Shown: piece after piece, positions 1-64,000 of the stretch | Numbering within the stretch: position 1 is the stretch's first letter | Layout: the number at the start of each line of letters is the position of its first letter | DNA from: Candidatus Saccharimonadaceae bacterium | GTDB taxonomy: Bacteria; Patescibacteriota; Saccharimonadia; Saccharimonadales; Saccharimonadaceae | Assembly: GCA_031548885.1 (NCBI GenBank) | Contig: JAVBQO010000004.1 | Coordinates: 32,544 to 96,543, forward strand | Reading direction: 5' to 3' | Length of the DNA stretch: 64,000 nucleotides | The notes under the pieces: generated by a model | What the model saw: only the letters and a program-made list of their open reading frames with translations | Database searches by the model: none | Told to the model about the DNA's origin: nothing | Translations under genes and position numbers: made by a program

Positions 1-893
1 TCCAGCGAATTGTCAACGTGCCAAAACGCGGTCTGGGCGCGGCGTCGGTCGACAAGTTTTTGATATGGCAGGCGAATTCCGACAAATCAATTATCGAATC
101 ATTACTCGACATCGAATCTCATCCTGATCTGACAAAACGCGCTAAAACGGCGTTTTCGCGGCTAGGCGGAGCGCTATTCTCGCTAACCAAAGTGGCTAAC
201 GAAATGCTCCCCGACGAATTCATCAGCGCAGTCATCAAAAAATTTGACTACATGGACCATCTGAACGACGGCACGCCGCAGGCCGAAACGCGCCAGGAAA
301 ATGTCGCCGAACTTTTGTCGGTGGCCAAAGAATATATCGACGCCGGGCTGGACGGCTTCTTAGAAGAAGTCGCGTTGGTGTCGAGTCTCGATTCGGTTGA
401 CGATCGCGCCGACGCCGTGACGCTGATGACGTTGCACGCCGCCAAGGGTTTGGAATTTCCGGTTGTGTTCATGATCGGCATGGAAGAGTCGATATTCCCG
501 CACTCGCGGGCGTTGTTCGAACCATCCGAAATGGAAGAAGAGCGTCGTCTCTGTTACGTCGGCATGACGCGGGCCCGCGAAGAATTGATTTTGACGGCGG
601 CGCAGTCGCGCATGTTGTTCGGTCAACGCCAATACAATCCGCCGTCGCGATTTTTGGCTGATATCGATGCGAAAATCGAGCAAATGTCGCCGTATGATGA
701 CTTTTCGCAAAAATTCGACGACGAAATTCAATATGAACCAGAGGAGATTGACGTCAAAATTGGCGATAAAGTTCGCCATCAAATTTTCGGCATTGGCCGC
801 GTTGCCGAGATTGACGGAACAGTGGTCGAAGTCGACTTTAACGGCAAAACCAAAAAGCTAAACGTGGCCTTCGCGCCACTCGAAAAACTGTAG
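1..893 (+). CDS. pcrA: UvrD/PcrA-family ATP-dependent DNA helicase, C-terminal part (5' end lies outside the window)
   Basis: C-terminal helicase motifs LMTLHAAKGLEFPVVF and RRLCYVGMTRARE. The frame is open to the window edge. Confidence 0.85.
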   Translation, partial: QRIVNVPKRGLGAASVDKFLIWQANSDKSIIESLLDIESHPDLTKRAKTAFSRLGGALFSLTKVANEMLPDEFISAVIKKFDYMDHLNDGTPQAETRQENVAELLSVAKEYIDAGLDGFLEEVALVSSLDSVDDRADAVTLMTLHAAKGLEFPVVFMIGMEESIFPHSRALFEPSEMEEERRLCYVGMTRAREELILTAAQSRMLFGQRQYNPPSRFLADIDAKIEQMSPYDDFSQKFDDEIQYEPEEIDVKIGDKVRHQIFGIGRVAEIDGTVVEVDFNGKTKKLNVAFAPLEKL

Positions 894-943
894 CAAACCG
901 CTTGCGTATTCGCATGTGATCATGTATAATGTCTAGTTAGATT

Positions 944-2188
944 GTGAGTAAGTTTTTTAATCAGGCACGCTCCCATTTCTCTGCCCATCCACCACTCTGG
1001 GTCTGGCTCGCAGCGGTATTTCTGTTTGGCTTGGCGGTTTTCGGTACGGCCAATTTCGCATTGGCGCAGGGTCAGGAGAAAATTGGCGATGGCGACCGAT
1101 TGATTACGGTGTACGACAACGGCAGCGAAAAAACCATCGTTACCAAAGCGGCAACAATCGCCAGCGCACTAGAGCAGGCCAATATTGCGGTCGAATCGGC
1201 TGACGCTGTCGAGCCGGCGCTGGATACGCAGCTGGTTGCGAAATCGTACAGTGTGAATATTTATCGTGCCCGACCGGTGGTGGTGGTCGACGGCGAACAG
1301 AAAACGCGCGTTATGACAGCGGCGCAATCGCCAGCCAAAATCGCCGAATCGGCTGGCGTAACGTTGTATGCAGAGGACGAAACCAACGTGGCGCGCGTCA
1401 ATGACGTGCTATCGGACGGCGGCGCTGGACTAACTATGACGATTGATCGGGCCACAGCGGTCAATTTGGTGCTATACGGCCAGAATAATCAAATTCGCAC
1501 GCAGGCCAAAACCGTTGGCGATTTGTTGGATGAAAAAGGCGTTAAAATGGACGCCGCCGATACGCTTAACACGAATCGTTCGGCGTCAATTACCGATGGC
1601 ATGACGATCGAAGTTTGGCGTAACGGCACGCAAACCGTCACACAGGACGAGGCGATTCCGTTTGAAACCGAGCAGATTCAGGATGCCGACCAACCGGCAG
1701 GCTACAAAGCTGTCAAAGAAGCCGGACAAGATGGCGTTAAATCGGTGACTTACGAAATCGAAATGCGCAACGGCCAGGAAATTTCGCGCAAAGAAATCCA
1801 AAGCGTGACGTCGAAAGAGCCGAAGAAACAGATCGAAATTGTCGGCGTAAAAGTTAAACCGGGCCAAGGCCTGACCAAATCAATGGGCGTCAATCAGTTT
1901 ACCGATAGCAGAGGTGTAACTCACCGCGAAACCTACTATGATTTGCCGATGAACAGAGTGATGCAAAATTGCGGCCAAGGTGGCTATTATACCGTTAGGG
2001 AAGATGGTGTTAAGGTTGATCGTGATGGCTATGTCATCATAGCTGCGAACCTAGGCATTTATCCACGATGTTCAGTTGTGGAAACGAGTGTCGGTCCGGG
2101 TAAAGTTTACGATACAGGTGGTTTTGCGGCATATCATCCTCACGGCTGGGATATTGCTACTGACTGGACGAATTACAACGGCGTTTAG
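944..2188 (+). CDS. DUF348/G5/3D-domain cell-wall-associated protein (YabE/RpfB-like architecture)
   Basis: N-terminal TM anchor, DUF348-like repeats, G5 segment (GYKAVKEAGQDGVKSVTYE) and a C-terminal 3D-like segment (GKVYDTGGF). TTGCGT-N17-TATAAT promoter at 902-930. GTG start. Confidence 0.75.
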   Translation: MSKFFNQARSHFSAHPPLWVWLAAVFLFGLAVFGTANFALAQGQEKIGDGDRLITVYDNGSEKTIVTKAATIASALEQANIAVESADAVEPALDTQLVAKSYSVNIYRARPVVVVDGEQKTRVMTAAQSPAKIAESAGVTLYAEDETNVARVNDVLSDGGAGLTMTIDRATAVNLVLYGQNNQIRTQAKTVGDLLDEKGVKMDAADTLNTNRSASITDGMTIEVWRNGTQTVTQDEAIPFETEQIQDADQPAGYKAVKEAGQDGVKSVTYEIEMRNGQEISRKEIQSVTSKEPKKQIEIVGVKVKPGQGLTKSMGVNQFTDSRGVTHRETYYDLPMNRVMQNCGQGGYYTVREDGVKVDRDGYVIIAANLGIYPRCSVVETSVGPGKVYDTGGFAAYHPHGWDIATDWTNYNGV

Positions 2189-2244
2189 TATCTTTATCTG
2201 ACAAACGATCTTTTGTCAGTGACTCGGGGTGCTATACTGGATTC

Positions 2245-2667
2245 ATGATTGAAATTATTGCGAGAAGCTCCATCATATTGCGCCTCGAAAAAGGCGAAAA
2301 ATTAGTCGAACAACTGAACCGATTTGCGTTCAATCATCCGCGAAAAAGCTACTGGCTAAGCGGCATCGGGTCGTCGCACGATCCCGACATTGGTTATTTC
2401 GACGAAACAATTCTGAATTATCAGTGGAGTGTGCGCGAAGGCGTATTTGAAATCGTTAATTTGACCGGGAATTTGGCGTGGGAAAACGGCCAACCGATTT
2501 GGCACATCCACGGCACATTTGCCAACCAAACGAACGTCACGTTCGGCGGGCATATTCGCGAATTGATCGTCGGCGCGACGTGCGAAATTCATCTGACGGA
2601 AATCGCGCCGTTAAAACGCACGTTTGACGCACAGATCGGACTGAAATTGCTCGATGAAACCGAATAA
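2245..2667 (+). CDS. PPC (DUF296) domain protein
   Basis: 140 aa with a WHIHGTF...FGGHI pattern typical of PPC/DUF296. TATACT at 2233-2238 lies 6 nt before the ATG. Confidence 0.6.
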   Translation: MIEIIARSSIILRLEKGEKLVEQLNRFAFNHPRKSYWLSGIGSSHDPDIGYFDETILNYQWSVREGVFEIVNLTGNLAWENGQPIWHIHGTFANQTNVTFGGHIRELIVGATCEIHLTEIAPLKRTFDAQIGLKLLDETE

Positions 2668-3430
2668 GGATTTGGGTCAACATTGGTTGCACGACGCACA
2701 AATTTTGCGCGACATTGCCGACGCGGCCGATATTTCTGCTGATGATACGATTTTGGAAATTGGGCCGGGGCTTGGCACGCTGACGGCGGTTTTGTGCGAA
2801 AAGGCAAAAAACGTGGTGGCAGTGGAATTCGATGCGGAATTGGCGAAAAACTTGCCATCACGCGTCGATGCGAAAAATTTGTCGGTGCAAAACGCCGACA
2901 TTTTGCAATTTGATTTGTCAAAGTTGCCGGCAAACTACAAAGTCGTCGCCAACGTGCCGTATTACATCACGTCAAAAATCGTCCAAAAGTTGTTGAGCGC
3001 GAACAATCGTCCGTCTGTCGCCGTGTTGTTGGTGCAGCGCGAAGTCGCCGAGCGCCTGGCCGCGAAACCGGGCGACATGAGCGTGCTGTCGGTGTCGGCG
3101 CAATTATTTGCGACGGTTGATTTGGGTGTCGAAGTCCCGGCGAAATTTTTCACGCCGCCGCCAAAGGTCGATTCGCAGGTCGTGGTTTTGCGCGTGCGAA
3201 AAACGCCACTTTTCGCAGATTTGGACGAAAAACGGTTTTTTCGCATCGTCAAAGCCGGCTTTGCGAACCGCCGAAAAAAACTTCGATCAAGTTTGGCCGC
3301 GGGTTTGGCAATTTCGAAACTCGATGCCGAAAACCTGTTGCGAAAAGTCGACATCGACCCAAATTTGCGTGCGCAGGATTTGTCACTAACGGATTGGCAG
3401 AAATTGGCGCAACTTACGGCAAATTACTGA
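2654..3430 (+). CDS. rsmA: 16S rRNA (adenine1518/1519-N6)-dimethyltransferase
   Basis: LGQHWL N-terminus, SAM motif ILEIGPGLGTLT and the NVPYYITS motif. Overlaps the upstream gene by 14 nt. Confidence 0.9.
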   Translation: MKPNKDLGQHWLHDAQILRDIADAADISADDTILEIGPGLGTLTAVLCEKAKNVVAVEFDAELAKNLPSRVDAKNLSVQNADILQFDLSKLPANYKVVANVPYYITSKIVQKLLSANNRPSVAVLLVQREVAERLAAKPGDMSVLSVSAQLFATVDLGVEVPAKFFTPPPKVDSQVVVLRVRKTPLFADLDEKRFFRIVKAGFANRRKKLRSSLAAGLAISKLDAENLLRKVDIDPNLRAQDLSLTDWQKLAQLTANY

Positions 3431-4127
3431 TCGGGGTAACGATGCCGCCGAAGTTATAGGGTGTAAATTTGTCGGCAATAAATATCGGAAACGCGGGAGA
3501 TTTGACACCGAGCTGCGCGGCGATTTTTGGATCAAGCTGCGAAAACGCTTTCACATTGCTGGATGAGAGCGCCAATCGCTCCGCATCGTCGAGCGTCATC
3601 CGATAGGCGAACTTAAACAAGTTTGGTTTTCCGATCGTGTCAAAGTTTTTCATGCACGCCAGCATTTTGATTATTTCGCACCATATCAGCGCACTGTTTC
3701 GTGGACTTGTCATGCTGATTTCAACTGAAATGCAATTGGGTGCGAATTTGTTGATACAATCATAATCCGCAACTATGACGCGGCTGAGTCCTAATATAGA
3801 TGCAATGTCGAGTAGTTTTGCGTTCGCATCTTTGCCAATGAAAGCGCAATCGTTATCAGGGCAGTGCGTATTGTGAAAGTCGAAAACTATATCGTAATTC
3901 TGGCATTTGCTTAGCAAAAACTGCGCACGCTTTGATTCATACGAATCGTCATTTACGCCAAACGAACGATTCAAATCACGATTCATGAAGCGCCGATTCT
4001 GCCAAGTTGCGGCGGGGTTTGCAATTATCGTATCGATATTTGCGACAGGATTGTTTCGCAGTGATTTCACAACGTCTATACCCAATGGCTCGTTGCCGTG
4101 CATACCGCCAATAACCAAGATTCTCAT
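3414..4127 (-). CDS. Succinylglutamate desuccinylase/aspartoacylase (AstE/AspA) family zinc deacylase
   Basis: N-terminal MRILVIGGMHGNEPLG zinc-binding motif of the M14-like AstE/AspA family. Confidence 0.7.
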   Translation of the reverse strand: MRILVIGGMHGNEPLGIDVVKSLRNNPVANIDTIIANPAATWQNRRFMNRDLNRSFGVNDDSYESKRAQFLLSKCQNYDIVFDFHNTHCPDNDCAFIGKDANAKLLDIASILGLSRVIVADYDCINKFAPNCISVEISMTSPRNSALIWCEIIKMLACMKNFDTIGKPNLFKFAYRMTLDDAERLALSSSNVKAFSQLDPKIAAQLGVKSPAFPIFIADKFTPYNFGGIVTPISNLP

Positions 4128-4777
4128 TTCGCACTCCCGTCGATGATGGCGAAATCACGCCAGTCTGGAACGTCCAGTTTTCGCTTTAGGATGGTGGCGT
4201 TTTTGCCGAAATCACGCTCGCTGGCTCGTAGCATCGCTGGATTGATTGTTCGAAACGCAAGCGTCGGCACGTCAAGCTGCGCCATCATGCCGCAAACAAA
4301 AGAGCCAAAATTTCGCAAATTTCCACGTGGCCGAGCCTGTAAATCCGCGAAAACCTCGTCAAGCCAAATTATTGGCGACACAATGTTTGTTTCGATCCAA
4401 TCTTGCATCGTGTCGTCCGAATATTTATTTTCCGCAATAGTGTCCGGTGTTGTAGCATAAGCCACTGCGGCGAGCGCTATTCTTCCAGAAAATTGTTCGG
4501 TGTACCAAGAACTATTTTTTGATTCGTAGCTGGCGAATAATTCAGTTAGATATGTGGTAGAATATGCTGGATCGACAACCTGCTCGCTGCATGTTCCGCA
4601 AGTTAACCCGGGTCCTGTGGCGGAAAATCCGCTGGCGCATCGCGATGCGGGGTCTACGCATTTGCCGCGCTCAAACCAGGGCGGGCCAGCGAATGCGGAT
4701 CGATACGTTTCGGCAAGCTCATTATAAAATGGCCGAATGTCCGTTGATGAGTAAAATTTTTCCATAAATTTCTCCAT
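4124..4777 (-). CDS. Hypothetical protein, translationally coupled upstream of the AstE/AspA-like gene
   Basis: 217-aa ORF that overlaps the downstream gene by 4 nt. I recognise no family. The Cys-rich stretch CVDPASRCASGF...CGTC is notable. Confidence 0.5.
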   Translation of the reverse strand: MEKFMEKFYSSTDIRPFYNELAETYRSAFAGPPWFERGKCVDPASRCASGFSATGPGLTCGTCSEQVVDPAYSTTYLTELFASYESKNSSWYTEQFSGRIALAAVAYATTPDTIAENKYSDDTMQDWIETNIVSPIIWLDEVFADLQARPRGNLRNFGSFVCGMMAQLDVPTLAFRTINPAMLRASERDFGKNATILKRKLDVPDWRDFAIIDGSAK

Positions 4778-4833
4778 TAAAATATAAAGTAAAACGCCAG
4801 CCTGCGCTGACGAAAAACATCAAAGCAGGCTGG

Positions 4834-5136
4834 CTATTGATGTCTGTGATGTTGGTTTATGGCAGTAGAGTAGCCGCCCGTGCCGGTTTTGATCCATTCA
4901 CTAATGCGTGCGATAGTTCGCGTGCTGAGTCCGGTTTTCGCAGAAATTTCGGTATATGGAACTTTGTCGAATAGCATTTTGGCTGCCGCAAAACGAGCGC
5001 TAACTTCAGTTATTTCGCTCTCTGTCATGACGTCGCGTAGAAATTTTTGCATGAGTCCTGTCGAATTGATTTCGCAAAGAATCGTCGCGAATTCGCGAGG
5101 ATATTCTTTGCTCCAGACGGTGCTCGAGTTTGACAT
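4834..5136 (-). CDS. TrpR-related YerC/YecD family DNA-binding protein
   Basis: 100 aa with the HTH segment YTEISAKTGLSTRTIARISEW typical of YerC/YecD. Confidence 0.75.
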   Translation of the reverse strand: MSNSSTVWSKEYPREFATILCEINSTGLMQKFLRDVMTESEITEVSARFAAAKMLFDKVPYTEISAKTGLSTRTIARISEWIKTGTGGYSTAINQHHRHQ

Positions 5137-5187
5137 GGCTATAATTTACCAAAGTAAAGCGAAATAATCAAGTGATAAAATGTACGT

Positions 5188-5877
5188 ATGAAAAATGAAC
5201 CAATAATTTTCGCGAATGACGTGGTAATTGGGTTGTCGACAATCGCCGACGGCAACATGAAAGCCGTCGATCCGCGCGACGAAAACGAAGTTGCGAAAAA
5301 CCAAAAGACATTTTTAAGCCGTACCGGTTTTGCTCCGTCCGAAACGATGATGATTTGGCTTGACTACGACAAAACTGATTTTTGTCGGTACGAAATCGTT
5401 ACGAAAAATGCCGAACACAAAAATATGCGAAAGATCGTCGGCGTTGACGGTTTGGCGACGACTGCGAAAAATCTGGCGATTTTCTTGCCGCTGGCCGATT
5501 GTCTGGGCGCGGTCATCTACGATCCGAAAAATCACGCGCTGATGGTTTCGCATCTGGGCCGACATTCCGCCGAACAGTTCGGCGCACGAAAATCAATCGA
5601 ATTCATGACGAATCAGTTCGGCACCAACCCGCGTGACGTACGAATTTGGCTGAGTCCGACGGCCGGCGCGAAAAATTATCCGTTGTTTGCGTTTGATAAT
5701 CGTAGTTTGCGTGACGTGAATGTCAGGCACTTTTCGCAGTCTGGTGTTTTGCCGGAAAAAATCAGCGGCGGCGAGATTGATACGACGACTGACGAGAATT
5801 ACTTTTCGCATAGCGTAGCGCAAAAAACTGGCGTCGATTTGGGCAAACGCTTCGCAATTGTCGCGAAGCTACGGTAG
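5188..5877 (+). CDS. pgeF: YfiH/PgeF (DUF152) family purine nucleoside phosphorylase / peptidoglycan editing factor
   Basis: LPLADCLGAVIYD and SHLGRHS motifs (Cys/His triad region). TGaTAAAAT lies 6 nt before the ATG. Confidence 0.75.
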   Translation: MKNEPIIFANDVVIGLSTIADGNMKAVDPRDENEVAKNQKTFLSRTGFAPSETMMIWLDYDKTDFCRYEIVTKNAEHKNMRKIVGVDGLATTAKNLAIFLPLADCLGAVIYDPKNHALMVSHLGRHSAEQFGARKSIEFMTNQFGTNPRDVRIWLSPTAGAKNYPLFAFDNRSLRDVNVRHFSQSGVLPEKISGGEIDTTTDENYFSHSVAQKTGVDLGKRFAIVAKLR

Positions 5878-5922
5878 TCGCTGGCTGGTTTTTGTATATT
5901 GGTTGTGCTAATATAGCGTCAT

Positions 5923-7608
5923 ATGATGTATGGTGCGCGTCGATTATCGGGACGTCGGATTGTTTTGCTGCTAGCGGCGTTTTTGCTAGCTGTCGCGTCA
6001 GTGATAAGCATCGGCGCAACGCGAAATTTCGCACATGCGTTGGGCAATTCGGCCGCAATTTCGCCCAATCAAGGCTCAATCGCTGGTGGCACCGAAGTCA
6101 CCATCACTGGCCTGGGCTTCATCTCTGACGCAAAAATTGTTCAAGTCGCCGCCGGCAGCGACACTTCGTTTGCAGTGGATGATCACGGAAATTTGTATGC
6201 GTGGGGTTCGAACTATGTCGGCATGCTAGGCGATGGAACGACCGGCCAAATCAATACACCGAAGAAAATTTCCGGTGGAACAATCCCTGGCTCAGCCTTG
6301 ACGGCAGGCGTCAAAATCGTCAAAGTTGTGACGGGCGTTTACGGCACTGTCGCGCTTGATAGCAACGGCGACGTTTACGTTTGGGGTGCTGGTCCGCTGG
6401 GCAACGGCGATATCAACAGCTATAGCTTGCTACCGGTCAAAATTTCTGGTGGTGTTATCCCTGGTTCGGCTTTGGTCGACGGCGTAAGAATCGTTGACGC
6501 GTCGCTTATCGGTACCTCTGACGGGTTGCTTGTCGATGACGAGGGCGATTTGTACGGTTGGGGTCAGAATTCCAGCGGCGAGTTGGGCGACGGAACTAGC
6601 ACCGAGCGTTCCGTGCCGATCAAACTGTCCGGCGGCGTCATCCCAGATTCAGCCTTGACGGAAGGCGTAAAGATAGTGCAAATAGCATCCAAACTGTACG
6701 GATTCACGGCGGCGGTTGACGATCAAGGTAATCTTTACACGTGGGGTGTTAATTACAACGGCGAGCTGGGCAACGGAACGACCATCCACACTTCTTTACC
6801 AGCGGTAATTTCTGGCGGCGTCATTCCCGGATCCGCTCTGACGACGGGTGTCAAAATAGCTCAAGTCAGCATCGGCGAGGACGCCTTAGTCGCTCGTGAC
6901 GAACAGGGAATCATCTATGTCTGGGGCTCAACCGGCTGGGGTCAGTTCGGCAACGGCGCACATTTTGCTGATAGCCCAGTGCCGATTCAGATTTCCGACG
7001 GTGCTGTTCCAGGATCGATCTTGGACTCTGATGTCAAAATCGCCCAGGTGTCGGTCGGTTCATATAGCGTAGCCGCCATCGACGACCAAAACAACGTTTA
7101 CACATGGGGATACAGCGGCTACGGACTGGCTGGCAACGGAATGTTGACGGAAAATTTATTGCCAGTTTTGATTTCCGGTGGCGTCATCTCGGGATCGGCC
7201 CTGGCTGCCGACGTCGTATTGGCTCAAATTGCGGTTGGCGTCAGTCACGCTATTGCCTTCGACGACCAAGGAGCTGTCTATGGATGGGCACTCAACAACG
7301 TAGGCCAATTGGGTCAAGGTGCGTCTGGCCCGGAAAATTGCTGGGGGAGCGGGTGCGCCAAAGTGCCGATCGAAATCTCCGGTTTTGATCCGGACACCGA
7401 CACGGTTGTATCGGTAAGATTCGGCGATGTGGAATGTACGGATTTGCAGGTTATTTCCGATACAGAATTGACTTGTCGCGTGCCGGCGCGTGCGGCGGGG
7501 CGCGTTGACGTGACGCTGACGACGCAGCTGGGCGAGACGCTGGCCATCAATGGCTATACGTATCTTGACGAAACCATTCCCGGCGTGCCAAATACCGGCC
7601 GCTTCTAG
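5923..7608 (+). CDS. Secreted RCC1-repeat beta-propeller protein nested in an IPT/TIG domain
   Basis: Signal peptide, then seven Y(x)WG...G(x)LG(x)G RCC1 blades (YAWGSNYVGMLGDG, YVWGAGPLGNGD, YGWGQNSSGELGDG, YTWGVNYNGELGNG, YVWGSTGWGQFGNG, YTWGYSGYGLAGNG, YGWALNNVGQLGQG), flanked by the two halves of an IPT/TIG fold. Confidence 0.8.
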   Translation: MMYGARRLSGRRIVLLLAAFLLAVASVISIGATRNFAHALGNSAAISPNQGSIAGGTEVTITGLGFISDAKIVQVAAGSDTSFAVDDHGNLYAWGSNYVGMLGDGTTGQINTPKKISGGTIPGSALTAGVKIVKVVTGVYGTVALDSNGDVYVWGAGPLGNGDINSYSLLPVKISGGVIPGSALVDGVRIVDASLIGTSDGLLVDDEGDLYGWGQNSSGELGDGTSTERSVPIKLSGGVIPDSALTEGVKIVQIASKLYGFTAAVDDQGNLYTWGVNYNGELGNGTTIHTSLPAVISGGVIPGSALTTGVKIAQVSIGEDALVARDEQGIIYVWGSTGWGQFGNGAHFADSPVPIQISDGAVPGSILDSDVKIAQVSVGSYSVAAIDDQNNVYTWGYSGYGLAGNGMLTENLLPVLISGGVISGSALAADVVLAQIAVGVSHAIAFDDQGAVYGWALNNVGQLGQGASGPENCWGSGCAKVPIEISGFDPDTDTVVSVRFGDVECTDLQVISDTELTCRVPARAAGRVDVTLTTQLGETLAINGYTYLDETIPGVPNTGRF

Positions 7609-7640
7609 CAAAACTTATCAAAATCATCTAAAATAGCCAT

Positions 7641-9143
7641 GTGAGCAAAAAACCATATATCACGACCGCTATTCCATATGCCAACGCCAAGCCGCACATC
7701 GGCAACGCGATTGACTATTTGCTGGCGGATATTTGGGCGCGTTATCACAAACAAAACGGCCAGCCGGTGCGTTTTCAGGTTGGCGTGGACGAACATGGCA
7801 ACAAAATTGCCGCCAAAGCCGCCGAAGCTAATTTGGATCCGAAAACCTATGTCGATCAAATGTACGGCAATTTCGAAAAGTTGATGACAGCGGTCAAAGC
7901 CGACTACACCGATTTCATTCGCACCACCGACCCGGCGCACGAATCGCGTGTTCAGGCGATTTGGCAAAAACTGCAACCGTACATTTACAAAGGCATCTAC
8001 GAGGGTTGGTATTGCATTGGCTGCGAAAGTTTCGTCACCGACAAAGAAGCCGCCGCAACCGGCGGAATTTGCCCTGATCACCAAACGCCGTATCAACGTT
8101 TATCCGAGGAAAACTATTATTTCAAACTGAGCGAATTCGGCTCGCAAATCAAACAAGCAATTGCCAGCGGCCACATGAAAATCTTGCCAAAATTCCGCGA
8201 AAACGAAATCATTTCGCTGATCGACAGCGGTCTGCGCGACGTCAGCGTCAGCCGTCCGCGCAAAAATCTGTCGTGGGGCGTGAGCGTTCCGGGCGACGAT
8301 TCGCAGGTCATGTACGTCTGGATCGACGCCTTATCCAACTACATCACGGTGTTGGGCTATCCGGAGGATCCGTCGTATGCCGAATATTGGCCGGCCGATG
8401 TGCAGGTTATTGGCAAAGATATTTTGCGATTTCACGCCGCGATTTGGCCAGCTATGTTGATTGGTTTAGACTTGCCATTGCCAAAAGTGCTGTTTACGCA
8501 CGGTCACGTCACGGTTGGCGGCGCGAAAATGAGCAAAACCGTCGGCAACGTTATCGATCCGCTGGAAATTATCAATTCGTACGGTGTCGATGCTTTTCGC
8601 TATTATTTTTCGCGACATATTCCGACGTTCGACGATGGCGATTTCACATGGGAAAAATTTGAAAAAGCTTACAACGGCGAGCTGGCCAACGACCTGGGAA
8701 ATCTGGTCAGCCGCGTTGCCAACATGATCACTCGCTATCAATCGGGTGTCATCGGCGACATCGAGGAATTCGCGCATGACACGCAGCCGTATTACGACGC
8801 GATGAACAATTTGCGATTTGACATCGCGATGGAGGAGATTTGGTCGGTGGTGCAAAACTTGAACCGATATTTGGAAATGGTCAAACCGTGGCAGATCGCG
8901 AAAAAACTCGAAACCGACCCTGATGCCGAGGCGCATTTGGCCGAAGTTTTGAACTACGCGGCCGGCGGATTGTTGCTGATAGCGCAGCTGCTGTATCCGT
9001 TTACGCCCGATCTGTCGACCACCATCAAGGCGATTTTCGACCGCGGCGTCATCACGTCGCACGAAGGCGTGTTGTTTCCGAAAATGTACCTGCACACCGC
9101 TGATCCGAAACTTGCGAAAACGACGCCCGATGCAACTAGTTGA
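7641..9143 (+). CDS. metG: Methionine--tRNA ligase (short form, no C-terminal tRNA-binding domain)
   Basis: HIGH-type motif PHIGNA, KMSKT motif and a CxxC...C zinc knuckle region. GTG start 6 nt after TAAAAT (7629-7634). Confidence 0.92.
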   Translation: MSKKPYITTAIPYANAKPHIGNAIDYLLADIWARYHKQNGQPVRFQVGVDEHGNKIAAKAAEANLDPKTYVDQMYGNFEKLMTAVKADYTDFIRTTDPAHESRVQAIWQKLQPYIYKGIYEGWYCIGCESFVTDKEAAATGGICPDHQTPYQRLSEENYYFKLSEFGSQIKQAIASGHMKILPKFRENEIISLIDSGLRDVSVSRPRKNLSWGVSVPGDDSQVMYVWIDALSNYITVLGYPEDPSYAEYWPADVQVIGKDILRFHAAIWPAMLIGLDLPLPKVLFTHGHVTVGGAKMSKTVGNVIDPLEIINSYGVDAFRYYFSRHIPTFDDGDFTWEKFEKAYNGELANDLGNLVSRVANMITRYQSGVIGDIEEFAHDTQPYYDAMNNLRFDIAMEEIWSVVQNLNRYLEMVKPWQIAKKLETDPDAEAHLAEVLNYAAGGLLLIAQLLYPFTPDLSTTIKAIFDRGVITSHEGVLFPKMYLHTADPKLAKTTPDATS

Positions 9144-9882
9144 TACGCATTGCCACATTCACGAAAAATCATACCCGTTGAATCCGGATGAAGTTTTGGC
9201 GCGCGCTGCGGCCGCTGGCGTGACACGCGTCATTTGTGTCGGCACTGATTCGCAGAGTTCGATCGACGCGGTTGAGTTTGCGAAAACCCGCGAAAACCTC
9301 TATGCGATCGTCGGCGTTCATCCGCACGAAGCCAAATTCGGCGTTGGCGTGGTGCCGGATCTATTGGCCGAAAATCCGGAAATTGTCGGTGTTGGCGAAA
9401 TCGGTTTAGATTATTTCTATAATCATTCGCCGCGCCAGCAACAGATCGAAATCCTGAACCAGCAAATCGAATTGGCGCTGAAATACGACAAGCCGATTTC
9501 GTTTCATGTCCGAGATAGTTTTGACGATTTCTGGCCGATTTTCGACAATTTTCGCGGCGTGCGCGGCGTGGTGCATAGCTACACCGATTCGATGGAAAAC
9601 CTGGAAAAAGCGCTGGCGCGAAATCTGTACATCGGCGTCAACGGCATCGCCACATTTTGCAAAGTTCGCGAACAATGCGAAATGTACAAACAGATTCCGT
9701 TGTCAAACTTACTACTGGAAACTGACGCGCCGTTCTTGACGCCGATACCGAACCGTGGTAAAGTGAATGAACCAGCTTCTGTGAGGGTGATTGCTGAGTT
9801 TCTGTCCGAGCTTTATCAAACTGATTTGATGACGTTCGCGCAGACAACTTCGTCGAACGCCGAGAAGCTGTTTTCTATTTAA
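9130..9882 (+). CDS. tatD: TatD-family metal-dependent DNase/hydrolase
   Basis: MQLVDTHCHI N-terminus, GEIGLDY and HSY motifs. The ORF track start at 9112 would add 6 residues; either start overlaps the metG end. Confidence 0.85.
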   Translation: MQLVDTHCHIHEKSYPLNPDEVLARAAAAGVTRVICVGTDSQSSIDAVEFAKTRENLYAIVGVHPHEAKFGVGVVPDLLAENPEIVGVGEIGLDYFYNHSPRQQQIEILNQQIELALKYDKPISFHVRDSFDDFWPIFDNFRGVRGVVHSYTDSMENLEKALARNLYIGVNGIATFCKVREQCEMYKQIPLSNLLLETDAPFLTPIPNRGKVNEPASVRVIAEFLSELYQTDLMTFAQTTSSNAEKLFSI

Positions 9883-9926
9883 ACAAACACCGAAAATCAT
9901 CAAATGTAATTTGATAGGAGTTTGTT

Positions 9927-10256
9927 TTGGCTGAAGATTACCGCCCAAATCCAGAAACTATTCTTGAACAGCAACAAAATTTGTTGCGTGCCGCTTCGCT
10001 TCCATACAATCATTTTGCCGAGAGAATTAAGCCTGGCGACGGCGTGAAAGCCAACAGGACTTTTACTGACAAAACTATTGCCGATGCCGAATATGCAAAT
10101 AGCAAACTCGACAAACGTTTTGAGCACGAAACGCCCACGAACAAACCAAACATTGACGTCAGGAATGTTGAGTTAGCGAAAGATGTGGCGCAAATTGGCG
10201 CGAATCTGGTGCGAATACGCCAGGCGCGTCAATCCGAATTTGACCTCGCGGCGTAG
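9927..10256 (+). CDS. Hypothetical protein
   Basis: 109-aa ORF with a TTG start preceded by TAGGAG (9914-9919). No recognisable family. Confidence 0.45.
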   Translation: MAEDYRPNPETILEQQQNLLRAASLPYNHFAERIKPGDGVKANRTFTDKTIADAEYANSKLDKRFEHETPTNKPNIDVRNVELAKDVAQIGANLVRIRQARQSEFDLAA

Positions 10257-10268
10257 TATAATGTAACT

Positions 10269-10676
10269 ATGGCGATTTTATCAAAAGTCAAAAAACTGTT
10301 AGTTGGCACGGCGACAACTTCGACGGAGCGGCCGCTCAAACATCTGACCGAACGCGATTTAATTAACGCCGAAAGCGAAATTGGTCGGCAACTGTTCGGC
10401 TCGATTCCGGATGGTCATCGTCGCGAATTTTTCTGTCTCGACCAACACACCTGGGTGTGGCACGAAGAATGGAAACAAGATAAACAAACTGTGTCACAAA
10501 CCACGCGCTACGAAATTCGCCCGAACGGCATTATCAAAGTCGGCGACGGCGGTCAGTACAAATACGTTGAAGGCGCTGAACTGGAGAATCTGGTGCTGGC
10601 GATGCGCCTTTATTACGAGCAAGTTATGCGCGGCCTCTACAACATCGATCCATACACTGGACAAAAGTTGGTATAA
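10269..10676 (+). CDS. Hypothetical protein
   Basis: 135-aa ORF. TATAAT (10257-10262) lies 6 nt before the ATG. Native-like composition. Confidence 0.55.
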   Translation: MAILSKVKKLLVGTATTSTERPLKHLTERDLINAESEIGRQLFGSIPDGHRREFFCLDQHTWVWHEEWKQDKQTVSQTTRYEIRPNGIIKVGDGGQYKYVEGAELENLVLAMRLYYEQVMRGLYNIDPYTGQKLV

Positions 10677-10683
10677 TTAGTAC

Positions 10684-11931
10684 GTGATATATTTGGATTA
10701 CGCGGCGGCAACGCCGATGGACGAACGGGTTTTGGCGGCTATGACGCCGTATTTTTGCGATGATTTTTATAATCCGTCAGCCAGTTATTTGGCTGCGAAA
10801 AAGGTCCGCGACGATTACGAAAACGCCAAACATTCGATTGCGAAAATCATCGGCGCACGACCGACGGAAATTGTTATGACGGCTGGCGCGACCGAATCGA
10901 TCAATTTGGCGCTGAACGTTGATGGCGAAATTATTACCACGGCGATCGAACACCCGGCGGTTTTGGAGACGGCGAAAAATCACGATCGTCATCTCGACCC
11001 CGCCTCTTCGCAAACCCTTTCCCAAAAGAGGCAAGTAGCGCCTGAGACGGCTTCATGGACAGCCTCTTTTGCGAAAGGTTCACGAGCGGCGGCTGGCGAA
11101 AATACGAAAATCATCGGCGTAAATGCGAAAGGTCGCGTTGACCCGGCCGAAATCACGAAAAGTATCACTGACAAAACAACGTTAATTTCGGTCGGCTACG
11201 CCAACAGCGAAATCGGCACCGTGCAGCCGATTCGCGAAATCGCCGAAATCGTAGCCGGTGTTCGCGAAAAACGCTTGGCAAATGGTTCGAAAAAACCGAT
11301 TTATTTGCACGTCGACGCTTCGCAGGCGGCCGGATTGCTCGATCTCAGCGTGGCTCGGTTGAACGTTGACATGATGACGCTGAACGCCGGGAAATGCTAC
11401 GGACCAAAGCAAGTTGGGTTGCTGTATGTGCGAACCGGCGTGATCGTGAAGCCGCTGTTTTTCGGCGGCGGCCAGGAAAACGGCCTGCGCAGCGGTACAG
11501 AAAATGTCGCCGGCGCGATCGGTTTTGCGCGGGCGCTGGAACTGTGCGAAAAAAAGCGCAAAGGCGAGGTGAAGCGACTGGGAGATTTGCGAAATAATTT
11601 AGCAAAGTATTTGACTGAAACTTTTCCCGACATCCAAATTAACGGCGATCAAAAGCATCATTTATCGAATATCCTGAACATTTCGTTGCCTGGTCTGGAC
11701 GGCGAACGCGCGGTATTCGCATTGGATTTGAAAGGTGTGATGGTTGCGACCGGATCGGCTTGCGCGGCAAACAAAGGCACGCGCAGTCACGTTCTGGCGG
11801 CGATCGGCTTGCCCGACAAAATGATCGACGGCAGTTTGCGAATTTCGCTGGGACGATTCACGACCGAGCAGGAAATTGCGGAATTGAAGCCGATCCTGCG
11901 CGAAGTTTTGGAGCGTGAGCGGTATGCTTAA
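10684..11931 (+). CDS. Cysteine desulfurase (class V aminotransferase, NifS/IscS-like) with an in-frame insertion
   Basis: IYLDYAATTP-like N-terminus, PLP-lysine region MMTLNAGKCYGPK, and GLRSGTENV and GSAC motifs. An insertion of about 35 aa lies at nt 10999-11093. Confidence 0.85.
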   Translation: MIYLDYAAATPMDERVLAAMTPYFCDDFYNPSASYLAAKKVRDDYENAKHSIAKIIGARPTEIVMTAGATESINLALNVDGEIITTAIEHPAVLETAKNHDRHLDPASSQTLSQKRQVAPETASWTASFAKGSRAAAGENTKIIGVNAKGRVDPAEITKSITDKTTLISVGYANSEIGTVQPIREIAEIVAGVREKRLANGSKKPIYLHVDASQAAGLLDLSVARLNVDMMTLNAGKCYGPKQVGLLYVRTGVIVKPLFFGGGQENGLRSGTENVAGAIGFARALELCEKKRKGEVKRLGDLRNNLAKYLTETFPDIQINGDQKHHLSNILNISLPGLDGERAVFALDLKGVMVATGSACAANKGTRSHVLAAIGLPDKMIDGSLRISLGRFTTEQEIAELKPILREVLERERYA

Positions 11932-12517
11932 ATGGATTTTGACGCCGGTTCTGATGTTTTTGGCGATTGTCGTTGGGCTGTCGTTTTATCTGTCGCCTGA
12001 CGACCTGCGCGGTTGCGAAAAGCCTGGCGTGGGTAAATGCCAGAAAGCCGACAAAATCGTCGCTATCAGCGGCGGCAACACCAACGCGCGCGTTGACGAA
12101 GCGGTAAAATTATACAAAAGCGGCTGGGCGCGAACAGTTATCTTTAGCGGCGCAGCGGCTGACAAATCCGGCCCGAGCAACGCTGCAGCGATGAAAAGCC
12201 GCGCAGTTGCGAACGGCGTTCCGGAACACGCTATCTATATCGAGGAAAATTCCGAAACGACGCTAGAAAATGCCGAAAAAACAGCGCCGTTGTTTTCGCC
12301 AAATGACCGCGTGATTTTGGTTACATCGCCATATCACCAGCGTCGCGCCGGATTGGAATTTGCGAAAGAGGCGCCCGATTCAGTGAATATTATCAACCAT
12401 CCCGCGATCGATTATAATTGGTCGAAACGTGTCTGGTATCTGTCGCCGGTCGGCTGGTGGTTGACGATTAGCGAAACGACGAAAATCATTGCATTTTATG
12501 TCGGGGGGTTGTTCTAG
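11915..12517 (+). CDS. YdcF/DUF218 (ElyC/SanA-like) family protein
   Basis: TM anchor, then VAISGG...VIFSG...TTLENAEK...LVTSPYHQRRA, as in DUF218. ATG at 11924 is an alternative start. Confidence 0.75.
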   Translation: MSGMLKWILTPVLMFLAIVVGLSFYLSPDDLRGCEKPGVGKCQKADKIVAISGGNTNARVDEAVKLYKSGWARTVIFSGAAADKSGPSNAAAMKSRAVANGVPEHAIYIEENSETTLENAEKTAPLFSPNDRVILVTSPYHQRRAGLEFAKEAPDSVNIINHPAIDYNWSKRVWYLSPVGWWLTISETTKIIAFYVGGLF

Positions 12518-13542
12518 TGAAAGTGTATGTTGGCATGAGCGGCGGCGTCGACTCGTCGTTGACCGCGGCGCTACTTTGCGAAAAAGGTTACGATGTGACC
12601 GGCGTGTATATGAAAAACTGGACGCAGGATTTGCCCGGCATGAAATGTCCATGGGCGGACGATTTGGCCGATGCGAAACGTGTCGCGGTGCAACTCGGTA
12701 TTCCATTCAAAGTGTTCGATTTCCAGGCCGAATACAAACAAAAAGTCGTCGATTATATGATCGCGGAATATTCGGCCGGCCGCACGCCAAATCCGGATAT
12801 CATGTGTAACCAAGAGGTTAAATTCAAGATTTTTCTGGAAACGGCATTGGCAGACGGCGCCGAAATGATTGCGACCGGGCATTATGCTCGAACCGAAAAT
12901 GGTGAGTTGTTGAGAGCGATTGATAACAACAAAGACCAAACGTATTTTCTGTACCGCGTAACGGGCGATGCTTTGCGAAAAACGTTGTTTCCGCTGGGCG
13001 AATTTACAAAACCGACCGTGCGAAAAATGGCAGAGGAGCGCGGTTTGGTTACAGCTCGGCGAAAAGAGTCGATGGGCGTTTGTTTCGTCGGCAACGTTGG
13101 TATTCGCGAATTCCTTTCGCAATTCGTTGACACGACGCCGGGTGAAATCATCGAAAAGGAATCGGGCAAAGTTTTGGGTCATCACGACGGCGCGATTTTT
13201 TATACCTTTGGGCAGCGTCACGGTTTGAACATCGGTGGTGGTTTGCCATATTACGTCGTCGGCAAAGACATGGCGAAAAATGAGGTTTGTGCATCGACCA
13301 ATTTGAACGACGAATCGTTTTGGCGCCACGAGTTGCGATTAACTGATCTACATTGGATAAACGACGCGCCGGTTGCGAGAAAAACGTATCAGGTTCGATT
13401 GCGCCACCGTGCGCCATTGGCCGATTGCGAAATTGACGGCGACAAATTGATTTTGCGAAACCCAGAACGCGCGATTGCGCCGGGGCAGTCGGCGGTGATT
13501 TATGACGGACGGGCTTGTCTTGGTGGCGGAGTAATTGTCTAG
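12517..13542 (+). CDS. mnmA: tRNA 2-thiouridine(34) synthase
   Basis: PP-loop VGMSGGVDSS, NPDIMCN and KDQTYFL motifs. Confidence 0.92.
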   Translation: MKVYVGMSGGVDSSLTAALLCEKGYDVTGVYMKNWTQDLPGMKCPWADDLADAKRVAVQLGIPFKVFDFQAEYKQKVVDYMIAEYSAGRTPNPDIMCNQEVKFKIFLETALADGAEMIATGHYARTENGELLRAIDNNKDQTYFLYRVTGDALRKTLFPLGEFTKPTVRKMAEERGLVTARRKESMGVCFVGNVGIREFLSQFVDTTPGEIIEKESGKVLGHHDGAIFYTFGQRHGLNIGGGLPYYVVGKDMAKNEVCASTNLNDESFWRHELRLTDLHWINDAPVARKTYQVRLRHRAPLADCEIDGDKLILRNPERAIAPGQSAVIYDGRACLGGGVIV

Positions 13543-13552
13543 AACTTCGTCA

Positions 13553-13585
13553 GAAAATGAAAATCGGGCACCTTAGAGATGCCCG
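13553..13585 (-). terminator. Intrinsic terminator of the minus-strand small-ORF transcript
   Basis: Hairpin CGGGCA-N9-TGCCCG (13565-13585), followed on the minus strand by a U-rich run (plus-strand gaaaatgaaaat). Confidence 0.55.
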
Positions 13586-13740
13586 CCCGCGCCATAACCG
13601 GGCGCTGGGTGCGGTGCTCGGATAACCTCCGAGCTTGGTCTTGCTGAATGGGGTAAGGTGTTGTCTGTCAACGAGTAAAGCTATCGATCGCAACTATGCA
13701 TTTATATTGCTACAGTACTAGCGGTGAGCTCAGTGCGCCG

Positions 13741-13986
13741 TTAGCTCTCTTCGATGATGCCGACGATGATGCCGTCGGCATTCACGATGAAAGTATCCGA
13801 GCAGAAACCCAGAAGACAGTCGTCGCCTGTCTTGCAGATACCGCAGTCACACTGGGTCTCCATCACGCTCACGCGACGGTTCTCGTCCCAGGGATTCGGC
13901 AATTCTTCGACTCGCGGCTTCTCGTATGAGGCCTTCAGGAAGTCGTCGAACACTTCTCCAACATGCTGCTGCATGAGATTCTCCAT
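13741..13986 (-). CDS. Small Cys-rich hypothetical protein in a high-GC single-gene island
   Basis: 81-aa ORF with GGAGGTG 8 nt upstream. Own promoter TTGACT-N17-TATCAT (14027-14055, minus). High GC3 and every Lys codon is AAG, unlike the neighbouring genes. Confidence 0.6.
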   Translation of the reverse strand: MENLMQQHVGEVFDDFLKASYEKPRVEELPNPWDENRRVSVMETQCDCGICKTGDDCLLGFCSDTFIVNADGIIVGIIEES

Positions 13987-14026
13987 TCAACGTACACCTC
14001 CAGGGCGTTCCCGGATGGATAGCTCA

Positions 14027-14055
14027 ATGATACCATATTAACTTATAGTAGTCAA
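14027..14055 (-). promoter_or_regulatory. Sigma70-like promoter for the 13741-13986 small ORF
   Basis: On the minus strand: TTGACT (14055-14050), 17-nt spacer, TATCAT (14032-14027). Confidence 0.55.
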
Positions 14056-14106
14056 TAGCCTATCTTAATCCCGCAGTGATTCTAGAGTTATGGTACAATA
14101 ACAGAT

Positions 14107-15981
14107 ATGAACGCAAACGAAATCCGCAGAACCTACTTTGAATTTTGCCGCGAAAACGGCCACGAAATCATCCCGCGCGCCAAATTGGTGCCGGAAAACG
14201 ACCCGACGACGCTGTTTACCGGATCGGGCATGCAACCGCTTTTGCCGTATTTGTTGGGGCAAGATCACGAAAAAGGCGTCCGTTTGGCCGATTCGCAAAC
14301 CTGTTTTCGCGCCGACGACATCGACGAAGTTGGCGACAACCGCCACACGACGTTTTTTGAAATGCTGGGAAATTGGTCGCTGGGCGATTATTTCAAGGCC
14401 GAACAATTGCCGTGGTTTTTCGAATTTTTGACTGACAAAGTTGGTTTGGATGCGAATCGTTTGTACGTCACGTGTTTCATTGGCGACGAAAAATTCAACT
14501 TGCCGCGTGACACCGAATCCGCGGAAATCTGGAAAAATCTGTTTGCGAAAAAGGGAATCGATGCGAAAGACGTCGAAATCGGATCCGAAGCCGACGGTGC
14601 TGAAAAGGGTATGCAGGGCGGCCGAATTTTCTATTACGACGGTGGCAAAAACTGGTGGTCGCGCGGCGGCAAACCGGAAACAACACCGGTCGGCGATCCA
14701 TGCGGTCCGGACAGCGAAGTCTTTTACGAATTCACCGACATCGAACACAGCCCGGCGTTCGGCGCGAATTGTCACCCGAATTGCGATTGCGGCCGATACA
14801 TGGAAATTGGAAATTCCGTGTTCATGACGTACCGCAAAACCGAGACCGGATTCGAAGAGCTTGCGAAGAAAAATGTCGATTTCGGCGGCGGTTTGGAGCG
14901 AATCGCGGCGGCGGCGATCGATTCGCCAGACATGTTCAGAATCAGTTTGTTGTGGCCGATTATCGAAAAGTTGGAACAATTATCAGGCGAAAAATACGAC
15001 GATTACGCGGCGAATATGCGTGTGATCGCCGACCATGTTCGCGCCGCAATTTTCCTAATCACGGACGGCGTTGAACCATCGAATAAAGAACAAGGCTATG
15101 TTGTACGACGACTAATGCGCCGGGCGATTCGTTTTGCATTTGATCTGGGAATTGAGGAAAAATTGATGAACCAAGTCGTGCCGGCGATTTGCGAAATCTA
15201 CGCGAACGATTTTGCGGAACTTGATGCGGAAAAAGTCTTGGCGATCATGGAAAAGGAAGAAAAAGTATTTCGCAGCACACTACGTGCCGGCGTCAAACAT
15301 TTCCAGCGCGAAACACGTAACGGTCATTTGACCGGCGAAGTGATTTTCAAATTGTACGACACGTATGGATTCCCGATGGAATTATCGTTGGAGGAGGCGT
15401 CGCGGTCGAACGTGTCAATCCAGCCGGATTGGCAAAACGAATTTGACGCGAAAATGGACGAGCAGAAAGCCCGTTCGCGAACTGCAACAAAGGGTCAGTT
15501 CAAGGGCGGTCTTGGCGGTCAAACTTTGCAGCACAAAAAATATCACACAGCGACGCATTTATTACAATCGGCTCTCAGAAACATCCTCGGCGAACAATTG
15601 CGCCAACACGGATCGAATATTACGGAGGAACGCCTGCGATTTGACTTTAATTCGGATCGCAAAGTAACACCGGACGAAATTGCGAAAGCCGAAAAATTGG
15701 TCAACGATTGGATTTCGCAAGATTTGCCAGTGACGTTCCGTGAATATCCGACCGACGTGGCGCTGCAAATGGGCGCGATCGGGCCGTTTGGCGAACGCTA
15801 CGACGAATCTGTCAAAGTGTACCAAATGGGCGACGGCGAAAACATCGTCAGCCTAGAAATTTGCGGCGGTCCGCACGTCGATCACACTGGGCAGCTTGGC
15901 GAAAATGGTGCGAAATTCAAAATCGTCAAAGAAGAAGCTTCGAGCGCCGGAATTCGCCGTATCAAAGCGATTTTGGCCTAA
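14107..15981 (+). CDS. alaS: Alanine--tRNA ligase, minimal form lacking the C-Ala domain
   Basis: N-terminus IRRTYFEFCRENGHEIIPRAKLVPENDPTTLFTGSGM. Editing-domain HTATHLL and CGGPHV motifs. Only 624 aa. Confidence 0.9.
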   Translation: MNANEIRRTYFEFCRENGHEIIPRAKLVPENDPTTLFTGSGMQPLLPYLLGQDHEKGVRLADSQTCFRADDIDEVGDNRHTTFFEMLGNWSLGDYFKAEQLPWFFEFLTDKVGLDANRLYVTCFIGDEKFNLPRDTESAEIWKNLFAKKGIDAKDVEIGSEADGAEKGMQGGRIFYYDGGKNWWSRGGKPETTPVGDPCGPDSEVFYEFTDIEHSPAFGANCHPNCDCGRYMEIGNSVFMTYRKTETGFEELAKKNVDFGGGLERIAAAAIDSPDMFRISLLWPIIEKLEQLSGEKYDDYAANMRVIADHVRAAIFLITDGVEPSNKEQGYVVRRLMRRAIRFAFDLGIEEKLMNQVVPAICEIYANDFAELDAEKVLAIMEKEEKVFRSTLRAGVKHFQRETRNGHLTGEVIFKLYDTYGFPMELSLEEASRSNVSIQPDWQNEFDAKMDEQKARSRTATKGQFKGGLGGQTLQHKKYHTATHLLQSALRNILGEQLRQHGSNITEERLRFDFNSDRKVTPDEIAKAEKLVNDWISQDLPVTFREYPTDVALQMGAIGPFGERYDESVKVYQMGDGENIVSLEICGGPHVDHTGQLGENGAKFKIVKEEASSAGIRRIKAILA

Positions 15982-16022
15982 CCACTAGCGTTTTGTGCGC
16001 CAAAAGTTTATAATTTAGACAA

Positions 16023-17282
16023 ATGCGATTCAAAAAAAGTCCGAAAGAAGACACTACCGCGGCGCAGCACATCGTGGCTCTTGACATTGGTACCGAATAT
16101 ACCAAAGCATTGATCGCGCGTGTCAACGGCGATGATCTGGAAATCGTTGGCGTCGGCCGCGCTCGCCAAGAAGTTGGCAACATGTATTCCGGCGCCATCG
16201 CCGACATTACAGGCGTGGTCAAAAATTGCGAAGCGGCGTTGGTCCAAGCCGAAGAACAAGCCGGATTGCAAGCCAAAAAAGTCATCATCGGCATCGCCGG
16301 CGAATTCGTCAAAGGTTTAACGAGTACGATTCGCTACAAACGGCCGCAACCCGACCGCGAACTGGATGCCGCCGAAATGGAACTGATCATCGAAAAGGTC
16401 CAAGAACGCGCCCAGGTCAAAGCCCAGCGCCAGATCGCTTTTGAAACCGGCAATCCCGACGTCGAGGTAAAATTGGTCAACAGCGCCATCGTGTCGATCC
16501 ACATCGATGGTTACAAAGTTACCAATCCGATTGGTTTTCAGGGAAAAGACATCGCAATCCAGATCTACACGGCGTTCGCGCCAATGGTGCACATCGGCGC
16601 GTTGGAACGCACGGCGGCGGAACTTGATCTGGAATTGATGGCGGTGGCGGCCGAACCATTCGCGGTGGCGCGTGCGGTTTTGGGATCGGACGCGAATTCG
16701 ACGTTTACGGCGATTTTGTGCGACGTCGGCGGCGGTTCGACGGATATCGCGGTCATCAACGACGGTGGTGTCGAAGGCACGCGGATGTTTGGCGTGGCGG
16801 GGCGGAGCTTTACCAAAACTATTTCGACTGACCTGGGCGTCGGCTACGAAGCGGCCGAAAAACTGAAATTGAACATGAATGATCCAAAAATCAAACCGGC
16901 GGTCAAAAAAATCGTAGACGAAGCGGTCGACAAAACGCTCGACGTCTGGCTGAGCGGCGTGGAACTGGGGCTGAGCGAATTTGACGCCATCGACCATTTG
17001 CCAAGCCGCGTGCTGCTGTGCGGTGGCGGATCGAGTCTCGACGCATTGGTGCTGGCGCTGGAAAACGGCGATTGGTATCAGGGCCTGCCATTCACAAAAC
17101 GCCCGCAGGTGCATCACATCAAACCCGACGAAGTTGTTGGCGTAACAGATACGACTGGCGATATTAGTGATCACACAATGATTACCGCCATGGGGCTTCT
17201 CAGGGTTGGATATGATACCATGTTAAACGCCGAGGAAAGTGGTTCAATCAAGGACAAAATTAATCGGATGCTACGGATATGA
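16023..17282 (+). CDS. ftsA: Actin-like ATPase, cell-division protein FtsA-like
   Basis: ALDIGTEYTK, IIGIAGE and CDVGGGSTDIAV phosphate-binding motifs. PilM is a weaker alternative. Confidence 0.7.
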   Translation: MRFKKSPKEDTTAAQHIVALDIGTEYTKALIARVNGDDLEIVGVGRARQEVGNMYSGAIADITGVVKNCEAALVQAEEQAGLQAKKVIIGIAGEFVKGLTSTIRYKRPQPDRELDAAEMELIIEKVQERAQVKAQRQIAFETGNPDVEVKLVNSAIVSIHIDGYKVTNPIGFQGKDIAIQIYTAFAPMVHIGALERTAAELDLELMAVAAEPFAVARAVLGSDANSTFTAILCDVGGGSTDIAVINDGGVEGTRMFGVAGRSFTKTISTDLGVGYEAAEKLKLNMNDPKIKPAVKKIVDEAVDKTLDVWLSGVELGLSEFDAIDHLPSRVLLCGGGSSLDALVLALENGDWYQGLPFTKRPQVHHIKPDEVVGVTDTTGDISDHTMITAMGLLRVGYDTMLNAEESGSIKDKINRMLRI

Positions 17283-18931
17283 ATAAAGATGTCATTTATG
17301 TTGATACCGACGACGACATAACGTCGATTATTGGAAAAGTCAAGGACGCCAAAGAGCACGTCGTGGCGTTGGTGCCACCGAAACGAACCGGCGTTTTGCA
17401 TAGTGCCGTCAATCTAAAATTGTTGCAACGTGCTGCCGGAACGGCCGACAAACGCGTCGTGTTAATCACGGCGGATTCGGCGTTGACCGCGCTGGCGTCC
17501 GGCGCCAAAGTGCCGGTTGCGAAAAACTTGCAAAGTAAGCCGGAATTGATCGAATCCGACAAGCCGCTCGATGCGGACGATGACATCATCAACGGCGAAG
17601 AAATTGCTGTTGGCGAGCTGGCTACTTTGGCTGTCGCTAATCGCAAAGTGACCAATGAACCCGAAGATGAAGAAGTCAGCGCCGCAGTGGCTGCGATTTC
17701 CGGCCAGGACGCCACGAAAAAATCAGACGGCAAGTCGAAAAAAGCCGACAAAGCCAAAAAAATTCCTAATTACAGCAAATTTCGCAAACGATTACTGATT
17801 TTCGGTAGCCTTGGTTTGGTTTTGATCGCGTTTTTGGTGTGGGCGATTTGGTTTGCGCCCAAGGCGACCATTACTGTGACTGCGAAAACGACTGCGACAC
17901 CGGTTAGCGCTACGATTACGCTTGATCCATCAGCGGCGACAAATATCGACGCCAATACTCTGCAGCCGGTTACTAAGCAAATCAAAAAAACCAACACCGT
18001 TGAATTTAGCGCCACTGGCTCCAAAGAAGTCGGCGAGGCCGCGCATGGCAGCGTGACTATCTCGAACTGTTCGGAATCCGACCCGGTTAGTCTGGCGGCC
18101 GGCACGACAATTGCCAGCGGTAGCTATCAATATACGCTCAATCAAGGCGTGACTGTGCCAGGGATGAAAACTTCGGGCGGCGCGTGCAAACCGGGCGTGT
18201 CTGGCGCTGTCGGCGTGACGGCGGCGAATATTGGCTCTGATTACAATTTGTCGGCTGGCACGAAATTCGCTGTTTCTGGCTACAGCGCGTCGCTGTTCAG
18301 CGCTACAGCGCAATCAGCATTCACGGGCGGCAGCAAAGAAACTGTGACGGTGGTCCAGCAATCTGACGTCGACAAAGCGGCTGATGCGCTGAAAAAACAA
18401 GACGACACCAACGAAATCAAATCGCAGCTAATTTCGCAACTTGGCAGCGACGTCACGGTGTTGCAGGATAGCTTCACGGTGGCATACGGCAACGTTTCGA
18501 GCAATCCCGACGTCGGCAAAGAAGCCAAAACTGCAACCGCCAGCATGGAGGTGACGTATTCGATCATGGGTATTGGCAACAAAGATTTGAACGAGGAGCT
18601 GAATGCGCTGGCCACCAAAACGATGGACGATCCAGCGGGACAGAAAATTTACGATAATGGCGCGAAAAATGTTAAATTTACGGATTATGCAGCCGGAACA
18701 GGCGGCGCAGCTAGCGTAAAGATCGCCACCACGGCGCAAGTCGGTCCAAAAATTGACGCGAACCAAGTCGCCGAACAGTCCGCGCACAAACGCGCCGGCG
18801 AAATCCAAGAAAGCTTGACCAAAATTCCAGGAGTCGAAAACGTCGAAGTTGACTTCTCGCCGTTTTGGGTCAGCAAAACGCCCGACGCCGACAAAATATC
18901 AGTAAAATTCTCGATTGATGCCAATAACTGA
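17279..18931 (+). CDS. Single-pass membrane protein of unknown function, coupled to ftsA
   Basis: ATGA overlap with ftsA. Cytoplasmic N-domain, acidic/basic linker, TM helix LLIFGSLGLVLIAFLVWAIWF, then a 350-aa Thr/Ser/Ala/Val-rich exterior region. Confidence 0.6.
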   Translation: MNKDVIYVDTDDDITSIIGKVKDAKEHVVALVPPKRTGVLHSAVNLKLLQRAAGTADKRVVLITADSALTALASGAKVPVAKNLQSKPELIESDKPLDADDDIINGEEIAVGELATLAVANRKVTNEPEDEEVSAAVAAISGQDATKKSDGKSKKADKAKKIPNYSKFRKRLLIFGSLGLVLIAFLVWAIWFAPKATITVTAKTTATPVSATITLDPSAATNIDANTLQPVTKQIKKTNTVEFSATGSKEVGEAAHGSVTISNCSESDPVSLAAGTTIASGSYQYTLNQGVTVPGMKTSGGACKPGVSGAVGVTAANIGSDYNLSAGTKFAVSGYSASLFSATAQSAFTGGSKETVTVVQQSDVDKAADALKKQDDTNEIKSQLISQLGSDVTVLQDSFTVAYGNVSSNPDVGKEAKTATASMEVTYSIMGIGNKDLNEELNALATKTMDDPAGQKIYDNGAKNVKFTDYAAGTGGAASVKIATTAQVGPKIDANQVAEQSAHKRAGEIQESLTKIPGVENVEVDFSPFWVSKTPDADKISVKFSIDANN

Positions 18932-19331
18932 CCAGATTTTGCTGGCGCTGGATATTGGCGAAAAGCGTATTGGCGTGGCGTGGTGTGATACCGTGGTGCG
19001 GGTCGCGTCGCCGCTTGCGGCTATCGCGATGGATGACAATGCTGTCGCGAAAATTGTCGCAACGATGCGGAACATGAACGCCACAACAGTAGTGGTTGGA
19101 CTGCCGCGAAACCAATCTGGCGACGAAACGAAACAATCGCAGTACGCGCGAAACTTTGCGAAAAAACTGGAAAATGCCGGCGTAGCAGTCAAGTTTCAGG
19201 ACGAATCGGTCACGTCGATTATCGCCGAAAACCGTCTGCGCGAACGTGGCAAACCATATGACAAATCCGATATCGACTCCGAAGCCGCCGCCATCATATT
19301 AACAGATTATATCGAGGCAAATCATGGGTAA
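18915..19331 (+). CDS. ruvX: Holliday-junction resolvase-like nuclease RuvX/YqgF
   Basis: ILLALDIGEKRIGVA and VVVGLPRN motifs. ATG at 18918 is the likely start. Confidence 0.85.
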   Translation: MMPITDQILLALDIGEKRIGVAWCDTVVRVASPLAAIAMDDNAVAKIVATMRNMNATTVVVGLPRNQSGDETKQSQYARNFAKKLENAGVAVKFQDESVTSIIAENRLRERGKPYDKSDIDSEAAAIILTDYIEANHG

Positions 19332-20358
19332 AAATATGCGAATAAAAAACCGCAGACAAAGCGTTTGGTTGTGGATTTCGCTGGCAATTGCCGGTTTGGC
19401 GGTGCTGTTTGTTGCGGTAATTTCGCTGTGGTATTTTGGTTCGCTGGCGCCGGTCGACAAATCCGATACGACCAAGCGGCAATTTAGCGTGGAGATGGGC
19501 GCGTCGACTGAACAGATAGCGAATGATTTACGGGCGCAAGGCTTGATTCGCAACGCTAACGTGTTTGCGATTTACGCGAAACTGCACAACAAAAAAATTG
19601 AAGCCGGAACGCATCTGTTGGCGCCCAGTGAATCGACGCAGGAAATCGCTGAAAAGTTGGCAGCGGCCGAAACGGATCAGATTGCCGTGACGATTCCGCC
19701 GGGGTTGACGCTTGACGAATTGCGAAAAGTATTCCAAAGCTATGGTTTTACTGACGAGCAGATCACAGCGGCGTACGAAAAAAATTACGACAGCACAGTT
19801 TTGGCCGATCGGCCAGCTGGCGCCGATCTGGAGGGCTATATCTTTCCCGAAACCTACAATATCAATCTGGGAGATGGGCCGGATGTGGTAATCCAGAAAA
19901 GTTTGGATGAATTGGATAAGCGCTTGCAAAACGGTAATTTGATTGCGAAATTCAAACAAAACGGCTTGACGACGTACGGGGCCATCACGCTGGCGTCGAT
20001 TGTGCAAAAAGAAGTGTCCGACGCCGAAACTCAGCGAAAAGTTGCTGGCGTTTTCTACAATCGTTTGGCGGCCGAAACGTGGTTGGGATCAGATGTGACG
20101 TATATGTATGCGGCCGAAAAATCAGGCGCGGTGGCGTCGCCTAATTTGGATTCGCCGTACAACACGCGCCTATACAAAGGCCTGCCGCCCGGCCCGATCG
20201 CCAACATGAATTTCAGCGCTTTATCGGCGGTGGCGGATCCGGAAATGTCGGATTACGTGTACTTTGTGGCTGGCGATGATGGCGCGACGCATTTTTCCTT
20301 GACAGAGGATGAACACTTGCAAAATGTGGCCAAATATTGCACGACATTGTGCCAATAA
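19324..20358 (+). CDS. mltG: Endolytic murein transglycosylase MltG/YceG
   Basis: TM anchor, ITLASIVQKE and YNTRLYKGLPPGPIANMN motifs. Confidence 0.88.
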   Translation: MGKNMRIKNRRQSVWLWISLAIAGLAVLFVAVISLWYFGSLAPVDKSDTTKRQFSVEMGASTEQIANDLRAQGLIRNANVFAIYAKLHNKKIEAGTHLLAPSESTQEIAEKLAAAETDQIAVTIPPGLTLDELRKVFQSYGFTDEQITAAYEKNYDSTVLADRPAGADLEGYIFPETYNINLGDGPDVVIQKSLDELDKRLQNGNLIAKFKQNGLTTYGAITLASIVQKEVSDAETQRKVAGVFYNRLAAETWLGSDVTYMYAAEKSGAVASPNLDSPYNTRLYKGLPPGPIANMNFSALSAVADPEMSDYVYFVAGDDGATHFSLTEDEHLQNVAKYCTTLCQ

Positions 20359-20361
20359 CGA

Positions 20362-20390
20362 TTGACACGGCGATGCGCGGTTGCTATAAT
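20362..20390 (+). promoter_or_regulatory. Consensus sigma70-type promoter
   Basis: TTGACA (20362-20367), 17-nt spacer, TATAAT (20385-20390). It lies about 250 nt upstream of the LysM/CHAP gene start. Confidence 0.65.
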
Positions 20391-20643
20391 GAAAACGCTT
20401 TCTGTTGAGGGCGCGTACATCTGTATGTGCAGCGTGGGTCTTTGACACAAAGCCTGCCGTGAACTGTCGAAACGAACGTTTACTTAGGAATTAATAATAT
20501 CAATTAGCGAGCTAAGGTCGATATACGTTCTGTCCCAGATGGGAGCAAGTCACATTAACGGTAGTCGCCGATCGGCAACGTTCGGCACGGAGATAGTTAT
20601 TCGTAACTTTTCAAAATCGCCCCTGGGCGTGTCTAGAAAGCCG

Positions 20644-21762
20644 ATGAGCCGCAAACGACACTCAAAAATGAGTCGTCGCAAGCAGGTTGCAACAGTAGTA
20701 ACATACGCAGCAATTATCGCGGTCGTCGCAAGTGTTGTCTCTGTTGGCTATCGCTCGCCATCTGAGCAGCAAAATTATCCTCTCTCGAGTATTACCCCAA
20801 GCGCGTCTACGTCTGCGAATACAGCGCAGGCCGCAAACGACCCTGTTTCGGTCGACCAAATTGCCGCAACAGATCTAGCTGCTAGCGCCGCAGCAACGGC
20901 AAATCTGTCGGTCGCAAACAACGTATCAAACAAATCTGTTTCGCTAAGCATCAAAGGCGAATTAGCTCAGACCAGCGATACCGTGATTTCGCGCCAACAG
21001 ATCGCGCAACCTACGGCGTCCAGCCAGGCAATCGTGGCCTACAAAGCCGTCGAAGGCGACAGCGCTACTGTAATTGCGAAAAAGTTCGGCATCTCTGACC
21101 AAACAGTGCGCTGGGCGAACAACATGAAAACCGATGAAGTCAAGCCGGGAACCGACCTGTCGATTCCGAGCGTCGACGGCGTCGTTTACACTGTCAAAGA
21201 CGGCGACACGATCGAGGATATCGCTTCGAAATATGGTTCCGACATCAAACAGATAGTGGCGCTAAACGACCTAGAAACGTCGGGCGTCACGACTAACGAG
21301 CGCATTCTGTTGCCAAGCGGCACGTTGCCTGAAACCGAACGCCCTGGCTACGAAGCTCCAGGCGCTGCAGCGGTCATAACGCAATCGACTTCTGGATCAT
21401 CCTCGGGCGTTTTGTACGGCGGTGGCGAGGCGGTGGGCAATCGTTATGCCTACGGATATTGTACGTGGTATGCGTACAATCGTCGCGCCGAATTGGGGCG
21501 ACCAATCGGAAGCTTCTGGGGGAATGCGACGACATGGGACGCTTATGCACGGGGCGCTGGCTTCCAGGTTGATAATACGCCAGAAGTTGGCGCAATTATT
21601 CAAAACAGTGGTGGCTGGGGTGGTTATGGGCACGTGGCTATCGTCGAGTCTGTTAATAGCGACGGTTCGGTAACAATTTCAGAAATGAACGGCCCGGCCG
21701 GCTGGAACGTTGTCGGCACTCGGACCATACCAAACCCAAGCGCTTACAACTACATCCACTAA
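20644..21762 (+). CDS. LysM-LysM-CHAP peptidoglycan hydrolase
   Basis: Basic N-terminus plus TM anchor. Two LysM repeats (YKAVEGDSATVIAKKFGIS..., YTVKDGDTIEDIASKYGSD...). CHAP domain (YGYCTWYAY...GHVAIVESV). Confidence 0.85.
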   Translation: MSRKRHSKMSRRKQVATVVTYAAIIAVVASVVSVGYRSPSEQQNYPLSSITPSASTSANTAQAANDPVSVDQIAATDLAASAAATANLSVANNVSNKSVSLSIKGELAQTSDTVISRQQIAQPTASSQAIVAYKAVEGDSATVIAKKFGISDQTVRWANNMKTDEVKPGTDLSIPSVDGVVYTVKDGDTIEDIASKYGSDIKQIVALNDLETSGVTTNERILLPSGTLPETERPGYEAPGAAAVITQSTSGSSSGVLYGGGEAVGNRYAYGYCTWYAYNRRAELGRPIGSFWGNATTWDAYARGAGFQVDNTPEVGAIIQNSGGWGGYGHVAIVESVNSDGSVTISEMNGPAGWNVVGTRTIPNPSAYNYIH

Positions 21763-21804
21763 ACCAGAAAATCAGAAAGCGTCGGTAAATCCGGCGTTTT
21801 TTGA

Positions 21805-23115
<1,311 letters not shown>

Positions 23116-23136
23116 CGATTATGCTAAAATGATGGA

Positions 23137-24555
23137 GTGAAAACCACCTATTTTTTCTACGACCTCGAAACGTCCGGGCTGAATCCGCGAACCGACCGTG
23201 TTATGCAGTTCGCCGGCATTCGTACCGATATGGATTTCAACCAGATTGGCGATCCATATGATATTTTGGTCAAGCTTTCCGACGACATTTTGCCGTCGCC
23301 CGAAGCATTGATGATCACCGGAATCACGCCGCAACAAACCGTCGCTGACGGATATGGCGAGGCGGACTTTGCGAAGTTTTTGGTTAATGAAATTTTCACG
23401 CCGGGCACGATCGCGGTTGGTTACAACAACGTGCGATTCGACGACGAATTTGTGCGAAATACGCTGTGGCGCAATTTCCAGGATCCGTATGAGTGGTCGT
23501 GGCGCGACGATCGTTCGCGTTGGGACATGTTGGATGTCGTGCGGCTGGTGCGGGCTTTGCGGCCGGATGGAATTAAATGGCCGGTGGATCGCGAAGGCAA
23601 GAAAAATAATCGTCTAGAAAACCTGACGAAATTCAACAAAATCGATCATTACAAAGCTCATGATGCGTTGTCGGACGTCTATGCGTTGATCGCGGTGGCG
23701 AAATTGCTACGTGAAAAACAGCCGAAAATGTACGATTATTTGCTGCAACTTCGCGACAAAAAAGAAATCGCGAAATTGGTCAATTTGGAAAATCCGCAAC
23801 CGTTTGTGTATGCGAGCGGTCGATTCGACGCAGATTTTGGCAAAACCACGGTATGTTTGCCGATCGCGCTGGGCAAAAATCCGGGTAGCGTTTTGGTGTA
23901 CGATTTGCGAAAAAATCCGGACGATTTCGCCGATTGGACGCCGGAGCAATTTGCGAAAACTATAAATGCGAAGTGGGAAGATCGCAAAAAAGACGATTAC
24001 ATTCCAGTTCCGATCAAGGAATTGGCGTATAATCGTTGCCCGGTCGTCGCGCCGCTTGGTGTTTTGGACGAGAAATCGCAAAAACGTTTGCAATTAAATT
24101 TGGACAAAATTCAGGAAAACTTTGCGAAACTTACCAAAAACCGTGATTTGGTCGACAAATTAACGAACGCATGGGTGTCAAAACCGGATTTCGCAAAGGC
24201 TCAGGATGTGGAGGGACAACTCTACGACAGCTTCACTCCGGATGCCGACAAAACCAAAATTCGCGCCGTCGCTGCGGCTGACGTGAATGAATTGGCTGAT
24301 TTTAATCCGCAATTTACTGATGAGCGTTTGCCGGAATTGCTGTTTCGTTACAAGGCGCGAAATTTTTCGCAAAGCTTGTCCGAATCCGAACATGAAAAGT
24401 GGGAAGCGTATCGCCGCGAAAAATTGATGCGCGAATTGCCGGGGTATGTGCAGCGGTTGGCGCAGCTTTCGCAAACGACTGACGATTCTGCGAAACAGTT
24501 TGTCTTGGAAGAACTACAGTTGTGGGTGGAATCGATTATGCCGTACTCGGATTAG
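23137..24555 (+). CDS. sbcB: Exodeoxyribonuclease I
   Basis: DEDDh ExoI motif FFYDLETSGLNP, GYNNVRFDDEF and HDALSDV. GTG start 6 nt after TGcTAAAAT. Confidence 0.88.
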   Translation: MKTTYFFYDLETSGLNPRTDRVMQFAGIRTDMDFNQIGDPYDILVKLSDDILPSPEALMITGITPQQTVADGYGEADFAKFLVNEIFTPGTIAVGYNNVRFDDEFVRNTLWRNFQDPYEWSWRDDRSRWDMLDVVRLVRALRPDGIKWPVDREGKKNNRLENLTKFNKIDHYKAHDALSDVYALIAVAKLLREKQPKMYDYLLQLRDKKEIAKLVNLENPQPFVYASGRFDADFGKTTVCLPIALGKNPGSVLVYDLRKNPDDFADWTPEQFAKTINAKWEDRKKDDYIPVPIKELAYNRCPVVAPLGVLDEKSQKRLQLNLDKIQENFAKLTKNRDLVDKLTNAWVSKPDFAKAQDVEGQLYDSFTPDADKTKIRAVAAADVNELADFNPQFTDERLPELLFRYKARNFSQSLSESEHEKWEAYRREKLMRELPGYVQRLAQLSQTTDDSAKQFVLEELQLWVESIMPYSD

Positions 24556-24612
24556 TTTTTGCGAATTTCGTCGCGAAGTTCCATCCAGATTTTACCAAAT
24601 TTATTTTGGCCG

Positions 24613-25038
24613 TCACGATTTTGACCCCAGCCCCAAGTCGTCCTTTGGCGAATCTTCTACGATCTCCAAATCGCCGCTATCTAGAAGTTTGTCGCGAACA
24701 TATGGATTTTGCTCTAACTTCAATTTGACTATTTCGCGCATGATCTCAACTTTTTTCTCATCCCAATCGACGGGGGCTTTATCTGCGTTGGCTTTCGCAA
24801 TTTTATAAGCATCATGCGCGGAGCGGGCGATAAAAATTTGTTCAACTAGGTCGGGAGCGGTTTCAAAAAAATGCGAAGCCTGGTAAGCATGTTCGGATGT
24901 TGGCCATCGTCGTCCGCGATAGTCGACTTGAAATGATGCGAAATTATCAAAAACATAAAATTCTCGAGGATAAAATCCGATTACTTTGCCGGATGTTTCG
25001 AGCTGCGGATCGCGAAATTGTGAAGGATACGTTGCCAT
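24613..25038 (-). CDS. NADAR (DUF1768, YbiA-like) family protein
   Basis: [31 protein letters not shown] matches the NADAR signature. Confidence 0.8.
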
Positions 25039-25121
25039 GATTTAATCTTGGCATGTGCATAATAAATTGGTGTAGCTGTACTAGAAAAATCTTGCGAAAA
25101 CTGCTATAATTGGTCAGTTTT

Positions 25122-27932
25122 ATGCCAGAGTTTATCAAAGTCACAGGTGCTCGCGAGCACAACCTGAAAAATATCAGCGTCCAGATTCCGCGCGACAAAT
25201 TGGTCGTGATTACGGGTTTGTCTGGATCGGGCAAATCTTCGCTGGCGTTTGACACGATTTACGCTGAAGGTCAGCGACGATATGTAGAATCATTATCATC
25301 GTACGCGCGGCAATTCTTGGGTTTGATGGAAAAACCCGACGTCGACCAAATCGAAGGTCTAAGCCCGGCGATTTCGATCGACCAAAAATCCGCGTCGCGA
25401 AACCCGCGCTCGACGGTTGCGACGGTGACGGAAATTTACGATTATTTGCGATTGCTGTACGCACGCATCGGTGTTCCGCATTGCCCGATTTGCAGCAAAG
25501 AGGTTCAGCGTCGCACGTCGCAGTCGATCATCGATGACATTATGCAACTCGGCGAAAAACGTCTGATGATTTTGGCGCCGTTAATCGCCGGTCGCAAAGG
25601 TGAATTCGCACACATTCCCGAACAATATATGCGCAGCGGTTTCGCTCGCGCCCGCGTCGACGGCGTGGTGTACGCGCTGGACGAATGGCCGGAATTGGAC
25701 AAAAAATATAAACATACGATTGATTTAGTCGTCGATCGCCTTGTTTTATCGCCGGAAATGTTGTCGCGCGTTTCGCAAAGTGTCGAATCGGCGCTGGAAC
25801 ACGGCGACGGCGCGGTGGAGATTGTCGACGTCGACGCGGAAACTTCGCAAATCTTTTCGCAAAATTACGCGTGCGCCGATCATCCCGACGAAGTGATTCC
25901 GGAACTCGAGCCGCGCCTGTTTTCGTTCAACGCGCCGTATGGTGCGTGCCCGACATGTACGGGGCTGGGCAATCGTCTGGAAGTCGATCCCGATCTGGTG
26001 ATGAACCCGAATTTGACGATCGCCGAGGGCGCGATTCGGCCGTATAATCGCGTGAATTCCGACGCGTGGTACATGAAAAAACTTGCGAAAGTCGGCGAAG
26101 CGCACGGTTTTGATTTGCAAACGCCAGTCAAAAATTTGACGCCGGACGATTTGGAAAAAATTATGTACGGCACTGGTTCGCAAAAATATACCGTCGATTT
26201 GGGATCGGGCCGCAGCTATGATTCGACGTATGAAGGCGTGATTCCAAATTTGGAGCGCCGTCACAAAGAAACCGACAGCGAATTCATGCGCAAAGACATC
26301 GAGCGATTTATGCGCGAACGAAAATGTACGACGTGCCACGGAACGCGACTAAAACCTGTCGTGCGTGCCGTCACAGTGCATGGTTTGTCGATTGTTGACA
26401 TCTGTAATTTGGGCGTAGATGATGCGCTGGACCTTTTCGCAAACAATTTACAATTGACCGAAAACGAGGAAATTATTGCGAAACAAATTTTCAAGGAAAT
26501 CAAGGCGCGACTGGGATTCATGAGCAATGTCGGGTTGAATTATTTGGAGCTGGGGCGCGCGGCAAATACGCTGTCGGGTGGTGAGGCGCAACGAATCCGT
26601 TTGGCGACACAAATCGGTTCGGGTTTACAGGGTGTGTTGTACGTTTTGGACGAGCCGTCGATCGGTTTGCACCAACGTGACAACGATCGTTTGATCGCGA
26701 CATTGAAGCGTTTGCGCGATTTGGGCAACACGGTTTTGGTGGTCGAACATGACGAGGATACAATCCGCGAGGCCGATTATTTGCTCGACATTGGACCGGG
26801 CGCGGGCGTGAACGGTGGCAACGTCGTGGCGGCAGGAGCGCCGGACGAAGTTTCGCAAAATCCGGATTCGATTACCGGGCGATATTTGTCGGGCGCCGAT
26901 AAAATTGATGTGCCGAAAAAGCGTCGGGCGATCAATCCAAAACGACAATTGATTATCCGCGGCGCACAGGCGAACAACTTGAAAAACATCGACGTGGCGT
27001 TCCCGCTGGGCGTCATGACGGTCGTGTCGGGCGTCAGTGGTTCGGGCAAATCGACGTTGGTGAATGATATTCTGGCGAAAGAATTGGCGGCGCGTTTGCA
27101 CCGAGCGAACGATGTGGCGGGCAAGCACGAAAACATCGAAGGCATTTCGCAATTGGACAAATGCATCACGATCGACCAAAGCCCGATCGGTCGCACGCCG
27201 CGATCGAATCCGGCGACGTACACCGGGATTTTTACGCCGATTCGCGAACTTTTCGCAAACGTGCCAGAAGCCAACATTCGTGGTTACAAAGCCGGCCGAT
27301 TTTCGTTTAACGTCAAAGGCGGCCGCTGCGAAAATTGTCAGGGTGACGGCGTCATAAAAATCGAAATGCACTTTTTGCCGGACGTGTACGTGACATGCGA
27401 AGAGTGCAAAGGCAAGCGCTACAACCGCGAGGCGCTGGAGATCAAATACAAGGACAAAACCATCAGCGATATCCTTGAAATGACCGTTGCGCAGGCCGCG
27501 GAGTTTTTCGCGAACGTGCCGGCGATCGCGCGCAAATTGGATACATTGGTTGAAGTTGGTTTGGGATATATCACGCTTGGTCAACCAGCCACGACGTTTT
27601 CGGGTGGCGAAGCGCAGCGTATCAAGCTGGCGACGGAACTTTCGCGCCGTGCGACCGGTAAAACGTTGTATATTTTGGACGAACCGACGACTGGATTACA
27701 TTCGGCCGACGTCAAACGATTGTTGCACGTGTTACAGAAATTGGTTGCGACGGGCAACTCTATGATCATTATCGAACACAATTTGGACATGGTAAAATCC
27801 GCCGATCACGTGATCGACATGGGCCCAGAAGGTGGATTGAACGGCGGTCAAGTTGTCGCCGACGGCACACCGGAACAGATTGCGAAGAATGCGAAATCGT
27901 TTACGGGCAAGTATCTGAATAACTTGCTATAA
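25122..27932 (+). CDS. uvrA: Excinuclease ABC subunit A
   Basis: Two ABC modules ([26 protein letters not shown] twice) and zinc-finger CxxC pairs. TATAAT at 25105-25110 overlaps the TTG start (25110) in the ORF track, so I prefer the ATG at 25122. Confidence 0.95.
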
Positions 27933-27936
27933 GCCG

Positions 27937-27966
27937 TTGACAGACAAAATTGGAATATCGTATACT
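27937..27966 (+). promoter_or_regulatory. Sigma70-like promoter directly after uvrA
   Basis: TTGACA (27937-27942), 18-nt spacer, TATACT (27961-27966). Confidence 0.45.
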
Positions 27967-27999
27967 ATAAGTGCGCAACAGAGATGATTGCGTGAAGGT

Positions 28000-28025
28000 A
28001 AAAGAATACGTATTCTTTTTATTTT
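28000..28025 (+). terminator. Intrinsic terminator
   Basis: Perfect palindrome AAAGAATAC/GTATTCTTT (28001-18) followed by a T-run. Confidence 0.65.
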
Positions 28026-28101
28026 ACTCAAATAAAAAGAAGCAATTTTTTGCCTTGAATATGGGCTTCGGCCTCGTACTTTGGAGAGGGGGTGAATAGC
28101 C

Positions 28102-28308
28102 TTGGCACCTCGTGAAACGGACCACCTGTATATCAGCAAGCCGCACACGAGCCATAACGATCCGAGCTTGCACGTTACCACTCAGCCCATGAGTGCAAAC
28201 GGCCATGCGACGGGTTCGGCTTCGCACAGCAGCGGCATGGGCGCAATTGCGACCGGTTATGCTGCTAACAGCGATTACTACAACGACAGCTCGTCTGATG
28301 ACAGCTGA
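28102..28308 (+). CDS. Candidate small His/Ser-rich acidic protein in a high-GC island (could instead be a structured RNA)
   Basis: 68-codon TTG-start ORF preceded by GGAGAGGGGG. High GC3. A longer ORF (28024-28341) is open on the opposite strand over the same segment, so coding status is uncertain. Confidence 0.3.
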   Translation: MAPRETDHLYISKPHTSHNDPSLHVTTQPMSANGHATGSASHSSGMGAIATGYAANSDYYNDSSSDDS

Positions 28309-28342
28309 TCCATAGTTGGGTCGCACAAACCATCCCTTCAAC

Positions 28343-28379
28343 TCCTCCTCGGGACAATGTATAATTGTCCCGAGGAGGA
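28343..28379 (+). promoter_or_regulatory. 16-bp perfect hairpin that sequesters the ribosome-binding site of the downstream gene
   Basis: TCCTCCTCGGGACAAT (28343-58), loop GTATA, AATTGTCCCGAGGAGGA (28363/4-79). The right arm contains GAGGAGGA 7 nt upstream of the ATG at 28387. Confidence 0.6.
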
Positions 28380-28386
28380 CAACTTC

Positions 28387-28689
28387 ATGAAAGATACACT
28401 AGATAATGTTTTTGAAAAAAATGTTAATAACTATCAGGGTTATCTGTCCGACATTGTCGATGCCTCAAAAGGATTTTCTGTTCAGGAGTTGCGTGCTATT
28501 GTTGACGAAGCTGGCATTTCGCAAAGACGCAAAATCAACGAAAACTTTGACAAACTGGCGTTGATCGAAGCGATTTCTGACACTGATCTAGAGGAATGGC
28601 GAATTGCAATCGTGCGAAAAAAACTAAATATCAAAAATCCTAGCGACGATGTTTACAGCATCGAGCAAATGGAAGAGCTGTTCGTATAG
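28387..28689 (+). CDS. Hypothetical protein with a SAP/Rho-N-like helix-extended-helix motif
   Basis: ATG preceded by GAGGAGGA. FSVQELRAIVDEAGIS resembles SAP/Rho_N motifs. AT-rich composition. I reject the ORF-track start at 28357 because it lies inside the hairpin. Confidence 0.5.
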   Translation: MKDTLDNVFEKNVNNYQGYLSDIVDASKGFSVQELRAIVDEAGISQRRKINENFDKLALIEAISDTDLEEWRIAIVRKKLNIKNPSDDVYSIEQMEELFV

Positions 28690-29409
28690 CTACTTTTTAT
28701 TCCGCTCTTTCCGCTTTGCGAAAAACACGTCAAAATTCTGTTTGATAGCTTTTCGCGATTTCGGATCCTTCAAGATGTGGATCGCTGGCGGTGCGATCGA
28801 AATCAACAATATGATGATAATCGCTGGCAGCAGAACTTGGTCAATTCCAAGTCCGATTGACGTAAACCACGCGCCCAAAAAATATCCGGCCAACGTGATG
28901 CCGCCCGCCCACAATGCGCCGCCGACCAAGTTGTAAGCGATAAAATTTCGATAATGCATTTTGCTAATGCCGGCGACGATTGGCGCGAATGTGCGAATAA
29001 TCGGAATGAACCGCGCGATTATAATGGTTTTGCCGCCGTGCTTTTCATAAAAAGCTTCGGCTTTTCGCAAGTTGTCGACGCTAAATAACATTGATTCTTT
29101 GCGGTGAAACAGCCGCCGACCGACACGGTGTCCGAACGTGTAGCCGACCGAATCTCCGGCCACTGCCGCGACGAACAGAATAACCGCTAGCCACCAAATA
29201 TTGAATTCCAAAACGCCTTGCGAAACCAAAAATCCGGCGGTAAAAATCAACGAATCGCCCGGCAGAAAGAATCCGATTAACAAACCGCTCTCGGCGAAAA
29301 TGATCGCCGCCACCAGAATTACGCCGCCCCACTTGATCAAGCCCTCGATATCAAATCCAAATAAAGCCAACTGTTCTAATCCAAACATACGTTCCATTTT
29401 AGCACGCAC
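28690..29409 (-). CDS. DedA/VTT-domain family membrane protein
   Basis: FAESGLLIGFFLPGDSLIFTAGFL and ARFIPIIRTFAP motifs. Multi-pass. Confidence 0.85.
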   Translation of the reverse strand: MRAKMERMFGLEQLALFGFDIEGLIKWGGVILVAAIIFAESGLLIGFFLPGDSLIFTAGFLVSQGVLEFNIWWLAVILFVAAVAGDSVGYTFGHRVGRRLFHRKESMLFSVDNLRKAEAFYEKHGGKTIIIARFIPIIRTFAPIVAGISKMHYRNFIAYNLVGGALWAGGITLAGYFLGAWFTSIGLGIDQVLLPAIIIILLISIAPPAIHILKDPKSRKAIKQNFDVFFAKRKERNKK

Positions 29410-29451
29410 CGCGCCAAGTGGTATAATAGAAACAATTAATGGGAGAATTGT

Positions 29452-30120
29452 ATGAAAAGCGACCGAATTACATTAAATGTCGACAAACGCGAAGTCAGCG
29501 GTAAAAAAGTTGCGCAGTTGCGAAAACAAGGCATCGTTCCGGCTGTCGTCTACGGTGCGGATTTCGCGCCAGAATCAGTCCAGGCTGGCGCCGTTGCGAT
29601 GAACAGAGTCGTCGCCGAAGCTGGCACACACACGCCGGTGGAATTGGAAATTGGCGGCAAAAAACAAACCGCCATCATCAAAAACGTCGAAATCGACCAC
29701 GTGCGCAACCAAATCCAACACGTGTCGTTCCAGGCGGTCAGCAAAAACGAAATCATCACCACCGAGGTTCCGATTGTAATCGTTGGCGAAGATGAATCAG
29801 AAGCACAAAAAGCTGGCCTGGTAATTCTGCAGGCAATCGAAAAATTGGAAGTCAAGGCCAAACCAGGCGATTTGCCAGAGGCGCTGGAAGTTTCCGCCAA
29901 AGATTTGAAAGAGCACGGCGACAAGCTGACCGTGGCGGACTTGACGATTCCAAGCGGCGTCGAATTGCTAGAGGAAGACGAAGAATTGACCATCGCTAGC
30001 GTGTACGAGCCGAGCGCTTTGGCTGCTGCCAACGAACGGGCTGACGAAGAAGGCGAAGCCACAGCTGAGGACGCTGAAGAAGTTCCGGCTGAAAACGGCG
30101 GTGAAGAGGCGAAAGAGTAA
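29452..30120 (+). CDS. rplY: 50S ribosomal protein L25/Ctc
   Basis: LNVDKREVSGKKVAQLRKQGIVPAVVYG N-terminus and an acidic C-terminal tail. TATAAT at 29422-27 and GGGAGA Shine-Dalgarno. Confidence 0.88.
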   Translation: MKSDRITLNVDKREVSGKKVAQLRKQGIVPAVVYGADFAPESVQAGAVAMNRVVAEAGTHTPVELEIGGKKQTAIIKNVEIDHVRNQIQHVSFQAVSKNEIITTEVPIVIVGEDESEAQKAGLVILQAIEKLEVKAKPGDLPEALEVSAKDLKEHGDKLTVADLTIPSGVELLEEDEELTIASVYEPSALAAANERADEEGEATAEDAEEVPAENGGEEAKE

Positions 30121-30179
30121 TTTGCGGTGTTTTCGCAATCAAAATCCCGGCATAATACTGGGGTTCTGATTGCGAAATT

Positions 30180-31955
30180 TTAGTTCAGCGCTCCAGTCTG
30201 CCGATTCCATAACTTCGCATAACTACCGTTTTTCGCAAGCAATTTTTTGTGCGAACCATCCTCGACGATTTCGCCGTGATCCAAAACGATAATTCGATCG
30301 AGTTCCGCAACGGTCGACAATCGGTGGGCGATGACGATCGACGTGCGGTTTTTCATCAATCGCTCCAATGCTTCCTGGATCAATTTTTCGCTTTCCGTGT
30401 CGAGCGCGGAGGTTGCTTCGTCCAAAACCAAAATTGGCGCGTTTTTCAAAATTGCGCGAGCAATTGCAATGCGTTGGCGCTGGCCGCCGGATAATTTGAC
30501 GCCGCGCTCGCCGCATAATGTGTCGAAGTCACCAGGCAGTTTCTCGATGAATTCCAGCGCGTTGGCTTGTCGCGCAGCTTCGCGAATTTCGTCGTCGGTT
30601 GCGTCAGGTCGACCATAGGCGATATTATCGCGCAAACTACGATGAAACAGCATCGGCTCTTGCGGCACGTAGGCGATTTGATTGCGCAAACTTTCTTGGG
30701 TCGCTTTCGTAATGTTTTGTCCGTCGATGTCGATTTCGCCTGCGTTCACATCGGCGAAACGCAGCAGCAATTTCGTCAGGGTAGTTTTGCCAGATCCGGA
30801 ACGGCCGACCAAACCAACACGCTGGCCGGCCGGAATTTTCAACGAAAAGTTGGTGAAAACTTTGTCGTTTTCGGTGGCGTCGGCGTGCCAAAATGTAATG
30901 TTACGAAAATTTACCTCGCCCGCCCCTGCTTTTATGTATGTTGCGTTTTTAACATCAGTTATTAAAACAGGTTCGTCCAAAATCTTTGTCATGGCTTCAG
31001 CGTCGCCGAATCCCCTGTTTAGATTTCTGAGAATCCGCGTGAAACCCCAAATTTGATTGATTAGTTGAAAGCTATATGTGATTGCCAGAACAAGGGTGCC
31101 GATTTGGACATGGAACCAGCCCTGGCCGCCGACTAACACGACGACCAAAATGATGTTAATCGCGACGATCAGGGCAGAAAAAAGCATATCGCGCAATGTT
31201 ACGGCACGAATAACTTTCTCGGAGATTTGACGTGATGTTGTGTTAAAGTTCGCAAACCGGCGACGCTCTAGTGATTCGCGCCCGTAACTTTTGACCGCAA
31301 CAACGTTGGAAATGCTGTCGGCTAATTGTCCCGACAATTTGTTTTGTGCAGCGGCTTCTTGTTTGTTGAGTTTACGAATTCGTGCAAAACTGAACCACGA
31401 AAGTGTCAAATACGCGACAGTCAAGATCGCTAGCGCTAACGAAAACAGTGGCAGCTGCGGTCCTAAAATTGCGAAAATAAAAATTAAACTGCTGATGAGC
31501 GGAATAATTTCATATGTCGACGAATCGGCCATGCGAACGTATGCACCGCTAAATTTATTGACTTGCGAAACCAACGAACCGCCAAAACGATTATTGTGAA
31601 AATGCATTGACTGCGAAACCAGCGTATTGAACGATTGCTTGTTGAGCGCGTAAACAATGCGCGCTTCCAGTTTCCATTCAAGATAAACCACCAAACGCCA
31701 AAACACTAACGTTCCAAGCGCAATTGATGCCACATAGGTAAGTACGTACGGCGCAAATTGCCCCCATAACTGATCGAGCGGGATCGTCTCGGCGGTTAGT
31801 TTGTTGATAATCTGCGAAATGATAAATGGACCAGCGTAAGTGTTGAAAAACACTGCGATCGGGATCAAAATAATCAGTGGTAACGATAACTTCCAATTTC
31901 GTCGCACTTCTCGCCAATAATAATGCAGTGTACGTTTGGCGGTTGATTGCGCCAT
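30180..31955 (-). CDS. ABC exporter, fused permease/ATPase (MsbA/multidrug type)
   Basis: Six-TM N-domain, Walker A GRSGSGKTT, signature LSGGQRQR, Walker B ILVLDEATSALD. Confidence 0.88.
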   Translation of the reverse strand: MAQSTAKRTLHYYWREVRRNWKLSLPLIILIPIAVFFNTYAGPFIISQIINKLTAETIPLDQLWGQFAPYVLTYVASIALGTLVFWRLVVYLEWKLEARIVYALNKQSFNTLVSQSMHFHNNRFGGSLVSQVNKFSGAYVRMADSSTYEIIPLISSLIFIFAILGPQLPLFSLALAILTVAYLTLSWFSFARIRKLNKQEAAAQNKLSGQLADSISNVVAVKSYGRESLERRRFANFNTTSRQISEKVIRAVTLRDMLFSALIVAINIILVVVLVGGQGWFHVQIGTLVLAITYSFQLINQIWGFTRILRNLNRGFGDAEAMTKILDEPVLITDVKNATYIKAGAGEVNFRNITFWHADATENDKVFTNFSLKIPAGQRVGLVGRSGSGKTTLTKLLLRFADVNAGEIDIDGQNITKATQESLRNQIAYVPQEPMLFHRSLRDNIAYGRPDATDDEIREAARQANALEFIEKLPGDFDTLCGERGVKLSGGQRQRIAIARAILKNAPILVLDEATSALDTESEKLIQEALERLMKNRTSIVIAHRLSTVAELDRIIVLDHGEIVEDGSHKKLLAKNGSYAKLWNRQTGALN

Positions 31956-32059
31956 AAAACCTCACCTTGATTAGAGTTTTCGTGATAGCGGACGATCTGT
32001 TATCCAGAGGATCGTCATATTGCGAACCATTCTACGCGCATTGTGATAAAATGTAAACA

Positions 32060-33010
32060 ATGAAAGAGGGGGTAATCAAACAGATTTCCGCTGCCGTGAT
32101 CGGTGCGGGTGCGTGGGGGAAAGTTTTCGCGCAGATTTTGATCGATTCTGGCTGGGCGGTTCATCTGTGGAGTCGCGAAGTTGGCGAAATTCAGGATTTG
32201 CCGTACGGCACGCTCGACATGCGAAAAGCAGTCGACGGCAAAGATCTGGTTGTTTTGGCTGTGCCGTGCGGCGCGTTCCGGTCGGTTTTGCCGGAATTGA
32301 AACAGTTCGATTTGACGAATACCGCGCTATTGTCGCTAGCAAAAGGCATCGAAACCGAAACGTTGAAACGCCCGAGCGAAATCGTGAAGGAAATTCTGGG
32401 CGAAGTAAATATCGCGGTTTTGTCGGGGCCGAATCTAGCGGCTGAACTTTTGCAGAAATTGCCTGCGATTAGCGTTGTTGGCAGCAAAAATCCGGAAATT
32501 GCCAAATTTCTGGCCGACCAGATTTCGAATAAGTATTTTCATGTTCGCGCCAGCGGCGACGTGGCGGGTTTGGAAATTGCCGGAACTTACAAAAATATTT
32601 TGGCGATCGCGATTGGTTTGGTGCGCGGCGCCGGCAAAGGCGAAAATTTGGCGGCAGCCGTGACGGTTGCCGGATTGAAAGAAATGCTTGGTTTGGCGCT
32701 GAAATCCGGCGGTCAAATCGCTACAATTTACGGTCCGGCTGGTATCGGCGATCTGGTGGCGACCAGCAGTTCCGGCTATTCGCGAAATTACTCGCTCGGC
32801 CGATTGATCGCGCAAAAAGATTCGGTTGAAAAAGCCATGGAAGCGGCGCATCAAACGATCGAAGGTGTGAAATCCACGGAGTCTATTGTGAAATTGGGCG
32901 AAACTTTGGACGTCAGAATGCCAATCGCGAAAATTATTGCCGACATGCTGGCCGGGAAATTGACGGCAAAGCGGGCGATTACGGCGATTGCGAAAACGGC
33001 TTTGAAGTGA
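32060..33010 (+). CDS. gpsA: NAD(P)H-dependent glycerol-3-phosphate dehydrogenase
   Basis: AVIGAGAWG Rossmann motif and SGPNLAAE, YKNILAIA and GIGDLVATS motifs. Confidence 0.88.
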   Translation: MKEGVIKQISAAVIGAGAWGKVFAQILIDSGWAVHLWSREVGEIQDLPYGTLDMRKAVDGKDLVVLAVPCGAFRSVLPELKQFDLTNTALLSLAKGIETETLKRPSEIVKEILGEVNIAVLSGPNLAAELLQKLPAISVVGSKNPEIAKFLADQISNKYFHVRASGDVAGLEIAGTYKNILAIAIGLVRGAGKGENLAAAVTVAGLKEMLGLALKSGGQIATIYGPAGIGDLVATSSSGYSRNYSLGRLIAQKDSVEKAMEAAHQTIEGVKSTESIVKLGETLDVRMPIAKIIADMLAGKLTAKRAITAIAKTALK

Positions 33011-33053
33011 TTCAGAATTTCGCATGATCTGCGAAGTGAACTATAATTAATGT

Positions 33054-34493
33054 GTGAACGCGAAACTTTCCGCGAAATTGAAAATGTTGCCGTCGTCATC
33101 CGGTGTCTATTTTCATAAATCCGCGAACGGTGAAATCATTTATGTCGGCAAAGCGGCGGTGCTAAAAAACCGCGTTCGCCAATATTTCCAAAGCAAGCGC
33201 GACATGGACGCGAAAACCTTGGCGTTGGTTGCCGAAATCGACGATACCGATTGGATCGAAACGGAAAGCGAAATCGACGCGCTGTTTCTGGAAAGCGAAA
33301 TGATCAAACGTTACATGCCGCGCTACAACATTTTGCTGCGCGACGACAAATCACAATTGTTCGTGCGAATCGACATGAAATCCGCTGTGCCGACCGTGAC
33401 GACGACGCGCAATCCGGCCGATGATAACGCGGAATATTTTGGTCCATTTTATAATGGATTCGCAGTCAAAAAATCGCTGCGATATTTGCGAAAAGCTTTT
33501 CCGTATTACACGAAACAAGTGCCGAAAAAACCGGATTTGGATTATCATTTGGGATTGACGCCGGGGATTGAGGCTGGCGCGAAAACGTCCGCAGAATATA
33601 AAAAAGATTTGCGAAAATTAATTCGATATTTACGCGGCGAGCGAAAAACGTTGCAACGCGAAATTCAAAATGATATGAAAATTGCAGCCGCGAATCACGA
33701 TTTTGAATCGGCGGCGCATTTTCGCAATCAACTGCGCGACATGTCGGAATTGCAACGTCAAATTGTTTTTGGTCGCGAAGAATTCCTCGATATTTCAAAA
33801 GACAAAGCGCTGGACGGTTTGCGAGAATTGCTGAATTTGGAGAAAATTCCGCGCCGTATCGAAGGTTACGATATTTCGCACATGAGCGGCACAAACAACG
33901 TCGCGTCGATGGTTGTGGCGACGAACGGCGTGGCGGACAAGCGCGAATATCGCAAGTTTCGGCTTTCCGATAAAAACGATGATTATGCGCATATGCGCGA
34001 AACAATTTTGCGTCGGCTAAAACATTTGAAGGATTGGGGGCGACCGGATTTGATCGTGATTGACGGCGGAATTGGGCAACTCGGCGCGGTGGCAGATTTG
34101 TTGAAAGCGGAGAATATTCCGTATATTGGGCGCAATAAATCGGGCGATCATTCGCGAAATGCGCGGATGCAAATTGTGATTCCCCAAAACGATGACGATT
34201 CTGAAAATTATCGTATGGTTGAACTTGCGAGCGACGATCATATTGCGAAATTGATTGCGCGGCTCGACGACGAAGCGCATCGGTTCGCGGTCAGTTATCA
34301 CACGACATTGAAACGCGCCGGGCAAACGAAAAATGCGTTGGAGGAAATTCCGGGGATTGGGCCGGAGACGCGTAAAAAACTTTTGCGAAAATTCGGCAGT
34401 TTGACGGGCGTGAAAAATGCTTCGCAAAGTGAAATCGCGCAAATTATTGGCGACGCAAAAGCGAGAATTATAAAACAACATTTGGGGGAATGA
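33054..34493 (+). CDS. uvrC: Excinuclease ABC subunit C (compact, 479 aa)
   Basis: GIY-YIG (GVYFHKSANGEIIYVGKA), UVR motif (FESAAHFRNQLRDM), RNase H-like endonuclease region (IEGYDISH) and C-terminal HhH (IPGIGPETRKKLL). Confidence 0.88.
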   Translation: MNAKLSAKLKMLPSSSGVYFHKSANGEIIYVGKAAVLKNRVRQYFQSKRDMDAKTLALVAEIDDTDWIETESEIDALFLESEMIKRYMPRYNILLRDDKSQLFVRIDMKSAVPTVTTTRNPADDNAEYFGPFYNGFAVKKSLRYLRKAFPYYTKQVPKKPDLDYHLGLTPGIEAGAKTSAEYKKDLRKLIRYLRGERKTLQREIQNDMKIAAANHDFESAAHFRNQLRDMSELQRQIVFGREEFLDISKDKALDGLRELLNLEKIPRRIEGYDISHMSGTNNVASMVVATNGVADKREYRKFRLSDKNDDYAHMRETILRRLKHLKDWGRPDLIVIDGGIGQLGAVADLLKAENIPYIGRNKSGDHSRNARMQIVIPQNDDDSENYRMVELASDDHIAKLIARLDDEAHRFAVSYHTTLKRAGQTKNALEEIPGIGPETRKKLLRKFGSLTGVKNASQSEIAQIIGDAKARIIKQHLGE

Positions 34494-34840
34494 TGAAAAA
34501 GATAACAGACGACTATGAAGTCAAAAATGACGATGACGCGACGAAATTATTTATTGAAGCGATAAAGTTTCGCGACGATCAAAAAAATATGTCGGCCGAT
34601 ATCGCACGTTACGTTTTTGCCCAAACGCAGCCTGCGAAAATCGGTTTTGAATTGCGAAAAGATCTGAGTGATTTGCGATATGAGTTCACGGCTCTTGAAG
34701 CCCCAGGCTGGCCGCCGGGGTGGCCGAATATGAATGAAATGTCACCAGAAAAGTACGATGATTTTTTGTGGGATAGGTTGCTAAATTTAGTGGTTCAGGC
34801 AAAAGAAAGAGGACAGTTTGGCGACGTGTCCAGGTCGTAA
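34490..34840 (+). CDS. Hypothetical protein
   Basis: 116-aa ORF with an ATGA overlap with uvrC. No recognisable family. Confidence 0.5.
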   Translation: MMKKITDDYEVKNDDDATKLFIEAIKFRDDQKNMSADIARYVFAQTQPAKIGFELRKDLSDLRYEFTALEAPGWPPGWPNMNEMSPEKYDDFLWDRLLNLVVQAKERGQFGDVSRS

Positions 34841-34843
34841 ATC

Positions 34844-35113
34844 TCAGTAGACGCCGCGCACGGCGAGCGACTCAAAGCTGAATCGATCGTCGATCATGAC
34901 GATGCCACCCTCACTCGCCGGCTTGCGCCAGTAGTGGATGTTGACACCGTCGTTCGACACGACGTGGCCGTGGCCGTAGCTGTCGGGGAGCATCGAGCCT
35001 CCGCAGAAGAACTCGAAGCGTTCGTTGCGGCCGGTCGCGCCTCGGACAACCTTGATCGGCTGTCCGTCGAAGTAGCCGTCCATAGCTACATTCCAATCTA
35101 CTCGAGAAACCAT
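34844..35113 (-). CDS. Hypothetical protein in a high-GC single-gene island
   Basis: 89-aa ORF. From the internal ATG at 35083 the codons are strongly GC3-rich, and a 60-nt sample I counted by hand is about 60% GC. TTGACA lies upstream on the minus strand. Confidence 0.5.
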   Translation of the reverse strand: MVSRVDWNVAMDGYFDGQPIKVVRGATGRNERFEFFCGGSMLPDSYGHGHVVSNDGVNIHYWRKPASEGGIVMIDDRFSFESLAVRGVY

Positions 35114-35169
35114 CGGGTTGATGGTGTAATATCGTTTATACCTTATATGTCAAGTATTATAATGGTTGT

Positions 35170-36345
35170 ATGAATCAAGATTTTTTCAAAAATAATCGTG
35201 CGAAACTTTGCGACAAATTGGACGACGTGCCAATAATTTTAACTGCGTTTTGCGAAATGCAGCGATCGAACGACGCGTCGTGGAAATTCGAACAAGACGC
35301 AGATTTTTGGTACATGAGCGGGATTGAAGCGGCCGATTGGCATTTGGTTATCAACGGCGGCGAATCGACGCTGATCGCGCCCGATATCGCAGAAGTTTCG
35401 CAAATTTTCAATGGCAGTCTGGACGCAATTTCAGCTGGAAAAATCAGCGGCGTCGATCAAATTATTAACGCAAAACAAGGCGCGGAATTGATTACAAAAC
35501 TTGCGAAAAAATCGTCGAAAATCTACACGATTTTGCCTGAAGATTACGATTTCGGATTTGCGAAAAATCCTTCGCAAAATAATTTGGTGAACGAATTGCG
35601 AAACGATTTTGACGAAATTGTCGATTGCCGCGCGGAAATTGCGAAACTTCGTGCGATCAAAACGCGCGAGGAAATCATGATGATGCGCCGCGCGATAAAC
35701 TTGACTGCCGCAACATTTTCGCAGGTCAAAAACGAGCTGCAAAATTACGTTTTCGAATACGAAGCGCAAGCCAAATTCAGTTACGAATTCGAAAAAGTTG
35801 GCGCGACGCACGCCTACGATCCGATCATCGCCAGCGGTGGAAATGCTGTGACATTGCACTACCACGAAAACCGTACCGGAATTGCGAAAAACGAATTGAT
35901 CCTGATGGACGTCGGTGCGCGGTACGGGAATTACTCGGCCGATATCACGCGAACGTACGCTGTCGGCGAAGTTTCGCAGCGTGCGAAAGGCGTGCATTTG
36001 GCAGTTTGCGAAGCTCAAACCGAGATCATAAATCTGATAAAACCAGGCGGCGATGTTCGCGAATATTTGGAAAAATCTGACGAAATTATGAAAAAATCGA
36101 TAGCGAAATTGGGATTAAAAGGCGATTTTCGCAAATTCTATCCGCATGCCATTTCGCACGGTTTGGGCATCGACGTGCACGATCCACTGGGTCGGCCAAA
36201 AACATTTCAGCCCGGCATGATTCTGACGGTTGAGCCGGGAATTTATATCGCGGATGAAAATATCGGCGTGCGTATCGAGGACGATATTTTGGTCACCGAA
36301 AACGGTTGCGAAAACTTATCCGGTCGACTGCCGCGTGATTTGTGA
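35170..36345 (+). CDS. Xaa-Pro aminopeptidase (M24B)
   Basis: M24 metal ligands DVGARYGNYSADITR, HGLGIDVHD, VEPGIY and IED. TATAAT lies 6 nt before the ATG. Confidence 0.85.
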   Translation: MNQDFFKNNRAKLCDKLDDVPIILTAFCEMQRSNDASWKFEQDADFWYMSGIEAADWHLVINGGESTLIAPDIAEVSQIFNGSLDAISAGKISGVDQIINAKQGAELITKLAKKSSKIYTILPEDYDFGFAKNPSQNNLVNELRNDFDEIVDCRAEIAKLRAIKTREEIMMMRRAINLTAATFSQVKNELQNYVFEYEAQAKFSYEFEKVGATHAYDPIIASGGNAVTLHYHENRTGIAKNELILMDVGARYGNYSADITRTYAVGEVSQRAKGVHLAVCEAQTEIINLIKPGGDVREYLEKSDEIMKKSIAKLGLKGDFRKFYPHAISHGLGIDVHDPLGRPKTFQPGMILTVEPGIYIADENIGVRIEDDILVTENGCENLSGRLPRDL

Positions 36346-36362
36346 TAAAATGGTAGCGATAT

Positions 36363-36746
36363 ATGGGTAAACAATTAGTTGCTTTTGTTATTCGCTGGCT
36401 GTTTTGTTCGCTAGGGCTGTGGATCGTAGTGCGTTTGTTCGGCACGATTGATGTGACGAATGTTGGCATGGCGATCGCGACGTTTTTGTTCGCCGGGCTG
36501 ATCTTTTCGCTGATCAACGCGGTATTAAAACCGATTTTGACGGTGCTGTCGTTGCCGTTCGTGGTTGTGACGCTCGGACTTTTCATGCTGATCGTGAACG
36601 GATTTTTGGTGTGGATTACGATCGTGATTGCGCCGAATCTGGATATGACGTTTGGCTGGGCGATTGTTAGCGGAATCGTCATGAGTTTGATAAACTATAT
36701 AATTAGTGGAATTCTAGAGCTTTCAACCAAAGAGGAGGCAAAGTAA
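36363..36746 (+). CDS. Phage holin family IV / YvlD (DUF360) membrane protein
   Basis: Four TM helices with the INAVLKPILTVLSLPFVVVTLGLF pattern. Confidence 0.7.
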   Translation: MGKQLVAFVIRWLFCSLGLWIVVRLFGTIDVTNVGMAIATFLFAGLIFSLINAVLKPILTVLSLPFVVVTLGLFMLIVNGFLVWITIVIAPNLDMTFGWAIVSGIVMSLINYIISGILELSTKEEAK

Positions 36747-36970
36747 TGGATATTGATACGGTTTTGTCGGTAATTACGGTGGTTTCGGCGGCACTGATGG
36801 TGTTGATGATTTTGCTGCAGTCGCGCGGTGCGACGTTGGGTGCTGGGTTTGGCGCGAGCGGCGAATTGTTCACGACTCGCCGTGGTTTGGAAAAAAACTT
36901 GTATGAAACGACGATCGTTTTGGCTGTGATTTTTGTTTTGAGCATTTTGGTCGGACTAATTATCGGCTAG
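36746..36970 (+). CDS. secG: Preprotein translocase subunit SecG
   Basis: 74 aa, two TM helices and the LLQSRGATLGAGFGASG motif. Confidence 0.8.
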   Translation: MDIDTVLSVITVVSAALMVLMILLQSRGATLGAGFGASGELFTTRRGLEKNLYETTIVLAVIFVLSILVGLIIG

Positions 36971-36974
36971 AAAA

Positions 36975-38771
36975 ATGAGCGAAAAATCAAACTGGAAACG
37001 GTTTATTCAGGTCAAGCCAAACAAAAAGGCGCTAGAACGTCGGGCCGCGAAAGCTGAAAAAGCCACGCTGCGCCACGCTCGAAAATTTTTGACCGGTCGC
37101 TGGGACAATTTGCGTGAAGCTCGCCGCGACGTGACGGCATGGTTATTGTTGGTGGCGGTGCTGATTGCCATCGGTGTTATGCAAATGATTTCGTATAGCA
37201 GCGGTTTTCAAACGACTGCGGCTGTTGGCGGCGGAACTTATGCAGAAGGTGTAACGAGCAAAATCGCCACCATCAATCCGCTGTACGCCGAAACTGAAGC
37301 TGAGCATGCGGCCAGCCGATTGGTGTACGACGGTTTGTTGACGTACGATTCGACGAATCATTTGCACGGCGATCTGGCGACGGCGTGGTCGGTCAGCGAA
37401 GACGGCAAAACGTATGACGTGTCACTAAGGAAGGACGTCAAATGGCAGGATGGCCAAGCGTTCGCGGCTGATGACGTAGTTTTCACGGTCAATATGATAA
37501 AAAACCCCAAAGCTGGTTCGGCGCTATACGATAGTTGGCGCACGATTTCGGTGGCGAAAATTTCTGATTCGCAGGTGCGATTCACTTTGCAGAACCCGTA
37601 TGCACCGTTTCCGCACGCGCTGACATTTGGTATTTTGCCGGCGCACGCGCTGACTGACGTGCCGGCCGAAACGATGCGGGAGCATGTCAGCGGCAATACG
37701 TATGTGACGGGAACTGGGCCGTTTTATTTGCGCAGCGTGCAGGCAACTGGAGGCGAGCAGTCGTCGTGGTCGTTTGGTGCCAATAGTGCGTATTTTGGCG
37801 GTGCGCCGCGTGTTTCGACGGTGCAGATGCGAACGTATGCGACTAGCGGCGATTTGACACAGGCTTTTACGAATGGCGAAATCAACGCTGCGGCCGGACC
37901 GATATTGGTTGATGCGTTGGCGACGCAGCAGAAAACTGCCGACACGCAATTGCAGCAAGCACCGTTGGACGACGGTGTTTTCGCGCTATTCAACATGAAT
38001 GGCGAGGCGACCAGCGATCAGAGCGTGCGTGAGGCGCTGCGGCTGGGACTGAATCGTGACGAGGTGCGAAAAGCGGTGGCGCTTGGCGACGGCGATTCAC
38101 CTGAGGAATTGAACGGGCCGATTGTGCCGGGACTTTTCGCATCTGTTGACGAATTGAAACAGCAGGCGTTTGACGAGGCGGCGGCTGCGAAAAAGTTGGA
38201 CGACGCTGGCTGGAAACTGAACAGCAGCGGCATGCGCGAAAAAGACGGCCAGAAGTTGCGACTTCATATTGTGACAGTGGCCGGCACGGACTACGAACCG
38301 GCGGCGAAAAACTTGGCTGAACAGTGGCAGAATTTGGGAATCGACGTTGATTTGGACGTGGCTAGTTCTGACAACGTGCAGCAAAATTATTTTATCCCGC
38401 GAAATTACGACGTGTTGGTGTATCAGTTGCAATTAGGCGCTGACGCTGACGTGTTTTCGTATTGGCATTCGTCGCAGGCTGTGGCGAGCGGGCTGAACTT
38501 TACGAATTACAAATCGGTATTGGTCGATGCGTCGCTGGTTAGCGGGCGGACGCGCATGTCGTCGGAGCTGCGCGAGGCGAAATATCAAACTTTCGTTGAA
38601 ACGTGGCTGGCGGACGTGCCGGCAATTGCGCTGTATCGTCCGAACTTTTATTATTTGCACACTGATAATGTGCGGTCGATCGACAATTCTCCGCTAGTGG
38701 ATGCGACGTATCGATTTGGTAACGTGGCGAATTGGACAGTGCGAACCGGCCAGGTGAATACGACGCCGTAG
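36975..38771 (+). CDS. ABC transporter substrate-binding protein, family 5 (peptide/nickel type), membrane-anchored
   Basis: N-terminal TM anchor, then SBP_bac_5-like sequence (LVYDGLLTYD, DVKWQDG, DDVVFT). Confidence 0.8.
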   Translation: MSEKSNWKRFIQVKPNKKALERRAAKAEKATLRHARKFLTGRWDNLREARRDVTAWLLLVAVLIAIGVMQMISYSSGFQTTAAVGGGTYAEGVTSKIATINPLYAETEAEHAASRLVYDGLLTYDSTNHLHGDLATAWSVSEDGKTYDVSLRKDVKWQDGQAFAADDVVFTVNMIKNPKAGSALYDSWRTISVAKISDSQVRFTLQNPYAPFPHALTFGILPAHALTDVPAETMREHVSGNTYVTGTGPFYLRSVQATGGEQSSWSFGANSAYFGGAPRVSTVQMRTYATSGDLTQAFTNGEINAAAGPILVDALATQQKTADTQLQQAPLDDGVFALFNMNGEATSDQSVREALRLGLNRDEVRKAVALGDGDSPEELNGPIVPGLFASVDELKQQAFDEAAAAKKLDDAGWKLNSSGMREKDGQKLRLHIVTVAGTDYEPAAKNLAEQWQNLGIDVDLDVASSDNVQQNYFIPRNYDVLVYQLQLGADADVFSYWHSSQAVASGLNFTNYKSVLVDASLVSGRTRMSSELREAKYQTFVETWLADVPAIALYRPNFYYLHTDNVRSIDNSPLVDATYRFGNVANWTVRTGQVNTTP

Positions 38772-39074
38772 CGATGTTGCAGAACAAGCTTGATAATAAA
38801 AAACTAAATTCTACAATGTAATCTGTGGATTACAAACAACAGAGCAATCAGGGTTGCTTGGTCGTCGGTCTGATGTATTTATTTGGAATCGAGCCGACGT
38901 GCCAAAAAGAGTAAGAGATTTTGAGTGAAGTTTTCGATTCGTGGCATATTCACTACCACTCCTGGCTTGAATTACGAGAGGCCAAAACTTACGCTTCAAT
39001 CAGTATCATTGCCGAAAAAGTGGCGGCAGTTATGAATTGATAGGGTATAATTGAAGTAACCATAAGGAGGGGTA

Positions 39075-40301
39075 ATGAGTTCTATCGATGCATTGATCGC
39101 TTCGTCACGACCGCTGGATGAGACTGATAAGATTGTAAAATTTTCGCGCACTCTGTATGGCCTATGCAGTGATTTGTATCAAAAAGAAGACAGAGGCGTA
39201 GCCCTTGCTGCCATATTCGACTTGGCGGTAACGGCGCAATACGTTGAGCGGCTCAGCAGCAACGGATGGCTTTATTGCAAGAATGCTACCGGAGATTCTG
39301 AGGAGCCTAAGCTATTCTATCCGTTTGTTAATGCTTGTCCTCGTTGCGCATTAAGAAATGTATTCTATTTCGCTCCGTCTCGTAAGCCAAGTTCGGCAAA
39401 CATTGGTCAAACAACCAGCCGAGTTCTCGCTACGTTTTTAGATGAACATGCAAAGCGCACAAGTAATGGTACGTGCAACGTCAAAGAGTTAGGCGGTGGC
39501 CGCATAGTTGACGCCGTAGCTGTCGAAGATGATAAAATTTGTCTTTTTGAAATAAAATCTGCGCCACTTATAACGTTCCCCATTGAGTCAAATACCGAAC
39601 TTATGACTACGACCTCGGACGACGGCGAAGAAGAGAGTCTCGACCACTACAACGTGACGCTGCCGGCAAGTTTTGCAAGCGATCTTTCGATGATTGTTTC
39701 CGAGTCACTTTCTATACCTATTGGACGACAAAATCAAAGCCAGGATTGGCCGTGTGCCGAACTCGTGGATTACCTATCTAATGAAGATGCACTCCGCAAT
39801 TATGTGGATGAATGGAAGAAAACCTACCTAAGGTATTCGGGTAAAATGCCGAAAGAAAAAACTTTTTGGCTGTCAAATGGCTGCGGGCAACCTCCTGTCT
39901 CGGTCGGATGGCCGGCACGCAGAAGTGGCTCTGGCTACGAATCGATTAGCGACGGCAAAAGCAGCGTTGGGCTCGATAGAACAGATGATATTAAAAAAGG
40001 AATTTATCAGGTTCTAAAAATAGGCACCCATTACAAGGAGTTCTCCGATCGGGGGAGTTACAAAGTTTACACTGCTTTGGCGTCCAATATTCACGCCGTA
40101 AAACATCACGAATCATACCTGAAGGAGTTCGAAGATATGATGTGGACGATAGATGCGCCTGATCGAACATATATCGTTGAACGTGGCGACCATGAGACGG
40201 TTATTGATACTGATGGTTTGTATAACTTGTACGATGGCTTAGTGACCTTTACTCGGGGGCATTATCGCGATGACTGGGTAAGAGAAAGGTTTAGTTTCTG
40301 A
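39075..40301 (+). CDS. Putative type II restriction endonuclease (PD-(D/E)xK)
   Basis: 408 aa. Candidate catalytic motif IVDAVAV...ICLFEIKS. AAGGAGGGG Shine-Dalgarno. 1-nt TGATG overlap with the methyltransferase gene. Confidence 0.55.
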   Translation: MSSIDALIASSRPLDETDKIVKFSRTLYGLCSDLYQKEDRGVALAAIFDLAVTAQYVERLSSNGWLYCKNATGDSEEPKLFYPFVNACPRCALRNVFYFAPSRKPSSANIGQTTSRVLATFLDEHAKRTSNGTCNVKELGGGRIVDAVAVEDDKICLFEIKSAPLITFPIESNTELMTTTSDDGEEESLDHYNVTLPASFASDLSMIVSESLSIPIGRQNQSQDWPCAELVDYLSNEDALRNYVDEWKKTYLRYSGKMPKEKTFWLSNGCGQPPVSVGWPARRSGSGYESISDGKSSVGLDRTDDIKKGIYQVLKIGTHYKEFSDRGSYKVYTALASNIHAVKHHESYLKEFEDMMWTIDAPDRTYIVERGDHETVIDTDGLYNLYDGLVTFTRGHYRDDWVRERFSF

Positions 40302-41380
40302 TGGACCATACATACGGAGATTATTCAGATATAGTTTTGAGGCGTATAACGCTTTTGCCTCCGGGCGGACGCATGAAAGACTTGCCTCAAGAACTTTGGC
40401 ATAAAAGCTTTATTAGAACGGGCGAGAAAAAAACCGGCGGCCCAAATTTGAGATTGCTTCGCCTGGAGCACGACAAGCCGTCGAATACGATTACCGGGTT
40501 TGTTTTTAATAAGTTTGTACATCCAACAGAGAACAGGTACATTACGCCAAGAGAGGCCGCAAGGATTCAAGGTTTTCCTGACAGCTTTACGTTTAAGGGC
40601 CCCGTGACCTCAATACAGCTACAAATTGGCAATGCCGTTCCCGTAAACTTGGCTGACGCAATCGCCAACAGGGTATCCGAATATCTGAAAAAAAATGCAA
40701 AAACTTCTGCCAATCCCAAAGCGATCAGCTTATTCGCAGGAGCAGGCGGCCTTGATTTGGGCTTTCACAAGTATTTCGACGTTATATCCATAAATGAGTG
40801 CATCCCGGCATTTTGTGATACGCTTCGCGCAAATTTCGCTGACTCCAATATCGTTGAAGGTGACATTACGAAATTGAAAGGCGCAGACCTTGCGCTTGGC
40901 AACAAAATTGATGTTGTATATGGTGGTCCTCCGTGCCAAGCATTCAGTTCAGCAGGAAAGCAAAAAGGGATAGACGACCCAAGAGGAATGATGATCATGG
41001 AGCATATTCGCATAGTGAAAGAGACAAACCCCGAGGTTTTTGTTCTGGAAAACGTTCCTAATTTGAAAGCGATAGCGGGCGGCAAAATTTTAGAACAGGC
41101 ACTTGAACAAATGAATAAGATTGGTTACGCGACGGAATGGTATGTTCTTAACGCGGCAGACTACGGAGCCCCTCAAACACGAAGAAGACTCATAATTCTT
41201 GGTAGAAGAAAGAAATATAAAGAACCTATTAGCGCACCTCCAGTAACTCATACAAAAGAGCCTAGTTTGCTAGGGTTAAAGCCCTACGTCGGTGTGGGCG
41301 AGGCATTGGCCGGACTACCGAAAGCCATATCTCGGCAGGATATCAAGGTGCTGCAAAAACAGACGAAGCTATTGCAGTAA
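40301..41380 (+). CDS. DNA (cytosine-5)-methyltransferase with circularly permuted motif order
   Basis: Motifs IX/X (RYITPREAARIQGFPDSFTF, QIGNAVPVNLA; aa 79-118) precede motif I (SLFAGAGGLDLGF, aa 143), motif IV (GGPPCQAFS, aa 208), motif VI (ENVPNL, aa 250) and motif VIII (QTRRRLIILG, aa 292). Confidence 0.9.
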   Translation: MDHTYGDYSDIVLRRITLLPPGGRMKDLPQELWHKSFIRTGEKKTGGPNLRLLRLEHDKPSNTITGFVFNKFVHPTENRYITPREAARIQGFPDSFTFKGPVTSIQLQIGNAVPVNLADAIANRVSEYLKKNAKTSANPKAISLFAGAGGLDLGFHKYFDVISINECIPAFCDTLRANFADSNIVEGDITKLKGADLALGNKIDVVYGGPPCQAFSSAGKQKGIDDPRGMMIMEHIRIVKETNPEVFVLENVPNLKAIAGGKILEQALEQMNKIGYATEWYVLNAADYGAPQTRRRLIILGRRKKYKEPISAPPVTHTKEPSLLGLKPYVGVGEALAGLPKAISRQDIKVLQKQTKLLQ

Positions 41381-41394
41381 GCTAAAATTCTTGC

Positions 41395-41425
41395 CAAAAA
41401 AGCCGCCCGTTCGGGCGGTAATTTC
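41395..41425. terminator. Bidirectional intrinsic terminator
   Basis: CCGCCC-GTTC-GGGCGG hairpin (41403-18), flanked by an A-run and a T-rich run. Confidence 0.6.
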
Positions 41426-41441
41426 CGTAATTCTGCTAGTT

Positions 41442-41529
41442 TGGTGCGCACGAGAAGACTTGAACTTCCACGACCGTAATGGTCACTAGCCCCTCAAGCT
41501 AGCGCGTCTACCAATTCCGCCACGTGCGC
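41442..41529 (-). tRNA. tRNA-Leu (anticodon GAG), type II with long variable arm, CCA encoded
   Basis: Minus-strand cloverleaf read by hand: GCGCACG acceptor, GGAATTGGTAGAC D-arm, CTAGC-TTGAGGG-GCTAG anticodon arm, TTCAAGT T-loop. Confidence 0.9.
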
Positions 41530-41669
41530 AAAAACAATGATGAGAAGGTTCTCTGCTCCAAACTTCGTCGACTCGGAAATGAAAGTCGGTTTTCATTTGC
41601 TCGTTCCTTCGCTTGGCGGGCTGGTCCAGGGTGTTACCGCGCATGTCGGCATTTCGAACTTCAGAGGTT

Positions 41670-41746
41670 TGGTGGGTTCGAAGAGACTTGAACTCCCGAC
41701 CTCCTCAGTGTGAATGAGGCGCTCTAGCCAGCTGAGCTACGAACCC
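41670..41746 (-). tRNA. tRNA-Val (anticodon CAC), CCA encoded
   Basis: Minus strand: GGGTTCG acceptor, AGCTCAGCTGGCTAGAGC D-arm, CCTCA-TTCACAC-TGAGG anticodon arm, TTCAAGT T-loop. Confidence 0.9.
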
Positions 41747-41786
41747 ATGCCCGTTATTTTACCATATTGCCGGCGGTCACGAAACA

Positions 41787-42374
41787 TTATTTTCCGTAGC
41801 GGTGCTCGGCTTCGTCCCAGTTGACAACGTGCCACCAGGCTGCGACGTAATCGCCGCGATTGTATGTATAATCCAAATAGTAAGCGTGCTCCCACACATC
41901 CAGTCCCAGGATCGGCTCGCCGTATTCTAGCGGAATATCTTGATTTGGCGTCGTCACGATCGACAAGTCCGGCAAAAGCCAACACCAGCCGCTGCCGAAA
42001 ACCGCCAAACTTTTCGCGGAAAATTCATCAACAAAATTTTGAAAAGTTTCGTATTTCGTTATCAAGTCTGATTTTAGCTGGCCAGTCGGCTCGCCTTTGG
42101 CGTCCGGCGTCAGCCATTTCCAAAACTGCGTGTGATTGTAATGGCCGCCGCCGTGATTTCGCACAGCGGTTCGCACATTTTCCGGTATAGAATCTAGATC
42201 TCGCAATAAATCCGTTAGTTCACGGCCGCGCAGTTCCGGTGTCGAATCGATTGCGGCGTTCAGTTTGTCCACGTAAGTTTGGTGATGATGGTCGTGGTGT
42301 AATTTCATGATGTCGGCGCTGATGTATTTGCCCAGCGCCTCGTAATCGTAATCGAGTTTGGGTAGCGTGAACAT
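41787..42374 (-). CDS. sodA: Fe/Mn superoxide dismutase
   Basis: LPKLDYDYEALGKYISADIMKLHHDHHHQTYV and DVWEHAYYL motifs. AAGGAGGG Shine-Dalgarno. Confidence 0.93.
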   Translation of the reverse strand: MFTLPKLDYDYEALGKYISADIMKLHHDHHHQTYVDKLNAAIDSTPELRGRELTDLLRDLDSIPENVRTAVRNHGGGHYNHTQFWKWLTPDAKGEPTGQLKSDLITKYETFQNFVDEFSAKSLAVFGSGWCWLLPDLSIVTTPNQDIPLEYGEPILGLDVWEHAYYLDYTYNRGDYVAAWWHVVNWDEAEHRYGK

Positions 42375-42425
42375 GAGCCCTCCTTGGTTTACTTTTTATA
42401 TTTTAACGCAAACCAACAAAGATAT

Positions 42426-43229
42426 CTACGTCGACAGCGCAAAAATTGCACGCCGCGCTATTAGCTCCCGTTCAAGCTGTTTGCCCGCCGAGCCAGATGG
42501 CAGCATCAATCTGTTGTGCGGAATTGCCGATGGAATTTCCAAACCGCTGTCGAGCGCAACGTGATCAATCGTAGCATCAGGCGCATTTTCATCATCATAA
42601 AATCCCCGGAGTTGTTTCAGCGTGGAAATTTCAAAAGTATCCAAATCGGCCGTCGAAGACAAAAACGTCGTTTGTTCGTTGACGATGCCGGTCGACGGCA
42701 ACTCGTTGCGGCACCATCTGCACGGTGGTAGCGTCCGGCCCGCTTTGCCTGTTTCTTGATCGGCTTGATAATCAGCAACCAGCGCCATCAGTGCGACGTG
42801 GATATCCATATTTTTCGCAATTTCGCCGAAGCGATCTTTCATTCGTTCATGAATTCCGTGAACTGTTGCGAATTCGCCGTGATCGTCGATGCGTTTGCCG
42901 GATTTCGCAGTTTTCACATTTGCCCCAGCGGCTGCTAATGTGTAAGCGCCGCTTTCGTCTCTCAGCAAAGCCAAAGCGCAAGCCCCAACGCGGAACGGAT
43001 CCTCTCTGTACGACCACGCACACTCTTGTGCCAGGCTAGCACGAATCACGGCGTCGTATGCTTGTCTGGCAATGAAAAGCTGCTTACCCTCGGGCGTCTT
43101 GTCATCAAATCCGTTAAGGCGTTTGATGCGTCGATCCAATGCGGCGACGTTTGTAGTGCGCCCAAAACTCGCGGACCCGGTAACTTCGTTCCCCGCTAAA
43201 TCGTATGTTTTGTAGCTTTGTGGATTCAT
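42426..43229 (-). CDS. Divergent cytidine-deaminase-fold (CDA-like) protein with a C-terminal extension
   Basis: FRVGACALALL...GANV core strand, HGE (aa 117-119) and PPCRWCRNEL (aa 168-177), arranged like the H/CxE...PCxxC zinc site. The spacing is longer than in canonical Cdd. Confidence 0.45.
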   Translation of the reverse strand: MNPQSYKTYDLAGNEVTGSASFGRTTNVAALDRRIKRLNGFDDKTPEGKQLFIARQAYDAVIRASLAQECAWSYREDPFRVGACALALLRDESGAYTLAAAGANVKTAKSGKRIDDHGEFATVHGIHERMKDRFGEIAKNMDIHVALMALVADYQADQETGKAGRTLPPCRWCRNELPSTGIVNEQTTFLSSTADLDTFEISTLKQLRGFYDDENAPDATIDHVALDSGLEIPSAIPHNRLMLPSGSAGKQLERELIARRAIFALST

Positions 43230-43323
43230 CTTGTGATATTAAAACATATACTATAAATATTTACAATGTCTATATAGATGTGGTAGAATAAATACAAGTT
43301 TAAGCCAAGAAAGGCTATTTTTT

Positions 43324-45150
43324 ATGGAAAAGAACAAAATTCGCAACATTGCAATTATCGCGCACGTCGACCACGGCAAAACTACGATGGTCGACGGCCT
43401 GCTGAAACAATCCAACACATTTCGCGAAAACCAAGCTGAATTTTCGCAGGAACTGATTATGGACAGCGGCGACCAAGAGCACGAACGCGGCATCACGATC
43501 ACCGCAAAACAGACCAGCGTGTATCACGGCGATTACAAAATCAACATCATCGACACGCCGGGTCACGCCGATTTTTCGGGCGAAGTCGAGCGAACATTGA
43601 ACATGGCGGACGGCGTTTTGTTGATCGTTGATGCGCAGGAAGGGCCGATGCCGCAGACGAAATTTGTGTTGTCAAAGGCGTTGGAGTTGGGTTTGAAACC
43701 AATTGTTGTTATCAACAAAATCGACAAACCGGCGCGTCGTATCGAAGCTGTCGAAGACGAAGTCGCCAACCTGTTTCTGGAGCTGGCGATCGACGATTCG
43801 CAGTTGCATTATCCGGTTTATTTCGCGATTGGTCGCGACGGCAAAGCTTGGAAAGAATTGCCGGCTGACACGTCCGCGAATGCCGATTTGTCGCCGATTT
43901 TTGACGCGATTATCAGCGAAATTCCTGCGCCGACCGTCGACGAAAACGGCCCGCTGCAAATGCTGGTCACGTCGCTACAATACGACAATTTCCTGGGCAA
44001 ATATGCCATCGGTCGCATCACGCGCGGCATTGCGAAAAAATCCACACCGATCGTTTTAATCAAGCGCGACGGCACGCAAATCTCATCCAAAATCGACAAA
44101 ATTTTCACATATCGCGGCTTAGCCAAAGAAGAGGTCGAATCCGCAAATGCTGGCGACATCGTAGCGTTGACTGGAATTGCCGACGCGCATATCGGCGAAA
44201 CGATTGCGGATCGCGAAAACCCGGAAGCCTTACCCGTCATCGACGTCGAAGCGCCGACAATCAGCATGTATTTGGGGCCGAACACCAGCCCGATGAAAGG
44301 CCGCGAAGGCGATTTCACGACCTCGCGCCAAATCGGCGATCGATTGCGCCAGGAACTCGAAACGAACGTGGCGCTTCGCGTGGCCGAGGAGGGAATCGGC
44401 TTCATCATCAGCGGTCGCGGCGAATTGCATTTGTCGGTTTTGATCGAAACAATGCGCCGCGAAGGCTTCGAGTTCGAAGTTGGCCGCCCGCAAGTCGTTA
44501 CCATCGAATCCGAAGGTCAAACCATGGAACCAATCGAGGAATTATTGGTCGAAGTCGCGCCGGAATTTGTCGGCACGATTTCGCAGGAAATGGGCCTGCG
44601 CCACGGCGAATTATTGCACCAGGAAAACACAACGCAGGGCGCGGCGCGTATGTCGTACAAAATTACGACGCGTGCATTGATTGGCCTCAGAAACAAATTG
44701 CTAACAGAGACGCGCGGCACGGTAATTATGCACAGCTTGCCGGCCGGTTATCAACCGATTGGCACGAAATTCCAAACCACACGCAGCGGCGCATTGATCG
44801 CGTTTGAACCTGGCATGACAACGCCGTACGCGTTGGAAACGGCCGAATCACGCGGCGAATTATTCGTTGGCCCAGGCGTCGAAGTCTATGCCGGTATGAT
44901 TGTTGGCGAAAACTCGCGTTCAGAGGATTTGGAAATCAACGTCTGCAAGGCAAAGCACTTGACCAACATGCGGTCGAAATCGTCGGATGGCACGACGCAG
45001 TTGACGCCGTTTACCGATTTGTCGTTGGAGCAATCGATTGATTTCCTGAATGACGACGAATTGCTAGAAGTCACGCCGAAAAATCTGCGCCTGCGAAAAC
45101 GATTTTTGGATCCAACTCAGCGAAAACGCGCTGCGAAAAATACTGTATAA
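43324..45150 (+). CDS. typA: Translational GTPase TypA/BipA
   Basis: IRNIAIIAHVDHGKTT, DTPGHADF and NKID motifs. EF-G-like domains without domain IV. Confidence 0.93.
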   Translation: MEKNKIRNIAIIAHVDHGKTTMVDGLLKQSNTFRENQAEFSQELIMDSGDQEHERGITITAKQTSVYHGDYKINIIDTPGHADFSGEVERTLNMADGVLLIVDAQEGPMPQTKFVLSKALELGLKPIVVINKIDKPARRIEAVEDEVANLFLELAIDDSQLHYPVYFAIGRDGKAWKELPADTSANADLSPIFDAIISEIPAPTVDENGPLQMLVTSLQYDNFLGKYAIGRITRGIAKKSTPIVLIKRDGTQISSKIDKIFTYRGLAKEEVESANAGDIVALTGIADAHIGETIADRENPEALPVIDVEAPTISMYLGPNTSPMKGREGDFTTSRQIGDRLRQELETNVALRVAEEGIGFIISGRGELHLSVLIETMRREGFEFEVGRPQVVTIESEGQTMEPIEELLVEVAPEFVGTISQEMGLRHGELLHQENTTQGAARMSYKITTRALIGLRNKLLTETRGTVIMHSLPAGYQPIGTKFQTTRSGALIAFEPGMTTPYALETAESRGELFVGPGVEVYAGMIVGENSRSEDLEINVCKAKHLTNMRSKSSDGTTQLTPFTDLSLEQSIDFLNDDELLEVTPKNLRLRKRFLDPTQRKRAAKNTV

Positions 45151-45159
45151 TAGACGATT

Positions 45160-45909
45160 ATGCAGACGTTTTGGTTGATGATTTTGCTGGTTGCGTTGGG
45201 TAGCGTCGTGTCGCTAATCGGTGGCATATATTTGCTATATGGCAAACGCGGCGCCAAAAAACTGCAGGCCATTTCGATTCCGCTGGCCGCCGGCGCATTG
45301 CTGGCCGCGGCGTTTTTGGATCTGTTGCCAGAGGCGTCGGAGCAGATGGATATGCATGTGGTTTTGCTAATCGCGTTCGTCGCTTTTTTGGCGTTTTATT
45401 TGTTTGACCGATTTTTGTCGGGCGGACATCATCACGATCACAGCCGCGAACCATCGAAGAACCACGGGAATTCGGCGTTGATCGTCATCGGCGACGTGAC
45501 GCATAATTTTGTCGATGGCTTGGCGCTTGGTGCGGCGTTCCTGAGCGGAGGTGGCGTTGGTTTGGTAACGACGCTGGCTGTGACGGCGCATGAAATTCCG
45601 CGCGAAATCGGCGATTTCGGATTGCTGCTGAAAAAGAAAATGGCCAAGAAGCGAATCGTCGCGGTCAACTTACTCGGTGCGGCGGCGTCCGTTGTCGGCG
45701 CAGTCGTGTTGTTTGCGTTTGGCGACGGGTGGCCGTTTTTGGCTCCGATACTTCTGTCGGCAACGGCGGGATTTTTTATTTATATTGCGGCCAGCGATAT
45801 TATTCCATCTCTGACGAAATCGGAGCGCGACGTCAAAAACCCACTATATTTGGTAATTGGTGCGGTCGTCGTTGGCCTGCTTATATTCGCGGTTCACAGT
45901 ATCGAATAA
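45160..45909 (+). CDS. ZIP-family divalent metal transporter (ZupT-like)
   Basis: Multi-pass protein with a His-rich loop GGHHHDH and the HEIPREIGDFGLL signature. Confidence 0.88.
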   Translation: MQTFWLMILLVALGSVVSLIGGIYLLYGKRGAKKLQAISIPLAAGALLAAAFLDLLPEASEQMDMHVVLLIAFVAFLAFYLFDRFLSGGHHHDHSREPSKNHGNSALIVIGDVTHNFVDGLALGAAFLSGGGVGLVTTLAVTAHEIPREIGDFGLLLKKKMAKKRIVAVNLLGAAASVVGAVVLFAFGDGWPFLAPILLSATAGFFIYIAASDIIPSLTKSERDVKNPLYLVIGAVVVGLLIFAVHSIE

Positions 45910-45970
45910 CAGCGTTGTTTCACAAAACACAACGTTTGATTCATAGCCACAAGCGGTATAAACTAGTGTC

Positions 45971-47518
45971 ATGCTGAATGGAAAAATCAAACTTCCGAAT
46001 CCGTTTCCGTACCCAAGCAAATTGTTGGGAACGCATGCTGGCCCAGAGGATATTTTGGCCGATTTGTTCGAGCGCGTGCAAAATCAGCGCACGTTTGCTG
46101 ACGGCAAAACGATTGTCGATTTGGTGCCAGCGCGGCGACTTCGCAAAATAAAGCAGGAATACGAATTGCAAAGCCGCGATCCGAATTTCGATCTGCCGGA
46201 ATTTATTAGTCGACATTTCTACGAGTTTAGCGATGAAAAATCCGCGTACAAAACCAAATTGGGGCAAACGCCAGCCGAACACATTGATGAGCTGTGGGAT
46301 GTGTTGACGCGTCGGACGGACAAAACACACGGCTCGTTGATTGCGTTGCCGCATCCGTATGTCGTGCCGGGCGGGCGGTTCAATGAGCAGTTTTATTGGG
46401 ATTCTTATTTTATTATGCTGGGTTTGGCGGCGGCCGGTCGCTGGGAAATGATCAGAGGAATGGTTGATAATTATGCCTATATGCTGCGAAAGTTCGGCCA
46501 TATTCCGACGGCCAACCGGACGTATTTTTTGTCGCGCTCGCAGCCGCCGTATTTGTCGCGAATGCTGCAGATTTTGGCGGCGCATTATGGCGGCGCGATT
46601 TATGCGCACTATTTGCCGGTCATGATCGCCGAATATCGGTTTTGGATGCGCGGCGAAAATCGTTTGGACGATACGGTTCGCGCGCATCGCCGTGTGGTGC
46701 GTTTGCCGGGCGGCGAAATTTTGAATCGGTATTTTGACGCCAATGTTACGCCGCGGCCGGAATCGCTCCGCGAGGACATCAACACGGCGCACGCGTCGGA
46801 TGATTTGCCGGCCAAGACTTTTTTGGATTTGCGGGCCGCCGCGGAAAGTGGCTGGGATTTTAGTTCGCGCTGGCTTGACAATCCGAACGATTTGTCGACG
46901 ATTCGCACGACCGACATTATCCCGGTGGATCTGAACTGTTTGCTGTATGATCTGGAAAAGTTGATCGGCAAAACGTACCGGAAACTGCGCCAAAATAATT
47001 TGGCCGACAAATTCCAGGCCGCCGCCGAGCGCCGCGCCGCCGCCATCGAGCGCTATTGTTGGCATCATGACGATGGGTTTTATTATGATTATGATTTCGC
47101 GAACTTTTCGCAAACGTATCGCAAGTCATTGGCGGCGGCACATCCGTTGTGGTCAGAAATCGCCAGTCCCGATCACGCCGAAAAAGTCGCCAACAGATTC
47201 GAGAGCGAGTTTTTGAAATCGGGCGGCTTGGTGACGACTTTGGCGGAAACGGGGCAACAATGGGACGCGCCGAACGGCTGGGCACCGCTGCAGTGGGTGG
47301 CGATTCAGGGTTTGCGAAAAAACGGTTTTGACGAATTGGCCAATCAAGTCAAAGATCGCTGGCTAAAAACCAACATCGAAGTCTACAATCGCACCGGCAA
47401 AATGGTCGAAAAATACAACGTGGCCGATCCGGCGATGCTGGGCGGCGGCGGCGAATATCCGTTGCAGGACGGATTTGGGTGGACGAATGGGGTTTTGCGG
47501 GCTTTGCTCGACGATTAA
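45971..47518 (+). CDS. treA: Alpha,alpha-trehalase (GH37)
   Basis: PGGRFNEQFYWDSYF and QWDAPNGWAPLQW trehalase signatures. Confidence 0.88.
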   Translation: MLNGKIKLPNPFPYPSKLLGTHAGPEDILADLFERVQNQRTFADGKTIVDLVPARRLRKIKQEYELQSRDPNFDLPEFISRHFYEFSDEKSAYKTKLGQTPAEHIDELWDVLTRRTDKTHGSLIALPHPYVVPGGRFNEQFYWDSYFIMLGLAAAGRWEMIRGMVDNYAYMLRKFGHIPTANRTYFLSRSQPPYLSRMLQILAAHYGGAIYAHYLPVMIAEYRFWMRGENRLDDTVRAHRRVVRLPGGEILNRYFDANVTPRPESLREDINTAHASDDLPAKTFLDLRAAAESGWDFSSRWLDNPNDLSTIRTTDIIPVDLNCLLYDLEKLIGKTYRKLRQNNLADKFQAAAERRAAAIERYCWHHDDGFYYDYDFANFSQTYRKSLAAAHPLWSEIASPDHAEKVANRFESEFLKSGGLVTTLAETGQQWDAPNGWAPLQWVAIQGLRKNGFDELANQVKDRWLKTNIEVYNRTGKMVEKYNVADPAMLGGGGEYPLQDGFGWTNGVLRALLDD

Positions 47519-48432
47519 AATATTGTCGATATGTCGTTTTGTAGCACAACTTTATTCCTCTTGAAGGAAATCATTGACTTGGATAAAACTTCTGTAATGT
47601 TTTCCGCTGTCGCAATTTGTCTCCATCCGGGTTTTCCGATAACGGATCCAGTGTTGGCGTAGATTTCTTCAGTTAAACGAACAGGAATATTCTCGGTTGC
47701 AAGTTGCTTGGATAGGCGGTCAAAGGCTGATTCATCCATCATATATTTGATCAAATCTATCGCGTGGTCAGCTTCATCAGTCAATTTAGGTATGTGTTTG
47801 CGAAATATTCGAAACGTACTCTTTGTTTGTGAGAACGTTCGACTTCCCCCGGACGAATAGCATGAATAGCGTGACGCAATATCTTCGTCAATGTTTGCCA
47901 TGATCGTGCGCGATAGAATGTTGAATAGCGGCAAGAGCTTTATGCTATCGTCTACAAATTTCTTGTCAATGAATATTTTTGCAGAAAAGTTATCGAATTC
48001 TGTTTTGTCAACCTGCGAGAGAACTAGCGCCACGTTGGCGTATCTTTCCAGGCGAACCGGCTTTACTTTACTTGTCTCAAACCACGGAGTTTGGTTTAAT
48101 ATCTGTAGCATCTGTGAAATAGCATTTTTGTTGAGCTCGTATAGGCCAGCTTGTTTCTCGGCGAGGATCTGCAAAACGCCGCTCTCTATATCGTTCGCAT
48201 CGATCTTGGTTGAGTGAATAATATCCAAGATTTGATTTTTCGCAGACTTATTCCATATCTCAATCTCGATAAATAGTAAACCGCGACCATATGTGCGGCC
48301 GCTGATCGTGTAGTCGACGAATGCAAAGAGGCGGCTCTCGCGAAGTTTTTCGATTGCGGCATCGATGAACATGTGTTCGTACAGGTGGCTGCAATTTGAT
48401 TCGGGCGATGCTTTTGCGAATAAGTATTCCAT
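47515..48432 (-). CDS. Hypothetical protein with an M16 (pitrilysin/insulinase)-like HxxEH motif
   Basis: SHLYEHMF near the N-terminus. About 305 aa and AT-rich. TACAAT lies 6 nt before the ATG at 48432. The ORF-track start at 48507 would run through a 15-bp hairpin, so I reject it. Confidence 0.5.
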   Translation of the reverse strand: MEYLFAKASPESNCSHLYEHMFIDAAIEKLRESRLFAFVDYTISGRTYGRGLLFIEIEIWNKSAKNQILDIIHSTKIDANDIESGVLQILAEKQAGLYELNKNAISQMLQILNQTPWFETSKVKPVRLERYANVALVLSQVDKTEFDNFSAKIFIDKKFVDDSIKLLPLFNILSRTIMANIDEDIASRYSCYSSGGSRTFSQTKSTFRIFRKHIPKLTDEADHAIDLIKYMMDESAFDRLSKQLATENIPVRLTEEIYANTGSVIGKPGWRQIATAENITEVLSKSMISFKRNKVVLQNDISTIF

Positions 48433-48449
48433 ATTGTCATTGTATCGTG

Positions 48450-48485
48450 CATATGTGCGCTCGCAAAGCCGCGAGCGCACATATG
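48450..48485 (-). terminator. 15-bp perfect hairpin between the small basic ORF and the HxxEH-motif gene
   Basis: CATATGTGCGCTCGC (48450-64), loop AAAGCC, GCGAGCGCACATATG (48471-85). There is no clear U-tract. Confidence 0.5.
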
Positions 48486-48500
48486 CTTCTGTTGGTTCGG

Positions 48501-48725
48501 CTACCAACTACGACGGCTGTGGGTATTCTTACCCTTGGTGTCGTGCACCTTGCGGGTGTCGATTCCCTTGGCCCTCCTCGGCGTCTTCTGGAGAGCTGCC
48601 TCGAGTGGCGTTCGATAGGTACTGCGCTTGCCTCCTGACCCTTGGATCTTCGCCTTCTTGCCGGAACCCTTGTATGCCACGATAATTCTCCAATCACTCG
48701 TGGCGACTTCTCGGAAATGCTCCAT
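48501..48725 (-). CDS. Small, very basic hypothetical protein in a high-GC island
   Basis: 74-77 aa (alternative start at 48734). All Lys codons are AAG and GC3 is high. Own promoter TTGACA-N17-TATATA. Confidence 0.45.
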   Translation of the reverse strand: MEHFREVATSDWRIIVAYKGSGKKAKIQGSGGKRSTYRTPLEAALQKTPRRAKGIDTRKVHDTKGKNTHSRRSW

Positions 48726-48756
48726 GATAAGCATCTCGACAACGATAAAGTCAATA

Positions 48757-48785
48757 TATATATCAATTCTAAGCTGTTCTGTCAA
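48757..48785 (-). promoter_or_regulatory. Sigma70-like promoter for the small basic ORF
   Basis: On the minus strand: TTGACA (48785-80), 17-nt spacer, TATATA (48762-57). Confidence 0.5.
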
Positions 48786-48800
48786 GCCACCTCGCAAAAG

Positions 48801-48829
48801 AAGAACCGCCTCTCTCGCGGGCGGTTCTT
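48801..48829 (-). terminator. Intrinsic terminator downstream of the gpmA operon
   Basis: AAGAACCGCC / GGCGGTTCTT 10-bp stem, followed on the minus strand by CTTCTTTTG. Confidence 0.55.
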
Positions 48830-49079
48830 GATGTGCTCGGGCTAGCCGGCATCACTGTTTTGACTTGAGGTCGCTCGGTTAGCCTTCGTAGCGGACGTAG
48901 ATTTTTTTCGATTTCATCTCGCATGATTTCCTGTTTAGGTGGTGTTTGTTTTCGTTCGCGGCGGTTGGTTTTTGCCAAACTTTCGCGATCGAATGTTTAC
49001 ATATTAGCATAAGCGTAATAGAAAGTCAAGACTCTTCGCAATAAAAATTAGATTTTATCAATCTCGTCGCTGTTAAAAA

Positions 49080-49718
49080 CTAGTATTTATTTGACTTGTC
49101 AGTTTCGATTTGCCGTATGTCGGAGCTGACCGCGAAACCATTTTGGTCGACTTCGTAGATAAAAACTTGATCGAAACTCATTTCCAAATGACTGACATCG
49201 TCGTCGCTAATCTGTTCTAAATATTTTCGCAGTGCGCGATTTGAATTGCCGTGCGCCACCAGCATGACGTTTTTCCCGTCCAATAGTTGCGGCACTACAA
49301 TTTCGCGGTACCATGGCACGACGCGTTCATAGACGTCTTTCAATGTTTCGCCGTTGGGCACGTGTTCGTCGAACGCGCGACGAATGGCGTTGAATTTTTC
49401 TTCGCCGATTTTGTCGCGGACTTCCCATTTGTTCATGCCGGTGTAATCGCCGTAATCGCGTTCGTTGATAGCGGCCGTTTTGCGAATTTCGGCGTCGGTC
49501 GGGCCGTAGATTTCTAGCAAATCGTTTTTGGTCTCGACGGCGCGTTTTAGTTGTGAAACGTAGATTTTGTCAAATTTCAAATCGGTCAAAATCCCGCCGA
49601 TTTTTCGCGCGTCATCGTGGCCTTTTTCGGTCAGGTCGCAATCGGTGATGCCGGTCCAGACGCCTTTGGCATTGTATTCTGATTCGCTGTGACGTACGAC
49701 AATTAATTTTCCGCTCAT
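49080..49718 (-). CDS. gpmA: 2,3-bisphosphoglycerate-dependent phosphoglycerate mutase (histidine phosphatase)
   Basis: LIVVRHSESEYNAKGVWTG (RHGE-type motif with Ser variants) and VAHGNSNRAL. Confidence 0.85.
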   Translation of the reverse strand: MSGKLIVVRHSESEYNAKGVWTGITDCDLTEKGHDDARKIGGILTDLKFDKIYVSQLKRAVETKNDLLEIYGPTDAEIRKTAAINERDYGDYTGMNKWEVRDKIGEEKFNAIRRAFDEHVPNGETLKDVYERVVPWYREIVVPQLLDGKNVMLVAHGNSNRALRKYLEQISDDDVSHLEMSFDQVFIYEVDQNGFAVSSDIRQIETDKSNKY

Positions 49719-50728
49719 ACGAAATCTACCTTTCCATTGTTGTAGAAATTGACAATATTTTTGACAGTCGTTTCGTTGATGCGTTGCAGCGCCTCGACCG
49801 TGTTGTATCCGTTGTGATTGGTAATGATAACGTTCGGCATGCGTTCCATCGCCGAAACCGCCAGTGCGTGGCGTAATTTGTCGACGGCCATTTCGTCGCC
49901 ACTGGCTGCCAGGTCGATCAGCGCATTTGGGTTACTGAGATAATTTTCGTCCTCGACGACGTCCAACGCCGCGCCGCCCAGTTTGCGATCTTTGAGCATA
50001 CGCGCCAATTGCAACGTATTCAGCAATTCACCGCGTGCCGTATTGACAACCAACGCCGTCGGTTTCATTTGTTCGAGCAAATTCGCACTCAAAAAATGAT
50101 GGTTTTCCGGCCGATATGGAATATGCAGCGTCACGATGTCCGATTCGCGACAGAGCTGCGTCGTGTCGGTGGTGTATTCGATTTTGTACTGGCGGGCGAA
50201 TTCTTCGTCCTCGCTGTGCGAAAATGCCAAAATTCGCATACCAAAACCATAAGCGATCTGCGCCACGCCGCGCCCAATCGACCCCAGTCCAATAATGCCA
50301 ATTGTCCGGCCGTGCAAATCCCATCCGCGCTCCATTTTGCGATCGACAACGCCACTGTTGGTTTCGAGCAAAATCGCCGGCAATTTCCGACTCAGCATCA
50401 AAATCAGTGCAAATGTGTATTCCGCGACCGAACTAGCGCCGTAGCCGGGCGTGTTGGCGATGCGGATGCCGCGTTCGCTGGCGGCGGTTCCGTCGATGTT
50501 GTTGTAGCCAGTCGAACGGCAAACAATCAGTTTCAGATTTGGCAATAAGTCAATCACATCGCGCGTCACATTGAAATCCACGAAAACCGACAGAACTTCG
50601 ATTTCCGGATCGAGTTTGCGAATATTTACCGGCGCGTCGTAGAAAATCGGTTCGAAATCCCCGCGCAGGTTTTCTTCGTAAAATTGTTTTTCGTGTGGTT
50701 CAAGGCATAACAAGCCGATTTTTATCAT
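49715..50728 (-). CDS. D-isomer-specific 2-hydroxyacid dehydrogenase (lactate/glycerate/phosphoglycerate dehydrogenase family)
   Basis: GRTIGIIGLGSIGRGVA NAD motif, VVNTARGELL and TNHNGYNT. TGcTATAAT lies 7 nt before the ATG at 50728. I reject the ORF-track extension to 50965 because it overlaps the eno promoter and gene. Confidence 0.85.
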   Translation of the reverse strand: MIKIGLLCLEPHEKQFYEENLRGDFEPIFYDAPVNIRKLDPEIEVLSVFVDFNVTRDVIDLLPNLKLIVCRSTGYNNIDGTAASERGIRIANTPGYGASSVAEYTFALILMLSRKLPAILLETNSGVVDRKMERGWDLHGRTIGIIGLGSIGRGVAQIAYGFGMRILAFSHSEDEEFARQYKIEYTTDTTQLCRESDIVTLHIPYRPENHHFLSANLLEQMKPTALVVNTARGELLNTLQLARMLKDRKLGGAALDVVEDENYLSNPNALIDLAASGDEMAVDKLRHALAVSAMERMPNVIITNHNGYNTVEALQRINETTVKNIVNFYNNGKVDFV

Positions 50729-50823
50729 GGTTATGATTATAGCAGTTTTGTCGGCGTGCGTCATTCGCTGTTTCATTTGCGGAATGCTTTCGCAAAAAAC
50801 CACAAAAAGTGTAAAATTAAACC

Positions 50824-52071
50824 ATGAACATTTCAAAAATTCACGCACGAATGATATTGGACTCGCGCGGATTTCCAACCGTGGAAGCCGACGTGATTTT
50901 AGACGACGGGACGCTGGGCCGCGCGGCGGTTCCGTCAGGCGCGTCGACTGGCGCCGGTGAAGCATTGGAACTGCGCGACGGCGGCAAAGATTACGACGGC
51001 AAAGGTGTTTCGCACGCCGTCAAAAACGTCAATGAAATCGTTGCGCCAGCGTTGATTGGCATGGACGCAGCTGATCAACGCGCAATTGATACCGCTATGA
51101 TTGGCCTAGACGGCACAAAAAACAAATCAAGATTGGGCGCGAATGCGATTTTATCGGTTAGTTTGGCGTGCGCAAAAGCCAGTGCGCTGGCTGCGAAAAA
51201 ACCGCTGTACGTCTACGTCGGTGGTCTGATCGACAACGCGGAATTCAAATTGCCGTTGCCGCTGATGAATTTGATCAACGGTGGTAAGCACGCCGCCGGC
51301 TCGACCGACATCCAGGAATTCATGATCGTGCCGCGTGCCGACGTGCCGTTTGCCAAACGCTTGCAAATGGGTGCGGAAGTTTTCATGAACTTGAAATTGA
51401 TTTTGGCAGAAAAAGGCTACGGCACAACCGTCGGTGACGAAGGCGGTTTCGCGCCGCACGTCAGCGGCAACGAAGAAGCTTTGCAACTGCTGGTCGCGGC
51501 AATCGAAAAAGCTGGCTACAAACCGGGCGACGACGTGGCGTTGGCACTAGACGTGGCGGCTAGCGAATTGATCGACGCGGACGGCATGTACGATTTGAAA
51601 ACCGAAAACCGGAAATTGACCAGCGCCGAAATGGTCGACTGGTACAAACATTTGTGCGAAATTTATCCGATCATGTCAATCGAAGACGGCTTGGGCGAAA
51701 ACGATTGGGCAGGTTGGCAGATGCTGACCCGTGAAATCGGTGCGAAAATCCAATTGGTCGGCGACGATTTGTTGGTGACAAATGTCGAGCTGTTGAAACG
51801 TGCGATTGCCGACGATGCAGCCAACGCGATCCTTATCAAACCAAACCAAATCGGCACATTATCGGAAACGATCGACGCCGTGCAGTTGGCGCACACCATG
51901 AATTGGAACACCATCATGTCGCACCGCAGCGGCGAAACCGAAGACACCACGATCGCGCATTTGGCGGTTGGGCTGAAGTGTTCGCAGATCAAAACCGGAT
52001 CGCTGAGTCGGTCGGAACGGTTGGCGAAATACAACGAATTGTTGCGAATCGAAGAAGCGATCGGCGGGTAG
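50824..52071 (+). CDS. eno: Enolase
   Basis: [30 protein letters not shown] and SHRSGETED motifs. Confidence 0.95.
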
Positions 52072-52119
52072 AGCTTCGCAAAATTTCTAAGCACGAACGA
52101 ATGTGCTCGTGCTTTTGTT

Positions 52120-52935
52120 TTGGCAATGAAAACGTATACTGTAAATATGGGATTTAATTTACATAGGCCAATTGGGCGCGCAGACTGGGAGAACATTCCG
52201 CGCGAGCAGTGGAATCGTTTTCAGATACGCGCTGCAGAAACTGGCGGAATTGACACTCCAGCAAATCGATTGGATTTGATAGCTTCGATGGCTGGTGTCG
52301 CGAATTCGGCGCTTATCATCAGTGGTCATCGCATGATGGAGCGGGCGGCCGAGGATGATGATACGATGTTGTTTTTGTGCGGTGGAACGGCGAAAATGGC
52401 GGGGCTGGCGGGCGACACTTTGACGATTCCGGTTGATTTTTTCGACGGAATTATTGCGGACAAAACGGGAACAAAATCATCGCTGGGCGAAGTTGTCGAC
52501 GCTGGCCGCGATATGTTTGAGGCGTCGCGTCGACTAGGCACGCGCTACGCAATTGGTGCGTTGAGTTTGACAGAGGCTGGCTTGATTGGTGCGCCGAAAC
52601 TTGCCAATATGGGAATTGCTGGCGCGACAATGCTGCGTGGCGAACAGCCGCACACATCAGTATTTGCAAAAGGTGCGGAAGGCGTGCGCGGCCTGGCGTT
52701 GGAAATGACGGACGTCGAAACTTTTGCGGAAACGTATTTCCGGATGCGTACGGTTTCCGATGGAAAAATGTCGCCAGGCGAAGCGATGGATTACGATTTC
52801 GCGAATGCCGAGAAAGTTTTGCGCGATATGCAACGCGCCAAAAGGTCATTGATTATTGGCGCTGGCGCAGTCGGGTGGGCGGCGACTGGAATTGATATGC
52901 TTGCGCTGGCAAAGCGAGGCGGCAAAAATGTTTGA
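52120..52935 (+). CDS. Membrane protein with a CDP-alcohol phosphatidyltransferase-like motif (paralog 1)
   Basis: DFFDGIIADKTGTKSSLGEVVDAGRD fits DGx2A(R>D)x8Gx3Dx3D. Several hydrophobic segments. Confidence 0.45.
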   Translation: MAMKTYTVNMGFNLHRPIGRADWENIPREQWNRFQIRAAETGGIDTPANRLDLIASMAGVANSALIISGHRMMERAAEDDDTMLFLCGGTAKMAGLAGDTLTIPVDFFDGIIADKTGTKSSLGEVVDAGRDMFEASRRLGTRYAIGALSLTEAGLIGAPKLANMGIAGATMLRGEQPHTSVFAKGAEGVRGLALEMTDVETFAETYFRMRTVSDGKMSPGEAMDYDFANAEKVLRDMQRAKRSLIIGAGAVGWAATGIDMLALAKRGGKNV

Positions 52936-53647
52936 ATCAGCGACCGACGCATATAGATCCACTGTCGAAAACGAGCTGCCAGATTTTTCGGAGCATCAGA
53001 GATTTGGATTCATGGCGGCCACAGCGTTGAGTTTTGTGCGGCCGGTTTATCACACGGCAAAATTGTTCGCCGATCAGGATGAATTGAATGATTGGCGCTG
53101 GCTGGTGGCCGACGCTTTGGTTGCGACGACCGACGCGTTGGATGGCGAAACGGCACGTTGGTTTGATGCGAAAACGGAACTCGGCGGCATTTTGGACCAG
53201 TTGATTGGCGACAAACTCTCGTTTATTCCTGCTGAATTGGATTTGGTGCGACGCGGCCGCATGAACGTTGGGCACGTGGCGGTGCGTATGGCTCGCGATG
53301 CCTGGGTAACGGCGAAACGCGACGAAGTTTATACCAAATCGGCCGGTGCTGTGGACATCAGCGCCTTGCCATTTGACGAGGCGTGGCACAATCGCGATTG
53401 GCCCGCCTTGATTTTCAATGGAAAGTTTACCACGGCCGACCGGCTGACTACGAACACGTTTTTGGCTTCGCCATTGGCCGCGAAAATGCCAACCGCCGCC
53501 CGCGAAACGATTGCGACTGCGACAACCGTTCATCTTGTCGGATCGGGAATTCGGAATTTGCGTGAGTACTCTGCGGCCTTAGCGAACTGGCGCGAGGATA
53601 ATGAATTTGCGTCGAGCGCGATGTCCGCGAACAATGCGGATTTGTGA
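52928..53647 (+). CDS. Membrane protein with a CDP-alcohol phosphatidyltransferase-like motif (paralog 2)
   Basis: TDALDGETARWFDAKTELGGILDQLIGD fits DGx2ARx8Gx3D. The ATG at 52928 overlaps the stop of the upstream gene. Confidence 0.5.
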   Translation: MFESATDAYRSTVENELPDFSEHQRFGFMAATALSFVRPVYHTAKLFADQDELNDWRWLVADALVATTDALDGETARWFDAKTELGGILDQLIGDKLSFIPAELDLVRRGRMNVGHVAVRMARDAWVTAKRDEVYTKSAGAVDISALPFDEAWHNRDWPALIFNGKFTTADRLTTNTFLASPLAAKMPTAARETIATATTVHLVGSGIRNLREYSAALANWREDNEFASSAMSANNADL

Positions 53648-53803
53648 TTTCGGGATTTTGAAATGTTTCGCAAGTGCCGAAAACAGCGCCGCGTTTGCTG
53701 CGCCGCCGATCGCTTTTTCGCGCAGATAAACAATCAGGCCGTCGTCGGATTCGACAATTTTCGGGCCGATTTTGCTACCGGGTTTGACCAGAATCTGTAT
53801 CAT
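53579..53803 (-). CDS. DUF167 (YggU/UPF0235) family protein
   Basis: ILVKPGSK...GGAANAALFSALAKHFKIPKSQIRIVRGHRARRK matches the DUF167 pattern. Confidence 0.75.
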   Translation of the reverse strand: MIQILVKPGSKIGPKIVESDDGLIVYLREKAIGGAANAALFSALAKHFKIPKSQIRIVRGHRARRKFIILAPVR

Positions 53804-54968
53804 CGATTGTTTTCGAAACTTCGCTCGGCAAATACGGTTTTGCGTGTTTGAACCCTGCTTCCCATTTGTAATCTTTGCCGAATCCCAAATCCTTCATCAA
53901 TTTCGTCGGCGCGTTTCGCACGTGCAATGGAACGGGTGAGTCGGGGAATTTTTCGGCTAGTTTTTCGAATTTGTACATCAAATCTGTGGTTTCGCGCGAT
54001 TTCGCACTTTTCGCAAGCGCCGTCGCGACGTGAAACAACACGTATTTGCATTCCGGCAAGCCGACGCGTTCGACGGCGTCAAACGCCGAAACCGCCAAAC
54101 TGACCGCACCGTTTCCGGCTAGTCCGATGTCCTCGGACGCGAAAACGATCATGCGCCTAGCGATGAATTTTGGATCTTCGCCGGCCGCGATCATACGCGC
54201 CAAATAATACAGCGTGGCGTCGACGTCGGACGCGCGCATCGATTTGATGAAGGCCGAAATCACGTCGTAGTGCATGTCGCCTTTTTTATCAAATCCCGGC
54301 AATCTTTTTCCGGCGGCTTGTTGGACGATTTCGGGCGTGATTTTCGTGTTTTGCGAAAGCTCTAACGCGACTTCCAACGTGCCGAGTGCACGCCGCGCGT
54401 CGCCGGACGACAATTCCGCGAGCATCTCGATCGCTTTGGGCGAAATCTTTTTCGTGGCGTTTTCTGATTTTAACGCACGCTTGATGATCTTGACCAAATC
54501 ATCGCGCGAAAGTTGTTCCAAAACGATGACGCGCGACCGCGAAATCAACGGCGTGATGACTTCGAACGACGGATTTTCGGTTGTGGCGCCGATCAGCGTG
54601 ATCAGGCCGGATTCGACGTGGGGCAAAAACGCGTCTTGTTGGGCTTTGTTGAAACGGTGAATTTCGTCGACAAACAAAATCGTGCGAATTTGTAAATTCC
54701 AGTTTTGGCGAGCGCGTTCGACGATTTGTACGACGTCGGCCTTTTTTGCAGTCACGGCGGAAATTTCTACGAAATCCGCATCCAAATCAGACGCAATAAT
54801 TCGTGCCAACGTGGTTTTGCCAGTTCCCGGCGGTCCCCACAAAATCAACGAAACTGGTTCGCGCGACTCGACGATTTTTGTCAAGATTTTGCCTGGCCCA
54901 ACCAAATGCTGCTGGCCGATAATCTCGGACAGTTTGGTTGGGCGCAGGCGATCGGCGAGGGGTTGCAT
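53775..54968 (-). CDS. rarA: Replication-associated recombination protein A (AAA+ ATPase)
   Basis: LILWGPPGTGKTTLA, ILFVDEIHRFNK and the MgsA C-terminal region (HYDVISAFIKSMR). TATAAT lies 6 nt before the ATG. Confidence 0.9.
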   Translation of the reverse strand: MQPLADRLRPTKLSEIIGQQHLVGPGKILTKIVESREPVSLILWGPPGTGKTTLARIIASDLDADFVEISAVTAKKADVVQIVERARQNWNLQIRTILFVDEIHRFNKAQQDAFLPHVESGLITLIGATTENPSFEVITPLISRSRVIVLEQLSRDDLVKIIKRALKSENATKKISPKAIEMLAELSSGDARRALGTLEVALELSQNTKITPEIVQQAAGKRLPGFDKKGDMHYDVISAFIKSMRASDVDATLYYLARMIAAGEDPKFIARRMIVFASEDIGLAGNGAVSLAVSAFDAVERVGLPECKYVLFHVATALAKSAKSRETTDLMYKFEKLAEKFPDSPVPLHVRNAPTKLMKDLGFGKDYKWEAGFKHAKPYLPSEVSKTIDDTDSGQTR

Positions 54969-55008
54969 GTTTTAATTATAGCGCTTTTATAATTTTTGCG
55001 CACGTTCG

Positions 55009-55626
55009 TCAAATGGTTACGGCCGAATCGATTTTTTGCGGAGGATTTTCGCCGTCGATCACAATCGCTTGATCGTTTGGAAGAGGTTCAAAATTAAACT
55101 TACCAGTATAGTTTTTCGCCAGTTTGTCATATTGCGCCGAATATTTTTCCGTGCCGAAATGCGGCATAGGCACGAAATCGATCAAATTGAGGCCGTCGTA
55201 ATTTCGCAAATCGGGCGCTTTTAATGCGTCGTCCAGAAATTGCATTGGTGCAATCGACGGCCCCAAGATTGCCGCACCAGCGCTAGCGCCGACGTAAGGA
55301 ATTTCGCGATTGACTGCGTCGATAATGATCTTATCGTGGCCGAATTTTTTCAGTTCGTCCAACAAATAAAATGAATTTCCGCCAGCCACATAGATCGCAT
55401 CGTTTTGATCGATAGCTTGGCGTAGCTGCGAGGCGCTAATTTGCGATAAATCGATGTTCGTTAATCGATATCCTGCGGATTGTAATTTTGAAAAATCGTC
55501 GTAGACAAATGTTGGATTTTCGTAAACGTTTCCAGCGGTAGGGACAAATACGATTCGTGAACGGTTCGGAATGAAATTGCGGACTGCACCCAGGTTCTTC
55601 GCTATCAATAACATTCTCCTTGGCAT
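55009..55626 (-). CDS. pepE: Peptidase E / S51 family dipeptidase
   Basis: YVAGGNSFYLL and GASAGAAILGPSI (Ser nucleophile region). TGcTAGAAT lies 6 nt before the ATG. Confidence 0.78.
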   Translation of the reverse strand: MPRRMLLIAKNLGAVRNFIPNRSRIVFVPTAGNVYENPTFVYDDFSKLQSAGYRLTNIDLSQISASQLRQAIDQNDAIYVAGGNSFYLLDELKKFGHDKIIIDAVNREIPYVGASAGAAILGPSIAPMQFLDDALKAPDLRNYDGLNLIDFVPMPHFGTEKYSAQYDKLAKNYTGKFNFEPLPNDQAIVIDGENPPQKIDSAVTI

Positions 55627-55664
55627 GTTTCAATTCTAGCATGCGGACATGATATAATTTGAGC

Positions 55665-56690
55665 ATGAATCGCACGAAAGTTTTATTACTATTCGGCGGC
55701 GAATCTTCGGAGCACGAGGTGTCTATTAACTCGGCGAAAAATGTTTACGCGGCGATCGACGATGCGAAATTCGACGTGATTCCTGTGTATATCGACAAGC
55801 ACGGCCATTGGTGGTTGCTGGACAATTTTGACGACGAAATTATTTTGGACGAGGCCGAGCAAATCATGCCGGTATTGGGCGCGGGTGGTTTTGTTGGCAT
55901 GCAGTCGCGAAATGTATTGAAACCGGACGTGATTTTGCCAATTCTGCACGGGCGCGGCGGCGAAGACGGTTCAGTGCAAGGTTTAGCGCAGTTATTGAAT
56001 ATCCCGATTGTCGGCTGTGACATTGCAGCATCGGCGGTATGCATGGACAAAGATTTGGCGAAACATTTGCTGCAAGGCATGGGGCTAAAAACCGCGCCGC
56101 ACAAATCGGTCATGAGGTGGCAAAAAGCGCCGAATTTCGCGGAATTATCGGTGCGGCTAGGCGACGATTTGTTCGTCAAACCAACTGCACAGGGCTCGTC
56201 GGTCGGCGTGTCGCGCGTACGAAGTCAGACGGAACTAACAAACGCGCTAGACGAAGCATTCCGATACGATAGCCAAGTTTTGATTGAACAGGCCATCGCC
56301 GGCCGCGAATTGGAGGTTGCGGTGCTCGGCAATCCGCCAACTGTCGAAGCTAGCGATGTCGGCGAAATTACGGCAGCCGACTTTTATGATTATGACACCA
56401 AATACGGCACTGGATCGACGGCCAAAATCCAAATCCCGGCGGATTTGCCCGACGAAACCCGTGAACAGATCCGCATGCAGGCGTTGCAAGTTTTCGAAAT
56501 CCTAAACTGCTCCGGCTTGGCGCGGGTTGACTTTTTCTTGGCAAAAAACGGCGAAATTTATGTCAATGAAGTCAACACTTTGCCGGGCTTCACCAATATC
56601 AGTATGTATCCGAAATTGTGGATGGCAGCTGGCGTGACGTATCCGCAACTGATTGAGCGGCTTATCAATTTGGCGCTCAGTCGTGTATAA
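55665..56690 (+). CDS. ddl: D-alanine--D-alanine ligase
   Basis: LLLFGGESSEHEVS, PILHGRGGEDGSVQG and NEVNTLPGFT. I prefer the ATG at 55665 (6 nt after TATAAT 55653-58) to the TTG at 55659 in the ORF track. Confidence 0.92.
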   Translation: MNRTKVLLLFGGESSEHEVSINSAKNVYAAIDDAKFDVIPVYIDKHGHWWLLDNFDDEIILDEAEQIMPVLGAGGFVGMQSRNVLKPDVILPILHGRGGEDGSVQGLAQLLNIPIVGCDIAASAVCMDKDLAKHLLQGMGLKTAPHKSVMRWQKAPNFAELSVRLGDDLFVKPTAQGSSVGVSRVRSQTELTNALDEAFRYDSQVLIEQAIAGRELEVAVLGNPPTVEASDVGEITAADFYDYDTKYGTGSTAKIQIPADLPDETREQIRMQALQVFEILNCSGLARVDFFLAKNGEIYVNEVNTLPGFTNISMYPKLWMAAGVTYPQLIERLINLALSRV

Positions 56691-56818
56691 TATAGACACA
56701 ATGGTTTGCGAATGCGGAACGGAAATTGACGAAAATGGCGAAGCGATTTATGCGTGCAACTGCGCCAGTCCGGCGCTTGGGGCCAGTGAATAAACGTAAA
56801 TAAAAGAGGAGAAATGAT

Positions 56819-57571
56819 ATGGTTTGGCTATGGATTGTGATAGCGGTTCTGGTGGTTTATTTCCTGTGTGGCATCAAAATTATCAATCAATATCAGCGCG
56901 GTGTGATTTTGACATTGGGGAAATTTACCGGCGTGCGCCAGCCGGGCTTGAAAATTATCTTGCCAATTTTCCAACGGGTAATTTTTGTTGACGTGCGTTC
57001 GACGCCGATCGACGTCCCGAAACAAGAAGTCATTACCAAAGATAACGTGACCGTCGGTGTTGACGCAGTTGTCTATTTTCGCGCCGTCAACCCGGAAAAA
57101 GCAATTCTGGAAACAACGAATTATATTTACGCGACATCGCAATTCGCCCAAGCGGCGTTGCGCGATGTGACCGGAAATGTCGAAATGGACGAATTGTTAT
57201 CCAAGCGCGACGAAATCAGCGAACAGATCAAAACCATCGTTGACCAACACACCGAACCGTGGGGAATCGACGTCGAAACTGTCAAAATCCAAAACATCGA
57301 ATTGCCGCAGGACATGAAACGCGCCATGGCCAAACAGGCCGAGGCCGAGCGCGAACGCCGCGCCAATATCATCAACGCCGATGGCGAAAAGGCCGCGTCG
57401 AAAACTTTGGCAGAAGCCGCTGAGATGCTGGCCGCCGCGCCGGGCGCAATCAACCTGCGAACTTTGAATACGTTGGAACGGATTTCGACCGAACCGTCAC
57501 AGAAAACGATGGTTTTGTTCCCGGTTGAATTGTTGGATGCGCTGCGTGGTAAGCAGCGGGGCGAAAAGTAG
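56819..57571 (+). CDS. SPFH/Band-7 (stomatin-like) domain protein
   Basis: TM anchor, INQYQRGVILTLGKF, and the KAMAKQAEAERERRA coiled segment. AGAGGAGA Shine-Dalgarno. Confidence 0.88.
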   Translation: MVWLWIVIAVLVVYFLCGIKIINQYQRGVILTLGKFTGVRQPGLKIILPIFQRVIFVDVRSTPIDVPKQEVITKDNVTVGVDAVVYFRAVNPEKAILETTNYIYATSQFAQAALRDVTGNVEMDELLSKRDEISEQIKTIVDQHTEPWGIDVETVKIQNIELPQDMKRAMAKQAEAERERRANIINADGEKAASKTLAEAAEMLAAAPGAINLRTLNTLERISTEPSQKTMVLFPVELLDALRGKQRGEK

Positions 57572-57975
57572 TGCTCCGGCTGGCCGGTTGCGTCATCACT
57601 GACAAAACTGGCGCAATACTGATGTTGCATCGCAACACGCCGAAACGCACGCAGTGGGAAATTCCCGGCGGCAAAATCGAGGACGGCGAAACGATTTCGC
57701 AAACGGCCGAACGCGAACTGGCCGAAGAACTTGGCATCAAGGTTGAAACGGGCGAACTGCTGGGCGAGCACTGCTTTTCGGAGGACGACAACGAGATGAG
57801 CTATTGTTGGATTCGTGCGAAAATTATCAGTGGCGATCCAAAAATCATGGAGCCGCAAACGCACGATTCGTTCGCGTACTTTTCGATTGTCGAGTTGTGC
57901 AAAATAGAGAATGGTCTGTCGGAAAATGCGAAAAATTTCGTGCGGGAACATCGGGCTGGCAGCTTTCGGCTATAG
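57571..57975 (+). CDS. NUDIX hydrolase
   Basis: Nudix box GGKIEDGETISQTAERELAEELG. GTG start abuts the upstream stop. Confidence 0.85.
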   Translation: MLRLAGCVITDKTGAILMLHRNTPKRTQWEIPGGKIEDGETISQTAERELAEELGIKVETGELLGEHCFSEDDNEMSYCWIRAKIISGDPKIMEPQTHDSFAYFSIVELCKIENGLSENAKNFVREHRAGSFRL

Positions 57976-57983
57976 CCGGTCGA

Positions 57984-58976
57984 TTATTCGCAAAATACGT
58001 CCGCTAAGCCTCTAGGTTTGAAATCAGCAGGCCAATTGTCGGTCAAAACTGCAGCGAGTCCCGTCGGCAGAATTTTCCCGCTATCCGGGTCGACGCCAGT
58101 TTCGTTGTGGCTAGAAAAGTCACGCGAAATTTTTGGATTTATGTCCGGTGCTGCTCGCAAGATTGCCCTCAGTGTTTTGATCATAAAGGAGCGAGCTTCC
58201 TCCTTTTTCTCCTGTAGATCATTTGGGCGGCGGCCGATGATTTTGGACTCGACGAACTCTTTGCCCAACACGCGCTCTGATAAATTCTCCAGGTCACTAA
58301 TCTCGCATTTCATGATGTCGAACTCTATTTCCGGAGTAAATCTTTCTGGCAAAAATAAACCTTCGATTTCTGGACGCGACCAGCGACTTGAATCGATGAC
58401 AAGTGGTTTGACGGTACGTTTTGGCCGCGTATACTGGCTGAACAACTGTTTTTGATTGTAGCCGATGCGTTTTTGCAATAGTGCCAGACTCTCCGTGAGG
58501 CAATCAGTCATGTCGCTGTTCCAAATGGTTGCCGGTACGAACCAATCATCAATTTTGCCTTCGCGAAAATCACGATCAGCCAAACGCGCTGCGTTTCGCA
58601 GATGCACGTCCGAAATTATGTCAAAATATGTAATTTTCCGATCCGCTACTACCATATCGAACGCAGCGTCGGCGAGCTTGCCTTCGAGCAGTACTATGCG
58701 ATCCTGCGGCAGATTGCCGTACATTTGCCGGTTCAGCTCGTCGGGCGCGGGTTGATTGCGTTCGTCGGGGTAGTTTTCTTTGACAAATTCGCCAGTTCGA
58801 ACGATATACGGGTCGTCGAGGCCATTTTCTCTTAGGCCATTCAGCAATGCCGCAAATACAGTTGACGACATGCTGACCGGAATCCTCCCGCGAACCGCGA
58901 AAATATGGTCCGGATCGGGATTGTGTAAAGTTTCCTGGACCGTTTGCTGTAGATTGCGGTACTCGAGAGAGCTCAT
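57984..58976 (-). CDS. Hypothetical protein
   Basis: 330-aa ORF of native composition. TATAGT lies 6 nt before the ATG. No family recognised. Confidence 0.55.
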   Translation of the reverse strand: MSSLEYRNLQQTVQETLHNPDPDHIFAVRGRIPVSMSSTVFAALLNGLRENGLDDPYIVRTGEFVKENYPDERNQPAPDELNRQMYGNLPQDRIVLLEGKLADAAFDMVVADRKITYFDIISDVHLRNAARLADRDFREGKIDDWFVPATIWNSDMTDCLTESLALLQKRIGYNQKQLFSQYTRPKRTVKPLVIDSSRWSRPEIEGLFLPERFTPEIEFDIMKCEISDLENLSERVLGKEFVESKIIGRRPNDLQEKKEEARSFMIKTLRAILRAAPDINPKISRDFSSHNETGVDPDSGKILPTGLAAVLTDNWPADFKPRGLADVFCE

Positions 58977-59075
58977 TATTTAACTATACAACTAAATGAT
59001 GGATATGTCAATATAACGCTGAATGACAAATCTGAATAATGAGGCGGTTTAAGCGCTTCTGCGTGCTTTGGCCTG

Positions 59076-59104
59076 TTGATTTTTCGCAAACAATTCGATA
59101 AAAT
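59076..59104 (+). promoter_or_regulatory. Promoter of tRNA-Gly
   Basis: TTGATT (59076-81), 17-nt spacer, TAAAAT (59099-104), 12 nt before the tRNA 5' end. Confidence 0.55.
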
Positions 59105-59116
59105 AATTGGTGTCAT

Positions 59117-59192
59117 GCGGGTTTAGCTCAGTTGTTAGAGCGCTTCCTTGCCAAGGAAGAGGTCGAGAGTTAGAGTCTCTTAACCCGCACCA
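59117..59192 (+). tRNA. tRNA-Gly (anticodon GCC) with a non-canonical U19:A56 elbow pair, CCA encoded
   Basis: GCGGGTT acceptor, GCTC-AGTTGTTA-GAGC D-arm, CTTCC-TTGCCAA-GGAAG anticodon arm, GAGAG-TTAGAGT-CTCTT T-arm. Confidence 0.9.
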
Positions 59193-59204
59193 TATGGGAA
59201 AATG

Positions 59205-59225
59205 AAGACGCTTCGGCGTCTTTTT
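59205..59225 (+). terminator. Intrinsic terminator after tRNA-Gly
   Basis: AAGACGC-TTCG-GCGTCTT followed by TTT. Confidence 0.7.
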
Positions 59226-59421
59226 CGTTTGCTTTCAATCTGTAAATTGGTAAAACAACCGGTGTGCAAACTTCTCCGAATGAATTTGCTCAAGACATTT
59301 TGTTCCGCGCTGCAAATTGTTCGGACTCGGGCAAGCAGAATCGGATCGCTCACGAGTTATTTTCGCAAAACCGCCCGCGTGCTATAATAAACACAATCGT
59401 GAATGCGAAAAGTGGAGGAAA

Positions 59422-61050
59422 ATGAGTAAAATCGCGAACTACCTGCAGCAACATTTGAATGGCGAAGTTGTGTCGTCGCCGCGGGTGCGGAAATTTTTCG
59501 CGACCGACGCTAGTATTTTGACAAAAACGCCGCAGATTATTGTCTATCCGCGAACGACCAATGATGTGCGAAAAGTGGCTCGCTTCACTTGGCAACTGGC
59601 CGAAAAAGGCCACGTTTTGCCGATCACGGCGCGCGGCAGCGGCACCGACCAAACCGGCGCGGCAATCGGCAACGGCATCGTGATGGTTTTTCCGGCGCAC
59701 ATGCAAAAAATTCTGGAACTCGACACCAAAACGCGCATGGTTCGGGTGCAACCGGGCATGAACTTCAAAGCTTTGCAAGAAGCCATGGCGACGCACGGAT
59801 TATTTCTGCCGCCGTTTCCGTCCAGTTTCAAATATTCGACGATCGGCGGCGCGATCGCCAACAATACTTCTGGCGAAAAAGCATTGAAATACGGTTCGAT
59901 GCGCAATTGGACCGACCGGCTAGAAGTCGTGTTGGCCAACGGCGAAGTTATCCAAACCGGCCGATTGAACAAGCGCGAATTGAATGCGAAAAAAGGTTTG
60001 CCGGGTATGGAAGGCGAAATTTACCGCGCGTTGGACGGATTGATTACCGACAATGTGGCGATCTTGGCGAAAAAGTCCGCCCAGAAATTACCCGACAGCA
60101 CCGGCTATGCCATCGAACGGGTCAAAAACGCTGACGGAACGTTTGATTTGACGCCGCTGATCGTCGGCTCGCAGGGAACGCTCGGCATTGTCACGCAGGC
60201 GATTGTGAAACTAATGCCGCGTCCCGACGCAGCAGAATTGATGGCGGCGGCGCTGCGCACGACTGACGATTTGGGAAAAATTGTGACGGAACTACGCGAA
60301 CTGGAACCTAGTACGCTGGAGTTTATTGATGGCAGCACGCTGGAAATTATTGAACGCCAAACCGGCGCGAAACCTTACAAAAAATTCGGCAACGCACGTC
60401 CGGCAGCGATTTTGTTGCTAGAATTTGACGATTCGTCGGCCAGCAAACGTAGCAAAAAATCCAAACAAGCTGCAAAAATATTGCAAGAACACGGCGATGT
60501 TGTCACGGCGCAGAATTGGGAAGAGCAGGAAAGTTTGTGGGACATTCGCCACAGCGTGTCAACCATTACGAATTATAGCGAAAACAATCAGGCTGCGCTG
60601 CCCGTTACCGGCGACGCAACTGTCGAGACCGCGAAAATGAACGAATTGTTGACACAGGTGCAGGAATTGTTGCGCCGTTATCATGTTCAAGCCGCGATTT
60701 GGGGCCACATTGGCGACGGAAACTTGAACGTGCAACCGTTGTTGGATTTGCGAAAAATCGGCGATCGCCAAAAAGTTTTCAAATTCATGAAAAGTTATCA
60801 CGAAATCGTTGCAAAATTGGACGGTTCGGTTGCTGGCGAATACGGCGATGGCCGATTGCGCGTGCCGTTCGTGCGGTCGCAGTACGGCGACGATTTGGCG
60901 AAAGTTTATGCTCAGGTCAAGCAAATTTTCGACCCGCGCGGCGTGTTGAACCCCGGTGTCAAAACTGATACAGAATTGAAAGATGTCGTGGCGGCGCTGC
61001 GCACGGAATACGATTTGACGCATTTGGCCGAATATCAGCCGCGAATTTAG
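59422..61050 (+). CDS. FAD-linked oxidase (GlcD / D-lactate dehydrogenase family)
   Basis: FAD_binding_4 region (VYPRTTNDVRKV...ITARGSGTDQTGAAI) and GVLNPG near the C-terminus. GTGGAGGA Shine-Dalgarno and TATAAT at 59384-89. Confidence 0.85.
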   Translation: MSKIANYLQQHLNGEVVSSPRVRKFFATDASILTKTPQIIVYPRTTNDVRKVARFTWQLAEKGHVLPITARGSGTDQTGAAIGNGIVMVFPAHMQKILELDTKTRMVRVQPGMNFKALQEAMATHGLFLPPFPSSFKYSTIGGAIANNTSGEKALKYGSMRNWTDRLEVVLANGEVIQTGRLNKRELNAKKGLPGMEGEIYRALDGLITDNVAILAKKSAQKLPDSTGYAIERVKNADGTFDLTPLIVGSQGTLGIVTQAIVKLMPRPDAAELMAAALRTTDDLGKIVTELRELEPSTLEFIDGSTLEIIERQTGAKPYKKFGNARPAAILLLEFDDSSASKRSKKSKQAAKILQEHGDVVTAQNWEEQESLWDIRHSVSTITNYSENNQAALPVTGDATVETAKMNELLTQVQELLRRYHVQAAIWGHIGDGNLNVQPLLDLRKIGDRQKVFKFMKSYHEIVAKLDGSVAGEYGDGRLRVPFVRSQYGDDLAKVYAQVKQIFDPRGVLNPGVKTDTELKDVVAALRTEYDLTHLAEYQPRI

Positions 61051-61051
61051 C

Positions 61052-61080
61052 TTGCGAAAAACGTGCGATTTCGGTAGAAT
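61052..61080 (+). promoter_or_regulatory. Promoter of tRNA-Leu(CAG)
   Basis: TTGCGA (61052-57), 17-nt spacer, TAGAAT (61075-80). Confidence 0.5.
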
Positions 61081-61118
61081 AATTTTGTTGAGTTTGCGAA
61101 AACTTTACAATCAAATAT

Positions 61119-61206
61119 GCGCGAGTGGCGGAATTGGTAGACGCGCTAGCTTCAGGAGCTAGTGAGCATTACGCTCGTGGAGGTTCAAGTCCTCTTTCGC
61201 GCACCA
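61119..61206 (+). tRNA. tRNA-Leu (anticodon CAG), type II, CCA encoded
   Basis: GCGCGAG acceptor, GGAATTGGTAGAC D-arm, CTAGC-TTCAGGA-GCTAG anticodon arm, long variable arm, GGAGG-TTCAAGT-CCTCT T-arm. Confidence 0.92.
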
Positions 61207-62774
61207 GACGTGAATTTAACGGCTTTTACAAGTTCATCAAAGGGCGGTTTCCAGAGGTAGGAGACCGCTCTTTTGTCATCTATGACTAGGTTCAGCATCA
61301 AAATTCGCACCAATTGATCTTTCTCTACTGGATTGCCCGCTCTCATCTTGTCAGCGGCCGTTTTTAGCAGGTTCAACATTTCATCTTTGGTAAGTTGAAT
61401 TTTGTTCGGATCGGCTATTTTATCACTCAAATCCTTGCGTTTCTTGGTTAACTTTTTGATCTCACCATCTAGCTCTGCGATTTGGCTCGAATTGATTTCG
61501 AATGCGGGAGAGGTTGCTGGTATATTTGCTAGCCCTGACGAAAGACGCTTGATCTCGCCATTCTTATATTTAATCGCTCCTGAAATGCTCGTGATATCCT
61601 CTTTGATAGATACGATGGCCTTGCTTGTATGGGTTTTGAATCGCTTGCTATACCGTTCGTAAGCTTCGTCATTGAGATTGAAATCCTCCAGGATTCTATA
61701 TAGGCCATCGAAAATAAAATGTGCACGCACTGATTTGACCTTACGCGTACAGCCTTGATTCTTGCATGTGTAGCTTAGCACATGAGCATCACCCTTACTG
61801 CCGCGCCGAGTGCGATCCGCTTTCATGGGCTTGGGGCCATTGCAAACTCCGCAAAGTACGATGCCTTCGAGCGGTTTGAATATGAAACGCTTCTTGTCGT
61901 GTGTGTCGCGTTTTCGCGTGTAAGCTAGCGATTGTACTCTGTTGTACAGCTCTTCATCTACCATGGTCTTAAAATCGTAATGCAGAGATAAATCAATGAC
62001 GTCGTCGACCTGAGTTAACTTTCCGTAGTAAAAGGAGTCACGCATAACGTTCGCTACGGCATTTCGATTCGGGTTTATTCGACGGCTAACTTTGTTACGA
62101 CGATTGATCTTGGTCATGCGGTGGACATTGTGCGCTTTCCAGTATTCAAGAATCTCGTCATATGTAGCGCCGTCGGCTCGCATAATCCATCCGTTTTTAA
62201 TAATAGGGAAGAACTGGTCGGTAACGTAATAACCCGTAACATCATCGCGTATATAACCCCATTTATATTGCCCGCCAGACTTTCCGTCCTCAAGGTTGCC
62301 GTCAATTCCTCGCATAATGTTTTCGCTCATGCCGTCAGTGTAATTTTTAGAAAAGACGAACATCATGCCGAGCATCATTTTGCCGTTGGCATTGTTTGTG
62401 AACTGATGCGTAACGAAGCGTAGGTCTTTAATTATGTAGTTATCGAGCATGTCAATAATCTTGCCGCTCTCAAGCATGTTGCGGCTTAGCCGATCTGGAT
62501 GCCATGCTATAATGCCGTCATATTTTCCTGTTTCGACTTTTTGCAATAAGTCATCGAAACTGGCACGATTGTTTGCAATTCTTGCGGAAGTCTCGTCTTT
62601 GAAAACATCAACAATATTTAGCCCGTGCTGCTTCGCAAGTTTGCGACACTCCTTTTCCTGATCGTCAGTGGAGCGAACCTGGCTGTTGTTGTCCTCTGAC
62701 GATTTGCGAATGTATAACGCGTATTTTAATTTTTTGAAGTCTTCGTTTGATAGTTCGGTGCGACGATTGCTCAT
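61185..62774 (-). CDS. Large serine recombinase (integrase)
   Basis: Resolvase catalytic domain (YALYIRKSSEDNNSQVRSTDDQ, DRLSRN), recombinase domain, zinc ribbon (CGVCNG...YTCKNQGC) and a coiled-coil tail. TGcTAAAAT lies 6 nt before the ATG. Confidence 0.88.
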   Translation of the reverse strand: MSNRRTELSNEDFKKLKYALYIRKSSEDNNSQVRSTDDQEKECRKLAKQHGLNIVDVFKDETSARIANNRASFDDLLQKVETGKYDGIIAWHPDRLSRNMLESGKIIDMLDNYIIKDLRFVTHQFTNNANGKMMLGMMFVFSKNYTDGMSENIMRGIDGNLEDGKSGGQYKWGYIRDDVTGYYVTDQFFPIIKNGWIMRADGATYDEILEYWKAHNVHRMTKINRRNKVSRRINPNRNAVANVMRDSFYYGKLTQVDDVIDLSLHYDFKTMVDEELYNRVQSLAYTRKRDTHDKKRFIFKPLEGIVLCGVCNGPKPMKADRTRRGSKGDAHVLSYTCKNQGCTRKVKSVRAHFIFDGLYRILEDFNLNDEAYERYSKRFKTHTSKAIVSIKEDITSISGAIKYKNGEIKRLSSGLANIPATSPAFEINSSQIAELDGEIKKLTKKRKDLSDKIADPNKIQLTKDEMLNLLKTAADKMRAGNPVEKDQLVRILMLNLVIDDKRAVSYLWKPPFDELVKAVKFTSGARKRT

Positions 62775-62791
62775 ATATTGATTTTAGCATT

Positions 62792-62956
62792 TGACTAAAA
62801 CAATATACGTCCGCTGTTGTTATCTCTGATGGAATTCGTGTTTAGCTTTATACTTTCTTCGCTATCATCAATAGATTGCAACAATTCCAATAATTCAATT
62901 AACGCATCGTCCTCGTGCGCTGCAATTGTGTCATTGGCCTCGTTGCTGTCATTCAT
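62792..62956 (-). CDS. Candidate small acidic protein (54 aa) between the regulator and the integrase
   Basis: MNDSNEANDTIAAHEDDALIELLELLQSIDD..., read by hand and below the ORF-track cutoff. GGGGGT lies just upstream. Confidence 0.3.
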
Positions 62957-63012
62957 CTACCCCCATTCTTAACTAGGGATTTCCCATACCAAACACAAAT
63001 GTTATGAGAAAG

Positions 63013-63960
63013 TTATAAGAAAAATCGGTAGGTATTCTTGCTGCCGGAAACCTTGCGAATATGGTTTTTGCCAGATTCGGCTTTGCCTAATTCCTTGTTT
63101 AACGAAGATATGCGGCTCTGTATCGTTTTGGGATCGTAGGATGTTTCGCGATTCATGTCGATCGCTTCTACGATTTTATCGTAACTCAGTTCGTACCTTT
63201 TGGCTTTCGCAAAAGCGACCATCAAACTCAGTAGCTGCGGACTGTGCAAATCGAGCAGTCTGCCGTTCTTGTATAACTGATTTTCATTAACGATGGAGAA
63301 TTCGCCTAACCCCAGCTTTTGTATCGGCACGGAAACTATGCCCTGTTGCGAAATATTAACATGCGTATGAAGCGTCCTAAGCGCCGATAACAGTGTTTTA
63401 GAGCTAAAGGCGAGTACTTGTGTGTCGAACATGATGTCTGTCAGAAAAACATCAGCTTCATTGATCGGCTTGTCGTCATACTTTGCTAGCCTGTAACCTT
63501 GAATGTAGAGCTCGTCACAATAGCTTGCCGGTGCAACATCTTTCGCAACAATGAGGTTGTAATACTTGGATAGTTCGCGGTACGCTTCTTCGAATTTGTT
63601 ATTTTCAGAATCGTTATCAAGCTGCGACGCTTTGCGATACTGCACAATGGATAGAACGCCAATAAATATTTCCGGATAATCTTGAGCGTCAGATGGTTTC
63701 GGATCTTGGAAATATTGCATGTATGCATCCCACTTTTCGCAAGCATTTCGTTCAGCAAGTTGAAGTGTGAAATCACAGAGAGCGATTTCTAGTTGCGATA
63801 GAAGCTCGTCAGTATCAGACAATATCCCATCATCAAGAGAGAGCAGAGTAGTTCGGCTTTTTTCACTGAGCGAGATGATTTTAAGTTGGATTGTTCTGCG
63901 AATATTTGGCAATTCAGAGTCGGCCAGAAGCCTATCCATAAATATCTGCGAATCACTCAT
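63013..63960 (-). CDS. Element-encoded protein with a C-terminal OmpR/PhoB-type winged-helix DNA-binding domain
   Basis: The C-terminus YDKIVEAIDMNRETSYDPKTIQSRISSLNKELGK...IRKVSGSKNTYRF follows the trans_reg_C pattern. The N-terminal 230 aa are unassigned. Confidence 0.6.
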   Translation of the reverse strand: MSDSQIFMDRLLADSELPNIRRTIQLKIISLSEKSRTTLLSLDDGILSDTDELLSQLEIALCDFTLQLAERNACEKWDAYMQYFQDPKPSDAQDYPEIFIGVLSIVQYRKASQLDNDSENNKFEEAYRELSKYYNLIVAKDVAPASYCDELYIQGYRLAKYDDKPINEADVFLTDIMFDTQVLAFSSKTLLSALRTLHTHVNISQQGIVSVPIQKLGLGEFSIVNENQLYKNGRLLDLHSPQLLSLMVAFAKAKRYELSYDKIVEAIDMNRETSYDPKTIQSRISSLNKELGKAESGKNHIRKVSGSKNTYRFFL

Positions 63961-64000
63961 TATTTCATCAAAAGACGGTTTGTCGGATTGCGAAGCTTGC

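What the first reader, a model, noticed from the sequence alone, without database searches (positions are those of the whole stretch)
1..64000. The octamer TTGCGAAA / TTTCGCAA saturates native DNA and is missing from acquired islands, like a DNA-uptake signal
The 8-mer TTGCGAAA and its reverse complement TTTCGCAA, often extended to TTTGCGAAA(A), recur at very high density. In sbcB alone I read six exact copies (23905, 23951, 24122, 24189, 24365, 24467), plus several one-off variants. Three more lie within 30131-30238, and about nine lie in pepP (35170-36345). For one 8-mer plus its complement, chance expectation in 1.4 kb is about 0.04, so the excess is at least 100-fold. The motif occurs in both orientations and in intergenic DNA. 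It also occurs in at least three reading-frame contexts (TTT GCG AAA = F-A-K; TTG CGA AAA = L-R-K; tT TTC/TCG CAA = F-S-Q), which points to selection or a mutational process acting on the DNA itself rather than on a peptide. I found no exact copy in the R-M island (39075-41380) or in the four high-GC small ORFs, and few in the integrase gene, so the motif separates native from foreign DNA. The density exceeds what I know for Neisseria DUS or Haemophilus USS. CPR/Saccharibacteria-type organisms depend on scavenged DNA and carry competence and type IV pilus machinery, so an uptake or self-recognition signal is a plausible reading. TTGCGA also serves as a -35-like hexamer in some promoters here (61052; TTGCGT at 902).
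Basis: partly seen in the sequence, partly recalled or inferred. Interest (0 to 1): 0.78.

Follow-up and report, generated by a model that had tools for sequence, protein, structure and literature searches.

The report
Hyper-abundant DNA word in a Saccharibacterium
One lineage of the tiny episymbiotic Saccharibacteria has filled its genes and spacers with the 8-10 base word tTTGCGAAAa, at about 1.5 copies per kb and roughly half of all places where the proteins allow it; the word behaves like the DNA-uptake signals of Neisseria and Haemophilus, but that function is unproven and the word does not cleanly mark native versus foreign DNA.

Summary
The word is real. TTGCGAAA and its complement occur 96 times in 64 kb and form the commonest 8-mer. 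It is not 100-fold.

The force acts on the DNA. All six frame/orientation classes are enriched 3-11-fold, and intergenic DNA about 10-fold. 89 of 195 protein-compatible sites (46%) carry the word, against 1.9% in related Saccharibacteria. Motif-encodable peptides are about doubled. There is no replication-strand skew and no conserved flank beyond about 10 bp (TTTGCGAAAA).

It is lineage-specific. Thirteen related Saccharibacteria-type loci (up to 84% UvrA identity, most at similar GC) hold 0-3 copies each.

The native-versus-island claim is weak. The R-M genes have only 3 compatible sites. Native enolase, Ddl, SOD and BipA are also poor. A low-GC gene beside a recombinase is rich.

The best reading is a USS/DUS-like uptake-biased drive (about 0.35). 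Rivals are sequence-specific repair or conversion bias (HIP1-like), a protein-binding site, and a compositional shift tied to this lineage's CpG excess. No close relative or rest-of-genome sequence was retrievable, so function remains inferred.

The parts
1..64000. All 96 exact copies of TTGCGAAA / TTTCGCAA (57 on +, 39 on -). The soft 10-bp consensus is tTTGCGAAAa.
23137..24555 (+). sbcB (exonuclease I): copies at 23905+, 23951+, 24122+, 24189-, 24365-, 24467- (6 of 12 compatible sites)
35170..36345 (+). pepP (M24 aminopeptidase): 35250+, 35396-, 35501+, 35558+, 35596+, 35639+, 35882+, 36127-, 36306+ (9 of 13 compatible sites; 7.7 per kb, the densest gene)
25110..27932 (+). uvrA: 25771-, 25855-, 26083+, 26435-, 26476+, 26851-, 27145-, 27251- (8 of 13)
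12517..13542 (+). mnmA: 12576+, 12973+, 13115-, 13425+, 13453+ (5 of 5)
21820..23115 (+). obg: 22136+, 22163+, 22551-, 22728-, 22968- (5 of 5)
33054..34493 (+). uvrC: 33486+, 33609+, 33720-, 34243+, 34383+ (5 of 5)
14107..15981 (+). alaS (short form): 14543+, 15189+, 15680+, 15713- (4 of 7)
63013..63999 (-). Unknown gene in the low-GC (0.43) stretch beside the serine recombinase: 63205-, 63346+, 63541-, 63735- (4 of 7). This is a counter-example to 'absent from islands'.
10684..11931 (+). Cysteine desulfurase: 10838+, 11069+, 11587+
17279..18931 (+). Unknown 550-aa protein: 17517+, 17780-, 18432- (3 of 3)
28690..29409 (-). DedA/VTT protein: 28716+, 29063-, 29218+
30180..31955 (-). ABC transporter: 30231-, 31469+, 31563+ (3 of 10)
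30131..30177 (+). Intergenic inverted pair (30131-, 30170+) between the convergent L25 and ABC genes. The two copies form the outer stem of a hairpin (-26.6 kcal/mol, z -4.9) followed by UUUU, which is terminator-like.
61052..61101 (+). Two intergenic copies (61052+, 61094+). The copy at 61052 is the -35 of TTGCGA-17 bp-TAGAAT upstream of tRNA-Leu(cag) 61119-61206.
25092..25099 (+). Intergenic copy 10 bases upstream of the longest uvrA ORF start (25110)
53666..53673 (-). Intergenic copy between the convergent CDP-alcohol phosphatidyltransferase and rarA genes
59082..59089 (-). Intergenic copy upstream of the gene 57984-58976(-), next to tRNA-Gly 59117-59192
703..60755 (.). The remaining 31 single or double copies: 703-, 1236+, 3338+, 4311-, 5070-, 5291+, 9112+, 9278+, 12013+, 12360+, 19156+, 19720+, 19943+, 21074+, 24793-, 28517-, 29518+, 32988+, 34652+, 42813-, 44030+, 47106-, 47312+, 47798+, 50788-, 54009-, 54351+, 55202-, 57695-, 59361-, 60748+
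36314..42812 (.). Longest motif-free stretch (6.5 kb): SBP5 36975-38771, putative restriction enzyme 39075-40301, C5-methyltransferase 40301-41380, tRNA-Leu and tRNA-Val, SOD 41787-42374
30682..30689 (.). The only copy of the palindromic one-off neighbour TTGCGCAA (8-10 sites expected)

Best explanation
tTTGCGAAAa is a lineage-specific, hyper-abundant DNA word. It has accumulated through a fixation bias acting on double-stranded DNA, regardless of reading frame, strand or coding status, and it is read as a unit of about 8-10 bp by a sequence-specific protein. Most likely it works as a self-recognition signal for natural transformation, like USS/DUS. In that model the competence machinery (type IV pilus plus ComEC, which the phylum has) takes up DNA carrying the word preferentially. 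Recombination of that conspecific DNA then spreads new copies wherever proteins tolerate them (molecular drive). Shown here: the word's abundance, its DNA-level nature, its lineage specificity and its effect on the proteome. Inferred: recognition by a protein, biased uptake, and spread by recombination.
For: The word is the top outlier of all 8-mers under synonymous-shuffle and codon-plus-next-base nulls, and it stays about 3-fold above an amino-acid plus codon-pair null (31 +/- 5 against 90). All six frame/orientation classes are enriched 3-11-fold, and 89 of 195 protein-compatible sites are realized against 17.3 expected and 7 of 364 in relatives. Intergenic DNA holds 7 copies against 0.5-0.8 expected. 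There is no replication-strand bias once gene orientation is accounted for, with a sense preference of 46:24 in + genes and 12:7 in - genes. The T-tract and A-tract around GCG co-occur 2-6 times more often than if independent, and GCG/CGC is the only enriched core among all TTxyzAAA words (96 and 70 copies against 15 or fewer). O/E rises with word length up to the 10-mer (9.6-fold), which implies recognition of the whole word. The proteome effects match those published for USS/DUS. Motif-encodable peptides are at 1.8-3.2 times expectation in five of six classes, against 1.0-1.4 in relatives. Motif codons are as conserved as other codons (60% against 63%) but lie at less conserved columns (0.63 against 0.71). 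One inverted pair forms a terminator hairpin, as DUS pairs do. DNA-repair genes are slightly richer (24 of 39 against 65 of 156, p = 0.03). Saccharibacteria are naturally transformable through ComEC and carry type IV pili (PMC10633639).
Against: The excess over composition is only 5-7.5-fold, against about 100-1000-fold for USS/DUS (my own knowledge). The word is assembled from this genome's favoured oligomers, and a 5th-order Markov model absorbs most of the excess (O/E 1.34). The lineage also has an unusual general CpG excess (1.66 against 1.0-1.4 in relatives), which hints at a broader mutational shift. Copies are clumped (gap CV 1.44, variance/mean 2.0) and unevenly realized among compositionally native genes (55% against 25% in the two halves of the window, p = 1e-4; across genes p = 4e-4), whereas I recall USS spacing as even. 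No relative shares the word, so there is no family-wide 'dialect'. No competence gene or pilin lies in the window. Cultivated Saccharibacteria are transformed without any reported sequence requirement.
Confidence: 0.35

Rival explanations
1. A sequence-specific repair or gene-conversion bias creates the word. An enzyme that recognises it (for example a methyltransferase-linked mismatch endonuclease of the VSP type, as proposed for the cyanobacterial HIP1 octamer) repeatedly converts near-matches into matches. The word would then be a by-product with no function of its own.
For: This reading predicts the same frame-, strand- and coding-independent enrichment and the same lineage specificity. 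HIP1 is likewise an octamer exceeding one copy per gene with no known function (PMC5861425 abstract). The lineage shows a simultaneous rise in CpG. The one-off neighbours TTGCGCAA (2 against 16-20), TTGCGTAA (0 against 4.9) and TTGAGAAA (0 against 3.3) are depleted, as if they had been converted.
Against: The CpG deamination products TTGTGAAA and TTGCAAAA are not depleted, so a classic VSP signature is absent. The depleted neighbours could supply only about 20 of the roughly 70 excess copies. The word is not palindromic, unlike HIP1 and typical m5C sites. The only methyltransferase in the window lies in a compositionally foreign R-M pair and most resembles M.HaeIII. No Vsr-like gene was seen in the window.
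Confidence: 0.25
2. The word is a selected genome-wide binding site for an abundant chromosomal protein (nucleoid organisation, condensation, or a self-marking site for a defence or recombination system), kept by selection on each copy.
For: An 8-10 bp unit with cooperating arms and a T-tract-GCG-A-tract layout looks like a protein site. The density of about one per gene, and clumping with region-to-region differences, would fit domain-wise binding.
Against: There is no preference for intergenic or promoter DNA (1.7 per kb against 1.5 per kb). There is no spacing periodicity (gaps modulo 3 are flat). Only 1 of 96 copies has a -10 box. There is no strand polarity, as Chi or KOPS would need. The nearest relatives, syntenic and with the same gene set locally, manage without it.
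Confidence: 0.15
3. No specific recogniser exists. The word is the extreme tail of a lineage-specific shift in context-dependent mutation and codon-context preference (CpG-rich, A/T-run-rich, TA- and AG/CT-poor), and it happens to be the most favoured combination.
For: Dinucleotide odds are extreme (CG 1.66, AA/TT 1.42, TA 0.56, AG/CT 0.58). The enrichment builds gradually, about 1.1-1.4-fold per added base, and order-5 Markov O/E is only 1.34. Many GCGAAA-containing words are 2.4-3.5-fold enriched under the synonymous-shuffle null. Per-gene density correlates with CpG O/E (rho 0.51).
Against: After codon-plus-next-base or codon-pair context is preserved, only this word and its one-base shifts remain as abundant outliers. 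The two arms cooperate across the GCG core, and no other core is enriched. Motif-creating replacements occur at residues invariant in 12-15 relatives (SbcB P->S, SbcB L->F, Obg Y->F), and motif-encodable peptides are roughly doubled. None of 50 control loci has an abundant word with a comparable excess. Genes with equally high CpG O/E (enolase, BipA, SBP5) carry many GCGAAA but almost no full word.
Confidence: 0.15
4. The word is a polar guide sequence of the Chi, KOPS or AIMS type, read by a recombination or translocation motor.
For: It is an over-represented octamer at high density. Repair genes, including sbcB, are rich in it.
Against: GC skew is positive across the whole window, so it lies on one replichore, yet the word splits 57:39. 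Within genes it follows gene sense on both strands (46:24 and 12:7). That is no replication-oriented skew.
Confidence: 0.03
5. The excess is a translation-level effect: a favoured codon pair or peptide such as [FLIV]-Ala-Lys.
For: The commonest context is xTT GCG AAA (32 copies), and sense copies outnumber antisense 60:31.
Against: Antisense copies are enriched more than sense copies relative to codon expectation (6.0-fold against 4.1-fold). Intergenic copies are about 10-fold enriched. The excess survives the codon-pair null. Relatives with orthologous, syntenic genes lack it.
Confidence: 0.02

Closest known systems
DNA uptake sequences: USS of Pasteurellaceae (AAGTGCGGT core) and DUS of Neisseriaceae (GCCGTCTGAA / 12-mer dialects)
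   Same: It is a short non-palindromic word at about one per kb, on both strands, in all reading frames and in spacers. Encoded tripeptides are about doubled. Motif-encoded residues are as conserved as others but placed at less conserved positions (against PMC2817400). One inverted pair forms a terminator hairpin. Repair genes are slightly richer. The host phylum is naturally competent with ComEC and type IV pili.
   Different: The sequence is unrelated and shorter and softer (8-10 bp, graded). The excess over composition is 5-7.5-fold, not hundreds-fold. Spacing is clumped and uneven among native genes. The word is not shared by any sampled relative. The organism is a Patescibacterium, not a Proteobacterium. 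Biased uptake and a receptor are undemonstrated.
HIP1 (GCGATCGC), the highly iterated palindrome of cyanobacteria
   Same: It is an octamer exceeding about one copy per gene, over-represented beyond codon-aware nulls, in all frames, with function unknown after decades of study (PMC5861425).
   Different: HIP1 is a perfect palindrome overlapping known methylation sites, is 15-300-fold over-represented, and is spread across most of a phylum. Here the word is non-palindromic, its palindromic neighbour TTGCGCAA is avoided, and it is confined to one lineage.
Chi, KOPS and AIMS skewed octamers
   Same: Over-represented 8-mers dispersed through genes.
   Different: Those words are strongly co-oriented with replication. 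This one is not.
Species-specific oligonucleotide 'genome signature' and codon-context bias
   Same: The word is built from the genome's favoured di- to hexanucleotides, and its density tracks CpG O/E.
   Different: It is a single discrete outlier that survives codon-pair-preserving nulls, shows arm cooperativity, alters the proteome and is enriched in spacers.

Membership tests
USS/DUS-type DNA uptake signal | A specific short word present at roughly 0.3-1 copy per kb genome-wide | tested here: met
   96 copies in 64 kb, or 1.5 per kb. Only this 64-kb window could be examined.
USS/DUS-type DNA uptake signal | Excess of two or more orders of magnitude over composition-based expectation | tested here: not met
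   7.5-fold over order-1 Markov, 5.2-fold over order-3 and 49-fold over base composition alone; 3-5-fold over codon-aware nulls
USS/DUS-type DNA uptake signal | Both orientations, with no replication-strand polarity | tested here: met
   57 on + and 39 on -. The asymmetry follows gene sense in both + and - genes.
USS/DUS-type DNA uptake signal | Occurs in several reading frames and in spacers; the frequency of encoded tripeptides is about doubled; encoded residues are not less conserved | tested here: met
   compared with PMC2817400
USS/DUS-type DNA uptake signal | Depleted in recently acquired DNA | tested here: inconclusive
   R-M genes plus recombinase: 0 of 4 compatible sites (P = 0.09). 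The low-GC gene 63013-63999 has 4 of 7. Native enolase, BipA and Ddl are also poor.
USS/DUS-type DNA uptake signal | Inverted pairs serving as transcription terminators (a Neisseria feature) | tested here: inconclusive
   One clear case at 30131/30170. There is no general excess of inverted over direct close pairs (positions).
USS/DUS-type DNA uptake signal | Shared, with dialects, among related genera or families | tested here: not met
   0-3 copies in each of 13 related Saccharibacteria-type loci, including the nearest by UvrA (84% and 83%). No closer relative exists in the databases searched.
USS/DUS-type DNA uptake signal | Even (over-dispersed) spacing along the chromosome | tested here: not met
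   Gap CV 1.44; variance/mean of 2-kb bins 2.0
USS/DUS-type DNA uptake signal | Preferential uptake or transformation by DNA carrying the word, and a cognate receptor | not testable with these tools
   This needs an experiment. No pilin or com gene lies in the window. Competence is known at phylum level.
HIP1-like highly iterated palindrome | Perfect palindrome | tested here: not met
   TTGCGAAA differs from its reverse complement TTTCGCAA. The palindromic neighbour TTGCGCAA is depleted.
HIP1-like highly iterated palindrome | Octamer hyper-abundant beyond codon-preserving nulls | tested here: met
HIP1-like highly iterated palindrome | Coincides with the site of a resident DNA methyltransferase | not testable with these tools
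   The specificity of the one methyltransferase in the window cannot be read from its sequence (closest solved structure is M.HaeIII). No methylome is available.
Chi / KOPS / AIMS polar octamers | Strong skew co-oriented with replication | tested here: not met
REP/MITE-type dispersed repeat | Conserved sequence or structure extending beyond the core | tested here: not met
   Information content is about 0 beyond positions -1 and +8

The most novel reading that the evidence does not exclude
This is the first DNA-uptake (self-recognition) signal outside the Proteobacteria. On this reading, a Saccharibacteria lineage evolved a sequence-specific DNA receptor on its competence pilus, and uptake-biased recombination has written tTTGCGAAAa into about half of all permissible sites, reshaping its proteins.
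Probability: 0.3. Interest if true: 0.85.

Novelty: new member of a known kind. Interest (0 to 1): 0.62.

Why it matters
Sequence-biased DNA uptake is known only from Neisseriaceae and Pasteurellaceae. Finding an equivalent in the candidate phyla radiation would show that conspecific-biased transformation evolved independently in ultra-small episymbionts that are naturally competent. It would also give a direct handle for genetics: add the word to transforming DNA. If the word instead comes from a sequence-specific repair or conversion bias, it is a second, non-palindromic case alongside HIP1 in which a DNA-level drive visibly rewrites proteins, and it arose recently enough that syntenic relatives without it are available for comparison. 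In practice the word is a sharp k-mer marker for binning this lineage. It should not be used alone to call genomic islands.

Tried and rejected
1. Searches for closer relatives or more of the same genome all failed.
- A metagenome scan with SbcB returned only 57-67% identical loci without the word.
- The UvrA search found nothing above 84% identity among about 15 billion proteins.
- The source contig (100,429 bp) is not in the gene-position index and has no accession.
- As a result, site-conservation and whole-genome tests could not be done.
2. Viral-collection scans for motif clusters gave many hits. They are local tandem repeats in unrelated phages and giant viruses; for example, L113 is a terminase/portal fragment.
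3. A VSP-type signature is absent: the deamination-product neighbours are not depleted.
4. The promoter (-35) reading fits only the copy at 61052, with no excess of -10 boxes.
5. A Chi/KOPS-like polarity is absent.
6. There is no longer element or conserved flanks.
7. The hairpin/template-switch idea for TTT-GCG-AAA does not hold up. The arms do co-occur, but the effect is specific to the GCG/CGC core and not to any 3-nt loop, which argues for sequence recognition over structure.
8. The R-M methyltransferase's specificity could not be inferred. The putative restriction enzyme has no family hit.
9. The test for excess amino-acid replacement at motif codons was not significant (5 of 36 against 210 of 2254 at conserved columns, p = 0.38).

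Full report
**What is there**

TTGCGAAA and its reverse complement TTTCGCAA occur 96 times in the 64-kb window (57 on +, 39 on -). 100 dinucleotide-preserving shuffles give 13.1 +/- 3.5 with a maximum of 22. It is the commonest 8-mer, followed by its own one-base shifts TGCGAAAA (89) and TTTGCGAA (70). Pfam confirms the gene identities: exonuclease I, M24 aminopeptidase, and a C5 methyltransferase at 40301-41380.

The organism is a Saccharibacterium.
- The best UvrA relatives are Saccharibacteria MAGs at 80-84% identity.
- The gene order FtsA-like/RuvX/MltG/LysM-CHAP/Obg/SbcB/UvrA/DedA/L25/ABC is shared in whole or in part with them.
- The Rfam lysM-TM7 RNA lies at 20452-20592.

**How large the excess really is**

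The window has extreme dinucleotide odds (CG 1.66, AA/TT 1.42, GC 1.34, TA 0.56, AG/CT 0.58), and the word is made of the favoured ones.

| Null | Expected | Observed |
|---|---|---|
| Markov order 0 (whole window) | 2.0 | 96 |
| Markov order 1 | 12.7 | 96 |
| Markov order 3 | 18.5 | 96 |
| Markov order 4 | 33 | 96 |
| Markov order 5 | 71.5 | 96 |
| Synonymous codon shuffle (genes only) | 17.5-19.7 | 90-91 |
| Codon-order shuffle | 6.7 | 90-91 |
| Third-base permutation keeping codon plus next base | 30-42 | 90-91 |
| Amino-acid sequence plus codon-pair usage kept (also leave-one-gene-out) | 31 +/- 5, maximum 47 | 90 |

Among all 8-mers, this word and its shifts are the top outliers under both codon-aware nulls (z 17.5 and 10.7). 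In 50 control loci of 22 kb from other bacteria, the top outliers are low-count words with 3-16 copies. The three thirds of the window carry 47 and 30 copies of the word and 21 of its shift TGCGAAAA, which is the largest absolute excess of any segment.

**Anatomy**

Flanking positions carry information only at -1 (T, 0.50) and +8 (A, 0.53), so this is not part of a longer repeat. O/E under the synonymous null rises from 1.8 (GCGAA) to 5.1 (8-mer), 6.5 (9-mers) and 9.6 (TTTGCGAAAA), then plateaus. The unit is therefore a soft 10-mer. The upstream T-run and downstream A-run around GCG co-occur 2-6 times more often than if independent. Among all 64 TTxyzAAA words only GCG (96) and CGC (70, the same motif on the other strand) stand out; all others have 15 or fewer. 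That cooperativity across the core argues that the whole word is recognised as one unit.

**The force acts on DNA, not on peptides or mRNA**

In genes the word occurs in all six frame/orientation classes, each enriched 3-11-fold over codon usage. Antisense copies are enriched at least as much as sense copies (6.0-fold against 4.1-fold). The 4,041 intergenic bases hold 7 copies against 0.5-0.8 expected from their own Markov models.

Of 195 places where the encoded amino acids permit the word, 89 (46%) carry it. Codon usage predicts 17.3. In 13 related Saccharibacteria-type loci the figure is 7 of 364, or 1.9%. Compatible sites are themselves twice as frequent here (3.3 against 1.7 per kb).

The peptides the word can encode are over-represented, relative to amino-acid composition:

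| Peptide class | Window O/E | Relatives O/E |
|---|---|---|
| [FLIV]AK | 2.29 | 1.31 |
| LR[KN] | 3.03 | 0.96 |
| CE | 2.59 | 1.31 |
| [FLIV]SQ | 3.20 | 1.29 |
| FA[KNIMTRS] | 1.79 | 1.43 |
| FR[KN] | 1.35 | 1.08 |

In alignments with orthologues, motif codons match the relatives' modal residue as often as other codons (60% against 63%) but sit in less conserved columns (0.63 against 0.71). There are individual motif-creating replacements at residues invariant in 12-15 relatives: SbcB P->S (TCG), SbcB L->F (TTT) and Obg Y->F (TTC). This is the pattern Findlay and Redfield reported for USS and DUS: tripeptides about doubled, encoded residues as conserved as others, and preferential placement at poorly conserved positions (PMC2817400).

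**Lineage specificity**

Related Saccharibacteria-type loci, most at GC 0.45-0.54, hold 0-3 copies per locus, where the window's density would give about 33 per 22 kb. This includes the nearest known relatives (L084 at 84% and L085 at 83% UvrA identity, both syntenic). None of them has any comparably abundant 8-mer. The window's own UvrA is a singleton (P0001). Nothing above 84% identity exists among about 15 billion proteins. The same lineage also has a higher CpG O/E than its relatives (1.66 against 1.0-1.4).

**Orientation, spacing and distribution**

GC skew is positive throughout, so the window lies on one replichore. The 57:39 strand split follows gene sense in both + genes (46:24) and - genes (12:7), so there is no replication polarity.

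Copies are clumped (gap CV 1.44; 2-kb bin variance/mean 2.0). Realization of compatible sites is heterogeneous across genes (permutation p = 4e-4) and between 1-36.4 kb (73 of 132) and 36.4-64 kb (16 of 63; p = 1e-4). The poor genes include enolase (0 of 4), BipA (1 of 7), SBP5 (0 of 3) and Ddl (0 of 2). These have the lineage's high CpG O/E (1.6-1.8) and many GCGAAA copies, so they look like long-term residents. This heterogeneity is unexplained. DNA-repair genes are modestly richer (24 of 39 against 65 of 156, p = 0.03).

**The island claim**

The R-M pair (39075-41380; CpG O/E 1.1-1.3; next to tRNA-Leu and tRNA-Val) has no copy but only 3 compatible sites. Adding the serine recombinase gives 0 of 4 (P = 0.09). 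The motif-free stretch runs from 36314 to 42812 and includes native-looking genes. The low-GC gene 63013-63999 beside the recombinase and tRNA-Leu has 4 copies (4 of 7). The word therefore does not reliably separate native from foreign DNA at gene scale.

**Individual copies with a visible role**

Copies 30131(-) and 30170(+) form the outer stem of a hairpin (-26.6 kcal/mol, z -4.9) followed by UUUU between convergent genes. This is a terminator-like arrangement of the kind known for DUS pairs. Copy 61052 is the -35 of TTGCGA-17-TAGAAT upstream of tRNA-Leu. Across all 96 copies, however, -10 boxes are no more frequent than at random positions (1 against 1.1 expected).

**Mechanism**

A force that ignores frame, strand and coding status, reads about 8-10 bp cooperatively, fills half of all permissible sites, changes proteins and is confined to one lineage points to a sequence-specific protein plus a fixation bias.

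- **Uptake-biased molecular drive (confidence 0.35).** This is the known mechanism that produces exactly this proteome and genome pattern. It is plausible because Saccharibacteria are naturally transformable through ComEC and carry type IV pili (PMC10633639). Against it: the O/E is modest, the lineage shows a coupled general CpG shift, the distribution is clumped and uneven, the word is absent from all relatives, and there is no evidence on uptake.
- **Sequence-specific repair or conversion bias, HIP1/VSP-like (0.25).** The neighbours TTGCGCAA, TTGCGTAA and TTGAGAAA are depleted. The CpG-deamination neighbours are not, and the depleted ones could supply only about 20 of the roughly 70 excess copies.
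- **Selected protein-binding site (0.15).**
- **Extreme tail of a compositional or mutational shift (0.15).**
- **Chi/KOPS-like polarity, and translation-level causes.** Both are effectively excluded.

**Novelty**

No paper in the searchable library links Saccharibacteria with an uptake sequence, and the competence paper mentions no motif. I file this as a new member of the class of hyper-abundant short genomic words (USS/DUS, HIP1), in a phylum where none has been described, with its function still to be shown.

**Limits**

- Only 64 kb of one genome could be analysed.
- No close relative and no rest-of-genome sequence could be fetched.
- Positive-control genomes (Haemophilus, Neisseria, cyanobacteria) were not available for the same statistics, so their figures rest, the abstract and my own knowledge.

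Noticed in passing
window 1-64000: The whole window has an unusual dinucleotide signature: CpG O/E 1.66, AA/TT 1.42, TA 0.56, AG/CT 0.58, with NCG codons preferred (GCG 44% of Ala, CCG 56% of Pro, ACG 44% of Thr). Related Saccharibacteria have CpG O/E 1.0-1.4, so the shift is specific to this lineage and coincides with the motif.
   Followed up: partly
window 30682-30689 and window-wide: Several palindromes are strongly avoided: TTTAAA (1 against 11 expected), GCGCGC (12 against 46), GGCGCC (16 against 48), CCCGGG (1 against 4) and the motif's palindromic neighbour TTGCGCAA (1 site against 8-10). TGCGCA itself is not avoided. This may reflect restriction systems elsewhere in the genome.
   Followed up: partly
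window 39075-41746: A putative restriction enzyme (408 aa, no family hit) and a C5 cytosine methyltransferase (closest solved structure M.HaeIII, with an N-terminal extension of about 140 aa) lie directly next to tRNA-Leu(gag) 41442-41529 and tRNA-Val(cac) 41670-41746. Their low CpG O/E (1.1-1.3) suggests an acquired island at a tRNA site.
   Followed up: partly
window 61119-64000: A large serine recombinase (61185-62774, - strand) abuts tRNA-Leu(cag) 61119-61206, and the region has GC 0.43, so it looks like an integrated element. Yet the next gene (63013-63999) carries the motif at native density.
   Followed up: partly
window 20452-20592 (+): A lysM-TM7 RNA motif (Rfam RF03005, 79.5 bits) lies upstream of and overlapping the start of the LysM-CHAP peptidoglycan hydrolase gene 20539-21762.
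   Followed up: no
window 14107-15981: Alanyl-tRNA synthetase is only 624 aa (catalytic and SAD domains) and lacks the usual C-terminal region. The next ORF is an FtsA/PilM-like ATPase, not the missing part.
   Followed up: no
window-wide (e.g. 44, 7050, 22044, 52007; 1507, 2787, 26105, 47323): Two other dispersed 8-mers exceed codon-aware expectation: GTCGGTCG/CGACCGAC (17 against 3.5-4.7) and CGGTTTTG/CAAAACCG (24 against 6-9.5).
   Followed up: no
window 36400-64000 versus 1-36400: Realization of motif-compatible sites drops from 55% to 25% between the two parts of the window, even though the genes in both parts are compositionally native (CpG O/E 1.6-1.8). There is no explanation yet.
   Followed up: partly
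L069 (Kribbella antiqua, NZ_SLWR01000002.1 153176-176001): CGTCGTAC occurs 16 times in 22 kb against 1.6 expected under a synonymous shuffle. This was the only control locus with a z-score near the window's.
   Followed up: no
L113 7787-7879; L087 9254-9362; L239 1903-2015: Unrelated viral contigs carry short tandem arrays whose unit contains TTGCGAAA (for example CTTTCGCAA repeats next to a terminase gene). This explains 86 triple-motif hits in the viral collection where about 0.5 were expected by chance.
   Followed up: yes

Follow-up and report, generated by a model that had tools for sequence, protein, structure and literature searches.

A compact, probably mobile single-gene unit encoding a very rare small acidic protein at the variable mnmA-alaS junction of a Candidatus Saccharimonadaceae genome

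The mnmA-alaS junction and its minus-strand unit

The window analyzed here is a stretch of 64,000 nucleotides from contig C3 of a Candidatus Saccharimonadaceae genome, which measures 854 kb, is 98% complete and has a GC content of about 50%. The related genomes used for comparison all fall between 0.5 and 1.2 Mb, which is consistent with the ultra-small epibiont assumed in an earlier reading of this DNA made without database searches (the sequence-only reading). Two plus-strand housekeeping genes of the window, mnmA and alaS, both now assigned by Pfam, are separated by a minus-strand insert at positions 13543-14106, as that reading had described. Its components are listed in Table 1, together with the occupied mnmA-alaS gaps found in relatives.

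Table 1. Features of the mnmA-alaS junction and of the minus-strand unit within it; positions are those of the window, except for the gaps in relatives, which are given by locus
Feature	Positions	Strand	Basis
mnmA	12517-13542	+	Pfam
alaS	14107-15981	+	Pfam
Promoter TTGACT-N17-TATCAT, sigma-70-type, with TG extended -10	14027-14055	-	Consensus scan and homolog comparison
Leader AUCCAUCCGGGAACGCCCUGGAGGUGUACGUUGA, 34 nt, conserved, includes SD GGAGGUG	13987-14020	-	Homolog comparison
ORF, 81-aa acidic protein	13741-13986	-	ORF reading and homolog alignment
Proximal 3'UTR, not conserved, neutral baseline	13653-13740	-	29-33% identity to homologs
Distal 3'UTR block, conserved, 100 nt	13553-13652	-	71-75% identity to homologs
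CCAUUCAGC, complementary to start-codon region GUUGAAUGG	13651-13643	-	Inside distal 3'UTR block
Hairpin 1	13634-13616	-	Inside distal 3'UTR block
Hairpin 2	13605-13589	-	Inside distal 3'UTR block
Terminator hairpin CGGGCA...TGCCCG	13585-13565, T-run to 13553	-	Inside distal 3'UTR block
Occupied mnmA-alaS gap in relative, L037	342-1309		
Occupied mnmA-alaS gap in relative, L040	2493-2966		
Occupied mnmA-alaS gap in relative, L032	436-594		
Occupied mnmA-alaS gap in relative, L044	2395-2901		
Occupied mnmA-alaS gap in relative, L043	2435-2917		
Occupied mnmA-alaS gap in relative, L039	2460-2957		

Each of the expression signals that the sequence-only reading had proposed for the insert was recovered. 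The promoter is present and carries a TG extended -10 element; it is the sole promoter-like site within 13300-14300, a span in which shuffled sequences average 0.9 sites. The Shine-Dalgarno (SD) sequence GGAGGTG is found at 14001-13995, 8 nt upstream of the ATG at 13986, and is followed by the 81-codon open reading frame (ORF), a 3' untranslated region (UTR) of 188 nt that folds more stably than its shuffled counterparts (z = -3.0) and contains several hairpins, and an intrinsic terminator made up of a minus-strand hairpin and a T-run. Extended -10 promoters near consensus, and terminators, occur at equivalent places in all three of the homologous units described below. These parts make the insert a real transcription unit, complete in itself and with one gene. 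On the plus strand, an extended -10 sequence belonging to alaS (TGgTACAAT, within 14089-14109) ends 9 nt upstream of the alaS ATG, so that the alaS mRNA would be leaderless or almost so; in relatives with a gap of 2-60 bp between mnmA and alaS, alaS must be co-transcribed with mnmA instead.

The description of the unit as a high-GC island proved to be an overstatement. The ORF has a GC content of 54%; the window stands at 49.9% and the flanking mnmA and alaS at 50.5%, which leaves an excess of 4 points, and 100-nt windows never rise above 0.59. What is atypical about the ORF is a particular codon dialect. Its GC3 of 0.74 is among the highest 1.6% of values for native windows of 81 codons; all three Lys codons are AAG, which makes up 17% of Lys codons genome-wide; and 11 of the 15 Lys, Glu and Gln codons end in G against 27% natively (binomial P = 2e-4), a level matched by about 0.1% of the genome's genes of at least 100 aa. 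Two-fold pyrimidine-ending codons end in C in 22 of 29 cases (P = 0.004), and GCG and ACG, both natively favored, are absent. The claim of foreign codon usage holds for these features but not for the overall synonymous-codon likelihood of the ORF, which stands at the 33rd percentile. About 10-15 further genes in the genome, mostly unannotated, use the same AAG/GAG/CAG and C-ending dialect (e.g., C4:196127-196762, C2:18408-19286, C4:6391-7631, C7:23128-23715 and C7:14355-14858), and these may represent a pool of horizontally acquired genes.

Two other points had been raised about the unit. The first was the absence of a "native octamer", which is probably TTGCGAAA. This octamer (TTGCGAAA/TTTCGCAA) occurs in 1374 copies in 854 kb, or one per ~620 bp and ~50-fold over the uniform-random expectation, and it could be driven by favored codons (TTT-GCG-AAA, TTG-CGA-AAA) or represent an uptake-sequence-like signal. 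It is indeed missing from the unit, but this is uninformative, as a stretch of 564 bp should contain 0.9 copies on average and the probability of finding none is 0.40. The second was the grouping of the unit with other islands of the window, four in all. The genome contains no further copies or paralogs of the unit or of its conserved UTR blocks, which means that no sequence relationship links the four islands.

The encoded protein and its family

The 81-aa product is strongly acidic (pI 4.12; 17 acidic versus 6 basic residues) and hydrophilic (GRAVY -0.23), with no hydrophobic stretch and no transmembrane (TM) helix. The five Cys residues noted in the sequence-only reading are located in CDCGICKTGDDCLLGFC, where they fall within 17 residues. 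Searches of Pfam, NCBIfam, PHROGs, PADLOC and the PDB returned no match to the protein, and no homologs were detected in 60 related genomes, 185,579 species genomes, 50,697 phage records, 72,556 plasmids or the IMG/VR viral contigs; at the DNA level, the unit is absent from 400 genomes of the order. A word-indexed search of 5.8 billion proteins recovered the query alone when a single sequence was used and the three known members alone when their alignment was used. An exhaustive HMMER scan of 1.84 billion representatives identified two true homologs, P0002 (79 aa, 57% identity, E = 2.6e-13) and P0003 (72 aa, 59% identity, E = 5.8e-12). Two other matches from the same scan, P0004 and P0005, were rejected as spurious and contain eukaryote-like Cys repeats. 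Judged by these searches, the 81-aa protein belongs to a very rare, undescribed family.

Comparisons within the family rest on three distinct sequences in total, namely the window unit and two homologs. Their alignment contains 31 invariant columns, most of them in the C-terminal half, with an invariant core of ASY.KP.V.E / SVMET / LLGF..D.FI.N.D.I.G..EE. The three genes start at an equivalent position, 8 nt downstream of a GGNGGNG box, with TTG as the start codon at locus L060 and ATG in the other two. Identities at the three codon positions are 0.68, 0.75 and 0.33-0.47, and pS is 0.72-0.86, indicating saturated synonymous sites, against a pN of 0.27-0.33; dN/dS is 0.14 between the window unit and locus L061. 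With synonymous sites saturated and a dN/dS of about 0.14, this comparison indicates that the ORF is a real protein-coding gene whose product is under purifying selection, in place of the unconserved frame with dN/dS near 1 that the sequence-only reading had named as evidence against it. AlphaFold models of the protein (pLDDT 60 from one sequence and 50 from three sequences) contain a helix and beta strands, and a Foldseek search with the low-confidence model gave no match at E <= 0.001. We take the product to be a small acidic protein of the cytoplasm, about 75-85 aa in length, which probably has a helix at its N terminus and a C-terminal half rich in beta structure.

The Cys residues lie in a variable loop of 8-16 residues. 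Two members carry a five-Cys cluster of the form CxCxxC...C...C, and P0003 retains the loop with no Cys at all. Because the loop is variable and one member is Cys-free, the Cys cluster appears to be an optional feature that is dispensable for the common function of the family, and not its functional core; where present, it is possibly a metal or disulfide knuckle. The zinc knuckle of proteins such as ribosomal L31, L33 and S14 exists with Cys (C+) and without it (C-), and the family resembles them in having two members with the cluster and one with a Cys-free loop, the remainder of the sequence being conserved. The 81-aa family is, however, unrelated to these proteins, its loop differs in length among members, and metal binding is putative.

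The sequence-only reading had favored capture from high-GC Actinobacteria serving as the host, or from phages of that host, with the product acting as a Cys-rich effector, an immunity protein or a precursor of a ribosomally synthesized peptide (RiPP). The elevated GC3, the preference for AAG, GAG and CAG, and the five Cys within 17 residues are what would be cited in its favor. Against this, the excess in GC amounts to only 4 points, and the closest relatives of the gene are not in Actinobacteria or their phages: the species genome, phage, plasmid and viral collections yielded no homolog, the sole homologs are found on metagenome contigs of 42-49% GC, and none of the evidence points to Actinobacteria. 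The product also departs from a RiPP precursor, as P0003 has no Cys, the conserved part of the protein is the C-terminal beta region and not the leader, and no maturase or transporter gene adjoins any copy, the neighbors being mnmA and alaS in this genome and insertion sequence (IS), restriction-modification and unannotated genes elsewhere. Capture of a Cys-rich peptide gene from a high-GC host is thus scarcely credible.

Probable mobility of the unit and variability of the junction

The gene for P0003 is part of a 780-bp segment. L061/L062 and L063/L064, which come from different samples, share this segment at 100% identity and have unrelated DNA on either side of it. The L061 cassette (5835-6614) is situated between IS3-type transposase (rve) genes, near restriction-modification, NUDIX and McrA-like genes, and the L063 cassette is bordered by 43-bp direct copies of a hairpin with a perfect 17-bp stem (566-608 and 1343-1385). 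The 780-bp cassette also carries a small convergent ORF past the terminator, which has no counterpart in the window unit. The metagenome contigs that bear homologs are 42-49% GC, and a search within the phylum of the window, made with a DUF2779 gene from L061, gave matches in its other classes at about 50% identity. This is loose evidence that the hosts of the homolog contigs may belong to the same phylum.

Some of this is reminiscent of integron cassettes: a structured element that is conserved comes after a single small ORF, one and the same cassette occurs in different surroundings, and in L063 hairpin repeats mark its two ends. An integron cassette consists of a promoterless ORF with attC and adjoins an IntI tyrosine recombinase gene and attI. 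In contrast, the unit has its own promoter and terminator, with a near-consensus promoter in all three units; no integrase gene adjoins any copy, the neighbors being DDE (rve) transposases; and the border hairpins of L063 look like terminators. On these two features, a promoterless ORF and an IntI neighbor, the unit does not qualify as an integron gene cassette.

Synteny of mnmA and alaS is kept across the order, with a gap that ranges from 2 to 4215 bp. The 81-aa insert is absent from this position in relatives, where its conservation would have spoken against a captured gene, and other genes are present instead: the gaps hold small membrane proteins, orphans and genes with a GFTIVELLVVI motif, which we take to be type IV pilin-like, none of them related to the unit. 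Given the range of gap lengths and the unrelated genes that fill them, this junction is a hot spot of variation, and the 81-aa unit is its lineage-specific occupant. No flanking direct repeats, target-site duplication or insertion scar were found at the unit in this genome. The only other contig that encodes the same MnmA matches this one over 7 kb at 100% identity, and thus represents the same strain and carries no information on polymorphism. The absence of the unit from relatives, the variability of the junction and the atypical codon choice indicate that the unit was probably acquired horizontally, and in this sense its foreign flavor is upheld.

The gene could instead be a native, vertically inherited and fast-evolving small gene, with the metagenome homologs being orthologs in rearranged neighborhoods and nothing about it mobile. 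The homologs are all on mid- or low-GC contigs, one of which has same-phylum-like genes, no insertion scars are seen at the unit, and the overall codon likelihood is ordinary, all of which would suit vertical descent. However, such a gene is missing from 60 relatives, 400 genomes of the order and 185,579 species genomes, a 780-bp cassette containing it is 100% identical in two unrelated contexts, its K/E/Q and C-ending codon dialect is atypical, and the junction in relatives is filled with unrelated genes. We give vertical descent only a small chance of being correct. The reading that we prefer, and consider probable, is that of a genuine, self-contained unit that was horizontally acquired at the variable mnmA-alaS junction and encodes a small acidic protein of a rare family.

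Small acidic proteins carried on mobile DNA often act by binding or mimicry. The 81-aa protein is like the acidic proteins of mobile elements, for example those with anti-restriction activity, in being small, strongly acidic and orphan in distribution, which is a functional analogy only, and the L061 homolog has restriction-modification, McrA-like and IS genes in its neighborhood. In searches, neither the sequence nor the predicted structure of the 81-aa protein resembled any of these families. By this analogy, the protein might act by binding or mimicry, such as in an anti-defense or regulatory role, and not as an enzyme or peptide precursor; this is our best guess, though one of low probability.

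Conserved non-coding blocks and a predicted mRNA fold-back

DNA homology among the three loci runs from the -35 box to the T-run of the terminator, with nothing beyond. Between the window unit and L061, identity is 59% in the promoter, 85% in the leader through the first three codons, 62% in the coding sequence (CDS), 33% in the proximal 3'UTR, which is the random level, and 75% in the distal 100-nt 3' block. The homologous promoters, TTGACA-17-TATTAT and TTGACA-17-TAAAAT, are at the matching position, and the terminator stem shows two compensatory pairs across the three units. Because synonymous sites are saturated, the leader and the distal 3' block are under selection of their own. Pattern searches based on these blocks gave no additional copies: a metagenome scan with the leader pattern produced 27 matches, all of which fall into the same conserved stretch of coding sequence in high-GC genes and are false positives, the 3'-block pattern had nine chance matches in the contigs of the 185,579 species, in high-GC Proteobacteria and similar genomes, and scans of viral collections with patterns including the 3' block had no match.

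The non-coding blocks exceed the CDS in conservation, which raises the question of whether RNA is the payload of the unit, with the distal 3' block acting as a 3'UTR-derived small RNA or as a protein-binding or stability element, the leader as its cis target, and the ORF being secondary. The 3' region contains three consecutive GC-rich hairpins and has the folding z-score of -3.0 given above, and in local folds of the window unit and L061 the seed-like CCAUUCAGC is unpaired upstream of the hairpins. On the other hand, the ORF is clearly under purifying selection, the genome contains no other copy or obvious trans target of the block, and no internal promoter precedes the distal 3' block. The Rfam scan proposed in the sequence-only reading for 13553-13740 matched no RNA family (E <= 1 across 12500-15000 on both strands, covering the leader and the 3' region). 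An RNA payload has, in our estimation, a slim chance of being the explanation.

The conserved blocks contain sequences that could act on translation of the unit's own mRNA. The 5' end of the leader, AUCCAUC (14020-14014), is complementary to the SD/start region (GGNGG, AUGGA), making the leader self-complementary with both SD and start codon (AUCCAU / AUGGA; GGG / CCC), and CCAUUCAGC, which opens the distal 3' block, is complementary to GUUGAAUGG spanning the start codon. In full-length folds, the start-codon region and the 3' block pair with a probability of about 1.0 in the window unit and L061 and of about 0.9 in L060, where both sides have changed and the register is shifted or extended. 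RNAalifold recovers this 5'-3' helix in its consensus structure; in the window unit, the SD part of this consensus long-range helix is mismatched. Covariation of the long-range helix among the three sequences is not significant, as its score was reached by 57 of 500 shuffles and most pairs never vary, and for two of these sequences the duplex between the start region and the 3'UTR has an energy no better than that obtained with shuffled 3'UTRs. Two other pairings were seen in the window unit, between the start of the leader (14014-14024) and the proximal 3'UTR (13679-13689; 11 nt, 91%) and between the CDS (13794-13803) and the 3' arm of hairpin 1 (13615-13624; 10 nt, 100%); both are probably due to chance because they are absent from the homologs.

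In the mechanism that we propose, the 5' AUCCAUC and the 3' CCAUUCAGC would both pair with the SD/start-codon region. Much like a type I toxin mRNA, the full-length transcript would fold back on itself, and its translation would stay poor until the RNA is remodeled or processed. From these fold predictions, it is possible, though we hold it only tentatively, that the conserved non-coding blocks gate expression post-transcriptionally. A broader proposal, in which the unit would be a new type of mobile single-gene module of ultra-small (CPR-type) bacteria and the mRNA for an acidic, non-membrane protein, such as an anti-defense or addiction factor, would be locked by conserved anti-RBS elements at its 5' end and in its 3'UTR, is unlikely as a whole.

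Long-distance 5'-3' interactions have been described in the toxin mRNAs of hok/sok (fbi-tac) and of Helicobacter pylori aapA1/IsoA1 (PMC5416894, PMC6733600). The unit is like these systems in being compact and autonomous, in having a strong promoter and variable or mobile contexts, and in the predicted sequestration of its ribosome-binding site (RBS) by its own 5' end and a conserved 3'-end element; it differs in that it encodes an 81-aa acidic soluble protein and not a short hydrophobic peptide, and in that its fold-back is predicted from three sequences. These likenesses, including the predicted occlusion of the SD and start codon, could be read as signs of a type I toxin-antitoxin-like addiction module, in which a toxin mRNA is kept inert by the 5'-3' fold-back and an antisense RNA. 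Type I toxins are small, usually under 60 aa, hydrophobic and membrane-active. The product of the unit is instead acidic and hydrophilic, exceeds the classical toxins in length at 81 aa, has no TM helix and matches nothing in PADLOC or Pfam. A consensus scan for antisense promoters inside the unit found none in the window unit or L061 and, in L060, a site that is not conserved, leaving no antisense promoter that is shared by the three loci. A type I addiction module is therefore very improbable.

In conclusion, the mnmA-alaS junction of this genome contains a real gene of a new and very rare small-protein family, in a compact and probably mobile unit whose conserved UTR blocks are probably regulatory. 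This result corrects an attractive but unsupported account of host-to-epibiont capture of a Cys-rich peptide gene. Reduced epibiont genomes are thought to leave little space for accessory DNA; nonetheless, throughout the order, small genes come and go at the mnmA-alaS junction, which separates two housekeeping genes. The unit is a clean case of a minimal horizontally moving gene, in which promoter, leader, ORF, structured tail and terminator are contained in about 500 bp, and in which the non-coding leader and distal 3' block are more strongly constrained than the coding part. If the proposed fold-back gating is true, a regulatory design familiar from type I toxins would serve a new class of protein as well, in a poorly studied phylum, and the unit, at 470 nt and 81 aa, would be a tractable test case for it.
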